Virus record (IMG/VR): IMGVR_UViG_3300009108_000751
Coordinates: 1-64,000 of that record
DNA length: 64,000 nt
Direction: 5' to 3' (one strand)
Position 1 is the first letter of the stretch; every line of letters begins with the position of its first letter. The notes beneath the pieces are model-generated. The model was not told the DNA's origin. It ran no database searches and saw only the letters and a program-made list of their open reading frames with translations. This document shows, one piece after another, positions 1 to 64,000 of the stretch. The position numbers and the translations under genes were made by a program.

Positions 1-655
1 GGTTAACGCTTCCGCCGAATACCAGGTGAACGAGATGGATCCGGCACTTCGTGACCGCTTCTTCATCGTAGATCTGGAACCCACCACCGAGGATTGGCTC
101 GAGTGGGCTAAGGATCGCTTGGACGGTGCACTCTGCGAGTTCATCCGACAGAACCCACAACACTTGGAATGCCGGGAGAATGTTGAGGCAGATCGCATCA
201 CTCCTTCCCGCCGCTCTTGGGAGCGCGTCAATCACGCACTGGTCAATGCCAATGTGACGGACAAGCCCGAGGATCCGCTCTTCTACCCGCTCTGCCTCGG
301 CTTGGTCGGTGCAGAAGCTTCGATCGCCTACACGGAGTTCGTCAAGAAGTTCGACCGCCAGATCTCGGCAGAGGATATTCTGGACAAGTGGGGTAACAAG
401 GTCAAAGCTAAGGTGAAGGCTGCTCCTCAAGAGCAACTCAACGGTGTCGTCGAAAAGGTGGTTGACCACGCGGAAAACGGTGACTGGACCCAGAAGCAAG
501 TTGACAACGCGTTCAAGTTCATGAAGTCTCTTCCTGGTGAGTTGGTTATCTCAATGTGGACCAAGATCACGGATCGCAACTTCAAGAACGCCCAGAAGCT
601 TCACAAGCAATGCTCTCAGCTCCTGCTCGAAGTGATCGGTGAAACGAACAACTAA
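1..655 (+). CDS. MoxR/AAA_5-type AAA+ ATPase, C-terminal part (5' end outside window)
   Basis: Frame is open to the window edge (VNASAEYQVNEMDPALRDRF = sensor/arginine-finger region), TPSRRSWERV motif, upstream of a DUF2201/vWA gene. Confidence 0.75.
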   Translation, partial: VNASAEYQVNEMDPALRDRFFIVDLEPTTEDWLEWAKDRLDGALCEFIRQNPQHLECRENVEADRITPSRRSWERVNHALVNANVTDKPEDPLFYPLCLGLVGAEASIAYTEFVKKFDRQISAEDILDKWGNKVKAKVKAAPQEQLNGVVEKVVDHAENGDWTQKQVDNAFKFMKSLPGELVISMWTKITDRNFKNAQKLHKQCSQLLLEVIGETNN

Positions 656-656
656 G

Positions 657-887
657 ATGAGTCACGTTGGAGAACCCGAGGGCGAGATTCCTCAGAACAT
701 TTCCTCCGAACCCTCGGGTTCTCCTTTCGTGCCCGGCGACTTAGTCCTTGTAAAGGATACGGCGCAGCAGGGCACGATCACACGTATTCCCTCCCAGTAC
801 TACTCGGAGGTTCACGTGAATGGCCGGAGGATGATGATGCCTAATGAGTGGCTCACGCGGTGTAACTCGGAAAGCCCAGGGTTATAA
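657..887 (+). CDS. small hypothetical protein, KOW/SH3-like
   Basis: FVPGDLVLVKD..QGTITRI pattern; ATG directly after the upstream stop. Confidence 0.5.
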   Translation: MSHVGEPEGEIPQNISSEPSGSPFVPGDLVLVKDTAQQGTITRIPSQYYSEVHVNGRRMMMPNEWLTRCNSESPGL

Positions 888-888
888 T
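860..888 (+). promoter_or_regulatory. GTGTAA-N17-TATAAT promoter
   Basis: GTGTAA 860-865, TATAAT 883-888, AGGAGG and ATG 908 downstream. Confidence 0.8.
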
Positions 889-907
889 ATAAGCGCAAGG
901 AGGAAAC

Positions 908-1219
908 ATGCAGATTGGCGATCTTATCAAGCCCAAGATGCACCTGGAAGCGCTTAGAGAACCGCATAGAGAGGATCACGGCTTACTTGAAGTGCACACA
1001 CGTTGGGAAGATCCTAAGAAGGAGTTTAAGATTCTCAATAGTCACTCAGGCGAGTTGCATGCGGTTGCGATGATTGTCGGCACGGAACGTGTCCGCAGGC
1101 GCGATCGGCGCAATAAGTCAGGTATCGCGATGATGGTACCCAAGATCAAGTTGCTCATCGGCGGTCAAGTTGCTTTGATCACCAAGGGCAAGTTGGAACA
1201 CCTGTTTGAACCGGTGTAA
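908..1219 (+). CDS. hypothetical protein (SH3-like N-terminus MQIGDLIK)
   Basis: Strong SD AGGAGG; its stop codon is the TAA of the next GTGTAA box. Confidence 0.7.
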   Translation: MQIGDLIKPKMHLEALREPHREDHGLLEVHTRWEDPKKEFKILNSHSGELHAVAMIVGTERVRRRDRRNKSGIAMMVPKIKLLIGGQVALITKGKLEHLFEPV

Positions 1220-1242
1220 CTCTAAAACAGTATAGATATAAT
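1214..1242 (+). promoter_or_regulatory. GTGTAA-N17-TATAAT promoter
   Basis: GTGTAA 1214-1219, TATAAT 1237-1242. Confidence 0.8.
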
Positions 1243-1260
1243 AAGGGCGAAGGAGGCTTC

Positions 1261-2583
1261 ATGGCCAAGAAAGAATCAACCGGCGATCTTCCTAAAGCAG
1301 TTCAGGACTACATGGACAAGCTTAAGGTTTCGGCGGAAGAATACGCTCAAAAGGTAGAGGACGCTAAGTCTTTTGACATTGATCCTCACTTGGTTAAGCT
1401 CATGTGGGACGAACCGTTTTATAGCGCTATTAGCCGCCGGATCAGCAAGTCAAGAAGCCTTGACCTCCCGACCGCCGGCGTCTGTGTGATCGATGGTTCA
1501 CCTAGTCTGCTCTGGAACCCGGTCTTCTTCAACGAGATGACTGAGAAAGAGGTGCGCGGTGTCCTGATCCACGAGTTCATGCACTTGATCTACGACCACG
1601 TGACGCTGAGGAAGCGGGATCCCCACATGCTGTGGAACCTGGCCACCGACTGCGCGATCAATAGCATGATCCCAGAAAGCAACCTACCCGTGGACTGTGT
1701 GTTCCCCGGCAAGATGAACCCCAAGGCGGATCCCACCGACCCGATCTGGAATGCGATCGCCTCCTTCCCGAAAGGCCAGAGCTCTGACTGGTACATGAGC
1801 CGGCTGATGGAAGACGAGGACGTCCAGCAGAAGATGGAGGATATCCAGAACGGTGAGGGTGACGCAGCGGAATACGGCTTCGATGACCACGAGGGTTGGG
1901 GCGACATGAGTGACGCTGAGAAGGAGCTGGTGAAAGGCAAGATCCGCGAGATCCTGCGGGACGCGGTGAAGGAAGCTGACGCCAAGAACGGCTGGGGTTC
2001 GGTTCCCTCCGACTGCCGCGAGCAACTGCGCTCAATGGTGAGTAATGAGGTGGACTGGAAAGCGATCCTCCGGCAAACCATTGGCATGGCGCACAGCTCC
2101 GAGCGTACCACCTCCCGCAAGCGGCGCAACCGGAAGTACCGGTTCATGCATCCCGGCGTGAAACGCAAACGGATGGCGCGCGTCCTCGTCGCGATCGATC
2201 AATCGGGCTCCGTGGGTAATGAAGCCCTCGAGCTCCTGTTCGGTGAGCTGGCGTCCCTCGCAAAGCGAGTTGACTTCGACATCGTGCACTTCGACACCTC
2301 CGTGGATGAGAAGAGCCTGACCACCTGGCGGCGCGGACAACGCATCGCGCCCCACCGCACGCGGATGGGTGGTACCGACTTCAACGCTCCCACCGAGTTC
2401 GTCAACAAGCACAAGGGCCAATACGACCTGATGGTGGTGCTCACTGACGGTGAAGCTCCGGAGCCCAAGCCGTGCCTCGTGCGTCGAGCCTGGATCCTCG
2501 TCCCTGGAACCTCGATGTACTTCGACACCCCTGAGACGGTGATCAAGATGAAAGCTGAGAAAGATAAAAAGAATGCTGCGTGA
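1261..2583 (+). CDS. DUF2201-type metallopeptidase fused to a vWA domain
   Basis: HExxH (LIHEFMH), NLATDCAIN, C-terminal MIDAS DQSGS...GGT...LTDG; partner AAA+ gene upstream. Confidence 0.85.
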   Translation: MAKKESTGDLPKAVQDYMDKLKVSAEEYAQKVEDAKSFDIDPHLVKLMWDEPFYSAISRRISKSRSLDLPTAGVCVIDGSPSLLWNPVFFNEMTEKEVRGVLIHEFMHLIYDHVTLRKRDPHMLWNLATDCAINSMIPESNLPVDCVFPGKMNPKADPTDPIWNAIASFPKGQSSDWYMSRLMEDEDVQQKMEDIQNGEGDAAEYGFDDHEGWGDMSDAEKELVKGKIREILRDAVKEADAKNGWGSVPSDCREQLRSMVSNEVDWKAILRQTIGMAHSSERTTSRKRRNRKYRFMHPGVKRKRMARVLVAIDQSGSVGNEALELLFGELASLAKRVDFDIVHFDTSVDEKSLTTWRRGQRIAPHRTRMGGTDFNAPTEFVNKHKGQYDLMVVLTDGEAPEPKPCLVRRAWILVPGTSMYFDTPETVIKMKAEKDKKNAA

Positions 2584-3398
2584 TCTGAGAGATTCTGTTT
2601 GGCACGCCGGCGTGGTGGTTGCCACCGTCAGCTTGAGTGCCGCTTTTCTGGGCGGGATCGGCCTGATCCTGGTTCGAGAAGCTTACCGTGACTGGAAGGG
2701 TGAGAAGATCAAGCCCATCAAAGTGTGGGAGGAGAAGAAGTGGCCCGACAGGGTGATGAAGACTCTTGCTGACGAGGATCCTAAGTCCGGATTGGATGTG
2801 CTATGATGTGGATTGCTGAGATTGCGATGTGGGTTCTGGCGACCCTGCTCATCACGGGCGGCTTCGCCGCGATCATCGCTAACGCGTTCTTTGGCTACCC
2901 TGACGGAGATTGACGTGCCCGTATGGCTCAACCACACCCTGATGGTTCTGGTCTGTGTCGCAGCATATGTCTTCTCCTTTCTAACACTTTACAAAACTTG
3001 ATGAGATTATGACCCTTTTAGAAACACTTGCTTTCTTGTTCGCAATTGCCTATCACGTCCTGATTGCCTGGTTCGGCATCACTACCCTGATCTGGATCTT
3101 TTGGGAACGTCGTACAGTCCGACCGCTGGAAGCCCGGATCAATCGGCTCGATTATGAGATCGAGGAGATCGAGGGGCACGACTTCATGCGAGGTGAGACC
3201 CCTGAAAGCCGAGCGCTACGCAAAGCACGAGACATCGATAAGCTGGCCATGAACGACGAGGAGGAGCGGATCGACAAGTTCCTGCGCAAGTGGGGCTTCT
3301 TTCGCGTGTTCTACCGCGACCCCTACTCCCGCTCAGCAACCCGTTACACCCGAGAACGCCAACGGCTACAAAAGAGCCTTGGCATTGTAGATTCCTGA
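2573..3398 (+). CDS. run of small membrane proteins (2573-2806, 2803-2913, 2915-3001, 3009-3398)
   Basis: Consecutive, overlapping short ORFs, each with one hydrophobic helix. Confidence 0.5.
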
Positions 3399-3408
3399 GA
3401 GACACAGT

Positions 3409-3720
3409 ATGATCACCAAAGGAGATCTGATGATCGAAGATAAAGAAGAGCCCCAGATCCGAGACCTGAAGGCGTTGATGGATAAGTGCGGAGACAGCCT
3501 TCCCACACCATGGGACCGCGATTGGGGTGCAGCCTCACCGAGTTACCCATGGCACGTATACGTGGTGTCTCAAGGTCAGAAACCGCACCGCATCTGGTCC
3601 TTCAAGGATCGCCAGAGCGCGCACGATCTGGCTAAGAAGAACCTGCCGACTTACCGCAAGTCCGGAGGCTTCGTGATGGTGCACAACTACCTCACTGGTA
3701 AGTCGATCACGCTCAAATGA
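3409..3720 (+). CDS. hypothetical protein
   Basis: 103-aa ORF, ATGA overlap with the next gene. Confidence 0.55.
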   Translation: MITKGDLMIEDKEEPQIRDLKALMDKCGDSLPTPWDRDWGAASPSYPWHVYVVSQGQKPHRIWSFKDRQSAHDLAKKNLPTYRKSGGFVMVHNYLTGKSITLK

Positions 3721-4328
3721 TCAAGCTGCTTAGTAAGCTTCCTTGGTCTTTCACGCTCGCCGTCTCCGGCGGGCCTGACTCTATGGCGGCACTCGACTTC
3801 TTCCATCGAGGCAAGAAGGACTTTAGGGTTGTCCACGTTAATCACGGCACAGTGCACGCATCCGAAGCTGAAGAACTGGTAAGGTCTGAGTGCGCACGTC
3901 TCCAGGTGAACTTGCGCGTAGAGAAGGTCATTCGAAAGCGAGACCTGCAGGAGAGCTGGGAAGAGTTCTGGCGCAACGAGCGCTACCGGATCTTCGACAC
4001 AGTCACAGGTCCTGTGCTCACCTGTCACAACCTTGACGACGCGGTCGAGTGGTGGGTTTACACAGCAATGCATGGCCGGCCGCGACTTATTCCCGAGCGC
4101 AACGGCTCCGTGATCCGACCTTTCCTGCTCACTCCCAAGAAGACGCTGAGGAAGTGGTGCAAGGATCACGACGTTGCCTTCTGCGACGATCCGGGCAATG
4201 TCAATGAACAATATATGAGATCCATCGTTCGCCACCAGATAGTGCCTCTGGGCAAGCGGGTCAATCCGGGCCTGGAAAAGGTCGTGAAGAAGATGCTGAT
4301 CGCGCAACACGGCGCGGTGGGCAAGTGA
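3717..4328 (+). CDS. tilS: tRNA(Ile)-lysidine synthetase-like protein, PP-loop catalytic domain only
   Basis: AVSGGPDS, HVNHG, TCHNLDDAVE, IRPFL, DDPGN, RSIVRH match TilS N-domain motifs; only 203 aa. Confidence 0.8.
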   Translation: MIKLLSKLPWSFTLAVSGGPDSMAALDFFHRGKKDFRVVHVNHGTVHASEAEELVRSECARLQVNLRVEKVIRKRDLQESWEEFWRNERYRIFDTVTGPVLTCHNLDDAVEWWVYTAMHGRPRLIPERNGSVIRPFLLTPKKTLRKWCKDHDVAFCDDPGNVNEQYMRSIVRHQIVPLGKRVNPGLEKVVKKMLIAQHGAVGK

Positions 4329-4609
4329 GCGAACTCCAAGAAGGGCGACCTGAGGTTGAGCCGGGTGACTTGATCGTGTTCGAGGACGGCACCGATCACC
4401 CGTCAAACTTTCTGGTATGTGAGATCTGCAGGGACAAGGGCGATAGACCAGTACTGCGGGGATTATGGAATAGCGACACCGGCCAGATGGGCGCAGTGCT
4501 TCGAGGTTACGCTGAAGTCATGACTGCCGACATGCTCAAGCAGCACTTTCTAACTCGGTCTACCGACAAGTGGATCCGGGAAGACAAGATCCTGAGGATC
4601 TGGGGATGA
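4325..4609 (+). CDS. hypothetical protein (SH3-like)
   Basis: GTGA overlap with tilS; VEPGDLIVF. Confidence 0.5.
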   Translation: MSELQEGRPEVEPGDLIVFEDGTDHPSNFLVCEICRDKGDRPVLRGLWNSDTGQMGAVLRGYAEVMTADMLKQHFLTRSTDKWIREDKILRIWG

Positions 4610-4866
4610 AAATTGAACCGCAAAGCAAGCTAATGCACGCTATCCTGAACGCTGACCGCGTCTTCAAGGGCATTATCGACGGTTCCTACACTCTTACCAC
4701 TGACGGAGGAGTATTTAGATTAGGGCACGGGGAAGACCACTGGCTGTGGAAGGGGCATAATCGAGTAGCCTTCGTAGTTAAACAAGGTGACGAATGGCAC
4801 GTTACAATGCTAGCACCAGAACATATTGACCTACTGGAGGGCCACGATGCTGGAACTACTCCTTAG
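4606..4866 (+). CDS. hypothetical protein
   Basis: ATGA overlap; probable start 4606. Confidence 0.5.
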   Translation: MKIEPQSKLMHAILNADRVFKGIIDGSYTLTTDGGVFRLGHGEDHWLWKGHNRVAFVVKQGDEWHVTMLAPEHIDLLEGHDAGTTP

Positions 4867-5152
4867 CCTTGCGTTGACGGCACCGCCGCAATACTATCAT
4901 AAACCCAAACAACCCAAGGCCACTTACCGAAAGGCCGTCCAAAAGCGCCAAGTAGACGGAGTTGTCAGGTATCTCCGCCGGCAAGATCCTGCAGTTATCC
5001 AGCAGGTGATGCGTCGTATGGGCTGGATGTTTCGCACCGAACCGCGGGATGCTTGCCGAAAGAAGAAGAAGTCGGATCTGGAAAAGATCAACGACTGGGA
5101 AATGAGAATGCTGTGTGAAATGGCAGGGCTTCCCTGTTACAAGAAAAGGTAA
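4847..5152 (+). CDS. hypothetical protein with signal-peptide-like N-terminus
   Basis: SD GGAGG; MLELLLSLALTAPP. Confidence 0.5.
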   Translation: MLELLLSLALTAPPQYYHKPKQPKATYRKAVQKRQVDGVVRYLRRQDPAVIQQVMRRMGWMFRTEPRDACRKKKKSDLEKINDWEMRMLCEMAGLPCYKKR

Positions 5153-5181
5153 GTGTAAATCTCCCTCGTGATCGTTATAAT
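5153..5181 (+). promoter_or_regulatory. GTGTAA-N17-TATAAT promoter driving the tRNA
   Basis: GTGTAA 5153-5158, TATAAT 5176-5181. Confidence 0.8.
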
Positions 5182-5197
5182 ATAATGTATGAGATAT

Positions 5198-5274
5198 GGG
5201 GGATTAGCTCAATTGGTCAGAGCACTCGACTCATAATCGATAGGTTCTGGGTTCAAGTCCCAGGTCCCCTACCA
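5198..5274 (+). tRNA. tRNA with CAT anticodon (Ile2 favoured; elongator Met possible)
   Basis: Cloverleaf: acceptor GGGGGAT/GTCCCCT, D arm GCTC/GAGC, anticodon arm TCGA-CTCATAA-TCGA, T arm CTGGG-TTCAAGT-CCCAG, encoded CCA; lacks initiator hallmarks. Confidence 0.92.
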
Positions 5275-5584
5275 ACCAGACCTGAGCACGTCGTCAAACT
5301 GCTCACACGGGAGTTACACAGTCATGGATGTTAGAGCACCCTGTCCTTTCGCCACTTCGATCGCAGCGTATCTCACGTTTCCTAACCCTGGCGCAAAGCC
5401 CAAGGTGTTCGTGACACGTGAGCAGTTGTGTGAGATGAAGTTAGTGGACGCTGAGAAACGCCCAGTGGAACGCAAAGGTTTAGGCGAGAACGTTGATACT
5501 TATGCTTGATGTACGACGAATCCCTTATAGGTGTTATGATGCTGGGCTTTATTGCTTTCGGGATCATGATATCGATGGCGTTTG

Positions 5585-5899
5585 ATGGCGATCTCTGAAG
5601 TACTTCGCCTAAGATACCTCAAGGAACCTGGAGAAGAAATGATGAATGGTGTGACCTACTACACTGTTAGTTATCACATGCAACCGATAGCACACTTCAA
5701 GGATTATAGTGCAGCCGTGAGATTCGCCTCTGAAGAACGTAAGCGTCGGCTTGAGGCAGTCAAAACCCTGGATCCGCCCATGCTAAAGGGTGAAATGCGA
5801 GGAGAAGTTGTCAGCATCAAGTACGGAGTTGCAGTTCAGCAAGTTGATATCGTCTTTGCAGACATGATAGACAGTAGCGAGGAAATCAAGTTTGGCTGA
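5585..5899 (+). CDS. hypothetical protein
   Basis: ~104-aa ORF in the co-directional run. Confidence 0.5.
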   Translation: MAISEVLRLRYLKEPGEEMMNGVTYYTVSYHMQPIAHFKDYSAAVRFASEERKRRLEAVKTLDPPMLKGEMRGEVVSIKYGVAVQQVDIVFADMIDSSEEIKFG

Positions 5900-6179
5900 C
5901 AACACGCGTGCTTTACTAATGCGGGTTTTGACTGGCAAGGGCACAGATCTAGACAAGCTCGACGCAGTTTCTAACTTAATCGCAGAAAAGATGGCGATGT
6001 CCGAAGCAATGTCTGACAAGATAACAGCAGGAAGCTTTGTCCAGGGACACAACGTTCTCAAGCACTTGCTTAGCTTAGATCGTGTTCTCGAGACAATGTC
6101 TCTGATGGAGACTACGGGAGATCACGATGTCCCAGAACTCTGTGTTGTCACTGACGGTGACTGCGTCGGGAAAAACTAA
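5892..6179 (+). CDS. hypothetical protein
   Basis: 95-aa ORF overlapping the previous stop. Confidence 0.5.
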   Translation: MADNTRALLMRVLTGKGTDLDKLDAVSNLIAEKMAMSEAMSDKITAGSFVQGHNVLKHLLSLDRVLETMSLMETTGDHDVPELCVVTDGDCVGKN

Positions 6180-6201
6180 CAAATCAGGCTCAATAGCTCT
6201 T

Positions 6202-6230
6202 GTGTAACATACTTACTAACGTGGTATGAT
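6202..6230 (+). promoter_or_regulatory. GTGTAA-N17-TATGAT promoter
   Basis: GTGTAA 6202-6207, TG-G-TATGAT 6225-6230. Confidence 0.7.
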
Positions 6231-6249
6231 GTACGCGGAGGAAAAAGGT

Positions 6250-6468
6250 ATGGCTTCCTTAAAGCGACAACGAAAAGTTATTAGTCCTCGACAGCGTCCC
6301 CGTCACACCCCACCCAAAGAACTCGTGCTGGAACTACCACTTCCACGTCACGAGAGTATACCCAGGGATCACGACGTTGAAGCGCAAGAAAGCTCGAAAG
6401 AGCAAGGCGAGGTTATCATCAACCTCAACGAAGAAGACGATCCCTGTGTCATCCGTGATGCGTTCTAA
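6250..6468 (+). CDS. small disordered protein (basic N-terminus, LELPLP motif, acidic tail)
   Basis: SD GGAGG; start 6250 because ATG 6226 overlaps the -10 box. Confidence 0.55.
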   Translation: MASLKRQRKVISPRQRPRHTPPKELVLELPLPRHESIPRDHDVEAQESSKEQGEVIINLNEEDDPCVIRDAF

Positions 6469-6637
6469 GTTCACCACCGCAGAGATCGAAGAAGTCACTT
6501 TTGAATACCAAAGGATGCTAGATGCCGCGATATCCGACGGCAACAAGAAGAGCATCAATGCCCTAGTCCAAATCATCGCCGACCTTCACGTTTGTGTAAA
6601 ACACGCATCTGATGGTTATAATAAGGATGAAGACTAG
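6458..6637 (+). CDS. hypothetical protein
   Basis: Overlaps the previous stop; probable ATG 6458. Confidence 0.45.
   Translation: MRSKFTTAEIEEVTFEYQRMLDAAISDGNKKSINALVQIIADLHVCVKHASDGYNKDED
6594..6622 (+). promoter_or_regulatory. GTGTAA-N17-TATAAT promoter
   Basis: GTGTAA 6594-6599, TATAAT 6617-6622. Confidence 0.8.
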
Positions 6638-6646
6638 GAGATAAAG

Positions 6647-6787
6647 ATGGACGCGATACTCGCTCTCGCTTTACTATTCGGGGTTCCACTACTATCAGCA
6701 CTTTTTATTGTACGTGAGGCGCGCCTTGCGCGCGAGAGGCACGTTGCAAAGCTCCAAGAGGAAAGGGAGAATGAACGATGGATCTGA
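6647..6787 (+). CDS. 46-aa membrane peptide
   Basis: SD AGGAG, MDAILALALLFGVPLLSALFIV (below the ORF-track cutoff). Confidence 0.55.
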   Translation: MDAILALALLFGVPLLSALFIVREARLARERHVAKLQEERENERWI

Positions 6788-6987
6788 TCCAAGAAGGTAA
6801 TCTGCTCATCCAGCAGGTGACTGACCTGCTCAACGAAGTGAGTCCTGAGAAATGTCCAAGCGGCCCTGAGTTCACTAACTTTCTTGTTGCGAACGCTGAT
6901 CGTCTTCCTACTGACGCGGGCACAATCGTGACGCTCGCTGCAGACCTTGAAGCTCAGTTACTGGAGCACGAAGGCACCGTTCACTGA
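6778..6987 (+). CDS. hypothetical protein
   Basis: SD GGGAG; ends just before the next promoter. Confidence 0.55.
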   Translation: MDLIQEGNLLIQQVTDLLNEVSPEKCPSGPEFTNFLVANADRLPTDAGTIVTLAADLEAQLLEHEGTVH

Positions 6988-6988
6988 T

Positions 6989-7017
6989 GTGTAAGTTCGA
7001 AGCGCTGAGTATATAAT
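6989..7017 (+). promoter_or_regulatory. GTGTAA-N17-TATAAT promoter
   Basis: GTGTAA 6989-6994, TATAAT 7012-7017. Confidence 0.8.
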
Positions 7018-7038
7018 ATCAGCGATTGGAGGCAAGGC

Positions 7039-7908
7039 ATGGCTAAGAATACTGATATTCAAAGGCAATTGAATGCAATACGCGACGAGATGCGTGCTCT
7101 TCACGACAGGCGGGACGAGCTGGTCGAAATTGCCAAGGCTCGCGGCATTCAGCGCTTTGAGGATGCGAACGGCTGCGAGAGGTGCCGAGGTCGTGGTTGG
7201 GTGGTAACCTGGGACACGATGGACATCCTCGACGGCTCGGCCGCCGATTACGGTGACTGCCCTGAAAAGTCCTGCACTCCGGAAACACGCAAAGCCTCGG
7301 GCCTCTATCCCGAGAATAATCGCTACGATCACAACCGCTACACGACCTGGGCACACTTTCACGATCTGGCTGAAGCTGAGCGTGACGAGTGGTTCGGGAT
7401 CGATCCGCAGCTGACCATCCTCAACGACAGGTATAACAACACTGAGATGGCGGCGCGCCCCACAAAGGGTAAGCTGGTCGAGGTGATCGCCAAGGCGAGG
7501 TCACGCAACTCCGCTGCAGCCGGTGTGGTAGGCAAGGTGTTCTGGTATGGCTGCAATGACTGGGGCACCATCAAGGTCGGCATACTGGATATCGATGGCA
7601 ACAAGCACTGGACAACTGAGAAGTCTGTCACTGTGCTCAAACAGAAAGCCGGGAAGGAATACGATCCGACATACGACGAGCAGTATCCCCTCCTGTGCAA
7701 GGTGGTGCGAAAATCCAACAAAGCGATCTGCGTCATGACGCCCGGGGCGAGTAAGTTCACCGGCGGTGAGTGGATCCCGTGGTCGCAGATCCTCAATGCT
7801 GATCAGGTTCGAGAACAGATCGGCAATAAGCTTCTGAAGGATGGTTGCCCGGCGACTGTGATGTTACCACCCTGGTTAGCCAAGAAGAAGGGTTACATTC
7901 GTGGCTGA
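7039..7908 (+). CDS. hypothetical protein: coiled coil, Cys zinc motif, SH3-like modules
   Basis: CERCRGRG...CPEKSC; SD GGAGG. Confidence 0.7.
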   Translation: MAKNTDIQRQLNAIRDEMRALHDRRDELVEIAKARGIQRFEDANGCERCRGRGWVVTWDTMDILDGSAADYGDCPEKSCTPETRKASGLYPENNRYDHNRYTTWAHFHDLAEAERDEWFGIDPQLTILNDRYNNTEMAARPTKGKLVEVIAKARSRNSAAAGVVGKVFWYGCNDWGTIKVGILDIDGNKHWTTEKSVTVLKQKAGKEYDPTYDEQYPLLCKVVRKSNKAICVMTPGASKFTGGEWIPWSQILNADQVREQIGNKLLKDGCPATVMLPPWLAKKKGYIRG

Positions 7909-8128
7909 GAAAACTCGGCACTATGAGAAGCAGGTTGCGGTGATCATGCCTCGCTGGTGCATCAACATGATTCTCGACCATCTCGATATGCAGTATGACT
8001 CGCTGCAGCAAGAGCAGGACTTCCACAACCGAGTGGGCGATACAAAGTCCCTTGCCAGTGCTCAGGACGAGCTCAAGCTTTACAGTGACGCGATCGACCA
8101 GATCGCAGGCCAACTGGACAATAGCTAA
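7901..8128 (+). CDS. hypothetical protein
   Basis: Overlaps the previous stop. Confidence 0.5.
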   Translation: MAEKTRHYEKQVAVIMPRWCINMILDHLDMQYDSLQQEQDFHNRVGDTKSLASAQDELKLYSDAIDQIAGQLDNS

Positions 8129-8159
8129 ACATTCTCACTTTTCGATTTACAATGACCTC

Positions 8160-8345
8160 ATGGGTAATGGCGTCAAGATAGATCTGAAGGTGGGTGACTG
8201 GATCCTCACGGGCAGATTCAAGAACAAACGAGAAATGGTAAAGACCATCGGCGTTGATCAGCTGGGACAACCCACTGTTAACGGGAAGCCGATGTTGAAG
8301 TTTCGTATTGCGAAGACAATACCCGAAGGGAAGAAGAAAAAGTGA
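8160..8345 (+). CDS. small phage protein (LKVGDWILTGRFKNK...GQPTVNG pattern)
   Basis: Resembles a short module I recognise from large phages; probable ATG 8160. Confidence 0.55.
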   Translation: MGNGVKIDLKVGDWILTGRFKNKREMVKTIGVDQLGQPTVNGKPMLKFRIAKTIPEGKKKK

Positions 8346-8725
8346 TTGCTACACTGGTGACGATTCTAGCAGCTGCGCCGTTTACTACTTACGTAGATTG
8401 CTCGAACATCGTGGGCTACGATGAGAAGAAGAACGCGTATCTTATGAAGTGCACGTTAGCAGTAGGAGGAGAAGACAAGTCTAAGGCGAATCTGATTCCA
8501 GTCTACTGCATCATGGACCTCAAGGAAAGCGCTTTCATGTGTAAGTTTGATCTAAAGCCTAAGAGCAACTCAGATAACGCTCCCCGCGGTCACACAGGAT
8601 GGTTACCACAACTCCCGCCGGGCGCCGTTTTGCGATCCATCGTTCAGCAGCAAGAACGTTTGCTCCAGCCGATATGCCCACCAGCAGTCCATTCTCCTGA
8701 GCTAAACGACGAGCTCTCTCAATAG
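8342..8725 (+). CDS. hypothetical secreted-type protein; 3' end overlaps cysK antisense
   Basis: MIATLVTILAAAP N-terminus; GTGA overlap. Confidence 0.4.
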   Translation: MIATLVTILAAAPFTTYVDCSNIVGYDEKKNAYLMKCTLAVGGEDKSKANLIPVYCIMDLKESAFMCKFDLKPKSNSDNAPRGHTGWLPQLPPGAVLRSIVQQQERLLQPICPPAVHSPELNDELSQ

Positions 8726-9434
8726 CATCTGCTGTCGACACCTTCATGACATCATCCATCTTGGCGGGGTCGAGCAAGAAGTCCTGACCGTCGTTGATTC
8801 CCTGAATGCCGTGATTCTGCGCATCTTCCTCTGGGACAACTAGCACGCATTTATACGTGAGGAACTTGGACTTTTCCTTGTGCTCCCACATCCCCATCAT
8901 TGTTCCCCCGGTACCTGCTCCACCCACGAAACCTGACCATGTCATGGTGGATTCTAGCTGAAGGTGAATCTCTGGGCCCGTGGTTTCCCGATGACACGCT
9001 ACGTTGTCGAGGTTCTCAAATTGCATCGGTGACCAGACATCTCCACCGGTGAGCATCATTTGGTCTCTCAAAGCGATTGCTGCCTCGAAGTCACTGTGTC
9101 CCACCTCGACCACTTCTGCACCAAAAGCACGCATCATCTGCTTGCGCTCCTCGCTCATGTTGCACGGCATGATGATCTTCACGGGATTGCCCAACGCTGC
9201 ACCTGCCGCGGCAAGCGCGATGCCCGTGTTGCCTGAGGTGGCTTCGATGAAAGTGGTGTTCTCGCCGAACTCATCGCGCTCCTGTGCACGTTTGACCACG
9301 TACGCGATCATCCGATCCTTGATGCTGCCAGTGGGGTTGTAAGTTTCCAGCTTGGCGTACAGCTGCTTGGAGATCTTGACTAGGGGTGTATTCCCAACAT
9401 TAGTGAAGTAACCGTTTTGCTTCATTCTCATCAT
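8559..9434 (-). CDS. cysK: PLP-dependent cysteine synthase (CysK/CysM family)
   Basis: GNTPLV, YAKLETYNPTGSIKDR (PLP lysine), EATSGNTGIALA, GAGTGGT, GISAGAN, DRGERYLS. Confidence 0.9.
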   Translation of the reverse strand: MMRMKQNGYFTNVGNTPLVKISKQLYAKLETYNPTGSIKDRMIAYVVKRAQERDEFGENTTFIEATSGNTGIALAAAGAALGNPVKIIMPCNMSEERKQMMRAFGAEVVEVGHSDFEAAIALRDQMMLTGGDVWSPMQFENLDNVACHRETTGPEIHLQLESTMTWSGFVGGAGTGGTMMGMWEHKEKSKFLTYKCVLVVPEEDAQNHGIQGINDGQDFLLDPAKMDDVMKVSTADAIERARRLAQENGLLVGISAGANVLAAERWIAKRRPAGVVVTILCDRGERYLSCS

Positions 9435-9492
9435 CCTTGAGAATAACTATACTCGCGAACTCAAAGGAGTATAATAGAGTAAAGGAGGCACA

Positions 9493-10197
9493 ATGTCATA
9501 CTTGGGATATGTAAAGCTCATGACAGCGCACTGCAAAGCGTTTGCAAACCCTACGATCTTAGAGGTCGGAGTCGACAGGGGTCAAACCGCGCTTCCCTTG
9601 ATATCCAACTTGCTCCGCTTATCGAGAGACTTCCGGTACGTTGGCGTCGACATAAGGCATGAACCGTGCTTCAGTGAGCAAATATCTCAGATGGAAGGCG
9701 TCAAGACATACCTGGGAGATAACAACCCGGACTTCAACGTCGCCTACACGATAGAAAACAGCCTGGATATTTTGCCCAACCTTGCAAAAGCAGGTAACAA
9801 GTTTGACCTAATCTTGATAGACGGAGATCATAACTACGGTACCGTCAAGCAAGAGCTATCCTACTTGAACGATCTTTCACACACTCACACAATGGTGATC
9901 TGTGACGACTATCGAGGGCGACACGAGAATAACGACAACTTCTACAAAGATTACGAGTCACACAAAAGTATCGATACCTTTATCGACGTTGAGATTCACC
10001 CGTCTAAAAAAGGCGCCAACCAGGCGATCGATGAGTGGCTAGAGGAACAAGAAGGAAAGTGGTGGGCATACAAGCCGCCTCAGTATGAGCCCATCTTTCT
10101 TTGTGGAAGCGGGATTCTACGTCTCCAGTCGGACGAGCACCCCCGCGGGTTTTCACAACAGGACTACGTGATCACTTACCGCGAACCAGAATCCTAA
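9493..10197 (+). CDS. class I SAM-dependent methyltransferase (Methyltransf_24-like)
   Basis: ILEVGVDRG, FDLILIDGDHNY, ICDDY; SD AGGAGG, TATAAT at 9470. Confidence 0.75.
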   Translation: MSYLGYVKLMTAHCKAFANPTILEVGVDRGQTALPLISNLLRLSRDFRYVGVDIRHEPCFSEQISQMEGVKTYLGDNNPDFNVAYTIENSLDILPNLAKAGNKFDLILIDGDHNYGTVKQELSYLNDLSHTHTMVICDDYRGRHENNDNFYKDYESHKSIDTFIDVEIHPSKKGANQAIDEWLEEQEGKWWAYKPPQYEPIFLCGSGILRLQSDEHPRGFSQQDYVITYREPES

Positions 10198-10246
10198 CGC
10201 TTATCTTGCCGGGAGCTCATAATAAAATCTTCTATACTACTAACAC

Positions 10247-10640
10247 CTATAGCGCATAGATAGACGCACGCTATAGCGCACACACCTCAGACCGGCCATG
10301 CGATCCCTGCGTTCTGTGTCATTTTAGCCAACGCGGGCACGTAAGCCGTTTTAGCGAACGCGCACGTCTACGTCATTTTAGCGAACGCGTACGCGCGGTT
10401 TAGGCGAGCGGTTTAGGCCAGCGACGCACAGCAGTGGACATTTGTAATCCCCTCCCATATAAGCGAAGGGCAGTGGTCATCGGGCTACCGTTTTAGCGAA
10501 AGTCTGCGCTGTCATTTTAGAGAGCGATTTTAGTCCCGTGACCACTGCTGCTCTACTTAGGCCCCGCGCGCGCCCTTGATGTCACGTTTTGTCTCTCATT
10601 GTCTCATTTTGTCTCTCGAAGACGCAGTCGGACCCACTGC
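10247..10640. repeat. non-coding repeat block (TTTTAGC[G/C]AACGCG iteron-like repeats, inverted GCAGTGG/CCACTGC, TGTCTC x3)
   Basis: Repeats at 10318-10335, 10346-10362, 10372-10389 (27-bp period); related copies at 10395, 10408, 10488, 10511, 10526. Confidence 0.8.
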
Positions 10641-10879
10641 TGCCAGTCACTCACTGCAAATAAAATGTATAAGCAGTTGTACATTATGTCCACTCACTTT
10701 CTCTCAAATAGAGATGAACATTCCCTATAGCGGGGGTACAATATGAACATAGGTTACCTGAGGGAGATCGAGTGATGGCCCTCGACGATCGCGCAGGCCA
10801 GCGTGTGACTCGTGCACTCGTCTCTCCCTCGCTATAGCGCAACCCATTCAAGCGAGCCACCGCCGGTTCGAGCGAGGTA

Positions 10880-11083
10880 GTGTTGATCAATCTAACTGAT
10901 GAAGAGCTCGACGAGATATCGACTTACACAGGTTTGGATATCGCAATGCAGTACCCGCTCGATGCCACGCCCATCATATTCTTCAGTCATGACGGTCAAG
11001 GCGCCGTCAAGTTCGTCACGGTTCTCAAAGATGCTCCGATCGGCTCAGAGTCGGTGTGTAAGTGGGAGGGGGATGGTTTATAA
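10880..11083 (+). CDS. hypothetical protein
   Basis: SD GAGG; stop lies inside the next TATAAT. Confidence 0.45.
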   Translation: MLINLTDEELDEISTYTGLDIAMQYPLDATPIIFFSHDGQGAVKFVTVLKDAPIGSESVCKWEGDGL

Positions 11084-11084
11084 T
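11056..11084 (+). promoter_or_regulatory. GTGTAA-N17-TATAAT promoter
   Basis: GTGTAA 11056-11061, TATAAT 11079-11084; CCTGGGGAGG leader. Confidence 0.8.
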
Positions 11085-11112
11085 AGCCGTGAATAAAGCC
11101 TGGGGAGGCACG

Positions 11113-11682
11113 ATGAAAGTAGAAGTTTACAAGAAGTATCGGCACGGCAAGACCTACGTCTCAGGCGAGCTCAAGGGAGCGGGTGTTTACGACTCTGATC
11201 CGGATCTCGAAGTTGATGGGATCGTGTATCCTCACCGTGATCGCGCCATGCTCATGCTCACTGAAGCTGGTGACAGGGGCGAACTGGTCCTCCAGCTCAT
11301 GCTCAGTGAAGCTCAAGTCGACCACCTGAGGGACGTGCTCTATGAGGTGAGTAAGCAGATGATGGTGGATCGGAACCGGCGAGAGCTGGAGGCAGGACAC
11401 GCCCGACAAAAGCGTGTAAGCGCGGAAGAGGCCGGTTATAATAGGGGTGAAGATAACGGAGACGACTTCATGAAGCCTAAACTCTACTCTTTCAAGTTTC
11501 ACCGCAACGAGTTCGGGGATGTTGGCTTCAACCAGATCATGGCCCCAAGCCTTGAGCACGCCATCGAGTTCGCTAAGGACGAGTTCGAAGGTGGAACCGC
11601 AAATCTCAAGGTTGACGTTGACACCTTCAAGGTGGTCGAAGACGTGAACGCTTACTACAACTCATTCCCGCTGATGGATTAG
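11113..11682 (+). CDS. hypothetical protein
   Basis: SD GGGGAGG, ATG 11113. Confidence 0.65.
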   Translation: MKVEVYKKYRHGKTYVSGELKGAGVYDSDPDLEVDGIVYPHRDRAMLMLTEAGDRGELVLQLMLSEAQVDHLRDVLYEVSKQMMVDRNRRELEAGHARQKRVSAEEAGYNRGEDNGDDFMKPKLYSFKFHRNEFGDVGFNQIMAPSLEHAIEFAKDEFEGGTANLKVDVDTFKVVEDVNAYYNSFPLMD

Positions 11683-11691
11683 GAGAAAGCC

Positions 11692-11922
11692 ATGCAGCTC
11701 GCACACGCTCAAGCGATCGTTGAAGAACTTACACAGACTTTAGGTGTTGAAGCCTCTGTTCGAGAGAACTACTCGGGTCGAGGCATGTATGGCCGTACGA
11801 CCGCGGCGGTCAGCACTCACTACTCGGAAGATGTCGTCGCCGCTGCGCGCGATCTCGGCCTTCCGCTCCGTCGCTCCAACCTCAACGTTGACAGCATGGG
11901 CTTGGGCAAGGTGGTTTACTAG
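11692..11922 (+). CDS. small phage protein with YSGRGMYG motif
   Basis: SD AGGAG; motif recognised from small phage proteins. Confidence 0.65.
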   Translation: MQLAHAQAIVEELTQTLGVEASVRENYSGRGMYGRTTAAVSTHYSEDVVAAARDLGLPLRRSNLNVDSMGLGKVVY

Positions 11923-11961
11923 TGGTGTAAGTCGTTCGACTCTCACGACGACCCAAGAGCT

Positions 11962-11990
11962 GTGTAAGTTCCGGGGCAGCCTGGTATAAT
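11962..11990 (+). promoter_or_regulatory. GTGTAA-N17-TATAAT promoter
   Basis: GTGTAA 11962-11967, TATAAT 11985-11990; an orphan GTGTAA at 11925 has no -10. Confidence 0.8.
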
Positions 11991-12024
11991 ATCCACGTAA
12001 AGAACAAAGCCTAAGGGGCGCAAC

Positions 12025-12354
12025 ATGGCAACCGGCATCTTCATTCCCAAGCGCGAGATCACCGAAGCTATTCAGCGACACTGTGACCGCATTCAAGAAG
12101 AGCTTAGCAACTCCTTCGATATCGGTGACCCAGTTCAGGCCAGGCACGGTCGGGCACTGTGGGACGCTCAGGTCGAGATTGCTCGAGACAGGCTGGAAGC
12201 CAGAATGGAACAAGCCTTGGGCACTGCGGTGGACGACATCATCGTGGAGCTCGACGACGGTGAGTTCTTCGCTCAAGCAGCGCAAGCAATTGACGAGGAG
12301 GAGACCATTCCCGGTGTCCAACAGCTGTCGGAGTTGTGTAAGCCGCAGCGCTGA
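12025..12354 (+). CDS. hypothetical acidic protein
   Basis: Follows the promoter leader; stop falls in the next promoter spacer. Confidence 0.6.
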   Translation: MATGIFIPKREITEAIQRHCDRIQEELSNSFDIGDPVQARHGRALWDAQVEIARDRLEARMEQALGTAVDDIIVELDDGEFFAQAAQAIDEEETIPGVQQLSELCKPQR

Positions 12355-12364
12355 GTGTTATAAT
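12336..12364 (+). promoter_or_regulatory. GTGTAA-N17-TATAAT promoter
   Basis: GTGTAA 12336-12341, TATAAT 12359-12364; leader shares 22 nt with that at 11991. Confidence 0.8.
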
Positions 12365-12397
12365 ATCCACGTAAAGAACAAAGCCTGGGGAGGCAAT

Positions 12398-12721
12398 ATG
12401 GTTTTAGAAGTTCAAACTCACAACGATGGTAACATCAACGTTAACGGCACGTGCCTCCAAGGCTACCTCAACGACACTCAGGGCCAGCAGCTGGTCGAGA
12501 AGTTCGGTGAACCCCTGCTCGGATATCCCGAGGACAAGGTCGAGTTCGAGTGGAACCTCCTGATCGAGGGCAAGCCGATCACGATCTACTCGTGGAAGAA
12601 CTACGGCCAGAAGTCGTTCGAGCAGATCCGGGTGTGGAACGTGGGTGGCAAGAACAAGCAAGTGCTCGACCTCCTCCGTCAGGTCGGGCTCAGGCCCAGT
12701 GAGTCACCCAGCTTTTGGTAG
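12398..12721 (+). CDS. small phage protein (GTCLQGY...FGEP...DKV..EW...TIYSWK...WNVGG pattern)
   Basis: SD GGGGAGG, ATG 12398; pattern recognised from aquatic phages. Confidence 0.7.
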   Translation: MVLEVQTHNDGNINVNGTCLQGYLNDTQGQQLVEKFGEPLLGYPEDKVEFEWNLLIEGKPITIYSWKNYGQKSFEQIRVWNVGGKNKQVLDLLRQVGLRPSESPSFW

Positions 12722-12722
12722 T

Positions 12723-12751
12723 GTGTAACTCCAAGGGCAGCTGGTTATAAT
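12723..12751 (+). promoter_or_regulatory. GTGTAA-N17-TATAAT promoter
   Basis: GTGTAA 12723-12728, TATAAT 12746-12751. Confidence 0.8.
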
Positions 12752-12790
12752 ATAAACGAAGAAAACGCAAACAACCTGGGGAGGTTCTAA

Positions 12791-13534
12791 ATGCGACTCA
12801 AAACTCAACATGCCGATATCGAACGCGGCGCAAACATTCTCTCGATCGATATTCCGGACCAGCTCAAGAAGCGCTGCAAGACCGGCATCAAGTTTATCGA
12901 TGACGCTTTCGGTGGCAAGGGCATGACCCCATCGGTCTGCACCCTCTTTACCGGTACGCCAGGTGCGGGTAAGACCACGCTCATGCTCCAGCTGGCTGAC
13001 AGCTTAACGCGTCAAGGCCATGTCTGCCTCTTTAACACGGCAGAGGAAAGCCTCTATCAGGTTCGTGGTGTGGTGGATCGGCTCAAGCTACGCAACGGCT
13101 TCGTCTGCGGCCAGGACAACCATGTCCCCACGCTGCTCAAGCACTGTGATGAGATTCGTGAAGCCAACCCTGGTAAGCAACTCTTCGTCATCATCGACTC
13201 GCTTCAAACGCTGGATGATGGGCACTTCAACTCCGGCCGCATTACGACGGCGACGGCTGAACGCTCACTCCAAGCCATCACGGACTACTGCAAAGAGCAT
13301 TACGCCTGCGCAATCGTGGTTGGCCAGGTGACCAAGTCTGGTAAGATGGCGGGTTCTAACAAGCTCAAGCACATGGTGGACGCTCATTGCCACCTGCGCA
13401 TCGAGGACAGCGAGAAGAGTGAGTTCTTCCAGTACCGCGTCTTCGAGGTTCCCAAGAACCGCTTCGGTGGCGCTGGCCACGGATACGTGCTGGACATGAC
13501 GGCACGCGGACTTCGGGAGTACGGCATTCTCTAG
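12791..13534 (+). CDS. radA: RadA/Sms-like RecA-fold ATPase (ATPase domain only)
   Basis: GTPGAGKT, AEES, IIDSLQ, GQVTKSGKMAGSNKLKHMVDA, KNRFG; no N-terminal Zn finger or Lon-like domain. Confidence 0.8.
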   Translation: MRLKTQHADIERGANILSIDIPDQLKKRCKTGIKFIDDAFGGKGMTPSVCTLFTGTPGAGKTTLMLQLADSLTRQGHVCLFNTAEESLYQVRGVVDRLKLRNGFVCGQDNHVPTLLKHCDEIREANPGKQLFVIIDSLQTLDDGHFNSGRITTATAERSLQAITDYCKEHYACAIVVGQVTKSGKMAGSNKLKHMVDAHCHLRIEDSEKSEFFQYRVFEVPKNRFGGAGHGYVLDMTARGLREYGIL

Positions 13535-13588
13535 GCACAACTCTCCCCAGGGGCGGGAGGTGAGGCAACTCCCTCCCGCCGTGCCTAG
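13531..13588 (+). terminator. GC-rich stem-loop after radA (terminator or processing/stabilising site)
   Basis: GGCGGGAGG-T-GAG-GCAA-CTC-CCTCCCGCC within outer CTAGGCAC/GTGCCTAG; no clear U tract. Confidence 0.5.
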
Positions 13589-13597
13589 GGGTCTTGT

Positions 13598-13626
13598 GTG
13601 TAAGATGAGAAGTCATAGGTTATAAT
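13598..13626 (+). promoter_or_regulatory. GTGTAA-N17-TATAAT promoter
   Basis: GTGTAA 13598-13603, TATAAT 13621-13626. Confidence 0.8.
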
Positions 13627-13653
13627 AGCCCTGAAGATAACAAGGAGCTCCTA

Positions 13654-13848
13654 ATGGATCCCAACAAAGTTCACGTCGTCAATGCTTATACTCGCAAAGT
13701 CTACGGTTCGTTTGACCTGGACATTGATGCACGTCAATACATGCGCAACATGCTCCTGAAGGAGTGCGACGGTCCTAATGATGACGACCGCGAGGTGCCA
13801 AAGATCTGGTGCTTCGATGCGCGTGGAGTTGAGACTACATCCTTCTAG
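13654..13848 (+). CDS. hypothetical protein
   Basis: SD AAGGAG; stop abuts the next promoter. Confidence 0.6.
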   Translation: MDPNKVHVVNAYTRKVYGSFDLDIDARQYMRNMLLKECDGPNDDDREVPKIWCFDARGVETTSF

Positions 13849-13876
13849 GTGTAAGTTTCAGAGAACCTGTTATAAT
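13849..13876 (+). promoter_or_regulatory. GTGTAA-N16-TATAAT promoter
   Basis: GTGTAA 13849-13854, TATAAT 13871-13876 (only 16-bp copy). Confidence 0.75.
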
Positions 13877-13907
13877 ATAAGCGAATCATATGCCTGGGGA
13901 GGCAACA

Positions 13908-14177
13908 ATGGCTGAGAATAAAGAATACATTTCTGGCGACTATGTCGCGATCATTGCATCGATGGACGATGTTGAGAGTGTGGATGAACTGGTTGAGATG
14001 GTGAAGGGTGGCCAACGCCCCGAGCATTCCAGCCTCTTCCGCTTTGAGCTGGACACTGACACACCGCAGCTGGTCAACCTGGTCGGTCGCGGTTACTTCT
14101 TCGAGAACGGTTGGAGCATGGACCACACGGTGTCGTGGATCGGTCCGGAAAGCGAGGTCCGCGATGCCCAAGCCTAA
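13908..14177 (+). CDS. hypothetical acidic protein
   Basis: SD GGGGAGG, ATG 13908. Confidence 0.6.
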   Translation: MAENKEYISGDYVAIIASMDDVESVDELVEMVKGGQRPEHSSLFRFELDTDTPQLVNLVGRGYFFENGWSMDHTVSWIGPESEVRDAQA

Positions 14178-14382
14178 CAAGTATCTCTACCTCTACGTCG
14201 TCCAAGGCAACTACGGTGGCTATGGATGGGAGGACCTTGCGGAGAGCGAATCCTACCAGGAAGCTCACTACAACCTCAAGGAGTACCGCATCTCAAGTGG
14301 CCCAGCTCCACATCGTATCATTCAGCGACGTGAGCCCAACCCGGCATACTTCAGCAAGCAAATGGCAGCTCCCGGTTTCTAG
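14164..14382 (+). CDS. small phage protein (YVVQGNYG..GWEDL...LKEYR pattern)
   Basis: SD GAGG, ATG 14164. Confidence 0.65.
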   Translation: MPKPNKYLYLYVVQGNYGGYGWEDLAESESYQEAHYNLKEYRISSGPAPHRIIQRREPNPAYFSKQMAAPGF

Positions 14383-14410
14383 TGTAACTTCCCGAGCTAG
14401 TAGTTATAAT
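14382..14410 (+). promoter_or_regulatory. GTGTAA-N17-TATAAT promoter
   Basis: GTGTAA 14382-14387, TATAAT 14405-14410. Confidence 0.8.
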
Positions 14411-14441
14411 GAAACGTAAAGGCGTTAAAGGGAAGAAGAAG

Positions 14442-14585
14442 ATGAAGAAGATTCCTAAGATTAGACAAAAGCACGTCAAGGAGATGCTGCTCAATCGCAA
14501 GGATGGTGCTCATCACAATCGTTCCAAGGACGTCAAGCGTGGAAGTTCACGCAAACCCAAGCACAAGGGGAAGCAGGAATGGTAG
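14442..14585 (+). CDS. 47-aa very basic peptide, possibly ArfA/BrfA-like
   Basis: MKKIPKIRQKHVKEMLLNRKDGAHHNRSKDVKRGSSRKPKHKGKQEW; first ORF after a promoter. Confidence 0.5.
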   Translation: MKKIPKIRQKHVKEMLLNRKDGAHHNRSKDVKRGSSRKPKHKGKQEW

Positions 14586-14809
14586 GCAAGAAGGTCAAGT
14601 TGACGGGTAAGAGCCGTCACGGTAAGAACCGGGTTCGTGAGCAAGGTGACGCCTGGGAAGTGGTGGGCGAGAGGGACAGCGTCCAGTTTCGCACCTCGGC
14701 TCCTGGGCCATTCCTCTTACTTCAGTCTGAAAGCACAGGACCTCACGGGCGCCACACTAGATGGGTCAGCTTACAACGTGATCCTGACTTCACCGTGGAG
14801 GTGCTATAA
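14579..14809 (+). CDS. hypothetical protein (SH3-like)
   Basis: MVGKKVKLTGKSRHGKNRVREQG..WEV. Confidence 0.6.
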   Translation: MVGKKVKLTGKSRHGKNRVREQGDAWEVVGERDSVQFRTSAPGPFLLLQSESTGPHGRHTRWVSLQRDPDFTVEVL

Positions 14810-14958
14810 TGTTTGACTTCCTGTTCTACCAAGAAGACATTCCCTCAAAGGGCTACCGAGCTGGTGACCTCAAGCCCGGATACGCAATCGCCGCATTGGC
14901 CCTATGCTTCCTGGCTGGCGCCTACCTGGAAGGACTAGAGCAAATGCAACCTTACTAG
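14809..14958 (+). CDS. 49-aa membrane peptide
   Basis: TAATG coupling, SD GGAGG, hydrophobic C-half. Confidence 0.5.
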   Translation: MFDFLFYQEDIPSKGYRAGDLKPGYAIAALALCFLAGAYLEGLEQMQPY

Positions 14959-14967
14959 CCTATTATA

Positions 14968-14996
14968 GTGTAACCCAAAAGTGGGTAGTGTACAAT
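14968..14996 (+). promoter_or_regulatory. GTGTAA-N17-TACAAT promoter
   Basis: GTGTAA 14968-14973, TACAAT 14991-14996. Confidence 0.75.
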
Positions 14997-15020
14997 AGCG
15001 GCGAATAGGAGGTGCTGGTT

Positions 15021-15477
15021 ATGGATGAATGCAGCATGGTATGTGAGAAGACAGGCGAGGTGCTCGCACGTGAGCCGTTTAGAGAGAACCTGTTGATCAC
15101 GGCTAAAGAGCAAGGCCTGCCAGTTATTAGTAAGCATAGTTTTGCCATTCATGAGAGCACCGTTTTGGTGGATTGTGGGTGTGGTGGAAACATGTATAAG
15201 TGCGGAGTGCAAGCATGAACGATAAGCAAGTAGCATTCTTATGCGGCATTGGCACAATCCTGCTCTTTCCCGCTCTTCCTATCATCGCCCTAGCCTTGGG
15301 TGTTGTTGGCTTCTTGTCACTCAAGCCTAAGGGAAGACGATAATGCAGATCGAACTCACACTCCCTCTCCCTCCTCCCGAGTGGATCGAGCGCATGGAAC
15401 GAGAGCAGCAGCCAGAGATCCAGAATGATCCCATGGTGGACTTCGACATCGACGACGGTGTAACCTTCGACCTATAG
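15021..15477 (+). CDS. three coupled small ORFs: 15021-15218 (Cys-rich), 15215-15343 (membrane), 15343-15477 (acidic, LTLPLPPP)
   Basis: SD AGGAGG; ATGA and TAATG overlaps. Confidence 0.5.
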
Positions 15478-15486
15478 AGATATAAT
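15458..15486 (+). promoter_or_regulatory. GTGTAA-N17-TATAAT promoter
   Basis: GTGTAA 15458-15463, TATAAT 15481-15486. Confidence 0.8.
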
Positions 15487-15509
15487 AGCCCTGAAGATAA
15501 GGAGCTACG

Positions 15510-15692
15510 ATGAGCAAGTCACTAACAGCCATCATCAATCGGTTCGGTGCCAAACGCCTCAAGGGCGATGGCTTCACCCAACGTATCCAGTTTAGCTCCT
15601 CCGGACAGGCACAACGTGCCGTGTGGGAGATCAGCAGCTCCACTGGACGGCAGTGCTGGAGCTCGGGTGACATCGTCGAGGTGCTCAAGTAG
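15510..15692 (+). CDS. hypothetical protein
   Basis: SD AAGGAG; single-gene cassette. Confidence 0.6.
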   Translation: MSKSLTAIINRFGAKRLKGDGFTQRIQFSSSGQAQRAVWEISSSTGRQCWSSGDIVEVLK

Positions 15693-15694
15693 CA

Positions 15695-15723
15695 GTGTAA
15701 GTCTCCAGGGCTAGTGTTATAAT
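15695..15723 (+). promoter_or_regulatory. GTGTAA-N17-TATAAT promoter
   Basis: GTGTAA 15695-15700, TATAAT 15718-15723. Confidence 0.8.
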
Positions 15724-15749
15724 AGTCCCGAAGATAAGGAGATACCGGC

Positions 15750-15920
15750 ATGGCACAGTGGGGAAACTTTACTGGCGGAGCGGCACCACTGGACGAAGCG
15801 CCAATGGACAGCGGCCCGATGTCTCCGGAGATGCAACGGCGCGTTTTCGATATTCTGGTTAGTACCGGTTCGGATCCCGCGGCACTCAAGGCTTCAGGTG
15901 AATACCCGAATGTTGTGTAA
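15750..15920 (+). CDS. 56-aa hypothetical protein
   Basis: SD AAGGAG; its stop is the TAA of the next GTGTAA. Confidence 0.55.
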   Translation: MAQWGNFTGGAAPLDEAPMDSGPMSPEMQRRVFDILVSTGSDPAALKASGEYPNVV

Positions 15921-15943
15921 CTCCCGTTGGTGGATGTTATAAT
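15915..15943 (+). promoter_or_regulatory. GTGTAA-N17-TATAAT promoter
   Basis: GTGTAA 15915-15920, TATAAT 15938-15943. Confidence 0.8.
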
Positions 15944-15964
15944 AAGGGCGAATAGGAGATGATC

Positions 15965-16260
15965 ATGGCAAGCTCACTCAAAACTTTCAAGGTTGGCTAC
16001 TCCAAGAACGTCGGCTATAAGAAGCACGGCAGTCGCACCGTAAAGGCTCGCAACGCCGAGGAAGCCAAGGTCCGAGTTCGGCACATTGTCGATGGCGCCT
16101 TTGGCCTCTACATTCAGGCTCCTCAAGTATGAGTTACGTCATCGAATATCAGGACAAGATGGGTCGACGTTTCCGAGCCGTGGTGGCCATGCTCCCGCAT
16201 TGCATCAAGGCTAAGAAAGCTGAGCTTCGTGCTCAAGGCTATAGCATTGTTGGTTACTAG
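15965..16260 (+). CDS. two coupled small basic ORFs (15965-16132, 16129-16260)
   Basis: SD AGGAG; ATGA overlap; second stop abuts the next promoter. Confidence 0.55.
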
Positions 16261-16289
16261 GTGTAACTCCCGCAAGGGCATGGTACAAT
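16261..16289 (+). promoter_or_regulatory. GTGTAA-N17-TACAAT promoter
   Basis: GTGTAA 16261-16266, TACAAT 16284-16289. Confidence 0.78.
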
Positions 16290-16313
16290 AGCCGTGAAGA
16301 TAAGGAGTTAGAG

Positions 16314-16589
16314 ATGGCCATCAAAACTGATAAGAGCGTAGGATATCATCCTGGACAGCTGGTCAAGTTCTTCAACCCCTTCAAGGAGCCGTATGAGGAG
16401 CAGATCGCCGAAGGCATCGTAACCTCAGTGGATCATTGGATGCAGACGTTGACCGTAGGTATCGGCAAGGCTCAAGCCCAGGAAGCTGAGTGGTTCGTCG
16501 GCGGACACCAGGTGGTGAAGATGAACAACCCTCACATCGAGGTCGTCCCCGACAAGGTGACTCAGATCTCCAACGTGAAAGATGTGTAA
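16314..16589 (+). CDS. hypothetical protein (SH3-like, HPGQLVKF)
   Basis: SD AAGGAG; its stop is the TAA of the next GTGTAA. Confidence 0.65.
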   Translation: MAIKTDKSVGYHPGQLVKFFNPFKEPYEEQIAEGIVTSVDHWMQTLTVGIGKAQAQEAEWFVGGHQVVKMNNPHIEVVPDKVTQISNVKDV

Positions 16590-16612
16590 CTTCGAGAGCT
16601 GTAAGTTATAAT
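16584..16612 (+). promoter_or_regulatory. GTGTAA-N17-TATAAT promoter
   Basis: GTGTAA 16584-16589, TATAAT 16607-16612. Confidence 0.8.
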
Positions 16613-16636
16613 AGTTCCGAAGATAAGGAGTTAGAG

Positions 16637-16942
16637 ATGACGTTGAATAACATTGACACCCAGTTCGCGGTAGCTCGATCAGAGATCCGTGCCCTGATGA
16701 AGCACGTCAACCCCAACACCACCGTAGGTGGCCAGGCCTGTGACGCCTTGCAAGGTATGATCGATGCGCTGGACTCCATCCAGAACGATAGCTATAAGAG
16801 CTCTGACAGCTTTCATCGCTACCCGCTAGATGTTAGAGATCGGCCTCTGCATGCGGATGACGAACCCACCAATCCTAACTTCCGGGCTTTCAAGGACCTG
16901 GAAGACGACGAGGAAATGCGGCAGACCGAAAGGTTGTGCTAG
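16637..16942 (+). CDS. hypothetical protein
   Basis: Leader ending AAGATAAGGAGTTAGAGATG, same as at 16314; ATG 16637. Confidence 0.65.
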   Translation: MTLNNIDTQFAVARSEIRALMKHVNPNTTVGGQACDALQGMIDALDSIQNDSYKSSDSFHRYPLDVRDRPLHADDEPTNPNFRAFKDLEDDEEMRQTERLC

Positions 16943-16947
16943 CACCG

Positions 16948-16976
16948 GTGTAACTCGGCGAGCTACCGGTTATAAT
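16948..16976 (+). promoter_or_regulatory. GTGTAA-N17-TATAAT promoter
   Basis: GTGTAA 16948-16953, TATAAT 16971-16976. Confidence 0.8.
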
Positions 16977-17020
16977 AAAGACGTAATAAGCCAAACAACA
17001 TACCTGGGGAGGTAACAAAC

Positions 17021-17437
17021 ATGGCAAACGCAGAACGCAAAACTTGGATCCACGGATTCTTCCAAAACACATTCAACGCTGAGACTGGCAACTGGCAGCT
17101 CCGTGATAGCCGTAACGAGGCTCTGATCGCAGAAGGTCCCAAGGCCGCTAAGATCGGCAAGCTCGGTGCAGCTATGACCAAGACTGAGAAGGCGTGGGAC
17201 AAGCTCCGCAACCTGGAACGTCAGATGGAACTGGCGCAGCGCGCTTACAGCAAAGCTCACCGCGTGATGTTGGACCTCCAGCTAGACATCGACATGGAAG
17301 AGGCATCTCGGGCTAGCGTGGAAGGACTTCGCGAAGAGACTCGCAAGAGCCTCCTCCGCATCGCTAAGCGACGCAACATCGTTGGCCGTCACAATCTTAC
17401 CAAGGAAGAACTGGTCAATGCGCTAAGTATCGACTAA
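17021..17437 (+). CDS. coiled-coil protein with C-terminal Rho-N/HeH-like motif
   Basis: LLRIAKRRNIVGRHNLTKEELVNAL resembles the Rho termination factor N-terminal HeH. Confidence 0.6.
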   Translation: MANAERKTWIHGFFQNTFNAETGNWQLRDSRNEALIAEGPKAAKIGKLGAAMTKTEKAWDKLRNLERQMELAQRAYSKAHRVMLDLQLDIDMEEASRASVEGLREETRKSLLRIAKRRNIVGRHNLTKEELVNALSID

Positions 17438-17443
17438 GACATC

Positions 17444-17709
17444 ATGGACAGACTAGAGGCAATACTCTTCGTCGTGCTAGGCATCACCGCTTCGGTGGTG
17501 CTTGGCATATTGGGCGAGGCGGTAGAAGAAAGAGTAAGAACCTGGTTGAGAGATCGGAAGTACGGAGATAAGAAGTGATGAGAAAGATCGCGGCGAAGAT
17601 CCTATTCCTACTAGCGAGAGTGTTCCTCAGTAGGGGGATGCTAGTGGGACAGTGGTGCCAGAACAAGGCCATACTCCTGCTCAGCGGTGTAAGTGCGCAT
17701 CGCGAGTGA
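17444..17709 (+). CDS. two small ORFs (17444-17578 membrane peptide; 17578-17709)
   Basis: TGATG coupling; hydrophobic segments. Confidence 0.4.
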
Positions 17710-17715
17710 TATAAT
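17687..17715 (+). promoter_or_regulatory. GTGTAA-N17-TATAAT promoter (last copy seen)
   Basis: GTGTAA 17687-17692, TATAAT 17710-17715. Confidence 0.8.
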
Positions 17716-17730
17716 GTCAGCGAATAGGAG

Positions 17731-17922
17731 ATGATCATGGAAGGCTTGTGGCTCTTAGCTGGATTCTTCGTGGTGTGGTTCGTGGTGGCGTTCTTACGGT
17801 CGTTCATCGTGTACGCGTGGAAGAACACGGTCAAGGTGTTCGGCGTGGTCGTGGGCATGTTCGGTGTCCTGGCCCTAGGTGTCGGTGTTGCCGCACTGGT
17901 CGCCGTACTGGTCTTAGCCTAG
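17731..17922 (+). CDS. two-helix membrane protein
   Basis: SD AGGAG; almost entirely hydrophobic. Confidence 0.6.
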   Translation: MIMEGLWLLAGFFVVWFVVAFLRSFIVYAWKNTVKVFGVVVGMFGVLALGVGVAALVAVLVLA

Positions 17923-17940
17923 TTCCTGCAGAGGGTACTA

Positions 17941-18150
17941 CGCAGGGGGCCTGGACGCAGGGCGCTAGGGGCGCCGGGCCCTTAGGGGGCTAGGCGCAGG
18001 GGGCCCCCGCAAACTGTGTAGGGGGTACCCGGGGTGGGCTTGGCCTAAGTCTAGACTCACTCTGCTCCAGAATTTTCCGGGAACTTTTTTCAATACTAAA
18101 AAGCCCATTTTCACAAAAATCTCTTCGAGAAAATTTTCGAAAACTTTTTC
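17941..18150. repeat. non-coding G-tract block followed by phased A/T tracts
   Basis: Nine G>=3 runs at 17945-18038 (CGCAGGGGGCC twice), then A/T tracts at 18071-18149. Confidence 0.75.
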
Positions 18151-18213
18151 ATGCCCGACATTCGCACGGTACAATTATTATAATTAAGCACATGTACTAG
18201 CAGGAGACATGTA

Positions 18214-18969
18214 ATGTACGATCTAAGAAAACCAGACGGTACCGGTCGGTTCACCTCAGTCGATGAAGCGATGCGTCACGCCCGGTGGGCGTTCCACTGC
18301 GCTAAGAAAGAACAAAGCAGCATCCCTCTCGATCCCACAAATGAAGCGATCCAGCTCTTGAGCCTTCACGGTATGTCAGGATACATGTACCGTCACTTGC
18401 TCAATAACTTGTGTTCTAGGCAGGGAATCACTTACGGGGAGGTAGGTACGTGGAACGGAAGCACCTGGCTCTCAGCGATCTACAATAATCCGCATATCAC
18501 AGCGTGGACATGCGATAACTGGAGTGAGTTCGGTGGGCCTCAGGCGCAGTTTATTGAGAACTACAAGGTAGTTGGCCGATGGAAAGGCCAGGCAGATATT
18601 TTCAAGAACTCAAATCACAACTCACATGAAGAAGATTTCAGAAAGCTAGATTTCGGCATACATGGCCCAATCGACATCTACTTCTTTGATGGGCCGCACA
18701 GCCGAGAAGACCAGAAGGATGGTATCGTCTTAGCGTGGGACGCTCTGGCGCCCATTTCTATCGTCTTAGTCGATGACTGGAACTTGCAGAAGGCGCGCGA
18801 CGGCACATATATGGCATTTGATCAGGTAGGCGCTAACATTCACATGCAAGTCGAGGTTCACACGCCCCCAGACGGGTGGGTCGCATGCGATTGGTCTAAA
18901 CAGACCAAGACAAGATTCGAAACGTCTGAATGGCACAACGGCGCAGCGCTGTTCGTAATCTCTAAGTAG
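18214..18969 (+). CDS. class I SAM-dependent methyltransferase (Methyltransf_24-like)
   Basis: YGEVGTWNGS, DIYFFDGPH, VLVDDWN; SD AGGAG. Confidence 0.7.
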   Translation: MYDLRKPDGTGRFTSVDEAMRHARWAFHCAKKEQSSIPLDPTNEAIQLLSLHGMSGYMYRHLLNNLCSRQGITYGEVGTWNGSTWLSAIYNNPHITAWTCDNWSEFGGPQAQFIENYKVVGRWKGQADIFKNSNHNSHEEDFRKLDFGIHGPIDIYFFDGPHSREDQKDGIVLAWDALAPISIVLVDDWNLQKARDGTYMAFDQVGANIHMQVEVHTPPDGWVACDWSKQTKTRFETSEWHNGAALFVISK

Positions 18970-19558
18970 CACACACCGCTAGACACGCGAGACACAGCCC
19001 GAACACCAGTGTATTCACTACCCTCTCCTCAGTGCGCCTTAAGGCTCGCTTAGTACGGCGCTTCCATCGCCTTCTGCTCTTCTTCGTCGTGATTCTAAAC
19101 ATCCATGAGAACAGCTGCCAGAGTCCCGAGGTTGCTGCGCATATGCAGCGCCAGACCCAATCCACTAAAACCATCATCCCTTGACCGAATGATTCTACGT
19201 GAGAAGGGTCTAACGCGCGCAAGTGTCGAGTGATCTCCGCGGGAGTCGTACGAAACCACTCTTTGCCGGGAACATCCGTTATATGCCTACTCTTCAGTCT
19301 GCTATGCAAGGAGCGCTCTAATAGGGAGGCGTGTTCGCATGAGATCTCCAATAGGAGGATGGGGGTTTCCGCGTTAGACGCCCCGAGCTGCTGCGCTATC
19401 CTACGCTCCGCACTGCCTGCGCGCGTCATGCCCACCTTGATCGGATAGGGACCGGCTGCGCGTTGATACGAGGAGAATGTGTAAGCGTACACCCGTTCGC
19501 TCCCGCGACCCATGCGCCTCGCGCCCTCTGTGATGACTCTGCGTTTCTTTTTTGCCAT
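18962..19558 (-). CDS. GIY-YIG family (T5orf172/MUG113-like) protein with hydrophobic C-terminus
   Basis: VYAY...IKVGMT...RRIAQ...LERSLHSRL...GKEWF. Confidence 0.7.
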   Translation of the reverse strand: MAKKKRRVITEGARRMGRGSERVYAYTFSSYQRAAGPYPIKVGMTRAGSAERRIAQQLGASNAETPILLLEISCEHASLLERSLHSRLKSRHITDVPGKEWFRTTPAEITRHLRALDPSHVESFGQGMMVLVDWVWRCICAATSGLWQLFSWMFRITTKKSRRRWKRRTKRALRRTEERVVNTLVFGLCLACLAVCAT

Positions 19559-19849
19559 GACTATATCTTACTGTGAGGGTGGACCGTTGTTTTAGCCTGA
19601 GAGGGGGTCTGAGAGGGTTGAGATTGGTTCGGGTTTGATTTAATGGGATGATTTGGGTGTATACGAAGCCCCTATAAAAAAATGTCTTTAAAAGTTACCG
19701 GGCGAGATCGGCATAAGATTTGACAAAATCTTTGAGATCTGACTGGTTTCCTCTCTCATCTAAAGATTGTATAATAATAGCAGCCTTTTTGCATATTTAA
19801 AATATGAAAACCTGCACTTTTCAAGTGCGCGTCGCCCAAGGGATTTAAA

Positions 19850-20833
19850 ATGAAGATAAATGAAGTAGGCCTCCGAGCTATTATTGAAGAAGAACTCAAA
19901 GCTTTCAAAGATCGAAAAAACGTCGCCAACTCGAAACATCCTTCGGATGTGGAACCTGTTGAAGATCCAAATGTTAATGGAATACTCTCAGATGATTTTG
20001 AGCATGTCCCGGAAGATGTCCCCGCAGATGTTGAAAAACCGCAGGCGCGCGTCCAAGACTTGACACCGATCGTTAAAGAGCGCCGATACAGCCTTCGTGC
20101 CTTATTGGAACAGGATCAAGGTGTTACCGCAGAAGATGATCTAGATGGGTGGGCCAAGCAGCCAAAAAATGCTAAAATAGTCCAGGCATGGGCGGATGTC
20201 TTTAAAACAGCAGGAACTACGAAATCAGGAACTGACGATCAGCGCCATGAAACACATAAAATCTTAGCTGCCGTAATGGGACATCCAAAAATAGGTAAAG
20301 ACGAGGATCTAACTACTGTTATGCACAAAATCCAACGGTGGTACCCAGGGCAAGAACGCGGTGAGGTTGAGATAGGTTATGACTTTGATGAGCTTATTGC
20401 CGGCATTCAGAATGCAGCTACATATGCTGGGTATGCTACGGGCGGTAGAGATTCTGCAGGTGAAGTTGATATCAATGAAGCACGTTTTGCAGGCGGGCTT
20501 GGCTTTTCTAACGGTGGCATTTCAGAAGCACATTGTGGATGTGGTGCACCAGATATGAGTATGTCTCACGTCCCATCAGACCACGTTGTAATGGATCTTG
20601 CGGCCGCGGCCAAAGAAGATGAAGAAGTTCGCGATCTAGATCATAGCGATGACGAAGGATCAATGGCTCGATCTCAGTTACGACGTTCTGCTAAATACTC
20701 CCAGAAACTCGAACACATGATTCGTGAATCCGATGACCTTCCTGAGTGGGTTGAGTCCAAGATTACTAAAGCCTCGGACTATCTCGGTTCTGTATATCAC
20801 TACTTGGATTATGAGATCAACGGGAAAAAATAA
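19850..20833 (+). CDS. acidic probable virion/head protein
   Basis: N-terminal MKINEVGLRAIIEEE; C-terminal EGSMARSQL...LPEWVESKITKASDY module recognised from large T4-like phages. Confidence 0.6.
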   Translation: MKINEVGLRAIIEEELKAFKDRKNVANSKHPSDVEPVEDPNVNGILSDDFEHVPEDVPADVEKPQARVQDLTPIVKERRYSLRALLEQDQGVTAEDDLDGWAKQPKNAKIVQAWADVFKTAGTTKSGTDDQRHETHKILAAVMGHPKIGKDEDLTTVMHKIQRWYPGQERGEVEIGYDFDELIAGIQNAATYAGYATGGRDSAGEVDINEARFAGGLGFSNGGISEAHCGCGAPDMSMSHVPSDHVVMDLAAAAKEDEEVRDLDHSDDEGSMARSQLRRSAKYSQKLEHMIRESDDLPEWVESKITKASDYLGSVYHYLDYEINGKK

Positions 20834-20835
20834 GC

Positions 20836-22575
20836 ATGAAGGTTTCTCTCTCCTCTCTTAATACCCTCCTCGAGCAGGTTGAGGAAAAAAACGATATCAT
20901 ACTTTCTGCAGACCGCGGAGATTTCCAGGATGTTATGAAGGGTGATCCCTTTGACTACGAGTATAGCCCGGAGAAAGATAATTTTACAGTTATCGGCCTT
21001 AATAGCAAGCGTGAAAGACTAAGTGATAAAAAAGTTGATCGCCTGGAGAAGGCTGTCGGGAAAAGCTTTGATTCTTCATCTAAAGCTTACCAGACTTTAT
21101 TTAAAAGGATGTCAAAAAAGAAGCCGTCAGGAGCAGTAAAATCATCTGCCGATAAAGATGAAAGAGCCAGAGCCCTTAGCAGACATACGTCTAAATCTGT
21201 AAATGACAGACTTAGATCTCTTAACAGCGAGACAGATCCTGACTTTTTAAAAGCAGAAGCTAAGCGCCTTATATCAGGTACAGGAGTAGAGACTGCGGTC
21301 AAAAAACTTTACTTAAATGCTCTCACATCAAAGGCATGGTTTAATGACTTTAAAAGTGAGTCTCAAAAGGGATTTGATTCGTATAAAGGTGAGCTCAGCT
21401 GGAAGTCGACCGTGATGAAAGTAAAGATAGGAATCGTCTTAACTTTGTGGTTTATAGTCATGGCCGGCGCCTTTGTCCTTAGTGGTGGTACGACTGCTAA
21501 GGCGATGCCGGCTGCAGCTGTTTGGCTGTTCGAGATTTTACTGACCGCTTCCGATATGATTGCCGTTGAGGAGGCTGAGTCTTTATTGCAATCTTGGGAT
21601 TCTGATGAATTTCAAGATTTCGGATTAGCACTATATCCTCTTTTTCTTCTTCCGGAAGTAAAAACTCGCAAAGATCTAAGAAGGCAAGTTGCGAACCTGA
21701 TTGGAGATGACATTCTCCAGCCTTTCGCTTATATTGAATCACCTAGTTTATTCGCAGCGTCGGGTACCGGTTCTTACGAGAAAGAATCAGATGCTACTAT
21801 TCTCTACGATGAGATGGATGGCTTTACCTCAAAGGGAGCTTGGGGAGTTGAAGGTTCTTCCGGAGAAGCTATTGTAGCAGATATCATAAAAAGACGTTCT
21901 GGAAAGCTAGGTGGAAAAAACGACTTGCACAAGCTCTATGACGAGTTCAGCAAGGCCGTAGAGAAGAGAGAAGGACCTCGGGTTCCTGAGCGCCGCGGGG
22001 ATACTATATACTATCACGATCTTATCGACTGGATAGAGGATGAGACTAAGGGTCTTTGGGGCGGTACTCAGTTTGGTGGTGAAGGAAAACTACAAAACGT
22101 TGCCGGGATGGTTCGAAAAGCCCTTAGAGATAATAAAAAAGAAAGATACTCGCCGGGAACGATTCCGGGAGAAACATCCGATGATGCTGCCACGCTTTAC
22201 ACAGCAATGGCAGGAGAAGATATACAGCTTATACCTGGATGGCTTGAAGCTTGGGGCACAGATGAAGATGCCATCGATGGAGTGCTAGATCGTCGAAAAA
22301 GTGATATTCCTGAGCTCTATGCAGAGTTTAATACTTACCTTGCCAGAAAGGGTGAAGCCGATGATGGCGACTTGATTGACTGGCTAAAAGGTGAAGGTGA
22401 GACAAGGTCTGCACAGATAGTTATTAAAGCTCTCAAAGACGAGGGCATGGAAAGATATAAACCTGGTGAACGCCGAAAGTCATCAAAGAGAGATTCTGAA
22501 CGCCGAAATGCATTGCGAACATTGACCCCTGCTGAATTAGATGACTTCAGGGACACCGGGGACGGAGATACATAA
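20836..22575 (+). CDS. probable internal virion protein with hydrophobic hairpin and two annexin-like repeats
   Basis: LYTAMAG...WGTDEDAIDGVL..R...DLIDWLKGE resembles the annexin repeat consensus. Confidence 0.55.
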   Translation: MKVSLSSLNTLLEQVEEKNDIILSADRGDFQDVMKGDPFDYEYSPEKDNFTVIGLNSKRERLSDKKVDRLEKAVGKSFDSSSKAYQTLFKRMSKKKPSGAVKSSADKDERARALSRHTSKSVNDRLRSLNSETDPDFLKAEAKRLISGTGVETAVKKLYLNALTSKAWFNDFKSESQKGFDSYKGELSWKSTVMKVKIGIVLTLWFIVMAGAFVLSGGTTAKAMPAAAVWLFEILLTASDMIAVEEAESLLQSWDSDEFQDFGLALYPLFLLPEVKTRKDLRRQVANLIGDDILQPFAYIESPSLFAASGTGSYEKESDATILYDEMDGFTSKGAWGVEGSSGEAIVADIIKRRSGKLGGKNDLHKLYDEFSKAVEKREGPRVPERRGDTIYYHDLIDWIEDETKGLWGGTQFGGEGKLQNVAGMVRKALRDNKKERYSPGTIPGETSDDAATLYTAMAGEDIQLIPGWLEAWGTDEDAIDGVLDRRKSDIPELYAEFNTYLARKGEADDGDLIDWLKGEGETRSAQIVIKALKDEGMERYKPGERRKSSKRDSERRNALRTLTPAELDDFRDTGDGDT

Positions 22576-24837
22576 ATGAAAATAAAACTAAATCTTAGCT
22601 CGCTGAATGAAGAACTAGAAACAAGCAAAGACCCACTTAACGAGGTACTAAGGCAATTAGGCAGCTTTTGGAAGCACCTCTCTACGGCTGGTAAATTAGT
22701 AAGACTTGACGACTTTGCAGACGTGGTTAGTAGATCAAGAAGAGTACTCGATAATCTTGAACTACCTAGAAAATTGGCCGCGGCAGGACTTGACAGTAAA
22801 GTCATTTTTAGAAATATTTTTGATTCTAACCCACAGCTTGAAAAACAAATGAATGAAGTTATTGCATCTGTTGTGGATCAACTAAGAAGAGGAGAAGCTG
22901 TCCCTCTCGGGGATGGAAGAACTTCTACAGGAGCTGCACGGATCTCTTTTGACGGAAGCGTAGATTTCCCGGAAGGCCTAATTGATGCTTCTGGAAAGCC
23001 TATTCCTAGCGGCCCTACCCCCATTAAAATTTACATGGCAATCGACAAAGACGGAGTTATTGAGGGATCTGCAGGTATCGGTGCAACAGGACGACGTCGT
23101 TCAATGAAGTCGTGGAAAGAAAGCGGAGGAAAAGCAAGTTCGGGTACCCGGGCGGCAACCCGAAGAGGTGCTGATGCTGCCGACCAGACCTCTTCCCTAC
23201 ACCCCGAGGATCTAAAGTGGTTGGAGGAGAATAACATCGATAATGCGTCTGCGAGAGAGTTCTATGAAAAGAAGGTGCTTAGTATCAGAACGACAATTGC
23301 ATCGGACCCGGCGGCCGCCGAGGTTTTGATTCCTTATTTGGAAGCAATTCAAACAATTGTTAAAAGAATACAAGATGGCAATGTGGTGGTTCTAAACGCA
23401 GATCAGACCAAGAAGATCTTCAACAAGATGGAAAACAAGATAGTTCAAGCAGCCGAAGATGCTGGCAAGATTAAGCCTGGTGAAGAATTATATCTTCCTC
23501 TAGTAGATGAGGCCGGAAGGGTAGTCATTAATCAAGATGGGCAAACGGCGATCATTGTCTTGGGAGAGGGTGAAACCGTTTATGCAACTGGTAGAGTAGC
23601 AGATATTAGATACACTAAGTCGGGACAGTCCAGGCTCTCAGGAGGAGGAGAGCTGAACGTGCTCAAGCTAGCTGACGAGCTCGGGGAGATGGTACAGGCT
23701 ATGGAAAACCTTAATAATGCTAACAGAACTTTTTATCAAGCGTGGAAAAGATTTCAAGAACGATGGGAAGCGGCCGGAGACGACAGGTGGCGTAAATTTG
23801 ATATTCTTCTTAAATGGAGGGAGGAGGCCTGGGAAGGGTATAAGAATATTTTTAATCAAGAGTTTAAATTATGGATGGTACCCTGGGCAGATGATGCAAT
23901 CAAGTTCAGTGATCTACCTGCCTGGAAGAAAGCTATGGCCGGTGTTGATTTCTTTGGCGGGTTTGGTGGGACAAAGATGTTCGCGGCTGGGTTGACCTCG
24001 ATCCTACGATCATCAGGAAAAGTGTCCAGATCTTATGGGTTAGGTGCATCAAGAAGTGCTGCAAAGCTATTTCTAGTGATACAGGGTAGCTACTACGCGA
24101 TGATGACTTTCTGGATTATAACGTACATCTTGTCAGACAGCCTCGAGGAAGAGAGAAAAAACTATGAATTTGTCATGAATCCTCCGGAGGGTGCTGATGC
24201 TCGAAAACTTCTAATTGAGTACCTCCATAGCCTAACGGATTTTTATAAAAAACATAATGAGGTCATGCCAAAATGGAATGTGGATATGTCTCTACAGCAA
24301 CTTCGATATGCTGTCAAAGAAACTCATAAAAATTATTTAAAGATTGTTGAGGATAAGTCCGGGGCTTCTCCAGCGGAAATATATTCCTTTCACCAAAATG
24401 TTGGTATTCCATTAATTCCTGATAGTGTCTGGGATTTGGTAGAGAATTATTATGGTGATGTTGAAAATATTGCTGATCTTTCTCCTGAAGATCGAAAGAT
24501 AGCTAATGATGAACATCGGGAAGCAGGAAGCGCTCTTGATAAAATCCAGCAAACTTCTGATGATGCTCTCGAAAAGGTTCGAGGGCTAGGGGTGGATTTC
24601 GGTGTAGGAAAAGAAAAGGCAAAGAGGGGTCAGAAACCTAGGCCTAAGATTGATCCTAAAGCTAAAACACCAACACAGGGAACACCAAGCGATCCGGGCA
24701 CACAGGATAGCTCTTTAGGAGATCTATCTGGGATTGATGATTCCCTTTTTGAAATCTTTAACACTGGAAAACCTATAAGTATTAAAGTTAAAAGCTCCTC
24801 GCCGCGGGTGAGAGTTAATATTACGGAGAAGAAGTAA
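22576..24837 (+). CDS. large hypothetical protein, probable virion/ejected protein
   Basis: 753 aa, MKIKLNLSSLNEE N-terminus, internal hydrophobic helices. Confidence 0.6.
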   Translation: MKIKLNLSSLNEELETSKDPLNEVLRQLGSFWKHLSTAGKLVRLDDFADVVSRSRRVLDNLELPRKLAAAGLDSKVIFRNIFDSNPQLEKQMNEVIASVVDQLRRGEAVPLGDGRTSTGAARISFDGSVDFPEGLIDASGKPIPSGPTPIKIYMAIDKDGVIEGSAGIGATGRRRSMKSWKESGGKASSGTRAATRRGADAADQTSSLHPEDLKWLEENNIDNASAREFYEKKVLSIRTTIASDPAAAEVLIPYLEAIQTIVKRIQDGNVVVLNADQTKKIFNKMENKIVQAAEDAGKIKPGEELYLPLVDEAGRVVINQDGQTAIIVLGEGETVYATGRVADIRYTKSGQSRLSGGGELNVLKLADELGEMVQAMENLNNANRTFYQAWKRFQERWEAAGDDRWRKFDILLKWREEAWEGYKNIFNQEFKLWMVPWADDAIKFSDLPAWKKAMAGVDFFGGFGGTKMFAAGLTSILRSSGKVSRSYGLGASRSAAKLFLVIQGSYYAMMTFWIITYILSDSLEEERKNYEFVMNPPEGADARKLLIEYLHSLTDFYKKHNEVMPKWNVDMSLQQLRYAVKETHKNYLKIVEDKSGASPAEIYSFHQNVGIPLIPDSVWDLVENYYGDVENIADLSPEDRKIANDEHREAGSALDKIQQTSDDALEKVRGLGVDFGVGKEKAKRGQKPRPKIDPKAKTPTQGTPSDPGTQDSSLGDLSGIDDSLFEIFNTGKPISIKVKSSSPRVRVNITEKK

Positions 24838-25196
24838 TGAAGATCAATGCGACACAACTGAGGAAGATTATCCTCCAAGAGATGTGCGATATGCACCGCC
24901 AACATGACACACATGATCAAGGTCATGAAGATTTAATGTCTGCAGTAATGGTCGCTGCTGGTGATTGCCCAATCAAGGCCAGAGCTCTTCTTCAAAGAAT
25001 GCTGCAGCATGTTGAACCCAGGGCTCATGAGAAAGAAGCGGGTATGCGTCAAGATATCCCTAATCCTGCAACTTCTGGTGAAATTCCTCGAGGTGAAAGA
25101 CTGATGGGTGACGATGCTTACATGGAGCAAAAGAAACCTACTGCAGTTGATGGACCAGGATTCTCTAAGGGCATATTTGGCCCTGGATTTAGATAA
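24837..25196 (+). CDS. probable internal head protein
   Basis: MKINATQLRKIILQE N-terminus; TAATG coupling. Confidence 0.55.
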   Translation: MKINATQLRKIILQEMCDMHRQHDTHDQGHEDLMSAVMVAAGDCPIKARALLQRMLQHVEPRAHEKEAGMRQDIPNPATSGEIPRGERLMGDDAYMEQKKPTAVDGPGFSKGIFGPGFR

Positions 25197-25251
25197 AAAA
25201 ATTATACGTTCTCTCTTTTCTCTGTAATTATAAAATAAGAGAGAATGAGCC

Positions 25252-25548
25252 TTGAGCAAGATACCATCTCACAAAAAACAATCTAAAGCTCTTAAGAAAA
25301 AGAGAAAAGATAAACAGAGATATCAGAGAATTAATAAGAAGAAAGAATCTGAGAAGATCTTTCAAAAAGAGATGTCTAGACAATTAGAAAAAGTAGAGAA
25401 TTTTATCTCTAACATGCCTAAATCTTGCACATCTTGTAGTAAGCAATTTGATCCTTCAAGCGATGACCATCTAGATGATTGGAATCTCACGATATCAGAG
25501 GGTGCAATGTCTTTAGTTTGCAAGGAATGCGGAGAAGGTAATGACTGA
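25252..25548 (+). CDS. basic protein with CxxC...CxxC zinc motif
   Basis: CTSC...CKEC. Confidence 0.55.
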   Translation: MSKIPSHKKQSKALKKKRKDKQRYQRINKKKESEKIFQKEMSRQLEKVENFISNMPKSCTSCSKQFDPSSDDHLDDWNLTISEGAMSLVCKECGEGND

Positions 25549-25783
25549 ACGTAGAAGATTCAATCCCCAAACTATGGCAAAAGAACTTGCCTACATTAAA
25601 CTTAAGATCAATGAGGTCTTAACTAACGATGATATGCCCGTCATGGGAAAAGATATCGATAAGATAAATAGAGAGATTGAATTTCTGCGTGAGAATCAAA
25701 AGTCCCTAAAGAAAAATACTTCTCTTCTAGTCTGGTGCGTACCTGTTCTACTTTTTATCGATATTTTACTAAGATTTTTTTAG
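25541..25783 (+). CDS. small protein with C-terminal TM helix
   Basis: SD GAAGG; LLVWCVPVLLFIDILL. Confidence 0.55.
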   Translation: MTERRRFNPQTMAKELAYIKLKINEVLTNDDMPVMGKDIDKINREIEFLRENQKSLKKNTSLLVWCVPVLLFIDILLRFF

Positions 25784-25896
25784 CTAAAAATTATAACTTC
25801 TCTTTTCCTGTAAGAAGTTTTTAAACCTAGTCTGTCACCTGGTTTAAGCATCACAAAGCACCAGCGGCTTATATTTACATTTGTGAGGAGAATAAA

Positions 25897-26352
25897 ATGC
25901 CAGAGCTACCCACAGCTATACTGAATAAGTTGTCTCAGATCGAGTCCCTGCTTAGTTCTTCACACGTTCTTAATGGTGGCTTTGAAAAACTGGTTCAAGA
26001 CGTTCAGCATACTAATGATCAGCTCGGCGAAGTCAAAGAATCCTTAGAAGCTATGAATAACACCATTAATGATCCGGAGAGTGGGGTTCGATCCCGTGTA
26101 AGAGACTTAGAGGCAGAATCTCAGAGGCGTTGGCTATTTGTCCAAGAAGCCCAGCATAAGATGGATGAATTTGACGATCTCCTCTCATGGAAAAGAGATG
26201 TTGAAGACAAGGTAAAAACTATTGATCTTCATAACTTAGAGCTAGATAGGCTCAAAATATGGCAGTCCAATCTTAGTAAATTGCAATGGCTTTTCGGTTC
26301 GACACTCGCCATCCTTATAATTCAAGCGCTTTTTGGGGTATTATTACCTTAA
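25897..26352 (+). CDS. coiled-coil protein with C-terminal TM helix
   Basis: SD GAGGAG; heptad repeats. Confidence 0.65.
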   Translation: MPELPTAILNKLSQIESLLSSSHVLNGGFEKLVQDVQHTNDQLGEVKESLEAMNNTINDPESGVRSRVRDLEAESQRRWLFVQEAQHKMDEFDDLLSWKRDVEDKVKTIDLHNLELDRLKIWQSNLSKLQWLFGSTLAILIIQALFGVLLP

Positions 26353-26358
26353 GCGACC

Positions 26359-27528
26359 ATGAGTACTTTTAGAAAACACAAATCTATAGCAGATCGATCA
26401 GCCACCGATCGATCGCGCCATAAGCAAAAAATTGAAAAAGCTTTAAAAGAAGGTATTCGAAATATCGTTGCCGAAGAGTCCATTATTGGCCAAGATGGTA
26501 AGAAAAAAGTTCGGATTCCTGTAAAGGGCATAAAAGAATACCAATTTATCTACGGTGACAACTCTAAAAAGGTTGGTTCCGCACCGGGCAAAGATATTCA
26601 CAGAGGTCAAAAGATTGCTGAGGATAAGGAAGGCAAGAAATCAGGTAACAAGCCTGGGGATAAACCAGGTGAGGAGTTCTACGACGTAGAGATTACATTA
26701 GAGGAGCTTGCAGAATACCTCTTTAGTGATCTTGAGCTTCCTGATCTAGATAAGAAGAAATTTAAGTTTCTGTCGTCCGACACTTTTAGAAGAAAAGGTG
26801 TTCGGCCTAAAGGTATTAGGCCGCGCCTCTCTAAGAAAGAGACTCTTAAACAGAAGATTCGTCGAAAGAAAATGTCTCAAAAAGCTGGGACCTTTAACGA
26901 AGAAGAAGATGAAAGATTTCCTTTTCATGAAGATGATCTTCGATACAAGCATTTCAAAGTAAAAGAAACAGAGATCTCATCTGCAGCAATATTTTTCATT
27001 ATGGATATCTCAGGTTCAATGAGTACTGAAAAGAAGTACATTGCCCGGAGCTTCTTCTTTCTTCTCTACCAGTTTTTGCGACACAAATATGATAATGTTG
27101 AAGTTGTATTTATTGCTCATACAACCACGGCAAAAGAAGTCAGTGAGAATGATTTCTTCAGTCTAGCACCATCCGGTGGAACATTTATCTCACCTGCACT
27201 TGATCTTACACTCGAGGTCGTTGAGAAAAGATATCACCCCAGCAATTGGAATATATACTCTTTTCATTGTTCAGATGGGGATAACTGGTCAGAAGATGAG
27301 GAAAAAGCTTTCAATGCTTCTAAGAAACTTAAGTCAATATCACAGCTTTACGCTTTTTGTGAAATAGATCCTAACGGTGAGTCATCACAGTGGCGCCAGA
27401 ATAATAATTCTAGAATGTGGGAAATTTATCAACCACTTGTAGACAAAGCTTTTAAGACTTTAAAGATGGTTAATGCTAAAGATATCTGGCCTTCATTTAA
27501 GAAGCTTTTTGGTGGGAGATCAGAATAA
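26359..27528 (+). CDS. yeaH: YeaH/YhbH (DUF444) vWA protein
   Basis: DRSRHKQKI, VRIPVKG, DDLRY, MDISGSM (MIDAS), SGGT, SDGDNW. Confidence 0.9.
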   Translation: MSTFRKHKSIADRSATDRSRHKQKIEKALKEGIRNIVAEESIIGQDGKKKVRIPVKGIKEYQFIYGDNSKKVGSAPGKDIHRGQKIAEDKEGKKSGNKPGDKPGEEFYDVEITLEELAEYLFSDLELPDLDKKKFKFLSSDTFRRKGVRPKGIRPRLSKKETLKQKIRRKKMSQKAGTFNEEEDERFPFHEDDLRYKHFKVKETEISSAAIFFIMDISGSMSTEKKYIARSFFFLLYQFLRHKYDNVEVVFIAHTTTAKEVSENDFFSLAPSGGTFISPALDLTLEVVEKRYHPSNWNIYSFHCSDGDNWSEDEEKAFNASKKLKSISQLYAFCEIDPNGESSQWRQNNNSRMWEIYQPLVDKAFKTLKMVNAKDIWPSFKKLFGGRSE

Positions 27529-28835
27529 TGGGATGGACATTTGAAGAACTCCATGCATGGGACGAAAAAATTGTTAAGCTAGCCAAGAAATATAACCTTG
27601 ACTGGTATCCAATTGACTACGAAGTTTGCGACTATCATGATATGATCGGTTACATGTCATACATTGGAATGCCCACTCACTACCAGCATTGGTCGTACGG
27701 CAAGTCCTTTGAACGAACACACACCATGTATAACCTCGGCATGGAGGGATTACCCTACGAGATGATCATCAATAGCGATCCCTCGATATCGTATTTGATG
27801 ACTGAGAACCCTCTTCCTTTGCAAGTTCTTATCATGGCACACTGCGTTGGTCACTCCGACTTCTTCAAAAATAATCGGATGTTTAAGCATACCGATGCAG
27901 CTAATGTGATATCAAGGTTTCGTAATTCTGCAAAGAGGATCAAGAAATATTCTGACAATCCTCACATCGGTGTTGAAGCTGTTGAAAAAGTAATAGATGC
28001 ATGTCATGCTTTAAAGTATCATAACTATCGCGAGTTTGGAATTAGTCGAAAATCTCATCAAGAAATAAAGCAAGCCTATGTTGATATTGCTAACTTTAAA
28101 CCTGAGAAACTCCCAGAAGATTTTGATATCAATAAGATCCCATTAGAGCCTGACTATGATATTCTTGGATTTATAGGAAAACATTCTAGAAATTTAGAGG
28201 ACTGGGAAAGAGATATTATTGATATTGTTCGTCAAGAATCAATGTACTTTATGCCGCAGGCAATGACAAAAATAATGAATGAAGGATGGGCATCATTTTG
28301 GCACTATAAAATAATGTCAGAGCTTGATCTCCCGCAAGAGTTTCACTTGTCTTTTCTTAAATTTCATAATCAGGTTCTCCGGCCAATGGTAGGAAGAATT
28401 AATCCCTATCATCTAGGATTCACAATTTTTAAATGGATTGAGAAAAATAAAGGGCTAGAGGAATGTTTTATAGCAAGGTCTTCTCATAATGACGAATCTT
28501 TTATCAGGTCATATCTCAACAAAGAAATATGTGAAGAACTTAATCTTTTCTCTTACTCTAAAAAGAAAAAAGAATGGACGATAGACGATATATCGGATCA
28601 AGATGGCTGGAAACAGATTAGATCCGATCTCATAAAAAATGTAGGCCTTAACTCTTTGCCAAATATTTATGTCAAGGAGCTTCAAAAGGATCAAACGCTG
28701 GTTTTAGAACACGAGCATGATGGTAGGGATCTAGATCTAGATTACGCACACAATGTATGTGATCATCTTTTAGACCTGTGGGGCGATGACTTTAAATTCT
28801 TTACTGTTATCGAAGATGAGCCTTTCGAGATTTAA
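27528..28835 (+). CDS. spoVR: SpoVR/YcgB family protein
   Basis: HWSYGK, YEMIINSDP, MAHCVGHSDFFKNN, TKIMNEGWASFWH, NPYHLG. Confidence 0.92.
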   Translation: MGWTFEELHAWDEKIVKLAKKYNLDWYPIDYEVCDYHDMIGYMSYIGMPTHYQHWSYGKSFERTHTMYNLGMEGLPYEMIINSDPSISYLMTENPLPLQVLIMAHCVGHSDFFKNNRMFKHTDAANVISRFRNSAKRIKKYSDNPHIGVEAVEKVIDACHALKYHNYREFGISRKSHQEIKQAYVDIANFKPEKLPEDFDINKIPLEPDYDILGFIGKHSRNLEDWERDIIDIVRQESMYFMPQAMTKIMNEGWASFWHYKIMSELDLPQEFHLSFLKFHNQVLRPMVGRINPYHLGFTIFKWIEKNKGLEECFIARSSHNDESFIRSYLNKEICEELNLFSYSKKKKEWTIDDISDQDGWKQIRSDLIKNVGLNSLPNIYVKELQKDQTLVLEHEHDGRDLDLDYAHNVCDHLLDLWGDDFKFFTVIEDEPFEI

Positions 28836-28881
28836 ACTCCTACATATTAGTGTGTATTATTGAAAGTGTGGAGCATCAAGA

Positions 28882-30813
28882 ATGACTAAATCTAAATTTG
28901 CTGATTTAATTAGCCAGCAGAGATCTGAAAAGAAGGATGTATCCTTTAAGGGTACTTTTCTAGAATATCTGGAAGTTGTTGAGAAAAATCCAAAGATTGC
29001 AGCCTTGGCTCATAGAAGACTTTTTGATGTTCTTGCAGAAGACGGTATTGAAGTACTAGATGAAACAGATGAGAGATGCCGCCGCCTATTTGATAGTGAA
29101 AAGACAAAGACTTACAACTATTTCCAACCGCATTTCTTCGGCATGGAAAGATCTCTAGCAAAAGTGATGAGATTCCTCAGTTCTGCTGCTATGAAGGGTG
29201 AGGAAAGTCGACAAGTACTTCTACTCCTAGGCCCGGTCGGCGCCGGAAAATCTGCCCTGATCGAACACATTAAAAGAGGCCTAGAAAGAGCAGAGCATAT
29301 CTATCATTTAGATGGCTGCCCAATCAGAGAAGAACCTCTACATCTCGTACCTCGCTCTCTCCGCAGCAAGTTTGAGGAAATGCTCGGCATTAAAATAGAA
29401 GGCGATCTTTGCCCTGTATGTCGACACCGACTTTTAGAAGAGTTTGGTGGGAAATATGAGAATTTTCCTGTAAAACAATCCTCTTTCTCAATTAGAGGTA
29501 GAAGAGGTGTAGGTGTTGTACCCCCTGTCGATGCCAACACTCAAGATACTTCAATTCTTATAGGCTCAGAGGACATCTCGAAGTTGGATCTGTATCCCGA
29601 GGATGATCCCAGAGTGCTTTCCTTGAACGGGGCCTTTAATGTTGGTAACAGAGGTATCGTTGAGTTCGTAGAGGTCTTTAAGAATGAGATTGAATTTCTA
29701 CACACAATGATCACGGCAACACAGGAGAAGGCAGTTCCCTCTCCTGGTAAAGGTGCCATGATTTACTTTGACGGTGTCATCCTTGCACACTGCAACGAAG
29801 CGGAATGGAACCGATTTAAATCCACACACACAAATGAAGCTATACTTGATCGAATCGTCAAGGTTAATGTCCCGTACTGCCTAGAACTTGACGAGGAGGT
29901 AAAGATTTACCAGAAGATGTTGAAGATGTCTGATTTCGATGCCCACATTGCACCACACACACTTGAGGTTGCATCGATGTTTGCAGTTATGTCTCGATTA
30001 AAACCTTCTGGTAAAGTTGATCCTTTGGTTAAGATGAAGATTTATAACGGGGAGGACATCATCGAAAAGGGAAGAGTCAAGAAGGTCGACATCAAAGATC
30101 TTCGTGAGGAATCCCGCGATGAAGGTATGACCGGTATCTCAACACGCTTCATCACCAAAGCGATCGATTCAGCGCTTTCTGATTCTGATAGAAATATGGT
30201 TACCCCAATTTCAGTTAGAGATTCCCTTATCAAGCAAGTCAAAGAACAGATTATCGATGAGGAAGCTAGAGAGCGCTATCTCCAATACCTTCAAAAAGAT
30301 CTTCATGAAGAATACTTAAGGATCTTGGAGAAGGAGATTACCAAGGCTTTTGTAAGTGCTTACGAAGAACAAGCAGAGGCCCTTTTTGATAACTACCTTG
30401 ATCATGCCGAGGCTTATGTTAATAAGTCAAGAGTAAAAGATAAGGTGACACGTGAAGAGATGGAGCCAGATGAAAACTTCATGAAATCCATCGAGGAAAA
30501 TATTGGCATTACAGGCTCTGCTAGAGACGGATTTAGATCTGATGTTACTACTTACATGTTTACTCTTCTTCGCGCTAAAAAGAAGATTGACTGGAAAGCT
30601 TATGGCCCTCTCAAGGAAGCCATTGAGAATAAACTGATGTCATCTGTAAAAGATATGTCCAGAATTGTTACAAAGTCAAAATCCCGCGATAATAAACAGC
30701 AAAAGAAATACGGTGATATGGTGTCTACGCTTATCGAAGACTACGGCTACAATGAAGATTCTGCAGAAGAAGTAATTAAATTTGCGGCCAATAATCTCTG
30801 GAGAGATGGTTAA
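28882..30813 (+). CDS. prkA: PrkA/YeaG AAA+ ATPase / serine kinase
   Basis: FFGMER, Walker A GPVGAGKS, CPIREEPL, NRGIVEFVEVFK, EAILDRI, EGMTGISTRF. Confidence 0.92.
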   Translation: MTKSKFADLISQQRSEKKDVSFKGTFLEYLEVVEKNPKIAALAHRRLFDVLAEDGIEVLDETDERCRRLFDSEKTKTYNYFQPHFFGMERSLAKVMRFLSSAAMKGEESRQVLLLLGPVGAGKSALIEHIKRGLERAEHIYHLDGCPIREEPLHLVPRSLRSKFEEMLGIKIEGDLCPVCRHRLLEEFGGKYENFPVKQSSFSIRGRRGVGVVPPVDANTQDTSILIGSEDISKLDLYPEDDPRVLSLNGAFNVGNRGIVEFVEVFKNEIEFLHTMITATQEKAVPSPGKGAMIYFDGVILAHCNEAEWNRFKSTHTNEAILDRIVKVNVPYCLELDEEVKIYQKMLKMSDFDAHIAPHTLEVASMFAVMSRLKPSGKVDPLVKMKIYNGEDIIEKGRVKKVDIKDLREESRDEGMTGISTRFITKAIDSALSDSDRNMVTPISVRDSLIKQVKEQIIDEEARERYLQYLQKDLHEEYLRILEKEITKAFVSAYEEQAEALFDNYLDHAEAYVNKSRVKDKVTREEMEPDENFMKSIEENIGITGSARDGFRSDVTTYMFTLLRAKKKIDWKAYGPLKEAIENKLMSSVKDMSRIVTKSKSRDNKQQKKYGDMVSTLIEDYGYNEDSAEEVIKFAANNLWRDG

Positions 30814-30827
30814 ACCCGCGTGGAAAA

Positions 30828-32153
30828 ATGAGATCCCGAGTAGAGAGAAAAAATCTAAAGAAGGAATCAAGACAGTTCTTAAAAAACCTTGAAGCTCTTA
30901 CTCGTATTCAAGAGCGCAACTCAAAGGTTGCATTTTTAATGTCTAATTCCCCAAGAACTTCTGGAAGCATTCTTCTTTCTTTGCTTTCTTATTCACCTGC
31001 AAACAGAACTGAAAATATTTTCAAGCAGATCGTGATTAATCACGTCTTAAAATGTGAAAAAACATCTGCAATGTCATCTTCTACTATGATTAAAATGCTT
31101 ATAGACCTAACCAGGAAATCTGATAATCTAAGCAGCATGGGTATCAAAGATAAAGAAAAATCTATAAGAAAAGATGTAGATGACATATTTGATGCCATTC
31201 AGGAAAAAATGTCTAGGCCAACTTTGAGAACCTTAGAGGATTACCTAAAAATAAATTTTGACAAAACAACATCTTCTCTTGTTTTGGAGTCTCTAAAATT
31301 ATCAGGAATGTCAGGAAAGTTATCTTTTGAGCATAGCAATATTCCTAATCCCATTATAGAATCTAATGCCAGCTATATCTTTGAAATAGAACCAGACCCT
31401 AACCTTCTTTTACAGTCAGACTTCATGTGGGCAAAAAAAGATGTTTCTGTCTTGTGCATAGAAGGCTTTATAGAAAAAGTTTCCGAAATAGATGTAATAC
31501 TTTCTTCATTAGCAGAAAGAAAAGGTAATGCAGTCATTATCTGTCTCGGATACTCTCCTGAAGTTGTCTCAACTATTATAGCGAACAACGCCCGCGGAAC
31601 ATTTAATGTAATGCTTTGTAAGCCCAGCCAAGAAGAAGAAGCCATAAATGATATTTTCGACATGTCAGCCGCATCAGGATCATGCTTCTACGGATTCCAG
31701 ACAGGTACAATATCTACTTCATTTTCTCCCGAGCACCTAGATAGCACAAATGAAGAGGTCGTAATAACTGAGAATAAGATAAGCATCAAAAGCTCTATAT
31801 CCAAGAATTCTGCTAACACAAGGGCAGAAAAGATAAGAGAGCAGCTCGGTGAGAGTGATTTAAAAGATGACTACCTTAAAAGAAGAATAACCTCGCTTAC
31901 ATCCAACCAGGTTAAAATAAATCTGCCTGAAAAAACGTCACAGGAAAAATTTAGTCAAATTGAGAAAATTGATACTGCACTTAGATGTGCCAATGCGATT
32001 ACTAGATTTGGGATAATCGATATTCCGGAATCAAGCATTATACCAGGTAGCGGACGACAGATAGCATCTTCAATTTACATTGGATGCAAATATGGATATG
32101 AATTATTTAAGCAGTTATCTTCTATCGACACTGCGATCGTTTTAGATGACTAA
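30828..32153 (+). CDS. groEL: divergent GroEL/chaperonin-60 homologue lacking ATPase motifs
   Basis: Apical and intermediate domains align by eye (VLCIEGFIEKVSEI..IL, VIICLGYSPEV..TIIAN..RG, KRRITSL, IDTALRCA..GII); no GDGTTT or GPKG. Confidence 0.7.
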   Translation: MRSRVERKNLKKESRQFLKNLEALTRIQERNSKVAFLMSNSPRTSGSILLSLLSYSPANRTENIFKQIVINHVLKCEKTSAMSSSTMIKMLIDLTRKSDNLSSMGIKDKEKSIRKDVDDIFDAIQEKMSRPTLRTLEDYLKINFDKTTSSLVLESLKLSGMSGKLSFEHSNIPNPIIESNASYIFEIEPDPNLLLQSDFMWAKKDVSVLCIEGFIEKVSEIDVILSSLAERKGNAVIICLGYSPEVVSTIIANNARGTFNVMLCKPSQEEEAINDIFDMSAASGSCFYGFQTGTISTSFSPEHLDSTNEEVVITENKISIKSSISKNSANTRAEKIREQLGESDLKDDYLKRRITSLTSNQVKINLPEKTSQEKFSQIEKIDTALRCANAITRFGIIDIPESSIIPGSGRQIASSIYIGCKYGYELFKQLSSIDTAIVLDD

Positions 32154-32164
32154 GGAGAGAAAAA

Positions 32165-32386
32165 ATGAGTTTGCAAAATGATGTAACTTACAGCGTAAAA
32201 GCAATTATCGAAGAGGTAAAAGCACAGATTGAAAGAAATTTCAATACAGCAATCAACAATAATATGCTGACTATCGACAAGGAAAAGCTTCCTGGAATTT
32301 GTAAGCTTGCTAATGATTCAGTAGATCAGGCTTTCATTGAGAAATCTGACTTGCTAATTAACGCTCTTAGACGCCATAGCAAGTAG
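32165..32386 (+). CDS. hypothetical protein
   Basis: SD AAGGAG. Confidence 0.6.
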   Translation: MSLQNDVTYSVKAIIEEVKAQIERNFNTAINNNMLTIDKEKLPGICKLANDSVDQAFIEKSDLLINALRRHSK

Positions 32387-32390
32387 TTTA

Positions 32391-32867
32391 ATGAAAAGTG
32401 CTGAGAAGCATTTAATTCAATGCCACTGTATTCTGCCCCAGTACAGAGGCAAGCCAGACCCTGTTTTTCATAAGTTTACAGTTTTTTCTATTCTTGAAAA
32501 CGATAAGGTAGTTGAAAAGCTGGCACAGTGTCCAAACTGCGGCGTCATTCACAAAGTTGTAGATGTTTGCAAAAGTGAGATTGCGTCAGGAAAAGATGAA
32601 ACAAAGTCTATCATTGAAATTAAAGACATTAAGTTCGGATTACCACCTCGCCTAGTTGAAATTCTAGAATCCTATAGCTGTGATCTTCCTGCATGGGAGC
32701 ATGCACAGTTTATATTAGATGAAAAAAGGTGGGGAGAAAAAGTAAGAGTTTCCTACGAGGAAAATGAGGATGATACTTTTGCAAAGTTTCTGGTATTTGT
32801 AGATGAAGACCAGTATAGGATATCTTCGTCATCAAGTCAAAGCTTTTTAGGAGATAGTGATGAGTGA
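32391..32867 (+). CDS. hypothetical Cys/His zinc-binding protein
   Basis: QCHC...QCPNCGVIHKV.D.C. Confidence 0.6.
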   Translation: MKSAEKHLIQCHCILPQYRGKPDPVFHKFTVFSILENDKVVEKLAQCPNCGVIHKVVDVCKSEIASGKDETKSIIEIKDIKFGLPPRLVEILESYSCDLPAWEHAQFILDEKRWGEKVRVSYEENEDDTFAKFLVFVDEDQYRISSSSSQSFLGDSDE

Positions 32868-33114
32868 AATAAAGAAATACGGTGAAAATGATACTGATAA
32901 ATGGGTAAAAGAAATGTCTATGTCTCGAGAGATAGTCCTAGAAATTCTTAGGCATGGCGTAAGTCAATCCCAGATAAATCAGATAATTGGCCTCCTGGCT
33001 CTTGAGCTTGAGAATAGAGAGCTTCTAACAGGATATAGAGGCATCTATAAGATGTCCCAAGGTGAAACAGTCGAGGGTGTTAAATCTACCTCAAAGATTA
33101 TTCTAGATAGCTAA
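32857..33114 (+). CDS. hypothetical protein
   Basis: SD AGGAG; overlaps the previous stop. Confidence 0.55.
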   Translation: MMSEIKKYGENDTDKWVKEMSMSREIVLEILRHGVSQSQINQIIGLLALELENRELLTGYRGIYKMSQGETVEGVKSTSKIILDS

Positions 33115-33157
33115 AATACATACATTTCAATATTTACTCTTCGATGAGGGCTCTCAA

Positions 33158-33868
33158 ATGACAAGAGTGAATAGATTGCTTAACAGGAATATCTGGGACA
33201 CGGTCTGCGATGATCCTTCGTGCGGTGAATTCAAAGTAGAACTCAAACCTGAGATAAGAAAAGCGCTTCTTAGAATCGCGTATGACTTTCTTGAGTCGAT
33301 TGATCCTAAGATGACATTTACTGATATCACGCTCACAGGATCTATGGCAAACTACAATTATACAGACCAAAGCGATCTGGATCTCCACATACTTTTTGAT
33401 TTCTCTTCAATGGGGGAAACCGGAGAACTCATTCAAGATCTTTTCAATGCTAAGCGTCGATTATGGAATGATGCACATGATATAAAGATTAAGGATCACG
33501 ACGTTGAACTCTACGCACAAGATTCTAAGGAGCCCCACCATTCTACAGGGGTTTTCTCTGTTTTAAGAAACAAGTGGCTTGTCGTCCCCCAGAGAACCAA
33601 TCCTGAGATCGACGAGGAGTATGTCCTTAAAAAATCACAAGATATTATGGATAGAATAGACCATGTAGTAGAATTAGAAGAAAAAAGAAAAGCCCTGGAT
33701 ATTGCCAAAGACAAGATTATGAAAATGAGAAAAGCAGGTCTTGAGAGAAAAGGCGAATTTGCTGAGGAAAATTTAATTTTTAAAACTCTGCGAAACACCG
33801 GGTACATTGGAAAGTTAAACGATGCCATACGTAATGAATATGATCGTTCTGTTTCATTAGATCAATAG
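33158..33868 (+). CDS. nucleotidyltransferase (pol-beta superfamily), T4-like phage type
   Basis: DITLTGSMANYNY...SDLDLHI, HDVELYAQD, ENLIFK.LR. Confidence 0.75.
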   Translation: MTRVNRLLNRNIWDTVCDDPSCGEFKVELKPEIRKALLRIAYDFLESIDPKMTFTDITLTGSMANYNYTDQSDLDLHILFDFSSMGETGELIQDLFNAKRRLWNDAHDIKIKDHDVELYAQDSKEPHHSTGVFSVLRNKWLVVPQRTNPEIDEEYVLKKSQDIMDRIDHVVELEEKRKALDIAKDKIMKMRKAGLERKGEFAEENLIFKTLRNTGYIGKLNDAIRNEYDRSVSLDQ

Positions 33869-33889
33869 CTACGCGAAAGGAAGTAGGAA

Positions 33890-34072
33890 ATGAGCAAAGT
33901 CATAGATAAGTGGGAAGAATTGAAAGTTCTGATAGAGAGCTTGGAGCTGGATATTCACAAGAATGCCCGAGGAAACAAAAGTGCAGGAACTCGTGCACGA
34001 AAAGGATTGCGTCTCTTGAAGAACGCAGCAGCAGACTTAGTCAAGACTTCGCTAGAAGAAGGCAAAGACTAA
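33890..34072 (+). CDS. histone H1-like Hc1 family protein
   Basis: KNARGNKSAGTRARK matches the Hc1 family GNKAAxxRxR motif. Confidence 0.7.
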   Translation: MSKVIDKWEELKVLIESLELDIHKNARGNKSAGTRARKGLRLLKNAAADLVKTSLEEGKD

Positions 34073-34086
34073 ATTTAAACTTTGAT

Positions 34087-34408
34087 GGGGCCGACACGGT
34101 ATCGACGTGGTCGGATGTTGAAGGTGATGCAAGTCCTGGAGGTGCCCGGCCAGGTAAAAAGGCACAAAATAATAATCGCAAACGACGATTTTGATATATA
34201 CGCAATCGCTGCTTAAAAACCAGTAGATGTGTGAGGCGGCAACAGCCAATAAACAGAAAGTTGCTTGAGATAAGGTTCGACTTACTCCTTTTAAAAGTAA
34301 GCATTTTTTTGAGATGAGCTTGCTGGAGCCAAAAACCAGCTAAACTTGTAAATGAATCCCTACAATTGATGGTTGCGGACGCGGGTTCGATTCCCGCCGG
34401 CTCCACCA
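34087..34408 (+). ncRNA. ssrA: tmRNA; tag ORF 34178-34216 encodes ANDDFDIYAIAA
   Basis: 5' GGGGCCG pairs with 3' CGGCTCC-A-CCA including the G3:U70 Ala determinant; T arm GCGGG-TTCGATT-CCCGC; resume codon after AATAATC; tag ends in AA-stop. Confidence 0.95.
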
Positions 34409-34440
34409 TTGTTTATCAAAATAAATAGAAAGAAAGATAC

Positions 34441-34683
34441 TTAATCAGGAAGGGAAGACTTAAGCTTGCCCAGAATACTTTTCTCTATTTGGCAGATTCT
34501 CATTCGTGTCAAGTCAAACACTTCCCCAATTTCCTGCAATGTCTTAGGACCTTCTTTGGCACTTATCAAAACACAATTAAAGTCTTTTTTGCAGTCGATC
34601 CAATTTTTACACTCTTTTTTGCGACATGGCATGTTTTTATCAGAGTGCGCATCAAAACATGTTTGCTTTAAAAAAATACTCAT
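34441..34683 (-). CDS. stand-alone sigma-70 region 4 HTH protein with Cys-rich N-terminus
   Basis: PKTLQEIGEVFDLTRMRICQIEK vs sigma70 TLEEVGKQFDVTRERIRQIEA. Confidence 0.75.
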   Translation of the reverse strand: MSIFLKQTCFDAHSDKNMPCRKKECKNWIDCKKDFNCVLISAKEGPKTLQEIGEVFDLTRMRICQIEKSILGKLKSSLPD

Positions 34684-34710
34684 AAATTTAACTCGAGAGA
34701 CGGAGACATT

Positions 34711-36024
34711 GTGAAAAAGACATTTATTCTTGATACTAACGTTCTTCTCTATGATGCAGAATGTCTGCTGTCCTTTGATGATAATAATATAATCATTCCT
34801 CTAATTGTTTTAGAAGAATTAGATGATCATAAGCGCAGACCTGACGAAGTAGGAAAAAATGCGCGAAAATCAGTTAGGCTTCTCGATAAGTTTAGAGAGA
34901 AAGGATCCTTAAGCGAAGGGATCGAGCTGGATAGCGGCGGAACGCTTACTATCCTGGGAAGCGAACAGATTACATGTCCTTTCCCAGCAGACTTAGATAA
35001 AAGCTCTGTAGATAACGTAATTCTTGCGATGACAAAATGCCTCCAAGATACTCGAGAAGAAAAAGTAATACTTGTAACAAAGGACATAAACGTAAGAGTG
35101 AAATGTGATGCCCTGGGAATCACATGTGAAGATTTCAATAAGCACAAGATAATCGACAAATCAGAAGGGCTTTACACAGGGGTAAGGAGGCTAAGTGCGC
35201 CGCAATCCTTGATTGACAAAGTCTATACAGATCGAGAGATACCTGTCCCTGAAGAAATCATTGGTGAAGAACTTTACGCAAACGAATTCATAGTAATGAA
35301 AGATGAAAGTACCGGTCAGGGCTCAGCAATCGTTCGACATATTAAGAAATCTAATACGCTCAGACTTATTCCAGAAATAAAAAGCTCCTGGGGCTTAATT
35401 CCTAGAAACAAGGAGCAGAAATTTTCATTTGATATACTTTTCGATGACAATATTAAGCTCATTACGTTGGTAGGAAAAGCCGGAACTGGGAAAACGTTGC
35501 TTGCAGCATCTGCAGCACTAGAGCAAGCATTCTCTAAAGACGGTAAGTATAAAAAGGTGGTTATCTCCCGCCCCGTCCAGGCTGTAGGCAAAGATATCGG
35601 ATATCTCCCGGGAGATATCTACGATAAGATGGCACCCTGGATTGCACCAATAAGGGACAATCTCCGGTATCTTTTCGGAGACGATAAAGACACGCTGGAC
35701 ATGTACATTGAAAGCGGAAAGATAGAGATTGAAGCCATAACTTACATCAGAGGAAGATCGATCTCCGACGCGATTATAATAATTGATGAAGCACAAAATC
35801 TAACAACTCATGAGCTTAAGACAATCATCACCCGGGTAGGTGAAAACACAAAGATAATATTGACAGGTGATGTTGATCAAATCGATAATACATACCTGGA
35901 TGCCACATCAAACGGCTTAAGTTACACGGTGGAAAAATTTAAAGAATATGATATTTCTGCACATGTAACGCTCTTAAAGGGTGAAAGATCAGAGCTGGCA
36001 AGCTTAGGCGCTGAAATCCTATAA
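34711..36024 (+). CDS. phoH: PIN-PhoH (PhoH2/YlaK-type) ATPase
   Basis: FILDTNVLL, VLEELD, TKDIN; GKAGTGKT, RGRS, IIDEAQN, GDVDQID. Confidence 0.92.
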   Translation: MKKTFILDTNVLLYDAECLLSFDDNNIIIPLIVLEELDDHKRRPDEVGKNARKSVRLLDKFREKGSLSEGIELDSGGTLTILGSEQITCPFPADLDKSSVDNVILAMTKCLQDTREEKVILVTKDINVRVKCDALGITCEDFNKHKIIDKSEGLYTGVRRLSAPQSLIDKVYTDREIPVPEEIIGEELYANEFIVMKDESTGQGSAIVRHIKKSNTLRLIPEIKSSWGLIPRNKEQKFSFDILFDDNIKLITLVGKAGTGKTLLAASAALEQAFSKDGKYKKVVISRPVQAVGKDIGYLPGDIYDKMAPWIAPIRDNLRYLFGDDKDTLDMYIESGKIEIEAITYIRGRSISDAIIIIDEAQNLTTHELKTIITRVGENTKIILTGDVDQIDNTYLDATSNGLSYTVEKFKEYDISAHVTLLKGERSELASLGAEIL

Positions 36025-36045
36025 TTTAATCTCCTGCACGTTATA

Positions 36046-37998
36046 ATGAATAAAACGACCAGGAGTGTACAGTCTGCTATGTTCAATACCAGCCTTTTTG
36101 ATACAAAACCCCAGATAAAAATCCCCGCTGAAGCTAAAGTAGTTTTTGTTTCAGATATGTTTGTTGAAGATTACGTTGGAGGTGCGGAACTTACTTCCGA
36201 AGCTTTAATCCAATCATCTCCCTTTACTGTCTATAAGCTTCACTCCAAAGACGTGAATTTGGATACTCTTTCCCAGGGTCACGACAAGTTCTGGATATTT
36301 GGTAACTTCTCGGCGATGGACTACAAGCTGATCCCGTCTATTGTTGCTAATATGAGATATGCGATCTTAGAATATGATTATAAGTTCTGCAGGTATCGAT
36401 CACCCGAAAAGCACCTGGAAATAGAAGGAAATAAATGCGACTGTCATGAGCACATTCATGGAAAAATAGTCTCTGCATTGTTTGAGGGTGCAAAATCTAT
36501 ATGGTGGATGTCTGAAAAGCAGATGGAAATCCAGCATTCTCGATTTCCCTTTCTGTCTAAGAAGCCAAACACAGTATTATCGTCAGTTTTTGATGAGGAT
36601 TTTTTCTTAACTGCAAAAGCCTTGCGCACTAAGCACAAAGATAAAAAAAGCAATAACTGGATTGTTATGGGATCTGCTTCTTGGATAAAAGGAGTAGATG
36701 ATGCAAAAAAATATTGTGAAGATAACAATTTAGAATATGAGGTTGTCTGGAACCTTCCTTATGAAGAGTGTTTAGATAAGTTAGCTAGCAGTAAAGGCCT
36801 GGTATTTCTCCCCAAGGGGGCTGATACATGTCCCCGACTTGTAATCGAGGCAAAGATTTTGGGTTGCGAACTAGTCTTGAATGACAATGTTCAACATAAA
36901 GATGAGGAATGGTTTTCAACTGATGATATGATCGATACTGAGTCATATCTTTACGCTGCAAGAGATAGATTCTGGAATGGGATTAAGAGCGATATGGAGT
37001 TTAAAACAACAATAAGCGGTTACACTACAACTAAGGATTGCATCGAGCAAAATTATCCCTGGAAAGAATGCATTACATCTATGTTGGGTTTTTGTAATGA
37101 AGTAGTAGTAGTTGATGGAGGATCCAAGGATGGGACTTGGGAAGAGCTGAAATCCTGGTCTGAAAAGGAAGAAAAGCTTGTAATTCATCAAGAAGTTAGA
37201 GATTGGAATCATGAGCGGTTCGCCGTATTTGACGGACTCCAGAAGGCTCTTGCAAGATCTCTTTGCACAGGCGAATACTGCTGGCAAATGGACTGTGATG
37301 AAGTTGTTCATGAAAATGATTATGAAAAGATAATCGGGTTATGTAGAAACTTTCCTCACAATATTGATCTTATAGCAATGCCTGTTATAGAGTTTTGGGG
37401 AGGTCCTGAGAAGGTCCGTGCCGATATTTTTCCCTGGAAGTGGAGAGTAAGTAGGAATAAACCTCACATTACTCACGGAATTCCAGCAAATTTAAGAAAG
37501 TTCGATGAGAACGGACATGTATATTCAGCACCAGGCTCGGACGGATGTGACTACATTAGGTCTGATAGTTTCCAGATTGTCCCGTGTGGAAATTTCTATA
37601 CACAGGATGTGGATAATGTTAGACAGCAAGTTAACGTAAACTACCAAGCAAAAGAAGCATACCAGAATTGGTTCAACCAGGTTCTCGATGCTTTCCCATG
37701 CGTTTACCACTTTTCATGGTGGGATCTTGAGCGAAAAATTAGAACATACCGAGATTACTGGGGGAAACACTGGAAGTCACTTTATAACGAGGGGAAAGAA
37801 GATACTTCTGAGAATAATATGATGTTTGACACCCCGTGGAGTGAAGTAACAGAAGAAATGATCGTGGAAAGAGCTGCCTTAATGAAAGAAAAGTTAGGTG
37901 GCTGGGTATGGCACACCAAGTGGAATGGTGAGGATGAAACTACGCACATTGAATGCAGCAAGGACCTTCCGGAAGTGATCAAAAAATGGATCAACTAA
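36046..37998 (+). CDS. fused GT-B (GT4-like) plus GT-A (GT2-like) glycosyltransferase
   Basis: KGADTCPRLVIEAK (GT-B); VVVDGGSKDG, WQMDCDE (GT-A). Confidence 0.75.
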   Translation: MNKTTRSVQSAMFNTSLFDTKPQIKIPAEAKVVFVSDMFVEDYVGGAELTSEALIQSSPFTVYKLHSKDVNLDTLSQGHDKFWIFGNFSAMDYKLIPSIVANMRYAILEYDYKFCRYRSPEKHLEIEGNKCDCHEHIHGKIVSALFEGAKSIWWMSEKQMEIQHSRFPFLSKKPNTVLSSVFDEDFFLTAKALRTKHKDKKSNNWIVMGSASWIKGVDDAKKYCEDNNLEYEVVWNLPYEECLDKLASSKGLVFLPKGADTCPRLVIEAKILGCELVLNDNVQHKDEEWFSTDDMIDTESYLYAARDRFWNGIKSDMEFKTTISGYTTTKDCIEQNYPWKECITSMLGFCNEVVVVDGGSKDGTWEELKSWSEKEEKLVIHQEVRDWNHERFAVFDGLQKALARSLCTGEYCWQMDCDEVVHENDYEKIIGLCRNFPHNIDLIAMPVIEFWGGPEKVRADIFPWKWRVSRNKPHITHGIPANLRKFDENGHVYSAPGSDGCDYIRSDSFQIVPCGNFYTQDVDNVRQQVNVNYQAKEAYQNWFNQVLDAFPCVYHFSWWDLERKIRTYRDYWGKHWKSLYNEGKEDTSENNMMFDTPWSEVTEEMIVERAALMKEKLGGWVWHTKWNGEDETTHIECSKDLPEVIKKWIN

Positions 37999-38705
37999 AA
38001 GTAGTATTTATTGTTCCTTCTTACAATATTTCTACTAATATTTCCAAGCTATTAGGATCTCTAACTGAGCAGGAAAATAAAAACTGGGAGTGCATCATAA
38101 TAGATGATATCTCAACAGATGATACTTGGGAAAGTCTAAAAAAACATACAAATAATGACGATAGAGTCTCAGTCATAAAAAACGAAGAGAAAAAATACGC
38201 TCTTCGAAATATTGTAGACCACGCCCGAAAACTACAATTTGATGAAAATATTATTATTGCTGTAGTTGATGGCGATGACTCTCTTTGTAACCCTAAAACA
38301 GTTGATATCCTTCTAAATGAGTACGAAAAAGGTAGTCAAGTAGTTTGGACAGCACATCGTTGGGACACAAACGGAATGAACATCTCAGGACCAATCCCGC
38401 ATCACATTAATCCCTACTTTTGGCCCTGGAGATCATCTCATTTAAGAACATTCAAGGCGTCGCTACTGAGCAAGATAAGTGATAGAAACTTTAAAAACAT
38501 AAGAGGTGAGTGGTTTAAGAGAGGATATGATCAAGCACTTATGCTACCCTTGATGTACGTAGCAGATTTGTTTACTTACGTTCCTGAAGTCTGCTACCTC
38601 TACAATATAGACTCTTCGTCAATTCCCTCGGAAGAACGTAATTGGTGTGAAAGAGACCAGATATCAACAATCAATTTTGTTCGGGCAAGAGGGTTTGTTA
38701 AATGA
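37986..38705 (+). CDS. GT2 family glycosyltransferase
   Basis: IVPSYN, IIDDISTD, VVDGDD, YDQAL. Confidence 0.8.
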   Translation: MDQLKVVFIVPSYNISTNISKLLGSLTEQENKNWECIIIDDISTDDTWESLKKHTNNDDRVSVIKNEEKKYALRNIVDHARKLQFDENIIIAVVDGDDSLCNPKTVDILLNEYEKGSQVVWTAHRWDTNGMNISGPIPHHINPYFWPWRSSHLRTFKASLLSKISDRNFKNIRGEWFKRGYDQALMLPLMYVADLFTYVPEVCYLYNIDSSSIPSEERNWCERDQISTINFVRARGFVK

Positions 38706-39595
38706 GATTTCTATTCGATAACATAGATTTCAATTCTAATTCTGGCCCAAATAGCTTTGGAAGAAAGCTAGCACTCTCGCTAATAAAAAGAGGGCACACC
38801 ATCAATAGTACAGATGAGGTAGACGTCCAGCTATCATTTATTCAGGCAACACAAAAAGTTGCACCACTAATCCAGAGATTGGACGGAATATACTTCAACT
38901 CCGACCAAGACTGGAAAAAACTAAATGATCCTATCAAGAAAACATACGATGCTGCTGATGGTGTAGTCTATCAATCTAATTTTAATAAGATGCTGACTGA
39001 GAAATATTTCGGACTAAAAGAAGTGAGCACAGTTATTCACAATGGTACAGATCTTAATGCTATAGAGGCGATAGAGCCGCTAAAAAATGCTACTATTGAT
39101 AATTTTGAGAATGTGTGGTGCTGCGCTTCTTCTTGGCGCCCTCATAAAAGATTAACTGAAAATATTAGATATTTTCGAGAGCATTCGTCTGAGAATGACT
39201 GTCTAGTAATAGCCGGAGATAATGCAGATCTTGAAATTAATCATGACAGGATTTTCTTTTGTGGAAATCTGCAATGGGACCAGCTTATCTCTCTCTATAA
39301 AAGATCAAGATACTTCCTTCACTTAGCACTAATGGATCACTGTCCAAATGTAGTTATTGATGCTCGAGCATCTGGGTGCCACATTATTTGTGCAAGTTCT
39401 GGGGGAACTAGTGAGATAGCAGGATTAGATTCCACGATAGTTCAAGACATGACGTGGGATTACTCACCATTTAAGCTTTACTCACCCCCTGCTTTGGATT
39501 TTACTAAAACCGTGACCGGAAACATAGAATCAAATTTAGATGTAAATTATTGTGCAGATCAATATATTCAATTTGCGGAGACTCTAGTTTTATGA
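38702..39595 (+). CDS. GT4 family glycosyltransferase
   Basis: SGPNSF, VIHNG, DHCPNVVIDARASG. Confidence 0.8.
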   Translation: MRFLFDNIDFNSNSGPNSFGRKLALSLIKRGHTINSTDEVDVQLSFIQATQKVAPLIQRLDGIYFNSDQDWKKLNDPIKKTYDAADGVVYQSNFNKMLTEKYFGLKEVSTVIHNGTDLNAIEAIEPLKNATIDNFENVWCCASSWRPHKRLTENIRYFREHSSENDCLVIAGDNADLEINHDRIFFCGNLQWDQLISLYKRSRYFLHLALMDHCPNVVIDARASGCHIICASSGGTSEIAGLDSTIVQDMTWDYSPFKLYSPPALDFTKTVTGNIESNLDVNYCADQYIQFAETLVL

Positions 39596-40509
39596 AGATT
39601 TTTGTATTGGCACCAAGAGAAAATTGGATTTGTGATCGAATAGCTGATGAGTGGAAGAGGAATACTAGAGATATTTCTACCGACAACATAGAAGAAGCAG
39701 ATGTTATCTGGTTGCTTGCAGGCTGGTGCTGGAACCACATACCTCAGCAATTGCTGGCTACCAAGAAGGTAGTTTTGACTGTGCACCACATCGTCCCTGA
39801 AAAATTTAGCGAGCAAAAACAGCAAGAATTCGCTTTTAGAGACCAGTTTATTGATGCTTATCATGTTCCTAATCGAAAGACAGCAGATCTGGTAAGTCAA
39901 ATGACGAGCAAACCTATTTTTATTGCTTGTTATTGGTATGATCCAGAATCCTGGAAAGAGATGCCTCGAGAAGAATGCAAGAAGTCTCTTGGTCTACCTG
40001 AGGAAAAGTTCATCGTAGGGTCTTTTCAACGGGATACTGAGGGTGGAACTCGGAGCCCTAAGCTGGAAAAAGGTCCTGATCTTTTCTGTGATTATTTATC
40101 CATTTTAAAAAATGAGAAAGATATTCATGTTCTCCTCGGAGGATGGAGAAGGGAATACGTTATTGATCGGTTAGAGGCAGAAAAAATACCCTATACTTTT
40201 ATTGAGAAAGCATCTTTAGAAATGCTAGGGACCATGTATAATGCATGTGATCTTTATGTTGTAGGGTCTCGCTATGAAGGAGGCCCCCAAGCTATTCTTG
40301 AAGCAGCGTCAACTAAAACCCCTATAATTTCACGAGATGTTGGAATTGCAATTGATGTTCTTGATCCCTACTGTATTGTGGATATTCCCTGCCAGTCTTG
40401 GATCCCCCACCAAGAAAGTGTTGAGAGAAATTATAAAAATGTTCAAAAATTCAATATTATGAATCACAAGAACAACTATCTGCAAATGTTTGAGAGAATT
40501 AATAAATGA
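39592..40509 (+). CDS. GT4 family glycosyltransferase
   Basis: KLEKGPD, SRYEGGPQAILEA, ISRDVG. Confidence 0.8.
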   Translation: MKIFVLAPRENWICDRIADEWKRNTRDISTDNIEEADVIWLLAGWCWNHIPQQLLATKKVVLTVHHIVPEKFSEQKQQEFAFRDQFIDAYHVPNRKTADLVSQMTSKPIFIACYWYDPESWKEMPREECKKSLGLPEEKFIVGSFQRDTEGGTRSPKLEKGPDLFCDYLSILKNEKDIHVLLGGWRREYVIDRLEAEKIPYTFIEKASLEMLGTMYNACDLYVVGSRYEGGPQAILEAASTKTPIISRDVGIAIDVLDPYCIVDIPCQSWIPHQESVERNYKNVQKFNIMNHKNNYLQMFERINK

Positions 40510-41477
40510 ACAAGCGCGCACTAATTACCGGAATTAACGGGATGGATGGAAGTCATTTAGCGGATCTTTTGCTCGATAAGGGTTATGAAGTTTTCGGCAT
40601 GGAGAGAAGGTCTTCATCTAAAAACAGGTCAAATACCCAGCATCTTGAAGGAAATATTTCCTTTGTAAACGGTGACCTGACTGATCAAAATTCCCTTATG
40701 AGGGTTTTAAAAGATTGCAAACCTAACGAAATCTATAACCTAGGAGCCCAGTCTTTTGTGGGTGAAAGCTGGAATACACCTGAGCATACATCAAATGTAA
40801 CAGGACTGGGTGTCCTACGAATGCTCGAGGCAATTAGGGAAACTGACAAGAATATTAAATTCTACCAGGCCAGCAGTTCAGAGATGTTCGGCAGAATGGT
40901 AGAGAATCCAGCGAGGGAAACTACGCCTTTTTATCCTCGAAGTCCTTACGGGGTTTCCAAGCTTTATGGACACTGGATCACTAAGAATTATCGAGAATCA
41001 TATGAGATGTTTGCATGCTCTGGCATTCTGTTCAACCACGAGTCAGAGCGCCGCGGCCATGAATTCGTAACTAGAAAGATATCAGATGGCGTTGCAAAGA
41101 TTCACCTAGGCCTAGCTGATCATATTTCTCTCGGTACTCTTGATTCTAAGCGTGACTGGGGATACGCTCCTGACTATGTAGCAGCAATGTGGTTAATGAT
41201 GCAGCAAGACAACCCAGAGGACTTTGTTATCTCCACTGGAGAGACCCACTCTATAAGAGAATTTTTAGATGTAGCATTTTCTTGTATCGGTATTACCGAC
41301 TGGAAAGATTATATTAAGCAGGATCCAAGGTTTATGCGACCTGCAGAAGTCGACGTGCTTAGAGGGGATTCTTCTCAGGCATTGAGTAAATTAGGGTGGA
41401 AGCCTAAAACAACATTTAAGGAGCTTGTGGAAAAAATGGTACGTCATGACATTAAGCTCTTAGGGGGTTCCTCATGA
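40506..41477 (+). CDS. gmd: GDP-mannose 4,6-dehydratase
   Basis: ALITGINGMDGSHLA, YNLGAQSFV, YQASSSEMFG, PRSPYGVSK, LFNHESERRG, RDWG. Confidence 0.95.
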   Translation: MNKRALITGINGMDGSHLADLLLDKGYEVFGMERRSSSKNRSNTQHLEGNISFVNGDLTDQNSLMRVLKDCKPNEIYNLGAQSFVGESWNTPEHTSNVTGLGVLRMLEAIRETDKNIKFYQASSSEMFGRMVENPARETTPFYPRSPYGVSKLYGHWITKNYRESYEMFACSGILFNHESERRGHEFVTRKISDGVAKIHLGLADHISLGTLDSKRDWGYAPDYVAAMWLMMQQDNPEDFVISTGETHSIREFLDVAFSCIGITDWKDYIKQDPRFMRPAEVDVLRGDSSQALSKLGWKPKTTFKELVEKMVRHDIKLLGGSS

Positions 41478-42256
41478 GCCAGAGCCATATCATAGACTTT
41501 TCTAAACTCACAACAGGGGCGCAAGAATTGACTATTCCAGAAAGAACTGGAAACATAAAAAAAGTGATGATTCATGAAAAACTTAAGTCTCTTGGATTGT
41601 CTGTAGAAGATTTAAGACTCGGAGATTTTGATCAGATAGGTGAATTGACTGCTAAGAAAAAGAGGGATCCAGGTTCTGAACTTTACAAATCAGTTGGAGC
41701 ATTTTTTAGACCTAACTATGAACGCGGGATTTTAATTTATTCTCTCATTAAGCACTACAATATCAAGTCTTTTCTGGAGATAGGTTTTGGAAGAGGATAT
41801 GGGACTATGTGTGCCGCCTTAGCCATGTCCGAAAACGGAGGAGGAAAGATAACATCTATCGACCCAAATTTTGACCAAGACTTTCTGAATCAATTATCGA
41901 ATGTCTTTCCCCAAGAGTGGTTCCAAATGATGCAGTTCATTCAGGGTAAATCACAAGATTATCTTCCTACTACTGAAGAAAAATTTGATTTCATCTATAT
42001 TGATGGAGACCACACTTATGCTGCAACAAAAAGAGACTGGGAGCTTTGCAAAGATCGATATAATAAGCTTCTCCTCTTTGATGACTACCATCTTCCTGGG
42101 AAAGTTCAAAAAGACATTGAGTGCTCAAATCTTATTGATCAAATTGAGGATGATTCTAAAGAGTTGATCATCCAGGATAGAAGAATATTCCTCGATGACA
42201 GGGGATATACAGATGATCAAATTGATTATGGGCAGGTTCTTTTAACTAAGACATAA
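41474..42256 (+). CDS. class I SAM methyltransferase (Methyltransf_24-like)
   Basis: FLEIGFGRG, FDFIYIDGDHTY, LFDDY. Confidence 0.8.
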   Translation: MSQSHIIDFSKLTTGAQELTIPERTGNIKKVMIHEKLKSLGLSVEDLRLGDFDQIGELTAKKKRDPGSELYKSVGAFFRPNYERGILIYSLIKHYNIKSFLEIGFGRGYGTMCAALAMSENGGGKITSIDPNFDQDFLNQLSNVFPQEWFQMMQFIQGKSQDYLPTTEEKFDFIYIDGDHTYAATKRDWELCKDRYNKLLLFDDYHLPGKVQKDIECSNLIDQIEDDSKELIIQDRRIFLDDRGYTDDQIDYGQVLLTKT

Positions 42257-42257
42257 G

Positions 42258-43154
42258 ATGAAGATACTGATCAATCGCAAACCAGTAATTGGACCGTGGG
42301 GAGGGGGCAACTTATTCGTATCCTCTTTTTGCGATTATATGAAAAGAAAAGGTCATTCAATCGTACACCAGCTTGATGAAGACATTGACATTATTTTCAT
42401 GCAAGATCCTCGTTATAGCGATCTAGGAATTTCAGTTAATGAAATATCTGCATTTAAGAATGACCACCCAGGTGTACGAGTAGTTCATCGAGTAAATGAG
42501 TGTGATGCCCGAAAGGGAACTAATGACATGGATCAAATTTTAAGGGCTTGTAGCACTATCACAGATCATACTATTTTTGTATCTAATTGGATGAAAGATT
42601 ACCATCAAGCAAAAGGCTGGAAATGCCCTAAAAACTCTGTGGTCTACAATGGTGTCAATACAGCACACTTTAGGCCTGTCGAAAAACTTAAGAACAACAA
42701 GATAAATTTAGTTACACACCACTGGTCTGATAACCCGCTTAAAGGTGCTGATATTTATGATGCAATCGATACATGGGTGGGCGAAAATGATGAATACACG
42801 TTCACGTACATTGGGAGATATTCTAGGCCTCTCAAGAATACCAAGCTAATTCCACCCTTGTCAGGAAAGGATCTGGGGGATGAGCTAGGAAGATATGATA
42901 TCTACATTAGTGGATCTAGGTTTGATCCTGGGCCAAACCATATCATTGAAAGTATTGCCGCAGGACTTCCTACAATTGTTCATGCCAGTGGTGGAGGAGC
43001 TGTGGAGTTCGCAGGTGAAGATTATTCCTTTTCTAGTTTTAGTGATATGATTAAGCTAATTCAGGCAGTTCCTAACAAAGATCACCCTTTAGTTCCTCAG
43101 GATTGGGATACATGCATGGAAAATGTCTTGAAAATTATAGAGGAGAAAACATGA
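42258..43154 (+). CDS. GT4 family glycosyltransferase
   Basis: GPWGGGNLF, VYNGV, SRFDPGPNHIIESIAAGLP. Confidence 0.8.
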   Translation: MKILINRKPVIGPWGGGNLFVSSFCDYMKRKGHSIVHQLDEDIDIIFMQDPRYSDLGISVNEISAFKNDHPGVRVVHRVNECDARKGTNDMDQILRACSTITDHTIFVSNWMKDYHQAKGWKCPKNSVVYNGVNTAHFRPVEKLKNNKINLVTHHWSDNPLKGADIYDAIDTWVGENDEYTFTYIGRYSRPLKNTKLIPPLSGKDLGDELGRYDIYISGSRFDPGPNHIIESIAAGLPTIVHASGGGAVEFAGEDYSFSSFSDMIKLIQAVPNKDHPLVPQDWDTCMENVLKIIEEKT

Positions 43155-43609
43155 TCCTTATTTCGCATCGAGGAAATCTTTTGGGGCCCGACGCTAATAC
43201 TGAAAATAATCCATCTCAAGTAAGTAAAGTATTAGACATGGGATTCGAAGCAGAGATTGATGTCTGGAATATCAATGGAAATTGGTTTCTGGGGCATGAT
43301 AATCCGCAGTATCCTATTGACCCTATTTTTCTTAGAAATACTGCTCTTTGGTGTCATGCCAAAAATCTTGAAGCCCTGGATTTAATGACCAGAATGGGTG
43401 TCCACTGTTTTTGGCATCAAACTGACGACTATACACTTACATCAAGCGGATTCCTTTGGACGTACCCAGGAAAGCCTTACACATCACGATCTATTGCAGT
43501 TAATCCTGAGAAAATCACAGATAATGTAAGGTTGTGCTATGGCGTTTGCAGTGATTGGGTATTGAAATTTAGAGAGGAGTTGCAGAATGATCAAATGCGT
43601 ATTGTTTGA
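43151..43609 (+). CDS. GDPD/PLC-like phosphodiesterase-fold protein
   Basis: ISHRGN, ENN, EIDVW, LGHD, WCHAKN, FWHQ.D. Confidence 0.7.
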   Translation: MILISHRGNLLGPDANTENNPSQVSKVLDMGFEAEIDVWNINGNWFLGHDNPQYPIDPIFLRNTALWCHAKNLEALDLMTRMGVHCFWHQTDDYTLTSSGFLWTYPGKPYTSRSIAVNPEKITDNVRLCYGVCSDWVLKFREELQNDQMRIV

Positions 43610-44219
43610 TTTAGATGGCGTTCTAGTAGACGCTTGCGAGTGGCACTACGAAGCCTTGAATTTAGCTCTTCAAGAAGTTGCAGGCATAGAGATAGGAAGA
43701 GATGAGCACGAGTCTACCTTTAATGGTCTTCCTACTAGGACCAAGCTTAACATGCTAACAGAGCAAGGAAGGTTAAGCTCTAGTGATCACGATGCAGTGT
43801 GGAATAAAAAGCAAGATGTCACAGAAGATGTCATTAAGGGAAAATCTCTTGAAAGGGGTGGCCCAGACGAATCTAAAGTGGAGCTTATTTCGATGCTCAA
43901 GGCAGAAAATATAAAAATGGGATGTGTTACAAATAGCATCAAGAGGTCAGCTATTCTTATGCTGGACTCAACAGGGCAACTTGGCACCGGTCTTGAAATA
44001 ATAGTGACTAATGAGGATGTAGAAAATCCCAAACCTGACCCCGAGGGATATCTCAAGGCAATGACTCATTTTGGCTTTGAGGCTGAAGAATTTCTAATCG
44101 TAGAAGATTCAGATAAAGGTTATCAGGCTGCCTCGGCATCGGGCGCCCATATCATGAGAGTTGCAAATGCAACAGAAGTAACTTTTGAAGCAGTCAAAGC
44201 CCACATAGAAAGCTTATAA
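43587..44219 (+). CDS. HAD-superfamily phosphatase
   Basis: FDLDGVL, VTNS, KPDPEGY, IVEDS. Confidence 0.88.
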   Translation: MIKCVLFDLDGVLVDACEWHYEALNLALQEVAGIEIGRDEHESTFNGLPTRTKLNMLTEQGRLSSSDHDAVWNKKQDVTEDVIKGKSLERGGPDESKVELISMLKAENIKMGCVTNSIKRSAILMLDSTGQLGTGLEIIVTNEDVENPKPDPEGYLKAMTHFGFEAEEFLIVEDSDKGYQAASASGAHIMRVANATEVTFEAVKAHIESL

Positions 44220-44220
44220 A

Positions 44221-44937
44221 ATGAAGATATTGATTCCAATGGCGGGAGAGGGATCTCGCTTTAAAAAAGAGGGATATACGTTTCCCAAACCCTTGATTGA
44301 TGTCAATGGCAAGCCGATGATTCAGTGCGTCGTAGAAAACCTAGACTTTGATGCAGAATACATTTTCCTGGTTAGAAAAGAGCACCTTGAAAAGTATGAG
44401 ATAGCTTCTTTGCTGGATGTCATTACAAATGGAAGAAGCACTGTTGTCATAGTAGATGAGCTTACAGAAGGTGCCGCCTGCACTGCGCTGTTAGCTGAGA
44501 AGTACATTGATAGTGATGAGGAGCTCTTAATAGCCAACTCTGATCAAGTGATTGAGTATAGCAAAGAAAACTTCAACACACTTAGAAGATTCGCATCTAT
44601 ACACGCGATGGTTTATACTTTCAATGCAGTCCATCCAAAGTGGAGTTTTGTCAAGGTCAATTCAAGAGGAGTTGCTACAGAAGTTGCTGAGAAGAATCCT
44701 ATTTCCGACATCGCAACATGTGGCATCTACTACTACAAGAAAGGTTCTGACTTTGTTCGCTATGCCAAACAAATGATTGAGAAGGATATTCGTGTCAACA
44801 ATGAATTCTACATATGCCCAGTATACAACGAACTCATTCAGGATAACAAGACTTTAATCCCTTACTTTGTCCATAAGATGCACGGGCTAGGGACGCCCGA
44901 AGACCTTAATAAGTACTTGTCCGGAAATGGAACCTAA
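44221..44937 (+). CDS. sugar-phosphate nucleotidyltransferase (NTP_transferase)
   Basis: IPMAGEGSRF...PKPLI, GAACT, IANSDQ, EFYICPVYN, GTPEDL. Confidence 0.85.
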   Translation: MKILIPMAGEGSRFKKEGYTFPKPLIDVNGKPMIQCVVENLDFDAEYIFLVRKEHLEKYEIASLLDVITNGRSTVVIVDELTEGAACTALLAEKYIDSDEELLIANSDQVIEYSKENFNTLRRFASIHAMVYTFNAVHPKWSFVKVNSRGVATEVAEKNPISDIATCGIYYYKKGSDFVRYAKQMIEKDIRVNNEFYICPVYNELIQDNKTLIPYFVHKMHGLGTPEDLNKYLSGNGT

Positions 44938-45772
44938 GATTATGAAAAAGTCTTGTACGATCTTACTCCAGAGAAACTTACCTGAAGTCACAAACAAGTT
45001 CGCTGAAAATCTCATGAAATACAATTCAGATCTAACAGACTTCTACGTTGTAGAAAGCGGCTCTGACGATGATAAACTAACTAGTCATAAGACATTTCAT
45101 GCCAATTGGGAAGATGCAAGGATCAATGGCTTGAGGACAGGACGAGGTTTTAACTATGCCTTGAAAGAGCTTTTAGATCGAGGCCTAAATTATGACTATG
45201 TGATGATGGCAACAGGCGATGCTGAAATAGCCGAAGAGCCCGTGATCGATATCTTGATAAAAGAATTCGAAGAAAATCCAAGATTAGGCATCCTGTCTCC
45301 GATAACATGGAACTGGGGTGAAAGAGTTACTAAATTTAAAAACCAAAAAGCGACCAAAGCAATGAGCATTCCCATACCTCACATATGCTGGATGTTTCGG
45401 AGAGAGTGCATCGAAGACCTAATAGATGGAAGAGAGCCCTCTGTATACGAGGAGTTTCTGTACGATGGCACCAACTTCAGGTGTTATGCTGCAGATACAG
45501 AGCTCAAGATGCGTGCCTACGCTAAAGACTGGGCTTTTGGAATTACATCAAAAACTTCTCACAAAGAAGACTATGATCTTACAGACCAAAACTATGTTGC
45601 CATGAAAACTGACTCCCACAATAAGCACAGAGAGCTAATGTGGAAGGAAGGCTTGGAGTGGATGAAGAGAAAGTATGGATTTGATGATAAGTACGGGCTC
45701 ATGAATTTGCTTCGCAAAGAATACGATGGTTTTTTTAATAGAAATCCTGACATGTTAAAATTGAAATATTGA
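44927..45772 (+). CDS. GT-A fold glycosyltransferase-like protein
   Basis: VVESGSD, GFNYAL, MATGDAE, GILSP. Confidence 0.55.
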   Translation: MEPKIMKKSCTILLQRNLPEVTNKFAENLMKYNSDLTDFYVVESGSDDDKLTSHKTFHANWEDARINGLRTGRGFNYALKELLDRGLNYDYVMMATGDAEIAEEPVIDILIKEFEENPRLGILSPITWNWGERVTKFKNQKATKAMSIPIPHICWMFRRECIEDLIDGREPSVYEEFLYDGTNFRCYAADTELKMRAYAKDWAFGITSKTSHKEDYDLTDQNYVAMKTDSHNKHRELMWKEGLEWMKRKYGFDDKYGLMNLLRKEYDGFFNRNPDMLKLKY

Positions 45773-45788
45773 ATAAAGAGGAAGAAAT

Positions 45789-47498
45789 ATGTTGATACTA
45801 GGATTGCCTTCATTCCATCATAGTGGATGGGGTCTTGTGAAAGACGGGGTACCCCTTCGAGCCGTCCAGGAGGAGCGCCTGAACAGAATTAAGCATTATC
45901 CTTACTATACAGATTTAATAAAGCACCCTATGTCTTTAGGGGTAGAATACCTGTTTAGAGGATTTGATTTCTCTGTTGCTGACTGTGACGCCGCGACGAT
46001 ACCAATGCTTCCTAGGGATAATAGTCTAAAGCATCTTGAAATGTATGTTGTTGACAGTGTGGACGAAGTTATAAATAGAAATCTTAAGGCGGACTATAAC
46101 CAGGTTCTTAAGTTTATCAAGTCTCAAGGCTTTAATGGAAAGATAGTTTTTGTAAATCACCAGCTTTCACATGCTGCATATGCATATAATCTTTCTGGTT
46201 ATGAGTCATGTGATATTCTTTCATATGATGGTGCAGGATGCGGCGATCCTCCAGAAGTGGTAGTAGCCTATCATGTTGATAATCACGAATATAAAAGAGT
46301 TTTTTCCTATCGGGTTCCTCACAGCTTAGGACATGTTTACAGTAATACCACTAATCGTATTTTTGGAGAGAGATCTGATGGATGTGAAGGTAAGGTGATG
46401 GGATTAGCACCGTATGGATCACCACGTCCAGAGCTAAAAATGCTCACGCACAATCCTGATGAAAACATGTACGTGTCAACGTATCAGAATACAACAAAAA
46501 TGCAGTATTCAGGTGTAGAGCCCCACGCGTCCATCTTTGGCCTGAGGCAGTCAAACATACCTCAGCGAGAAAGTAGGAAAAAATGGGATTTTGAAGATGC
46601 TGAAGATAATTTTTATGCAGACCTTGCAGCATCCGCACAGAACTCTGTCGAAGAAGCAGGGATTCATTATGTTAAAAGACTTAATTCCGAAACAGGGGAA
46701 GAAAATCTATGCCTCACAGGAGGGGTAGCTCTTAATAGCTGTCTAAACGGGCTTATAAGAAGAAACAATATATACTCTTCAACATTTGCTCCTCCAGCTT
46801 GTCATGACGGAGGTCATGGTCTTGGTGCCCCACTTTTCTACAGTAATTTTGTTTCACCCATAAAGTCTGAGCGCGTAAAAAGCGATTTCTTTGGTTATCC
46901 CTACACGACAGATGACTGTGTGGAAGCAGCAAATGAACTTGGCGCTTCTTTTGAGAGGTTTGATAATCTCGACAAGCTCGGTGAAGATATTGCACGAACA
47001 GTTGCAGATCAAAAAATTATTGCCATCTTTAATGAAGGATCGGAGTTCGGTCCAAGAGCGCTAGGACATCGAAGTATTGTTGTGGATCCTCGTACAGCAG
47101 AAATGAAAGATGTGCTCAATGCAAGAGTTAAGTTTAGAGAAGCTTATCGACCTTTTGCACCAATAGTTTTAAAAGATCATGCATTGGAATTTTTTGAATT
47201 CGATGAGTCTGACTTTATGCTTTTTGTAGCGAAGGGCACTGATCGAGCCAAGAAAGAAGTTCCTGCTGTTATTCACGTAGACGGAACAGCAAGAATGCAA
47301 ACTGTAACAGAGGAGAATCAGCCATTTCACAGTATGCTTTCTCACTTTAATAAGCTTACAGGAACTCCAGTTCTTCTAAATACTAGTTTCAATATTGCGG
47401 GCGAACCTATTGTTGAAACACCCCAGGATGCAATTAGGTGCTTCATGGGAACCTCTATTGATGTGCTTTACTTAAACTTGTTGAAAATAACCAAATAG
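45789..47498 (+). CDS. carbamoyltransferase (NodU/CmcH family)
   Basis: QEERLNRIKH, HQLSHAA, GKVMGLAPYG, GGVALN, DGG..LGA, EFGPRALGHRS, VHVDGTAR.Q, LNTSFN. Confidence 0.92.
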   Translation: MLILGLPSFHHSGWGLVKDGVPLRAVQEERLNRIKHYPYYTDLIKHPMSLGVEYLFRGFDFSVADCDAATIPMLPRDNSLKHLEMYVVDSVDEVINRNLKADYNQVLKFIKSQGFNGKIVFVNHQLSHAAYAYNLSGYESCDILSYDGAGCGDPPEVVVAYHVDNHEYKRVFSYRVPHSLGHVYSNTTNRIFGERSDGCEGKVMGLAPYGSPRPELKMLTHNPDENMYVSTYQNTTKMQYSGVEPHASIFGLRQSNIPQRESRKKWDFEDAEDNFYADLAASAQNSVEEAGIHYVKRLNSETGEENLCLTGGVALNSCLNGLIRRNNIYSSTFAPPACHDGGHGLGAPLFYSNFVSPIKSERVKSDFFGYPYTTDDCVEAANELGASFERFDNLDKLGEDIARTVADQKIIAIFNEGSEFGPRALGHRSIVVDPRTAEMKDVLNARVKFREAYRPFAPIVLKDHALEFFEFDESDFMLFVAKGTDRAKKEVPAVIHVDGTARMQTVTEENQPFHSMLSHFNKLTGTPVLLNTSFNIAGEPIVETPQDAIRCFMGTSIDVLYLNLLKITK

Positions 47499-47524
47499 GC
47501 ATTTGTAAAAGTGCTTCCCGTGCA

Positions 47525-48358
47525 ATGTTCAACATAGAAGGAAATTCAGGATGTGAGATCAGGGTTTTTAACAAAGCAGATCAGGCTTTTGTAAGAAAAA
47601 AATCGGCCGGCCCAGGCTACGACCAGCGCCTGCTGGCCCAAGCTGAAAAGCAGAAGAAGTTTAAAAAGTATTTGACTTCTTTAGAAAATATATGTGTACC
47701 TGATGTTGTCGAAGTCGGAGATGACAGCTTTGTCATGAGCTTCTTTCACGGGGATGACGCAGTAACCTTCCTGGATAATTGCAGTGTCCAGCAACTTGAT
47801 TCCCTTGTAGGCACGCTAACTAAATTTATCGAACACGAAATCAGCGCCTCTTCGGAATCTCTTTTCGATAAAGATATCTTTCTCGATAAGTTCCTGACGG
47901 TTGAAAAGAAAATCAACCATTCAGAATTAGATTTCGATAAGATCAGGTCTTACTTTGAGTCTCTTCCAGTTAAACCTATTCCAGCAGGAACTTGCCACGG
48001 AGACTTAACATTTTCAAATATCTTGTTTAGCAAGAGCGACAAAATATGTCTGATCGACTTTCTTGATACGTTTTATGAGACACCTTTGCAAGACATGGTA
48101 AAAATTCGACAAGATACGGTGTATAATTGGACTAAGCTAATGTGTAGCCAAAATCATGATGATACAAGGTATGGTATGGTAATGAGTTATTTAGACAGTA
48201 AACTTCATGCTTTTTTCAAGCAGTATGACTTTTATGATGTGTATTACAAGCCTTTCCAGATCATGAACCACTTGAGGATTCTTCCTTATGCCAAAAACCA
48301 GATAGTTAAAAATCATGTGACGACAAAATTGAAAGAAATGGTGGCAGCATGGACCTAA
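47525..48358 (+). CDS. APH/choline-kinase-like phosphotransferase
   Basis: CHGDLTFSNILF, CLIDFLD. Confidence 0.75.
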   Translation: MFNIEGNSGCEIRVFNKADQAFVRKKSAGPGYDQRLLAQAEKQKKFKKYLTSLENICVPDVVEVGDDSFVMSFFHGDDAVTFLDNCSVQQLDSLVGTLTKFIEHEISASSESLFDKDIFLDKFLTVEKKINHSELDFDKIRSYFESLPVKPIPAGTCHGDLTFSNILFSKSDKICLIDFLDTFYETPLQDMVKIRQDTVYNWTKLMCSQNHDDTRYGMVMSYLDSKLHAFFKQYDFYDVYYKPFQIMNHLRILPYAKNQIVKNHVTTKLKEMVAAWT

Positions 48359-49410
48359 TCATACCAGCAGCAGGAAAGTCTAGCAGATTTCCCAATATGA
48401 GGCCAAAGTGGCTGCTCACCCAGCCAGATGGTAAGCTAATGGTAATATCAGCAATTAGCGGCCTGGAATTAGATAAGTTTGCTAACATCTACTTGATTGT
48501 CTTGAAAGAGCATCTTGAGAAATATAATTGCGAAGCCGGAATTAAAAAGGCATTTGAAGAAGAGGGGCTGATTGAAAAGCTTAATCTAGTAGTTCTAGAA
48601 GAACCAACTTCCAGCCAGCCAGAAACAGTTTATCAAGCTCTAAAATCTGAAAACATAGAAGGCTCATTTTTCATTAAAGATTCTGACAATTATTTTCATA
48701 CTCCCATTGTTGATCAAAATTCTGTCTGCACTTTTAATTTACATGACATGGATAGCGTAAACCCAGGAAACAAAAGCTACATTTCAAAAAATGAAAAAGG
48801 CTTTGTAACAAATATTGTAGAAAAACAGATCATATCTTCGGAGTTTTGCTGCGGAGGTTATACCTTTAAAGATCCCAAAGATTTCATCGCAGCTTATGAA
48901 ATCTTAAAAGACAGTAAAAATCTCTATCTCTCCCATTTAATCTTTTACCTAATTCTAGAAGGCAGAGTATTTGTTAGCACATCGGCTAGAAATTATGTAG
49001 ACTGGGGTACCCTTAGGGAATGGAACGCATATAAAACAAGATTTGCAACGATTTTTCTTGACATAGATGGAGTGCTTGTAAAAAACTCAGGCAAATATTT
49101 TGAACCTCGATGGGGAGAGACAGAACCAATCACCCCTAATAAGAGTATTATTAATGAGCTTTACGATTCTGGGAATGTTGAAATAATTTTAACTACTTCA
49201 AGAGGTTATGAATTTGAAGATGCAACCAGGCACCAACTTGACCAAAATGGAATAAAATATCATCGATTAATAATGGGGCTTATGCACTGTAGAAGAATAA
49301 TAGTAAATGACTTTGCAGATTCAAATCCTTATCCGTCTTGTAGTGCAGTCAATATTAAAAGAAATGACAAAGATCATCTTCGAAAAATGATCGAGTCTAT
49401 TATGAATTAA
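48349..49410 (+). CDS. nucleotidyltransferase-HAD fusion
   Basis: IIPAAGKSSRF, KDSDN, DWGT; then IFLDIDGVL, LTTSR, MGL. Confidence 0.8.
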   Translation: MDLIIPAAGKSSRFPNMRPKWLLTQPDGKLMVISAISGLELDKFANIYLIVLKEHLEKYNCEAGIKKAFEEEGLIEKLNLVVLEEPTSSQPETVYQALKSENIEGSFFIKDSDNYFHTPIVDQNSVCTFNLHDMDSVNPGNKSYISKNEKGFVTNIVEKQIISSEFCCGGYTFKDPKDFIAAYEILKDSKNLYLSHLIFYLILEGRVFVSTSARNYVDWGTLREWNAYKTRFATIFLDIDGVLVKNSGKYFEPRWGETEPITPNKSIINELYDSGNVEIILTTSRGYEFEDATRHQLDQNGIKYHRLIMGLMHCRRIIVNDFADSNPYPSCSAVNIKRNDKDHLRKMIESIMN

Positions 49411-49421
49411 GAGAGGTGTGC

Positions 49422-50213
49422 ATGAGTGTGAAACTCGGAGTCGCAATATCAGTTTATAATAAGGGCGCATTTGTTGCCACTAATCTCAATGTATTTGAGA
49501 ATGTCTGGAAAGATGTGAATCCTTATGTGGCAGTATCTTGCAATGATCCTGAAACTTTTCAAAAACTTTCTAGCTTAAAAATTGACAAACTCGTAGAAGG
49601 TCTAGATATACCTGTAAGAGGCAAGAATGATCTAAGGCTAAGGCAGTATGATACGATCAAAAAATCAGTTTCGGCTGCCGCCGAAAATTCTGACTATTTG
49701 ATTCATTGGCACGGAGATGCATTCGCGCTCGATCCTGCCCCCATACTAGAGATAGTCAGACACATGCAGGAAAACAACTTGCTTTTTTCTGGCAGGGGAT
49801 TTTGGAAGGATTGCACTAATCCGAAAATTCCTGACGGGGATATCGATGATCATTTCTTTATTTTGAATTCAGAGCACGTGAGAGAGTCCGGGCTATATAA
49901 TGACGATGACCAGATAGAATATGTTTCTAGGCTAACAATGCAAGGACTGTGCTCAGAGGGAATACTTTCGCACTTAATTCAAAAAGCTGTTCCCAAAGAC
50001 AAAGTATTCATATATTCGGATATGAGCGAGTGTGAAGTTTTACCATCTAAAAGAAGAGATTCGAGATACAAAGATAATATTGCTCACCGAACCTTACCCC
50101 CTGTCAATCTGGACCCCAATCGTAAATTTTTACACTGTGATGATATGAATCATCTAGAGAGAATATTTTCTGAGCTAGGAATAGACACAGATCTTATCGT
50201 GAAACAATTTTAG
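49422..50213 (+). CDS. GT-A-like hypothetical protein
   Basis: VAISVYNK, IHWHGDA. Confidence 0.5.
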   Translation: MSVKLGVAISVYNKGAFVATNLNVFENVWKDVNPYVAVSCNDPETFQKLSSLKIDKLVEGLDIPVRGKNDLRLRQYDTIKKSVSAAAENSDYLIHWHGDAFALDPAPILEIVRHMQENNLLFSGRGFWKDCTNPKIPDGDIDDHFFILNSEHVRESGLYNDDDQIEYVSRLTMQGLCSEGILSHLIQKAVPKDKVFIYSDMSECEVLPSKRRDSRYKDNIAHRTLPPVNLDPNRKFLHCDDMNHLERIFSELGIDTDLIVKQF

Positions 50214-50242
50214 AAAAAACAAATCGAAAGAGAGAAATTTAA

Positions 50243-50923
50243 ATGTTCAACCAGCAACTAGCATATCAAATGTACGGGGTTACGAATGAAACTGATCTTC
50301 GGATGAAGCTCTACGGAACCAGAACAGACTTGTCACAGGGTGAAGTTGATGCCATCACAGAGTGCTTAGGAGAGTTTGATTCTCCTCGCTACTGTGAGAT
50401 AGGAGTTTATTTCGGAGGAAACTTCAAGATAATCAATGAGTGGCTGAGAGAAAATAAAGATGAATTCCACATGTACGGTGTCGACTTATTCGAAGATCTC
50501 CAAAGTGAAATCCAGCAAGGGCAGACACATGATCTTTATAATAAGTGGAATATTCTCAATGTAGCATTTTGCAAAGAGCTTGAAAATGCTCTCCAGAATC
50601 TAGGGTGCAAAGATTTCACGCTTCACAAAGGAAGATCTGAGAATGAAACCAAAGTTCTTCCTGAAAAATGTGATGTTTTTTTCATCGATGGAAATCACAC
50701 TTATGCACAAACGCTAGCCGACGCAGAAGCATGCCTTGAGAATTGCAAAGAAGGATCTTACCTGATTTTTCATAATGCATCTGACAATATTCAACCAGAC
50801 CCACAGTATGTTGCAATCGATGGGGGTCCATGGGCAGTATGCGAGCTTTTAAAATCTAGAGAAAATTTAACATACAAGAAAATTATTGATCGTTGTGCAA
50901 TTATAAGGGTAGAAAATGTCTAG
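50243..50923 (+). CDS. class I SAM methyltransferase (Methyltransf_24-like)
   Basis: YCEIGVYFGG, DVFFIDGNHTY. Confidence 0.78.
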   Translation: MFNQQLAYQMYGVTNETDLRMKLYGTRTDLSQGEVDAITECLGEFDSPRYCEIGVYFGGNFKIINEWLRENKDEFHMYGVDLFEDLQSEIQQGQTHDLYNKWNILNVAFCKELENALQNLGCKDFTLHKGRSENETKVLPEKCDVFFIDGNHTYAQTLADAEACLENCKEGSYLIFHNASDNIQPDPQYVAIDGGPWAVCELLKSRENLTYKKIIDRCAIIRVENV

Positions 50924-51692
50924 CATAGAGGTTACTTTACATGTAACATCTTACAATAGGCCTCACCGACTAAAGTCCTGCATTGATTCATTTTTTAAAT
51001 CATCCACTTATGACATGTCTAAACTGGAAATGATCATAGTGGACAATGGGTCTACAGACAAAAATGTCATAGAATACATTAAGAATCTAGACCCGCCGTG
51101 CCAAAAATACTCTTATGTACTGAACCCTAAAAATGACTACCCAAGCTGCCTAAGGTATGCCAAGATCCAGGCTAGAGAGATAGCTCTTGGAAATATTTTT
51201 ATAGATTGCCCTGATGATCACCTGTTTGTTGTTCGATCTAACTGGCTTGAGACCTGCATTGATCACCTGGAAAAAGATAAGACAGCTGGATGCACTGTTC
51301 ATTTTGCGCAACCTGGCTATCGATTTTTAAAACAAAACAATAAGATGACAAAAAACGAAAAGAGCGAAAAATTCTTCAGGTCGCACTTAAAAGGGTATGC
51401 AGACTACCACGTTATGAAAAAAGATGTTTATGAGAAGCTAGGGCCCTACGCCCATACTCTTGGTAGAAAAGCTGAAGATGAATACATGGTAAGAGCCCTG
51501 GAAAACGGGTATTTTAGAAATCTCATAAAATTCCCAGTAGCAATAGTAAATGATGACCTTTATGAAAGCGTTGATGTCGTAGATCAAAAAGATTATGAGG
51601 AAATTTTCAAGGACCTAGAGATACCTGTTTCAAATGAGCAGCTAACAGAGCTGGGTCTTCGCCTAGGCGCAATTCAAGGGATGAAAAAATGA
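50916..51692 (+). CDS. GT2 family glycosyltransferase
   Basis: VTSYNRP, IIVDNGSTD, DCPDD. Confidence 0.75.
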   Translation: MSSIEVTLHVTSYNRPHRLKSCIDSFFKSSTYDMSKLEMIIVDNGSTDKNVIEYIKNLDPPCQKYSYVLNPKNDYPSCLRYAKIQAREIALGNIFIDCPDDHLFVVRSNWLETCIDHLEKDKTAGCTVHFAQPGYRFLKQNNKMTKNEKSEKFFRSHLKGYADYHVMKKDVYEKLGPYAHTLGRKAEDEYMVRALENGYFRNLIKFPVAIVNDDLYESVDVVDQKDYEEIFKDLEIPVSNEQLTELGLRLGAIQGMKK

Positions 51693-52801
51693 AACTAGCT
51701 TTCATTATCGATAAGACGCAAACATTCCAAGCAGTTGCAGGCGCCTTATATGAAGCCCTCGCCCGTGGCCACGAATGCTCTTTGTTTTGTAATTTCTCTG
51801 TAAGCGATTTAGGTGTGATTTTAAATGCCACCCCTAAGATAACTGATTTTCCAAACCTTAAGTGGATCCAGCACCCTGATAAAGACTGGCTTATCCAAAA
51901 TCTTGCATCTGGAAGAAAAGAATATGACGCTGTCATTGGAATAAATCTTTTCAACAAAGGCTGGAAAAGATTATATGAAAATGACCAGATGAAAAACTAT
52001 AGCCTTGAGTATTGCTGGAATGAAATCTACAACCAGGTAAATCCCTTCAATAGCAAAACAGTCTTGCTATGCAATACTGATACCTCTAAACAGATAATTG
52101 AAGATCTGTCATCTTATTCTTTCTTGGAATCTAATGGAAGCCCGTGGCTAGAGTTTCTGTCCAGGTTTTCCCAGGATGGCTCGGAGAATAGAAGAATAAC
52201 TTTCCTAGCCCCCCACAACAGTCTATACATTAGACATGACAGACTAGGGAAAAGCGTAGAGTCAATCTTATCTAGGCTGAGATCATGGTGTGATGAAAAT
52301 AGATTTGAGCTAATATTGAAATCAAGGGCAAAATATAGTCACAACTTCAAGAATTCGGTTAGATTTGACCGTGTTGTAAGTGACAGTGATGCATCAAGTC
52401 ACATCGCCTTGTACTCTAGCTCGAGCGCCGCGATACATTTTTGCTCGTCAGCGATTAATGAGCTTTCTTTTCTAGAGACGCCTTATTTGGCGCTTGCGCC
52501 CGATTTCCAAAAGCAGCTTCATCCCGACAGGATCCATCACCCCGGCATACAGAGAATTCATCAGGCTTACTATAGCGGGGACATATTCGATGGAATTCAC
52601 TGCGATGGTTTAAGTTCTAATGAGATGGATTCTGAGTTAATCACTAAAAAGCTTGAGAAATTACTCCACTCTAAAAAAGACTGGAAAAGCTTTCAGCAGT
52701 CTCACTTCCCAGGAAAACACCAGGGTGCATCAAGCCGAATAATGGATCGAATAGAGGAAGACCATGTCAAACTTAAGCAGTCTTCAAGTAACAACAAATA
52801 A
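51689..52801 (+). CDS. GT-B-like hypothetical protein
   Basis: Two Rossmann-like halves; LILKSR, HFCSSAINE..F..TP, GASSRI. Confidence 0.45.
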   Translation: MKLAFIIDKTQTFQAVAGALYEALARGHECSLFCNFSVSDLGVILNATPKITDFPNLKWIQHPDKDWLIQNLASGRKEYDAVIGINLFNKGWKRLYENDQMKNYSLEYCWNEIYNQVNPFNSKTVLLCNTDTSKQIIEDLSSYSFLESNGSPWLEFLSRFSQDGSENRRITFLAPHNSLYIRHDRLGKSVESILSRLRSWCDENRFELILKSRAKYSHNFKNSVRFDRVVSDSDASSHIALYSSSSAAIHFCSSAINELSFLETPYLALAPDFQKQLHPDRIHHPGIQRIHQAYYSGDIFDGIHCDGLSSNEMDSELITKKLEKLLHSKKDWKSFQQSHFPGKHQGASSRIMDRIEEDHVKLKQSSSNNK

Positions 52802-53753
52802 TCTTTTAAACTGGGTTTTTCAAGACAAAGATGGCGTCATTAAGGATAAGCCTGGCTTTGTATTTGATATGTTCGCTGATCACTTGGAGTCGACGTATGA
52901 AGCGTGGGATATCGCGGGTCCAACTCGAGTAATCGAATTATGCGAACTTGATCAAAAAGATTATTCAGATCCTGACATAGATTTCATTTTGCAAATACAG
53001 GCTGAGATAGCTAAGAGCGAAATCTTTGCAGCCTTTCTGGTCCACGGAAGCTGTGCCGACCTCAGGATGATCCCTGGGTGGAGTGATTTTGACTCTATTG
53101 GAATCCTGAAGCATGAGTCTCTTTCAAGGCCTAGCAGAGTAAAGACATTCAATACTTGTCAAAAGATTGATCACATGATGAGGTCTCTGGATCCGTACCA
53201 GCACCACGGAATTCATTTCATACATGAAAAAGAGCTAAGGTCATTTCCTGATCTTTATCTTCCGGTTGAATTACTTAAAGATTCAAAATGCCTACTAGGA
53301 AACAAATCTATTAGCATAGAAAAAGCGGTCTCAAGATCCCAGGAGATAGCTAGATTTCTAGGAATAGTAAAGACGCTGTCTTCTGCTGCAACATCTGGGA
53401 TCTTAAAACATCACGCCAAAAATGGAAGATATCTCTTAGAGAACTATAAAGATCCGGAGACAATGTACCAGCTCAAGTACCTCATGTGTGTTGTCATGCT
53501 TTTACCCACACTGTGGCTAAACCTTCGAGGAAACTATTGCCGAAAGTCAGAATCTTATGAGTTAATAAGGCGGCACTTCACAGAAGAAGATCTTGAGTTT
53601 TTGGAGGCTTGTTCTTCCGTAAGATTCGGGTGGAAGAAAAGCTATCACATCGGCAATGTTATACCCGAACAGATAAAGAAAGCTCTAGGAATTAACTACC
53701 TCACAAGAGCTGCCAAATTTGCTAAGCTTCTGGAGAGCAGCCTTGACACTTGA
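52764..53753 (+). CDS. nucleotidyltransferase-fold protein
   Basis: VHGSCAD...PGWSDFDSI, HHG. Confidence 0.55.
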   Translation: MSNLSSLQVTTNNLLNWVFQDKDGVIKDKPGFVFDMFADHLESTYEAWDIAGPTRVIELCELDQKDYSDPDIDFILQIQAEIAKSEIFAAFLVHGSCADLRMIPGWSDFDSIGILKHESLSRPSRVKTFNTCQKIDHMMRSLDPYQHHGIHFIHEKELRSFPDLYLPVELLKDSKCLLGNKSISIEKAVSRSQEIARFLGIVKTLSSAATSGILKHHAKNGRYLLENYKDPETMYQLKYLMCVVMLLPTLWLNLRGNYCRKSESYELIRRHFTEEDLEFLEACSSVRFGWKKSYHIGNVIPEQIKKALGINYLTRAAKFAKLLESSLDT

Positions 53754-54609
53754 GGGAAAAACATATGAAGATTACCAGGATGTAATTCGAAAATTCTGTA
53801 GTGATAATCCTGAGCTTACTATCTACTTGGCGGGTGAGATAAGTCATCCCGGAATATCTGATCTTGACTTCGTGGTAGTGGATGATTTTCCTGTTGTTTC
53901 TTCTGATGTAGAAGAGTTTCTAATGGGCGGTAATGTGATTGTCATGCCTAAAGATTGCATGTCTAGAATTACTATGATTGAGAACTTCAATTTAAACCTT
54001 GTTCAAGGGGAAAAAACTGATCTTGTTAGAAGTAATAGCGATCACTTTAAGATTGTAGAAATTCTGGAATGGCTTCCTGAAAGAATATTGCTTTTGGAAA
54101 GCCTCGATATTGAATCACTTTCTCCTCACCAAATACTTCTTTATTTAAAGTCTGCAGACAGATCCATTAAAAACGTAGAATCAATAACGGGAAAAGAATT
54201 TGTTCGTGTTTCGACAGATAATCTACGAAGCAATTTCAAAGTTATTAATCTGCAGCAAGTACTAAAATCTTACTTAGCAGCCTGTGAAGCTGCATGGGAA
54301 GAATTTTCTTCTTTTTGCAAGGTGCTTGAATCCTCAATCATTGGAAATGCAAAGATCTCAAGCTATTATAAGTTTGATCACAATCGTTTTCCAATACTCT
54401 TAAGCTATCTAAATCAACTAGCCGCGGAAGAATCAAAGCTAGCAGTAAAACTCAGAGAAAGAATGTCGATCGATAAGTTTGAATGTAAATTTGATCAAGA
54501 TTTTTTACAATTCATAAGAAAGAGATTTTCTTTGATTGGCGAAGTGTATGACTTCCATGTTTCTAAAGGAAGTAAAAGCGGGATGATAAAGTATGGCTGG
54601 CTCCTCTGA
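53743..54609 (+). CDS. nucleotidyltransferase-fold protein
   Basis: YLAGEISHPGISDLDFVVV; probable TTG start 53743. Confidence 0.55.
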   Translation: MTLEGKTYEDYQDVIRKFCSDNPELTIYLAGEISHPGISDLDFVVVDDFPVVSSDVEEFLMGGNVIVMPKDCMSRITMIENFNLNLVQGEKTDLVRSNSDHFKIVEILEWLPERILLLESLDIESLSPHQILLYLKSADRSIKNVESITGKEFVRVSTDNLRSNFKVINLQQVLKSYLAACEAAWEEFSSFCKVLESSIIGNAKISSYYKFDHNRFPILLSYLNQLAAEESKLAVKLRERMSIDKFECKFDQDFLQFIRKRFSLIGEVYDFHVSKGSKSGMIKYGWLL

Positions 54610-55753
54610 ATCAGGAAAAGTATTAGTCGTTCACTGTATTGATACTGAGGGTCCAATCGGTGGTGATGTTAGGCGTCGACCTGACGGATCTAAAGAGTTT
54701 ATGGATAACTGGGGCGACATTAAGTCGTCTCTCCGAGAGATAACATGCCCAGAGTTTAGAGAAAAGCACATTGACTCAGAGGGAAATCCATACGTTTATA
54801 ACTGGTTCATCATGGACTTTATGGGCTTTAAGACTAATCCAAAGAACAGGGTTCAAGAATTTCATGACACATATGATAACATAAAGTTGCTAAATACTTC
54901 ACATGATTTTTTCCATTGGCACTACCATCAACCTCCAAAAACAGGGATCGGTGACCAGTGGAGTCCTGACTGGGATGAGTCTGATATCCACTATGAGATT
55001 CTCGGGCGCAGAGCTTTAGAGAGGAATGACTTTCCTGAGGTTTATCGCGCCGGAGGAACGATCGAAGACAACAAGTGCTCTCATTGGCTTGAAGATCACT
55101 TTATGCTTGACTATTCCAATCGTGTGTCACATAGGTCTACTCCTACTACGAACATCTTTGACTTTAACTGGTTCGGCGCCCCGTCGCACTGGGGATACTA
55201 TCACCCAAGTGAAGATGATCTAACTCAGCCTGGAAAGATGAAGAGAATGATTGCTCGATCTGTGGATCTTGAGTCTAGGTTGCACCGACTAGAGCAGTGG
55301 CAGGTGGATGAAGCATTTTCTTATGCAAAGCAGTTCGACCAGCCAGTACTTCTCTCGTATTTCAGTCACGACCATCGAGACATGAGACCTGAGACTTATC
55401 GGGCGATTCAAATGATCGAGAAAGCTGCTGCTAAGTTTAATGTGCCTTTCTCATATTGTGATGCCAAAGCTGCCTTGCAGCATATCGCAAAGATCCAGCC
55501 TGAGAAAGTAGAGGTCAATATCAGACAATACCCAGAAGAAATAGCTTTTTCTTTCTCTTCCCGACCCTACCAGAAAAAGGCTTTTATTTTCGCTCTCACA
55601 TCGTCGAATAAGTTCGAGCATATTGAGGGGGCGGTACACAAAGAAGGAAACTCTTGGTCTTGTTCGGTTCCCCTGAAGCCAGATTACAAATCCATCGCCA
55701 CCGCCGGTCACTCGCGGTCTGGTGATAAGTTTGTGAAAGTGGTAGAGCTTTGA
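54593..55753 (+). CDS. possible polysaccharide deacetylase-like (NodB fold) protein
   Basis: HCIDTEG, WHYH, YRAGG, SHDH; assignment tentative. Confidence 0.45.
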   Translation: MAGSSESGKVLVVHCIDTEGPIGGDVRRRPDGSKEFMDNWGDIKSSLREITCPEFREKHIDSEGNPYVYNWFIMDFMGFKTNPKNRVQEFHDTYDNIKLLNTSHDFFHWHYHQPPKTGIGDQWSPDWDESDIHYEILGRRALERNDFPEVYRAGGTIEDNKCSHWLEDHFMLDYSNRVSHRSTPTTNIFDFNWFGAPSHWGYYHPSEDDLTQPGKMKRMIARSVDLESRLHRLEQWQVDEAFSYAKQFDQPVLLSYFSHDHRDMRPETYRAIQMIEKAAAKFNVPFSYCDAKAALQHIAKIQPEKVEVNIRQYPEEIAFSFSSRPYQKKAFIFALTSSNKFEHIEGAVHKEGNSWSCSVPLKPDYKSIATAGHSRSGDKFVKVVEL

Positions 55754-56325
55754 GAATATTGACTGTCATTCCAGCTCGAGGAGGAAGCAAGCGCCTTCAT
55801 AGAAAGAACATCTATCCTATTCTCGGACGGCCCCTCATGAGCTATGCGATCGAAGCTTGCAAAGGAAGTCAGTACCTGGATGATCAAAACATATACGTCT
55901 CGACTGAGGATGAAGAAATTGCAGGAGTTGCTATTCAATATGGTGCAAAAGTAATCGATCGACCTGACGAGCTATCCGAAGATCACGTCTGGACACAAGA
56001 TGTACTCTCACACGCCCTAGAATGGTCCGAGAGACAAACGGGAGATGAGTTTGATGTGTTGGTAAGAGTGCAAGCAAACTCTCCCCAGATAACATCTGAG
56101 AAGATCGATGAGTGCATAAAAAAGCTACAAGATCATGATCTTTGGGAAGTTTTCACTGTTGATGAGGAAGGAATCGAGGACGCCGCAGTACATGTCATGC
56201 TAAGAAGATGCGTAAATCAAAAAGCACTGTCAGTGTATAAAGGTGTAGTTATAACTGATTACATAGATGTTCACACAATAGATGACGTAAGGGTCATTGA
56301 GGATAAGATGATGAGAAAGCTATAA
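55750..56325 (+). CDS. neuA: acylneuraminate cytidylyltransferase (CMP-NulO synthetase)
   Basis: VIPARGGSKRL..KNI, VSTED, IDRP.EL, IDVHT.DD. Confidence 0.88.
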   Translation: MRILTVIPARGGSKRLHRKNIYPILGRPLMSYAIEACKGSQYLDDQNIYVSTEDEEIAGVAIQYGAKVIDRPDELSEDHVWTQDVLSHALEWSERQTGDEFDVLVRVQANSPQITSEKIDECIKKLQDHDLWEVFTVDEEGIEDAAVHVMLRRCVNQKALSVYKGVVITDYIDVHTIDDVRVIEDKMMRKL

Positions 56326-56326
56326 G

Positions 56327-57016
56327 ATGGAAAAAAAGCCGGGCATCCTCGTCAGTGTAATCATTACTTGCTATAACCTCGAAAAATACATTAGCCGGGC
56401 AATCAATAGCTGTATCAACCAGACGCTACCAGAAAAACAATATGAGGTTATTGTTGTGGATGATTGCTCCACGGATAGTTCATGGGAAGTAATCTCACAA
56501 TTCCAGGGCCTCGTAACGGCTATCAAGTCTGAAAAGAATGGCGGTGTATCTGCGGCATCTAACAAGGGGATATCTGCTAGCAGTGGAAAGTATGTGGTCC
56601 GGGTTGATGGCGATGATTTTATTAATAAGAATTTTCTTCACACAATGTCAGAAGTTTTAGAGTGGAACGATGATATCGGTTTTGTCTATTGTGATCAGAT
56701 TGTTGTTGAGAAAGACTTGAGTCGCAAGCAAGAAATTAATACGCTTGATAAACTTCTTGATCACGGCGCTGGAGTGATGTTTAGGCGAAGGTACCTAGAC
56801 GCCGTTGGTTTTTACGATGAGACGCTCCGAAACAGAGAAGACTATGATCTCATTCTACGCTATATTAAAAACTTTGACGGTCACCGATTAAGATTACCTT
56901 ATTACAGGTATTGTAAGCGACAAGGTTCCCTTTCATCCCATGCAGAGCAACGCCAATTGCTAAAGAATGAAATCGATAAAAAGCTTAAGTCCCAGGAAGA
57001 GTTAAAAGATGAGTGA
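56327..57016 (+). CDS. GT2 family glycosyltransferase
   Basis: SVIITCYN, VVDDCSTD, RVDGDD, EDYD. Confidence 0.9.
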   Translation: MEKKPGILVSVIITCYNLEKYISRAINSCINQTLPEKQYEVIVVDDCSTDSSWEVISQFQGLVTAIKSEKNGGVSAASNKGISASSGKYVVRVDGDDFINKNFLHTMSEVLEWNDDIGFVYCDQIVVEKDLSRKQEINTLDKLLDHGAGVMFRRRYLDAVGFYDETLRNREDYDLILRYIKNFDGHRLRLPYYRYCKRQGSLSSHAEQRQLLKNEIDKKLKSQEELKDE

Positions 57017-57878
57017 ATTAGAAGATCTCCCGGATCACGGGCTATCAAGAAAAGAAATTCTGAACATCCAGGCTCAAATGAATGCTTTTATAGACAAGCA
57101 TGAGCACCGCTCTGTAAATTACCGGCTCGGTATGCATCAAATTAGAGACCTGGAGATTGAAAGTCATTTTCTTTTTAACCGCTGGTCAATGACCAAAGAT
57201 TTAGAAAAAAGATGGCAGTCAGTGTGGGAGAGTTCAAAAAGATTGAGAGAGATGCTTATCGAAAGCAAAGCCGGAAAAAAAGATATTAGAGTTCTTGATA
57301 TCGGGTGTGGTCACTGTGCGTACTGGCCTATTCTAAGCAAATATAATGTCACAAAATTCACAGGAATAGATTTGTTTGACCTAACTACTATAGCCAGAGT
57401 CCAGGAATCATTAGGAGGCCTGTTCGAGCCTAAGGTGGCGCAACCAGTGTTAGGGACCGTATTGAGTAGCGAGAATATCGGCCTATTTGAGGTAGGCAAA
57501 GTCTTCGATAAAAATCTTCTAATTCCTGAAAGCGCCGAAGTATCAAACTATTTTGCTGCAATGCTGATGGTATGCGCAACATCCGTCGGCGCCTTAAGCG
57601 CATTAAACAACTTAGATCTTACTCACAAGCTGATCAAAAATATGTTACCTGATGCTAGCACTCGTCTTTTAATGTCGAAGGCTGAGAATTTTGAGGCTAT
57701 GCTAGGAGAAGATGAAAAATTTGATATCATCATGTGCGCCGGCGCCCATCCAGGGAAACCAATTCCCGGTGAAGGTGGAGGTGGCAAAAACATAGGAGTG
57801 CCGCCAGATCTTCTTGATAAAATAGCAGCAAAGCACTTAGCCTCCGGAGGTGCAGTAGCACATGTGCATAATGTTTAG
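57009..57878 (+). CDS. class I SAM methyltransferase
   Basis: VLDIGCG, GIDL, FDIIMC. Confidence 0.65.
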   Translation: MSELEDLPDHGLSRKEILNIQAQMNAFIDKHEHRSVNYRLGMHQIRDLEIESHFLFNRWSMTKDLEKRWQSVWESSKRLREMLIESKAGKKDIRVLDIGCGHCAYWPILSKYNVTKFTGIDLFDLTTIARVQESLGGLFEPKVAQPVLGTVLSSENIGLFEVGKVFDKNLLIPESAEVSNYFAAMLMVCATSVGALSALNNLDLTHKLIKNMLPDASTRLLMSKAENFEAMLGEDEKFDIIMCAGAHPGKPIPGEGGGGKNIGVPPDLLDKIAAKHLASGGAVAHVHNV

Positions 57879-57887
57879 GATACATCA

Positions 57888-58961
57888 ATGAATGAATTAG
57901 ATTTTCTGTGGGAAAAAATAAGATCAGGGAAACCTTTTTTCATCGCAGAGGCAGGGGTAAATCACTTAGGGTCTCTTGATCTCGGTGAGCGCCTTATTAA
58001 GGAAGCCGCAATGGCAGGAGCTCACGCAATAAAGTTCCAGTCATATAAGGCAGCAAATCTCTGTACGAAAGATGCGCCTAGATTCTGGGACTGGGAAGGC
58101 GAGCTCGAAGAGGATGGATCACAATTTGATTCTTACTCTCATTTAGATTCTTTCGGGGAAGCTGAGCATGCTGAACTAAAGAGAATGTGCGATGAGTATG
58201 ACATTGAGTTTATGTCTACTCCGTTTGATGATGAAGCTACAGACTACTTAGATAGAGTCGGCATCAATGCTTATAAGATTGCATCATGTGATGTTACCAA
58301 TCACCCCCTTTTAAAGCATGTGGGATCGAAGAAAAAGATTGTAATGCTATCCACGGGAGCGGCTAGCTTACAGGACATAGAAGAAGCAGTTGAAGTTCTA
58401 GAAGAAGCAGGAACAGACAAGATTGTTATTATGCACTGCAATCTAAAGTATCCTACTGATCCTGATCAAATAAACCTGTCAATGATCAAGTCAATTCAGG
58501 AAAAGTTCGGGGAAAAATATGCATACGGACTTTCAGATCATACTATGACTGTTGAGACGCCTGCATTCAGCCTTATGCTCGGTGCAAACGTAGTCGAAAA
58601 ACACTACACTGTAGACAAGACGCTCGATAAAAGCGCCGACCATTGGCTTTCTGTGGATCCAGCCCAAGTTAAAGAAATTGTTCGTCTTATGGACCTGTCA
58701 CATGTAATGATGGGTACATCTGAAGTTAAAGAATGTACTGAAAGTGAAGAGCGCGCCAAAATGTATGCTCGAAGAAGCGTCGTATCTCTAAAGCCCATTA
58801 AGGCCGGAGAAGTTTTCACATCTGATAATATTGGGTGCAAGCGACCGGGCACTGGGATATCACCAAAGATGTTTGATAAGATTTTAGGTACTACTGCAGC
58901 GCAAGACATTAAAGATGACACTCTTTTGACAACTGACGATTTGACAGAGCTAGGAAAATAA
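57888..58961 (+). CDS. neuB: N-acetylneuraminate (nonulosonic acid) synthase with C-terminal SAF domain
   Basis: IAEAGVNHLG, AIKFQ, STPFD, KIAS, LSTG, HC..KYP, GLSDH, EKHYT, KRPGTG. Confidence 0.92.
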   Translation: MNELDFLWEKIRSGKPFFIAEAGVNHLGSLDLGERLIKEAAMAGAHAIKFQSYKAANLCTKDAPRFWDWEGELEEDGSQFDSYSHLDSFGEAEHAELKRMCDEYDIEFMSTPFDDEATDYLDRVGINAYKIASCDVTNHPLLKHVGSKKKIVMLSTGAASLQDIEEAVEVLEEAGTDKIVIMHCNLKYPTDPDQINLSMIKSIQEKFGEKYAYGLSDHTMTVETPAFSLMLGANVVEKHYTVDKTLDKSADHWLSVDPAQVKEIVRLMDLSHVMMGTSEVKECTESEERAKMYARRSVVSLKPIKAGEVFTSDNIGCKRPGTGISPKMFDKILGTTAAQDIKDDTLLTTDDLTELGK

Positions 58962-58962
58962 T

Positions 58963-59820
58963 ATGAAGATTGGTATTTGCGGCCAAGGTTTTGTAGGAAC
59001 TGCTGTTCGAGAGGGCATGAGAGATTTTTTTGATCTTGCCACTTATGACAAGTTTAAAGCGGAGGACTTTGCAGTCGAGAGCCTTGCAGTGCTTGCTCGA
59101 GACTGTGAGGTTATTTTTGTTTGCTTGCCAACACCGATGAGAAAGTCAGGTGAGTGCGACACAAGAATAGTCGAAGGTGTTGTAAAAGAGATCGATGAGA
59201 TTTGTGGAGCAAATAATCTTGAAAATCGCGTAGCTGTGATCAAGTCAACTATTCCGCCAGGCACTACAGCAGGTCTCAACAAAGTAGTAAAAAACATCCA
59301 GGTTGTTTTTAATCCAGAGTTTTTGACAGAAGCCAATGCAATCAACGATTACAAGAATCAGACCAGAATTATTTTAGGTGGCCCAAGACCTGGAACTTCG
59401 AAAATGAAGACAATATTTGCGAAGGCTTTTCCTAACGCATCGATCATTAAGACGGGATCCAATACTGCCGAGATGGTTAAATACTTTACTAACTGCTTTC
59501 TTGCCACCAAAGTTAGCTTTTCTAATGAGCTACGTCAGATTTGCGAGAAGTCTAAAGTTGATTATGACAAGGTCGTAGAATACGGTCTTTACGACCCGAG
59601 AATAGGGAAGTCTCACTTTTCATCTCCTGGCCCAGATGGCTCATACGGTTTCGGAGGTCACTGCTTTCCAAAAGATATCAATGCCTTAATGTTTCTTGCA
59701 AGAGAAAAAGGCATCGATCCCAGTGTATTGCAAGCTGTCTGGGCTAAAAATCTTGAGGTAAGATCCCCTGAGCATCGTGATTGGGAAGCAATGTCTGGTA
59801 GAGCGGTGTCGGAGGATTAA
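58963..59820 (+). CDS. ugd: UDP-glucose/GDP-mannose 6-dehydrogenase (short form)
   Basis: GQGFVG, CLPTP, IKSTIPPG, NPEFL, AEMVKY..N.FLA, FGGHCFPKD. Confidence 0.88.
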   Translation: MKIGICGQGFVGTAVREGMRDFFDLATYDKFKAEDFAVESLAVLARDCEVIFVCLPTPMRKSGECDTRIVEGVVKEIDEICGANNLENRVAVIKSTIPPGTTAGLNKVVKNIQVVFNPEFLTEANAINDYKNQTRIILGGPRPGTSKMKTIFAKAFPNASIIKTGSNTAEMVKYFTNCFLATKVSFSNELRQICEKSKVDYDKVVEYGLYDPRIGKSHFSSPGPDGSYGFGGHCFPKDINALMFLAREKGIDPSVLQAVWAKNLEVRSPEHRDWEAMSGRAVSED

Positions 59821-60701
59821 TGAAAGCTCTGGTTACCGGCGGGTGCGGATTTATCGGTTCTCACATAGTCGAAGAACTCCTGTCCATGGGCAATAGGGTT
59901 ATCGTGATTGATGATGAGTCTGCTAACGAGAATCATAATTTCTATAAGTTCGATGGCGCAGAATATCATAAGCTTGATATCTGTGATGATACCACGTCAA
60001 GTCTTTACGAAGGAGTGGATGTCGTGTTTCATCTTGCAGCAAGATCAAGGATTCAGCCGACCATCGACGATCCTTCAGGAGCATTTGATGTTAATGTTCT
60101 CGGAACATCTCGGGTTCTTAATCATGCTAAAAATGCAGGCGTTAAAAAGGTAATCTACTCTAGTAGCTCTTCTTGCTATGGTCACAAGAATAAGCCTCCG
60201 CACCACGAGGAGATGACACCTGACTGTCTTACACCTTACTCTCTTTCAAAGAAGCAGGGTGAAGAGCTCTGCAAGATGTTCTCAGACCTATACGGTTTAA
60301 GCACAATAACATTACGCTATTTTAATGTGTATGGTCCAAGGGAGCCGTTGAAAGGCCAATACGCCCCTGTTGTAGGCCTTTTCAAGCGCATGAAAGAAAC
60401 AGGTGAGAAGCTAACCATTGTAGGAGATGGTGAACAGCGAAGAGATTTTACGTACATTAAAGATGTCGTTCGAGCTAACATCATGTCTGCAGACTCCAAA
60501 GTTCATCATGGTCTCTTCAATATTGGTACAGGTAGAAACTACTCCATTAATCAGGTAGCAGATCTTGTCGGAGGAGAGAAGTCTTACATTCCTTCTCGAT
60601 CTGGTGAAGCCCGCGAGACTATGGCTGATATCTCCAAGGCCACGCAAATCCTAGGGTGGTCACCTAGCCACCGATTAGAAGATACTGTACTTTCTTATTA
60701 G
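59820..60701 (+). CDS. NAD-dependent nucleotide-sugar epimerase/dehydratase
   Basis: TGGCGFIGSH, FHLAA, PYSLSK, RYFNVYGP, RDFTY. Confidence 0.9.
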   Translation: MKALVTGGCGFIGSHIVEELLSMGNRVIVIDDESANENHNFYKFDGAEYHKLDICDDTTSSLYEGVDVVFHLAARSRIQPTIDDPSGAFDVNVLGTSRVLNHAKNAGVKKVIYSSSSSCYGHKNKPPHHEEMTPDCLTPYSLSKKQGEELCKMFSDLYGLSTITLRYFNVYGPREPLKGQYAPVVGLFKRMKETGEKLTIVGDGEQRRDFTYIKDVVRANIMSADSKVHHGLFNIGTGRNYSINQVADLVGGEKSYIPSRSGEARETMADISKATQILGWSPSHRLEDTVLSY

Positions 60702-60719
60702 TTGGTATACTATTAGAAT

Positions 60720-61544
60720 ATGATATTCCCTACCGGTAAACCCCATATCTCATTTTCTGAGCTCTTTGCTTGGAAAGAATGCCCGTATCGGCATAAACTT
60801 TTACATATTGACAAGCTCGGTTCTTTTGAGCCCTCACCCTATCTTGGTTTTGGAACCGGTGTTCATGCTTCTTGCGAAGAGTATATCGAATCTAGAGAGA
60901 TGAATAAGGAGTTAGCTTTCAAGGAGATCGACGATTACTGGGATGAGAATCAAGAGGGGATCACAGCCTATATTAAGGCCAACGGTTTTTGTAAGTATTC
61001 ACCTGAGCGTGAGCAGTGGAAGCAGATAGCCTCTGACATTCTCGACGATGTCCCTGGTTTCTTAGACGAGACTTTTCCTGGGTGGAAAGGTGTTCAAGCT
61101 GAGGAAGACCTCTACGAATCAATCCAGAATGATGAGATGCAGTTCAAGGGTTTCATCGATGCAGTTATCATCAATAAGAATAAGAAGGGACAGCCAAAGA
61201 TATGGCTCCTTGACTGGAAAACTGCCGGCTGGGGATGGAGACCTCAAAAGAAGCAGGATTTTAATTACCAAATGCAGCTTCTTCTTTACAAGCACTTTTG
61301 GTCTGAGAAACACAATGTCAATCCCAAAGATGTAAAGATAGGCTTTGTCCTCCTCAAGAGAGACGGGAAGAACGGAAAGCGCTGCGAGCTGGTTGAAGTT
61401 TCTGGTTCTGAGGCTAAGCTAGAGAAGGCAACCAAGGTTGTAAGATCCATGCTCGCTGCAGTGCGCAAGGGCTTCTTTCCAAAAAATTACAGTGCATGCC
61501 GATGGTGTGAGTTTAAAGGTACGGAGCACTGTAGCGGTTCTTGA
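60720..61544 (+). CDS. PD-(D/E)XK nuclease (RecB/AddB/Cas4-like)
   Basis: ECP...GTGVH, GFIDAV, DWKT, QLLLY, CRWC.F...C. Confidence 0.82.
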   Translation: MIFPTGKPHISFSELFAWKECPYRHKLLHIDKLGSFEPSPYLGFGTGVHASCEEYIESREMNKELAFKEIDDYWDENQEGITAYIKANGFCKYSPEREQWKQIASDILDDVPGFLDETFPGWKGVQAEEDLYESIQNDEMQFKGFIDAVIINKNKKGQPKIWLLDWKTAGWGWRPQKKQDFNYQMQLLLYKHFWSEKHNVNPKDVKIGFVLLKRDGKNGKRCELVEVSGSEAKLEKATKVVRSMLAAVRKGFFPKNYSACRWCEFKGTEHCSGS

Positions 61545-61598
61545 TTTTTTATAAAAATTAATAGTGTGTGTATGATAATACGCAACCCTGAGGACTAG

Positions 61599-62864
61599 AT
61601 GAAAAAGAAGAAAATTCTATTGTTGAGCGATCACTTATTAAGCACGTCAGGTGTTGGGTGTCAATCTAGGTTTTTATCGCTTGGGCTAGCCCAAAAGGGT
61701 GATTGGACAATCAGGCAACTCGGTGCTGCCATTAAGCACGAAAGTTATGACATGGCACAACCCCACCCGGATATCTTAATTAAGCCCGTCGACGGTTTCG
61801 GCAACAGAGACATGATTCGACAGCTTTTGGCAGTTGAAAAGCCAGATGTGCTTCTGCTTTTCACAGATCCGCGATTTTTTGTCTGGATTTGGCAGATGGA
61901 AGATGAGATACATCAGGTTTGTCCCATCGCATATTGGCATGTGTGGGATAACGATCCATATCCGGAGTTTAATAATGTGTTCTACCAGTCAACAGATCTT
62001 ATTAACTGCCACTCCTACAAGACTTATGAGCTTGTTAGTCAGAGACACCCGACAAAAACTAATTTTATACCTCATGCTCTTCCGGAAGACATTTACTTTC
62101 CTATGAAACCCGAGGAGGTTAAGTCAAATAAAAAGCTTCTTTTAGGTGAAGATAGACTAGATCACTTTACTGGAATCTGGATTAATCGAAACGCTAAGCG
62201 CAAAAGACCGAATGATGTCTTGATGTCTTGGAAGATGTTTTTAGATGACCTGGAAAAAAAGCACGGTCATAGAAATGCAACTTTGATCATGCACACTGAC
62301 CCTTTTGATCAAGAGGGCCCAAATCTACAGAGCACAATGGAGCTACTTGGTATTGTAGATAACGTCTCTATATCAGCGCAGAGGATAGACTTTAATCAAA
62401 TGAATGTCCTTCATAACATATCTGATTTCTGTGTCAATATTGCTCTGAATGAAGGATTTGGGTTAACCACCCTAGAATCAATGCAGTGTGGAAAACCGAT
62501 AATCGCACTTAAGACAGGAGGCCTAACAAGGCAGGTAGTAGATCATAGAGATGGATCTGAGAACGGAATAGCGCTAGATCCTGATGTTAGATCTCTTGTG
62601 GGGAGTCAAATGGTCCCCTATATTTACGAAGACTACTGCAAAAATGAAAGTACTTCTGAGGCTTTTATGAAGATGTATGAGCTCGGACCAGAAGGTAGAA
62701 AGAAACTAGGGCAAAAAGCTAGAGAATATGTGCTGTCAGAATTCAAGCTTGAAAAGACTGTTGATTTGTGGGATGAGAGCTTAACAAAGCTCATCGAAGA
62801 CTGGAAAAATGACAGGGAAAAAATCTATAAACCCTGGAGAATGAAAGAGATGTCAGGAAAATGA
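61599..62864 (+). CDS. GT4 family glycosyltransferase
   Basis: TSGVG, NRNAKRK, NEGFGLTTLESMQCGKP. Confidence 0.85.
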   Translation: MKKKKILLLSDHLLSTSGVGCQSRFLSLGLAQKGDWTIRQLGAAIKHESYDMAQPHPDILIKPVDGFGNRDMIRQLLAVEKPDVLLLFTDPRFFVWIWQMEDEIHQVCPIAYWHVWDNDPYPEFNNVFYQSTDLINCHSYKTYELVSQRHPTKTNFIPHALPEDIYFPMKPEEVKSNKKLLLGEDRLDHFTGIWINRNAKRKRPNDVLMSWKMFLDDLEKKHGHRNATLIMHTDPFDQEGPNLQSTMELLGIVDNVSISAQRIDFNQMNVLHNISDFCVNIALNEGFGLTTLESMQCGKPIIALKTGGLTRQVVDHRDGSENGIALDPDVRSLVGSQMVPYIYEDYCKNESTSEAFMKMYELGPEGRKKLGQKAREYVLSEFKLEKTVDLWDESLTKLIEDWKNDREKIYKPWRMKEMSGK

Positions 62865-64000
62865 GAAAAGTTGTTTTAAGAGCACCTGTTCTTACACAAA
62901 GTGGATACGGAGTTCACAGCAGGCAAGTGGCACGCTGGCTCATCGGCTTAGCAGAAACTAACCAGATCAACTTGACAATTCAATGCGTGCCCTGGGGTGA
63001 TACTACGTGGTTTACTAATGGCGATGCACTTGAGGGATTAATTAATAAGATTTTCAAATATTCGGGAGGAGAGGTTCAAGATGCCGACGTTTCCTTCCAA
63101 GTGATTCTTCCAAATGAGTGGCAAAATATTGCCAAGTATAATGTGGGAATAACTGCAGGAATAGAGACAGATAGGTGCCATCCCAGCTGGATAAACGCAG
63201 TAAACTCTATGCACGCTGTAGTAGTACCGTCAGAGCATGCCAAGAAATGCTTTACAAATACGGGAAGAATAAACAAGGATATTATTGTTATTCCTGAGTC
63301 TTTCCCGGATGTTCTCACCCAAGAACCAGATCTTGAAAAATTTGACTTTAACACCGACTTCAATTTTCTTGTTTTCGGGCAGCTTACAGCCATGAATTTT
63401 CAAGATGATAGAAAAAATATTTTCAACACGCTTAAGGTTCTGGTCAATACTTTCAAAGATAAGGAAGATGTCGGGATTATTCTAAAGTCTAATGTAGGTC
63501 GATCTACAATCATGGATTTTAAGCAAATTCAGGGAGTTTTGACTGCACTCTTAAAATCTATAGGGCACAAAGGAAGTCCAAAAGTTTATCTCTTGCATGG
63601 AAATATGTCTGATGACGATCTACGTGATCTTTATAAGCACCCGAAAGTTAAAGCCCTTGTAACGATGACAAGAGGAGAAGGCTTTGGCCTACCGATCTTA
63701 GAATCAGCTGCATGCGGAGTTCCTGTCGCCGCCACACGCTGGTCAGCCCATACTGATTACATGAAAAGAGATTCTTATTTGAATATCAAATACGATCTTG
63801 TAGAGGTTAGCGATTCCAGAGTTGACGGTAATCTGTTTATCAAGGGAATGAAGTGGGCAGAAGCAAGTGAAAAATCTGCATCTGAGGAGTTAGAAAAGCT
63901 TTATAAGTATTATTCTGTTTATGATAAAAGAGCTCGTGCACACCAGGAGGTAATCCTTGAAAGTCACAGCTTTGATTCGATTCAGGGCAAATACCAAGAG
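62861..64000 (+). CDS. GT4 family glycosyltransferase (runs off the window; absent from the ORF track)
   Basis: MRKVVLRAPVLTQSGYGVHSR, DRKN, TRGEGFGLPILESAACG. Confidence 0.85.
   Translation, partial: MRKVVLRAPVLTQSGYGVHSRQVARWLIGLAETNQINLTIQCVPWGDTTWFTNGDALEGLINKIFKYSGGEVQDADVSFQVILPNEWQNIAKYNVGITAGIETDRCHPSWINAVNSMHAVVVPSEHAKKCFTNTGRINKDIIVIPESFPDVLTQEPDLEKFDFNTDFNFLVFGQLTAMNFQDDRKNIFNTLKVLVNTFKDKEDVGIILKSNVGRSTIMDFKQIQGVLTALLKSIGHKGSPKVYLLHGNMSDDDLRDLYKHPKVKALVTMTRGEGFGLPILESAACGVPVAATRWSAHTDYMKRDSYLNIKYDLVEVSDSRVDGNLFIKGMKWAEASEKSASEELEKLYKYYSVYDKRARAHQEVILESHSFDSIQGKYQE

What the first reader, a model, noticed from the sequence alone, without database searches (positions are those of the whole stretch)
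36046..64000. >=28 kb soluble glycan-synthesis island with no membrane, lipid-carrier or export genes
Seen: ~28 tightly coupled genes including about 12 GT or GT-like ORFs, Gmd, Ugd, an epimerase, NeuB/NeuA, a carbamoyltransferase, three methyltransferases, a kinase, HADs and nucleotidyltransferases. There is no recognisable Wzx, Wzy, Wzz, ABC exporter or initiating phosphoglycosyltransferase, and no evident polytopic membrane protein. Known: bacterial O-antigen/capsule loci normally include these; giant eukaryotic viruses glycosylate their own virions. Inference: a self-contained cytoplasmic pathway making a complex decorated glycan for phage capsid, tail or DNA, for shielding, anti-defence or host mimicry.
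Basis: partly seen in the sequence, partly recalled or inferred. Interest (0 to 1): 0.76.

Follow-up and report, generated by a model that had tools for sequence, protein, structure and literature searches.

The report
Membrane-free glycan island in jumbo phage
A 28-kb run of 30 genes in an uncultured marine jumbo phage encodes a full sugar-activating, sugar-transferring and sugar-decorating toolkit with no membrane or export parts; it most likely coats something of the phage's own (probably virion proteins) with a complex, strain-variable glycan, but the target is not shown.

Summary
Window 36046-64000 (the last gene ends at 64027 in the full record) carries 30 same-strand, overlapping or near-abutting ORFs. 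Eleven are glycosyltransferase (GT) proteins with 12 GT domains. The rest include Gmd, a short Ugd-like dehydrogenase, a UDP-sugar 4-epimerase-like SDR, NeuB, a CMP-sugar synthetase, a NodU-type carbamoyltransferase, two or three methyltransferases, a kinase, HAD phosphatases and nucleotidyltransferases. The window is the start of a 235.7-kb myovirus record. Directly downstream lie baseplate and giant fibre genes, not flippases. The whole record has no WecA/WbaP-type initiator, Wzx or ABC-2 permease. Its only polytopic membrane protein is an M50 protease. At least eight related contigs carry the same island. A strongly conserved two-domain GT heads it, and sugar cassettes are swapped at sharp junctions. 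None of them has a membrane component. That head GT has over 2,500 metagenomic homologue clusters but no match in 50,697 GenBank phage records. Entry enzymes for known DNA glycosylation were not detected. The acceptor remains inferred: virion proteins about 0.4, host envelope via host carriers about 0.3, DNA about 0.1. I rate it a new variant of the known kind "virus-encoded glycan machinery", of moderate to high interest.

The parts
34711..36024 (+). PIN-PhoH ATPase. It is the conserved upstream flank, 21 nt from the first island gene.
   Evidence: Pfam PhoH 2.1e-50 and PIN_4 1.5e-30. It neighbours the head GT in most sampled relatives.
36046..37998 (+). Head or 'anchor' enzyme. A 650-aa two-domain glycosyltransferase: a compact GT-B/GT4-like domain (residues 29-318) and a GT-A/GT2 domain (about 320-630).
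   Evidence: AF2 model pLDDT 90.1. VIA Z 17-19.5 to sucrose-phosphate synthase, BshA, PglA, PimA and WaaG over residues 29-318. Foldseek hits to SunS, RmlT, K4CP and WaaE/KdtX over 320-615. It is 76-80% identical in close relatives and 55% in distant ones. More than 2,535 homologue clusters exist, but none in GenBank phages.
37953..38705 (+). GT2 glycosyltransferase (conserved head block).
   Evidence: PF00535 4.6e-19. 69-74% identity in relatives.
38702..39595 (+). GT4/GT1 glycosyltransferase (conserved head block).
   Evidence: PF00534 1.7e-8. 65-84% identity in relatives.
39550..40509 (+). GT4/GT1 glycosyltransferase (conserved head block).
   Evidence: PF00534 1.8e-11. 67-88% identity in relatives.
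40506..41477 (+). GDP-mannose 4,6-dehydratase (Gmd).
   Evidence: TIGR01472 430.6 bits, above the cut-off of 415. PF16363 1.4e-130.
41474..42256 (+). SAM-dependent O-methyltransferase (Methyltransf_24/Methyltransf_3).
42258..43154 (+). GT4-like glycosyltransferase. DNA homology to the type-B relatives stops at about 43,000-43,031, inside this gene's 3' end.
   Evidence: PF13439 and PF00534 hits near threshold. Junction from blastn.
43103..43609 (+). First gene of the variable cassette: a small protein of unknown function. By eye it carries a glycerophosphodiester-phosphodiesterase-like HRG...EN...E.D motif.
   Evidence: phrog_34507, function unknown. Sequence read; the motif reading is my own and was not tested.
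43587..44219 (+). HAD-IA phosphatase/mutase of the beta-phosphoglucomutase family (cassette).
   Evidence: PF13419 4.1e-27; TIGR02009 6.2e-26, below its cut-off.
44221..44937 (+). Sugar-1-phosphate nucleotidylyltransferase (cassette).
   Evidence: PF00483 4.8e-10. RmlA/GlmU-type NCBIfam hits, all below cut-off.
44927..45772 (+). Possible GT-A (GT2-like) protein; the evidence is weak (cassette).
   Evidence: No Pfam hit. BLASTP 24% over 152 aa to the GT2 at 37953, E 2e-4.
45789..47498 (+). NodU/CmcH-type O-carbamoyltransferase (cassette).
   Evidence: Carbam_trans_C 3.3e-64 and Carbam_trans_N 4.4e-32. About 28% identity to the cyanophage and pelagiphage 'Nol-like' genes.
47525..48358 (+). APH/choline-kinase-like small-molecule kinase (cassette).
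   Evidence: PF01636 2.6e-7.
48349..49410 (+). Fusion protein (cassette). The N-terminal half is a paralogue of the nucleotidyltransferase at 44221. The C-terminal part is HAD-like, resembling a GmhB/polynucleotide-kinase-phosphatase type phosphatase.
   Evidence: BLASTP to 44221, 1.3e-13. HAD_SAK_2 hit and phrog_1238/415 over residues 230-311.
49416..50213 (+). Unknown 265-aa protein (cassette).
   Evidence: No Pfam or PHROG hit.
50243..50923 (+). Second Methyltransf_24 methyltransferase (cassette).
   Evidence: PF13578 6.6e-17.
50916..51692 (+). GT2 glycosyltransferase, the last gene of the variable cassette. Homology to type-B relatives resumes at about 51,676-51,684.
   Evidence: PF00535 2e-11. 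Junction.
51689..52801 (+). GT-B protein of the TagF / polysialyltransferase / capsule-polymerase kind (conserved tail block).
   Evidence: Atlas feature and structure neighbours include Glyphos_transf, A-2_8-polyST, LpxB and Epimerase_2, TM 0.7-0.77. This is a lead, not an alignment. 58-65% identity in all four relatives.
52764..53753 (+). Pol-beta-superfamily nucleotidyltransferase-fold protein. Possibly a sugar O-nucleotidylyl- or phospho-transferase.
   Evidence: Atlas neighbours carry NTP_transf_2, score 0.96-0.98.
53719..54609 (+). Second Pol-beta-fold nucleotidyltransferase-like protein.
   Evidence: Invariant G39, S42, D48 and D50 in 28 homologues. Model pLDDT 90.6. Weak Foldseek similarity to aminoglycoside O-nucleotidyltransferases, E 2e-3.
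54593..55753 (+). Polysaccharide-deacetylase/DUF2334-like protein.
   Evidence: Atlas feature and structure neighbours. DUF2334 genes also occur in the islands of L076 and L077.
55750..56325 (+). CMP-ulosonic-acid synthetase (NeuA/PseF/KdsB family cytidylyltransferase).
   Evidence: PF02348 6.9e-20. PseF 1.7e-30 and KdsB hits, all below the equivalog cut-offs.
56327..57016 (+). GT2 glycosyltransferase.
   Evidence: PF00535 2.6e-30.
57009..57878 (+). Possible class-I methyltransferase (weak).
   Evidence: Methyltransf_23/25/11 hits at E about 2e-3, below cut-offs.
57888..58961 (+). Nonulosonic-acid synthase (NeuB family plus SAF domain). The sugar specificity is undetermined.
   Evidence: PF03102 5.2e-73. 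NeuB_NnaB 325 bits and PseI 262 bits, both below cut-offs. Best solved relatives are SpsE, PseI and NeuB.
58963..59820 (+). Short nucleotide-sugar 6-dehydrogenase (Ugd-like) that lacks the C-terminal UDP-binding domain. This short form is conserved in relatives.
   Evidence: TIGR03026 201 bits over profile positions 61-295. The GxGxxG and GGxCxxKD motifs are visible. 67-92% identity in relatives.
59820..60701 (+). UDP-sugar 4-epimerase-like SDR. Possibly a UDP-GlcA 4-epimerase, given its Ugd-like neighbour.
   Evidence: PF01370 2.5e-55. Best solved relatives are UDP-Glc, UDP-GlcNAc and UDP-GlcA 4-epimerases.
60720..61544 (+). PD-(D/E)XK (RecB/Cas4-like) nuclease embedded in the island. It is part of an older linked set with the next two GT4 genes.
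   Evidence: PF12705 5.4e-24. The nuclease-GT4-GT4 order is kept in distant contigs L045, L049, L055 and L080.
61599..62864 (+). GT4 glycosyltransferase (421 aa).
   Evidence: PF00534 3.6e-10. Weak GT4-conflict hit, 19 bits against a cut-off of 26.
62861..64000 (+). GT4 glycosyltransferase (388 aa) that runs 27 nt past the window end, to 64027. It is the last gene of the island.
   Evidence: PF00534 6.4e-8 on L001:1362-2528. hhalign probability 94% to 61599.

Best explanation
Shown. The island is a virus-encoded glycan assembly line with no membrane parts, in an uncultured marine jumbo myovirus.
- The phage shows traits of the 'moraphage' lineage, whose predicted hosts are Bacteroidota.
- Phage enzymes are predicted to convert host metabolites into activated sugars. 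Gmd would give a GDP-6-deoxyhexose precursor. The Ugd-like enzyme plus the 4-epimerase would give UDP-uronic acids. NeuB plus the cytidylyltransferase would give a CMP-nonulosonic acid. The kinase, nucleotidyltransferases and HAD phosphatases would give a further NDP-sugar or NDP-alcohol-phosphate.
- Eleven soluble GTs are available to assemble these sugars.
- Methyl-, carbamoyl-, deacetylase-like and nucleotidyltransferase-fold enzymes are available to decorate the product.
- The island has a conserved head (two-domain GT, GT2, GT4, GT4, Gmd) and a conserved tail (nuclease, GT4, GT4). Sugar cassettes are exchanged between them.

Inferred. The glycan is built in the cytoplasm on a phage-encoded acceptor. 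The most likely acceptors are virion proteins, such as the giant Ser/Thr-rich fibre proteins encoded just downstream, or the capsid. This would resemble chlorovirus and mimivirus virions, mycobacteriophage capsids and tails, and bacterial flagellin or serine-rich-adhesin glycosylation. Cassette exchange would then give related phages different surface glycotypes.
For: - Gene content is documented.
- All GT genes of the record sit in this one block.
- The block ends 3.7 kb before the gp25 baseplate wedge gene. Nine fibre-like ORFs of 463-2292 aa follow, and several have 20-26% Ser+Thr.
- No initiating phosphoglycosyltransferase, flippase or ABC-2 permease occurs in 235.7 kb, with positive controls. 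No polytopic protein occurs in five compared islands. No membrane family appears in five more contexts.
- The head GT diverges at about the same rate as backbone genes. PhoH is 89/84/69/50% identical where the head GT is 78/80/76/55%. It is found in over 2,500 clusters on large phage contigs. This fits a conserved, phage-encoded acceptor better than variable host glycans.
- An 8.65-kb cassette (43.03-51.68 kb) is replaced at sharp junctions in G002-G004. The replacement carries a different deoxy/branched-sugar set: cytidylyltransferase, PfkB kinase, 4,6-dehydratase, B12-radical-SAM enzyme, split transketolase, RmlC and DegT. Further architectures occur in L071, L076 and L077.
- Entry enzymes for DNA glycosylation were not detected.
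- From general knowledge: a novel glycan of ten or more sugars is unlikely to be accepted by substrate-selective host Wzx or ABC exporters.
Against: - No acceptor was identified. No protein-GT family (Maf, GT41/OGT-TPR, EarP, TibC-type) scored in any island ORF.
- GT2 and GT4 enzymes of LPS and capsule pathways are also soluble or peripheral.
- The closest AlphaFold matches of the head GT's C-domain are LPS-core GTs WaaE, KdtX and LpsC. A distant fused homologue carries a GT9 heptosyltransferase domain.
- The literature usually reads comparable gene sets in cyanomyoviruses as host-surface modification (PMC12801897).
- Expression timing is unresolved. A late-type ATATTTA motif lies at 33130, but a minus-strand gene (34441-34683) sits between it and the island.
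- About 30% of the genome is missing.
Confidence: 0.4

Rival explanations
1. Host-envelope remodelling. The phage supplies only the soluble steps (sugar nucleotides, peripheral GTs, tailoring enzymes). These act on host undecaprenyl-linked or LPS-core intermediates. The altered glycan is exported by the host's own Wzx/Wzy or ABC machinery. The host surface changes late in infection, which could exclude superinfection, stop progeny adsorbing to debris, or help evade grazers.
For: - The gene repertoire is that of O-antigen or capsule loci minus the membrane steps.
- The head GT's C-domain resembles LPS-core GTs WaaE, KdtX and LpsC, TM 0.53-0.57 by hit.
- Related phages carry ADP-heptose-type genes (PfkB kinase plus cytidylyltransferase-like) and a GT9-containing fusion.
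- This is the customary reading of the 13 GT genes and 22 cell-wall genes of cyanophage S-SCSM2R and of P-SSM2 (PMC12801897).
Against: - A lytic jumbo phage gains little from rebuilding a surface it will soon lyse.
- Host exporters are usually selective for their own glycan (general knowledge).
- The head GT is conserved like a core phage gene across a clade that must infect many hosts with different glycans.
- No Gtr-type or other membrane component occurs in any of about ten contexts.
Confidence: 0.3
2. DNA hypermodification. At least the old core (two-domain GT, PD-(D/E)XK nuclease, two GT4s) would glycosylate phage DNA, and the sugar cassettes would diversify the DNA glycan. The nuclease would destroy unmodified DNA.
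For: - The nuclease is persistently linked to the GT4 pair and to head-GT homologues in distant phages.
- Phage DNA GTs are known to include GT-A enzymes resembling TarS/TarP and GT-B enzymes resembling BshA. They can transfer bulky sugars such as Kdo or heptose (bioRxiv 10.1101/2023.12.21.572611). The head GT has the same fold neighbours.
- Weak GT4-conflict hits.
Against: - All known routes need a hydroxylated pyrimidine. No ThyA-family enzyme (for hmC, hmU or 5hoC; PMC13326640) and no C5-methyltransferase were found in 235.7 kb, with working controls. An ordinary ThyX is present.
- The TET/JBP search was negative, but its control did not ring, so it is uninformative.
- Known DNA glycans have one to three sugars, not the product of 11 GTs plus carbamoyl, methyl and nonulosonate chemistry.
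Confidence: 0.1
3. Another soluble target. The pathway would make a free cytoplasmic oligo- or polysaccharide or a glycosylated small molecule (as with mycobacterial methylmannose polysaccharides or compatible solutes). Alternatively it would glycosylate host proteins as part of host take-over.
For: - The pathway is membrane-free and includes methyltransferases.
- Fold neighbours of the head GT's N-domain include sucrose-phosphate synthase, BshA, GlgM and the methylmannose-polysaccharide mannosyltransferase.
Against: - These are generic GT-B matches.
- Strain-level cassette swapping and nonulosonic acid suggest an exposed, recognised surface rather than an internal metabolite. This is inference.
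Confidence: 0.12
4. Artefact. The island would be a bacterial O-antigen or capsule fragment joined to phage DNA by misassembly or binning.
For: GC content is 0.38-0.43 in the island against 0.43-0.50 in the structural region, and 0.50-0.55 in the first 19 kb.
Against: - The same flank-island-baseplate order occurs in independent contigs from other metagenomes: G001 and G002 across the whole island, G003, G004, L062 and an identical 75.5-kb contig.
- All genes share one strand with the structural genes.
- The low GC already starts at about 24 kb, in conserved phage genes.
Confidence: 0.01

Closest known systems
Giant-virus glycosylation machinery (chlorovirus PBCV-1 capsid glycans; mimivirus fibril glycans)
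   Same: - Virus-encoded Gmd, UDP-sugar dehydrogenase, methyltransferases and soluble multi-domain GTs.
- Works without host membrane glycosylation machinery.
- The glycan differs between related viruses.
(Same-column points are from general knowledge. The gene content here is.)
   Different: - The host here is a bacterium and the virus is a tailed phage.
- There is no detectable sequence relationship beyond family level.
- The glycan and its acceptor are unproven here.
- This island also has NeuB/CMP-synthetase, a carbamoyltransferase and nucleotidyltransferase-fold enzymes.
Mycobacteriophage virion glycosylation (Che8-type; Freeman et al. 2023, as cited in PMC12619734 and PMC12801897)
   Same: Phage-encoded soluble GTs modify the phage's own structural proteins in the cytoplasm.
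   Different: - Those loci have a few genes, while this one has 30 genes with its own sugar-nucleotide supply.
- The Che8 paper itself could not be read here.
- No C-terminal acceptor tail was recognised in this phage. The only mucin-like tail found belongs to the gp32 SSB.
'LPS / cell-wall' gene sets of large cyanomyoviruses (P-SSM2, S-SCSM1, S-SCSM2R)
   Same: - Marine T4-like myoviruses with many GTs (13 in S-SCSM2R), NDP-sugar epimerases, KdsA/KdsB and Nol-like carbamoyltransferases.
- Their function is also unknown. Carbamoyltransferase homologues are about 28% identical.
   Different: - No homologue of the head GT exists in any GenBank phage.
- In P-SSM2 the carbamoyltransferase sits among replication and purine genes, not in a glycan operon.
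- Here everything forms one contiguous operon-like block with a conserved head and tail and swappable cassettes.
Bacterial O-antigen / capsule loci
   Same: - Sugar-nucleotide genes plus GT2 and GT4 enzymes plus tailoring enzymes.
- Cassette-like variation between conserved flanks.
   Different: Lacks the initiating phosphoglycosyltransferase, Wzx/Wzy/Wzz or ABC transporter, and any polytopic protein.
Bacterial cytoplasmic protein-glycosylation islands (flagellin Pse/Leg islands; serine-rich-repeat adhesin Gtf clusters)
   Same: - Membrane-free pathways.
- A NeuB-family synthase plus a CMP-synthetase.
- Several soluble GT-A and GT-B enzymes acting in series on a fibrous protein.
   Different: - No Maf (PF01973), GtfA/B pair or DUF1792 domain was detected.
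- The upstream Pse or Leg steps (PseB/C/H/G, LegB/C/H/G) are absent.
'Moraphage' lineage of large aquatic phages (PMC12619734)
   Same: - Large aquatic phage with an Hc1 histone-H1-like gene (33905-34066) and DnaJ.
- Several GT orthogroups belong to the core genome of that lineage.
- Hints of Bacteroidota hosts.
   Different: - Membership was not tested by phylogeny.
- That paper lists four core GT orthogroups but does not describe an island, its cassettes or its lack of membrane genes.

Membership tests
Wzx/Wzy- or ABC-dependent O-antigen/capsule locus | Initiating phosphoglycosyltransferase (WbaP-type PF02397 or WecA-type PF00953) | tested here: not met
   PF00953 gives no match. PF02397 gives only a 26-residue, 14-bit sub-threshold match at 233.7 kb. 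Controls rang in 10-12 of 14 genomes.
Wzx/Wzy- or ABC-dependent O-antigen/capsule locus | Flippase/polymerase or ABC-2 permease (polytopic membrane proteins) | tested here: not met
   PF01943 and PF01061 are absent with working controls. The hydropathy scan finds no polytopic ORF in the island or in four relatives' islands. Wzy_C and Wzz were not searched as families.
Wzx/Wzy- or ABC-dependent O-antigen/capsule locus | Clustered sugar-nucleotide enzymes and GT2/GT4 transferases | tested here: met
Phage DNA glycosylation system | Enzyme creating a hydroxylated pyrimidine: a ThyA-family hydroxymethylase/hydroxylase, or a C5-methyltransferase plus a TET/JBP dioxygenase | tested here: not met
   PF00303 and PF00145 are absent with working controls. 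PF12851 is absent, but its control did not ring, so that test is inconclusive. The record is 70% complete.
Phage DNA glycosylation system | Non-canonical glycosylated base in virion DNA | not testable with these tools
   Needs nucleoside LC-MS.
Virus-encoded virion glycosylation (giant-virus / mycobacteriophage type) | Virus-encoded soluble GTs, with or without own sugar-nucleotide supply, independent of membrane machinery | tested here: met
Virus-encoded virion glycosylation (giant-virus / mycobacteriophage type) | Glycan covalently attached to capsid, tail or fibre proteins | not testable with these tools
   Only indirect evidence exists: position next to the baseplate/fibre module and Ser/Thr-rich fibre ORFs.
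Flagellin-type nonulosonate glycosylation island | NeuB/PseI/LegI-family synthase plus CMP-synthetase | tested here: met
   57888 and 55750. Both score below the equivalog cut-offs, so the sugar identity is open.
Flagellin-type nonulosonate glycosylation island | Maf-type transferase and the UDP-GlcNAc-modifying steps (PseB/C/H/G or LegB/C/H/G or NeuC) | tested here: not met
   No such Pfam or NCBIfam hit in any island ORF. A NeuC-like Epimerase_2 gene does occur in relative L077.
Moraphage lineage (PMC12619734) | Hc1 histone-like protein, DnaJ-type chaperones and core GT orthogroups | tested here: met
   Hc1 at 46.9 bits, DnaJ and the GTs. These are traits reported for the lineage, not a formal definition.
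Moraphage lineage (PMC12619734) | Phylogenetic placement with the 25 published genomes | not tested

The most novel reading that the evidence does not exclude
An abundant, entirely uncultured clade of marine jumbo phages would coat its virions (fibres and/or capsid) with a complex glycan carrying nonulosonate, uronate, 6-deoxyhexose, methyl and carbamoyl groups. The glycan would be started on a conserved phage protein by a clade-specific two-domain GT. It would be diversified by cassette exchange, giving phage 'glycotypes' analogous to bacterial serotypes and to giant-virus fibril glycans.
Probability: 0.35. Interest if true: 0.8.

Novelty: new variant of a known kind. Interest (0 to 1): 0.56.

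Why it matters
Virus-made glycans are established for giant eukaryotic viruses and for a few mycobacteriophages. For the many marine phages that carry 'LPS-like' genes, the target has never been settled.

This locus offers a clean test case:
- All GT genes of the phage lie in one operon-like block.
- Its membrane-free state is conserved across about ten related contexts.
- One head enzyme is highly conserved and can serve as a handle for finding the acceptor.
- Natural cassette variants predict different glycans on an otherwise similar phage backbone.

If virions are the target, phage surface glycotypes would become a new variable in adsorption, defence evasion, grazing and particle stickiness in the ocean. 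If the host envelope is the target, it would show how lytic phages hijack host export with soluble enzymes only.

Tried and rejected
- Close relatives among deposited phages. Megablast of 25 kb gave no match. tblastn of the head GT also gave none. The nearest TerL is only 41% identical, in Flavobacterium phage immuto.
- Ser/Thr-rich acceptor tails. The only mucin-like tail (148560) belongs to a gp32-type SSB, so it was rejected as a lead.
- Paralogy among the unknown trio 51689, 52764 and 53719. hhalign on shallow alignments found nothing. Atlas and structure later showed that 52764 and 53719 have a nucleotidyltransferase fold and are not GTs.
- Transcript evidence. No RNA-seq run holds this phage.
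- Late-promoter argument. ATATTTA occurs 26 times on the + strand and 3 on the - strand. Sixteen of the 26 lie in the 4.9% of the record that is intergenic (binomial p about 4e-15). It precedes the portal, sheath, tube, a tail-fibre gene and gp25. The nearest copy upstream of the island (33130) is separated from it by a tmRNA and a minus-strand sigma70-region-4 gene. I therefore give it little weight.
- The small proteins after the island (64303, 65372) have no Pfam or PDB relatives.
- The P-SSM2 carbamoyltransferase neighbourhood is not a glycan cluster.
- The Freeman 2023 paper is not held in the library.
- The TET/JBP family search was uninformative because its control failed.

Full report
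**Where the window lies**

- The window is bases 1-64000 of a 235,681-bp IMG/VR virus record. The record is linear and CheckV estimates it 70% complete.
- The record is a contractile-tailed phage of the T4-like superfamily. It has a large terminase at 113891, a portal at 115569, two sheath paralogues at 128960 and 132128, a tail tube at 135287, a DnaB helicase, RNR, gp32 and RecA/UvsX.
- Its terminase is at most 41% identical to that of any deposited phage. The best match is Flavobacterium phage immuto.
- It also encodes an Hc1 histone-H1-like protein (33905-34066) and DnaJ. These traits, together with several core GT orthogroups and predicted Bacteroidota hosts, were reported for the recently named 'moraphages' (PMC12619734). 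I did not test membership by phylogeny.

**Checking the observation**

- From 36046 to 64027 there are 30 ORFs on the + strand. Gaps run from -52 to +54 nt. The first ORF starts 21 nt after a PIN-PhoH gene.
- Family scans confirm four GT2 and five GT1/GT4 proteins.
- They also confirm Gmd (above the equivalog cut-off), two Methyltransf_24 enzymes and one weak methyltransferase.
- Further hits are a beta-phosphoglucomutase-family HAD, a sugar-1-P nucleotidylyltransferase, a NodU-type carbamoyltransferase and an APH-type kinase.
- The remaining hits are a CMP-ulosonate synthetase, a NeuB-family synthase, a nucleotide-sugar dehydrogenase and a 4-epimerase-like SDR.

The ORFs without a Pfam hit were partly resolved:
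- 51689 is TagF/polysialyltransferase-like GT-B. This is an Atlas lead only.
- 44927 is weakly GT2-like.
- 48349 is a nucleotidyltransferase-HAD fusion.
- 54593 is polysaccharide-deacetylase/DUF2334-like.
- 52764 and 53719 have the Pol-beta nucleotidyltransferase fold. The G..S...D.D signature is invariant in 28 homologues, the model has pLDDT 90.6, and similarity to aminoglycoside O-nucleotidyltransferases is weak.
- 60720 is a PD-(D/E)XK nuclease.
- The 'Ugd' keeps its NAD and catalytic-Cys motifs but lacks the C-terminal domain. This short form is conserved in relatives.

**Absence of membrane and export functions**

- A hydropathy scan of all 264 ORFs finds no polytopic protein in the island. 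It finds one in the record, which is an M50 protease. The two-helix protein at 210290 is FtsH.
- Family searches of the six-frame record, with positive controls, found no WecA-type initiator, Wzx or ABC-2 permease. The WbaP-family search gave only a 14-bit scrap.
- All GT2 and GT1 matches of the record lie inside 36-64 kb.
- Downstream of the window, the last GT4 ends at 64027. Then come five small or unknown ORFs, a gp25 baseplate wedge gene at 67719, and nine fibre-like ORFs of up to 2292 aa, one with a Laminin_G_3 lectin fold.

**Relatives**

- An identical 75.5-kb contig and several contigs at 70-92% protein identity, from other metagenomes, carry the same arrangement.
- In G001 and G002 the whole island could be followed from PhoH to the baseplate, spanning 31.0 and 33.2 kb.
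- Two blocks are conserved in all four compared relatives: the head (36046-43154) and the tail (51689-64027).
- The 8.65-kb middle (43.03-51.68 kb) is replaced in G002-G004 at sharp DNA junctions.
- The replacement encodes a different set: cytidylyltransferase-like, PfkB kinase, NDP-sugar 4,6-dehydratase, B12-radical-SAM enzyme, split transketolase, RmlC-type epimerase and DegT aminotransferase.
- Further architectures occur in L071, L075, L076 and L077, including a NeuC-like 2-epimerase.
- A second variable spot lies around 54.6-57.9 kb in G002.
- No island in any relative has a polytopic protein or a membrane Pfam family.

**The head enzyme**

- The 650-aa first protein folds with high confidence (pLDDT 90.1) into two domains.
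- Residues 29-318 form a compact GT-B/GT4-like domain, with Z 17-19.5 to sucrose-phosphate synthase, BshA, PglA, PimA and WaaG.
- Residues 320-630 form a GT-A/GT2 domain. The nearest solved structures are the peptide S-glycosyltransferases SunS and ThuS, RmlT, chondroitin polymerase and TarS/TarP. The nearest AlphaFold models are the LPS-core GTs WaaE, KdtX and LpsC.
- These fold matches do not tell which acceptor the enzyme uses.
- More than 2,535 clusters at 57-88% identity exist on marine contigs of up to 375 kb. The protein lies near PIN-PhoH even in the most distant sampled contexts.
- No GenBank phage has a homologue.
- Its divergence tracks that of PhoH, so it behaves like a vertically inherited core gene.
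- Each domain also occurs alone or in other fusions.
- In more distant phages the order is PD-(D/E)XK nuclease, GT4, GT4, then a head-GT homologue, compact and sometimes fused.
- The present island thus looks like an old four-to-five-gene module into which about 23 kb of sugar genes has been inserted.

**Likely chemistry (inferred from family membership)**

- Gmd gives a GDP-4-keto-6-deoxymannose-derived sugar. No separate reductase was identified. From general knowledge, the chlorovirus Gmd is bifunctional.
- The Ugd-like enzyme plus the 4-epimerase would give UDP-uronic acids.
- NeuB plus the cytidylyltransferase would give a CMP-nonulosonate. Both score below the equivalog cut-offs for Neu5Ac and Pse, so its identity is unknown.
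- The kinase, nucleotidyltransferases and HAD phosphatases would give another NDP-activated sugar or alcohol phosphate. A heptose or phospho-alcohol route is my guess.
- The TagF-like enzyme and the two nucleotidyltransferase-fold proteins may add phosphodiester-linked or nucleotidyl substituents.
- O-methylation, O-carbamoylation and de-N-acetylation would decorate the product.

**The acceptor**

- DNA is unlikely. All known routes start from a ThyA-family enzyme (hmC, hmU, 5hoC; PMC13326640) or from a C5-methyltransferase plus a TET enzyme (bioRxiv 10.1101/2023.12.21.572611). Neither a ThyA-family enzyme nor a C5-methyltransferase is present, and ThyX is. The TET search lacked a working control, and 30% of the genome is unseen. 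The persistent nuclease linkage also keeps a small probability alive.
- Several points favour a phage-encoded acceptor over the host envelope. The head GT is conserved like a core gene across a clade that must span many hosts. No membrane helper appears in about ten contexts. The block sits directly before the baseplate/fibre module. Cassettes are swapped between near-identical backbones.
- Other points favour the host envelope. The repertoire is O-antigen-like, some fold neighbours are LPS-core-like, and this is the customary reading of cyanophage gene sets (PMC12801897).
- Expression timing could not be used. A strongly strand-biased, intergenic ATATTTA motif precedes the portal, sheath, tube, a fibre gene and gp25. 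It also sits at 33130 and is conserved there in relatives. However, a tmRNA and a minus-strand sigma70-region-4 gene lie between that site and the island.
- No RNA data hold this phage.

**Verdict**

'Phage, membrane-free, complex decorated glycan' is supported. 'Self-contained' and 'on capsid/tail/DNA' are not shown.
- My estimates for the target are: virion proteins 0.4, host envelope 0.3, DNA 0.1, other soluble target 0.12.
- In kind, this is a new variant of virus-encoded glycan machinery. It is the largest contiguous, modular example I could document in a tailed phage lineage, in a clade with no cultured member.

Noticed in passing
window 34087-34408 (+): Phage-encoded tmRNA (Rfam RF00023, 137.8 bits) with tag peptide ANDDFDIYAIAA. 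It lies between the Hc1-like gene and the PIN-PhoH gene.
   Followed up: partly
window 33905-34066 (+): Histone-H1-like Hc1 protein (PF07432, 46.9 bits). The same gene is present at the same place in relatives L072, L075, L076 and L077. The trait is reported for 'moraphages'.
   Followed up: partly
window 34441-34683 (-): An 80-aa protein with a clear sigma70 region-4 helix-turn-helix. It is the only minus-strand gene in this stretch. The overlapping + strand ORF 34466-34714 is spurious. It may be a transcription regulator.
   Followed up: partly
window 26359-30813 (+): A complete yeaH(DUF444)-ycgB(SpoVR)-prkA(yeaG) triad in a phage, 83-94% conserved in relatives. It is preceded by a coiled-coil protein with a C-terminal hydrophobic helix and an ATATTTA motif.
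   Followed up: no
window 1-19500: GC content is 0.50-0.56 and third-codon-position GC is 0.6-0.75, against 0.31-0.46 in the island. ORFs here are short and lie on both strands, and a tRNA-Met sits at 5198. By coordinate arithmetic, the independent 75.5-kb contig should start at about window 16.2 kb and so span the GC shift; only the stretch from about 24.7 kb on was actually compared. Different origin, or a highly expressed early region?
   Followed up: partly
whole record, e.g. 33130, 67652, 115519, 128917, 135255: The heptamer ATATTTA occurs 26 times on the + strand and 3 on the - strand. Sixteen of the 26 lie in the 4.9% of the record that is intergenic. It sits 20-67 nt before the portal, sheath, tube, a tail-fibre gene and the gp25 gene. 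It is a candidate late promoter of this clade and is conserved at homologous sites in relatives.
   Followed up: partly
window 60720-64000 and loci L045, L049, L055, L080: The linkage of PD-(D/E)XK nuclease, GT4, GT4 and a head-GT homologue is kept in distant phages, and is partly fused into a 1080-aa protein in L080. The reason for the nuclease linkage is unknown.
   Followed up: partly
G000:C1:128960-135232: Two tandem tail-sheath paralogues of about 1040 aa each.
   Followed up: no
G000:C1:210290-234852: A cluster of proteostasis genes in a phage: FtsH, two trypsin/HtrA-like proteases, DnaJ, an M50 site-2 protease and a VWA/MopE-repeat protein.
   Followed up: no
L001/L002: G000:C1:64018-64299: A 93-aa protein with one N-terminal transmembrane or signal helix directly follows the last GT. 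It is conserved in G001 and G002. It is the only hydrophobic protein next to the island.
   Followed up: no
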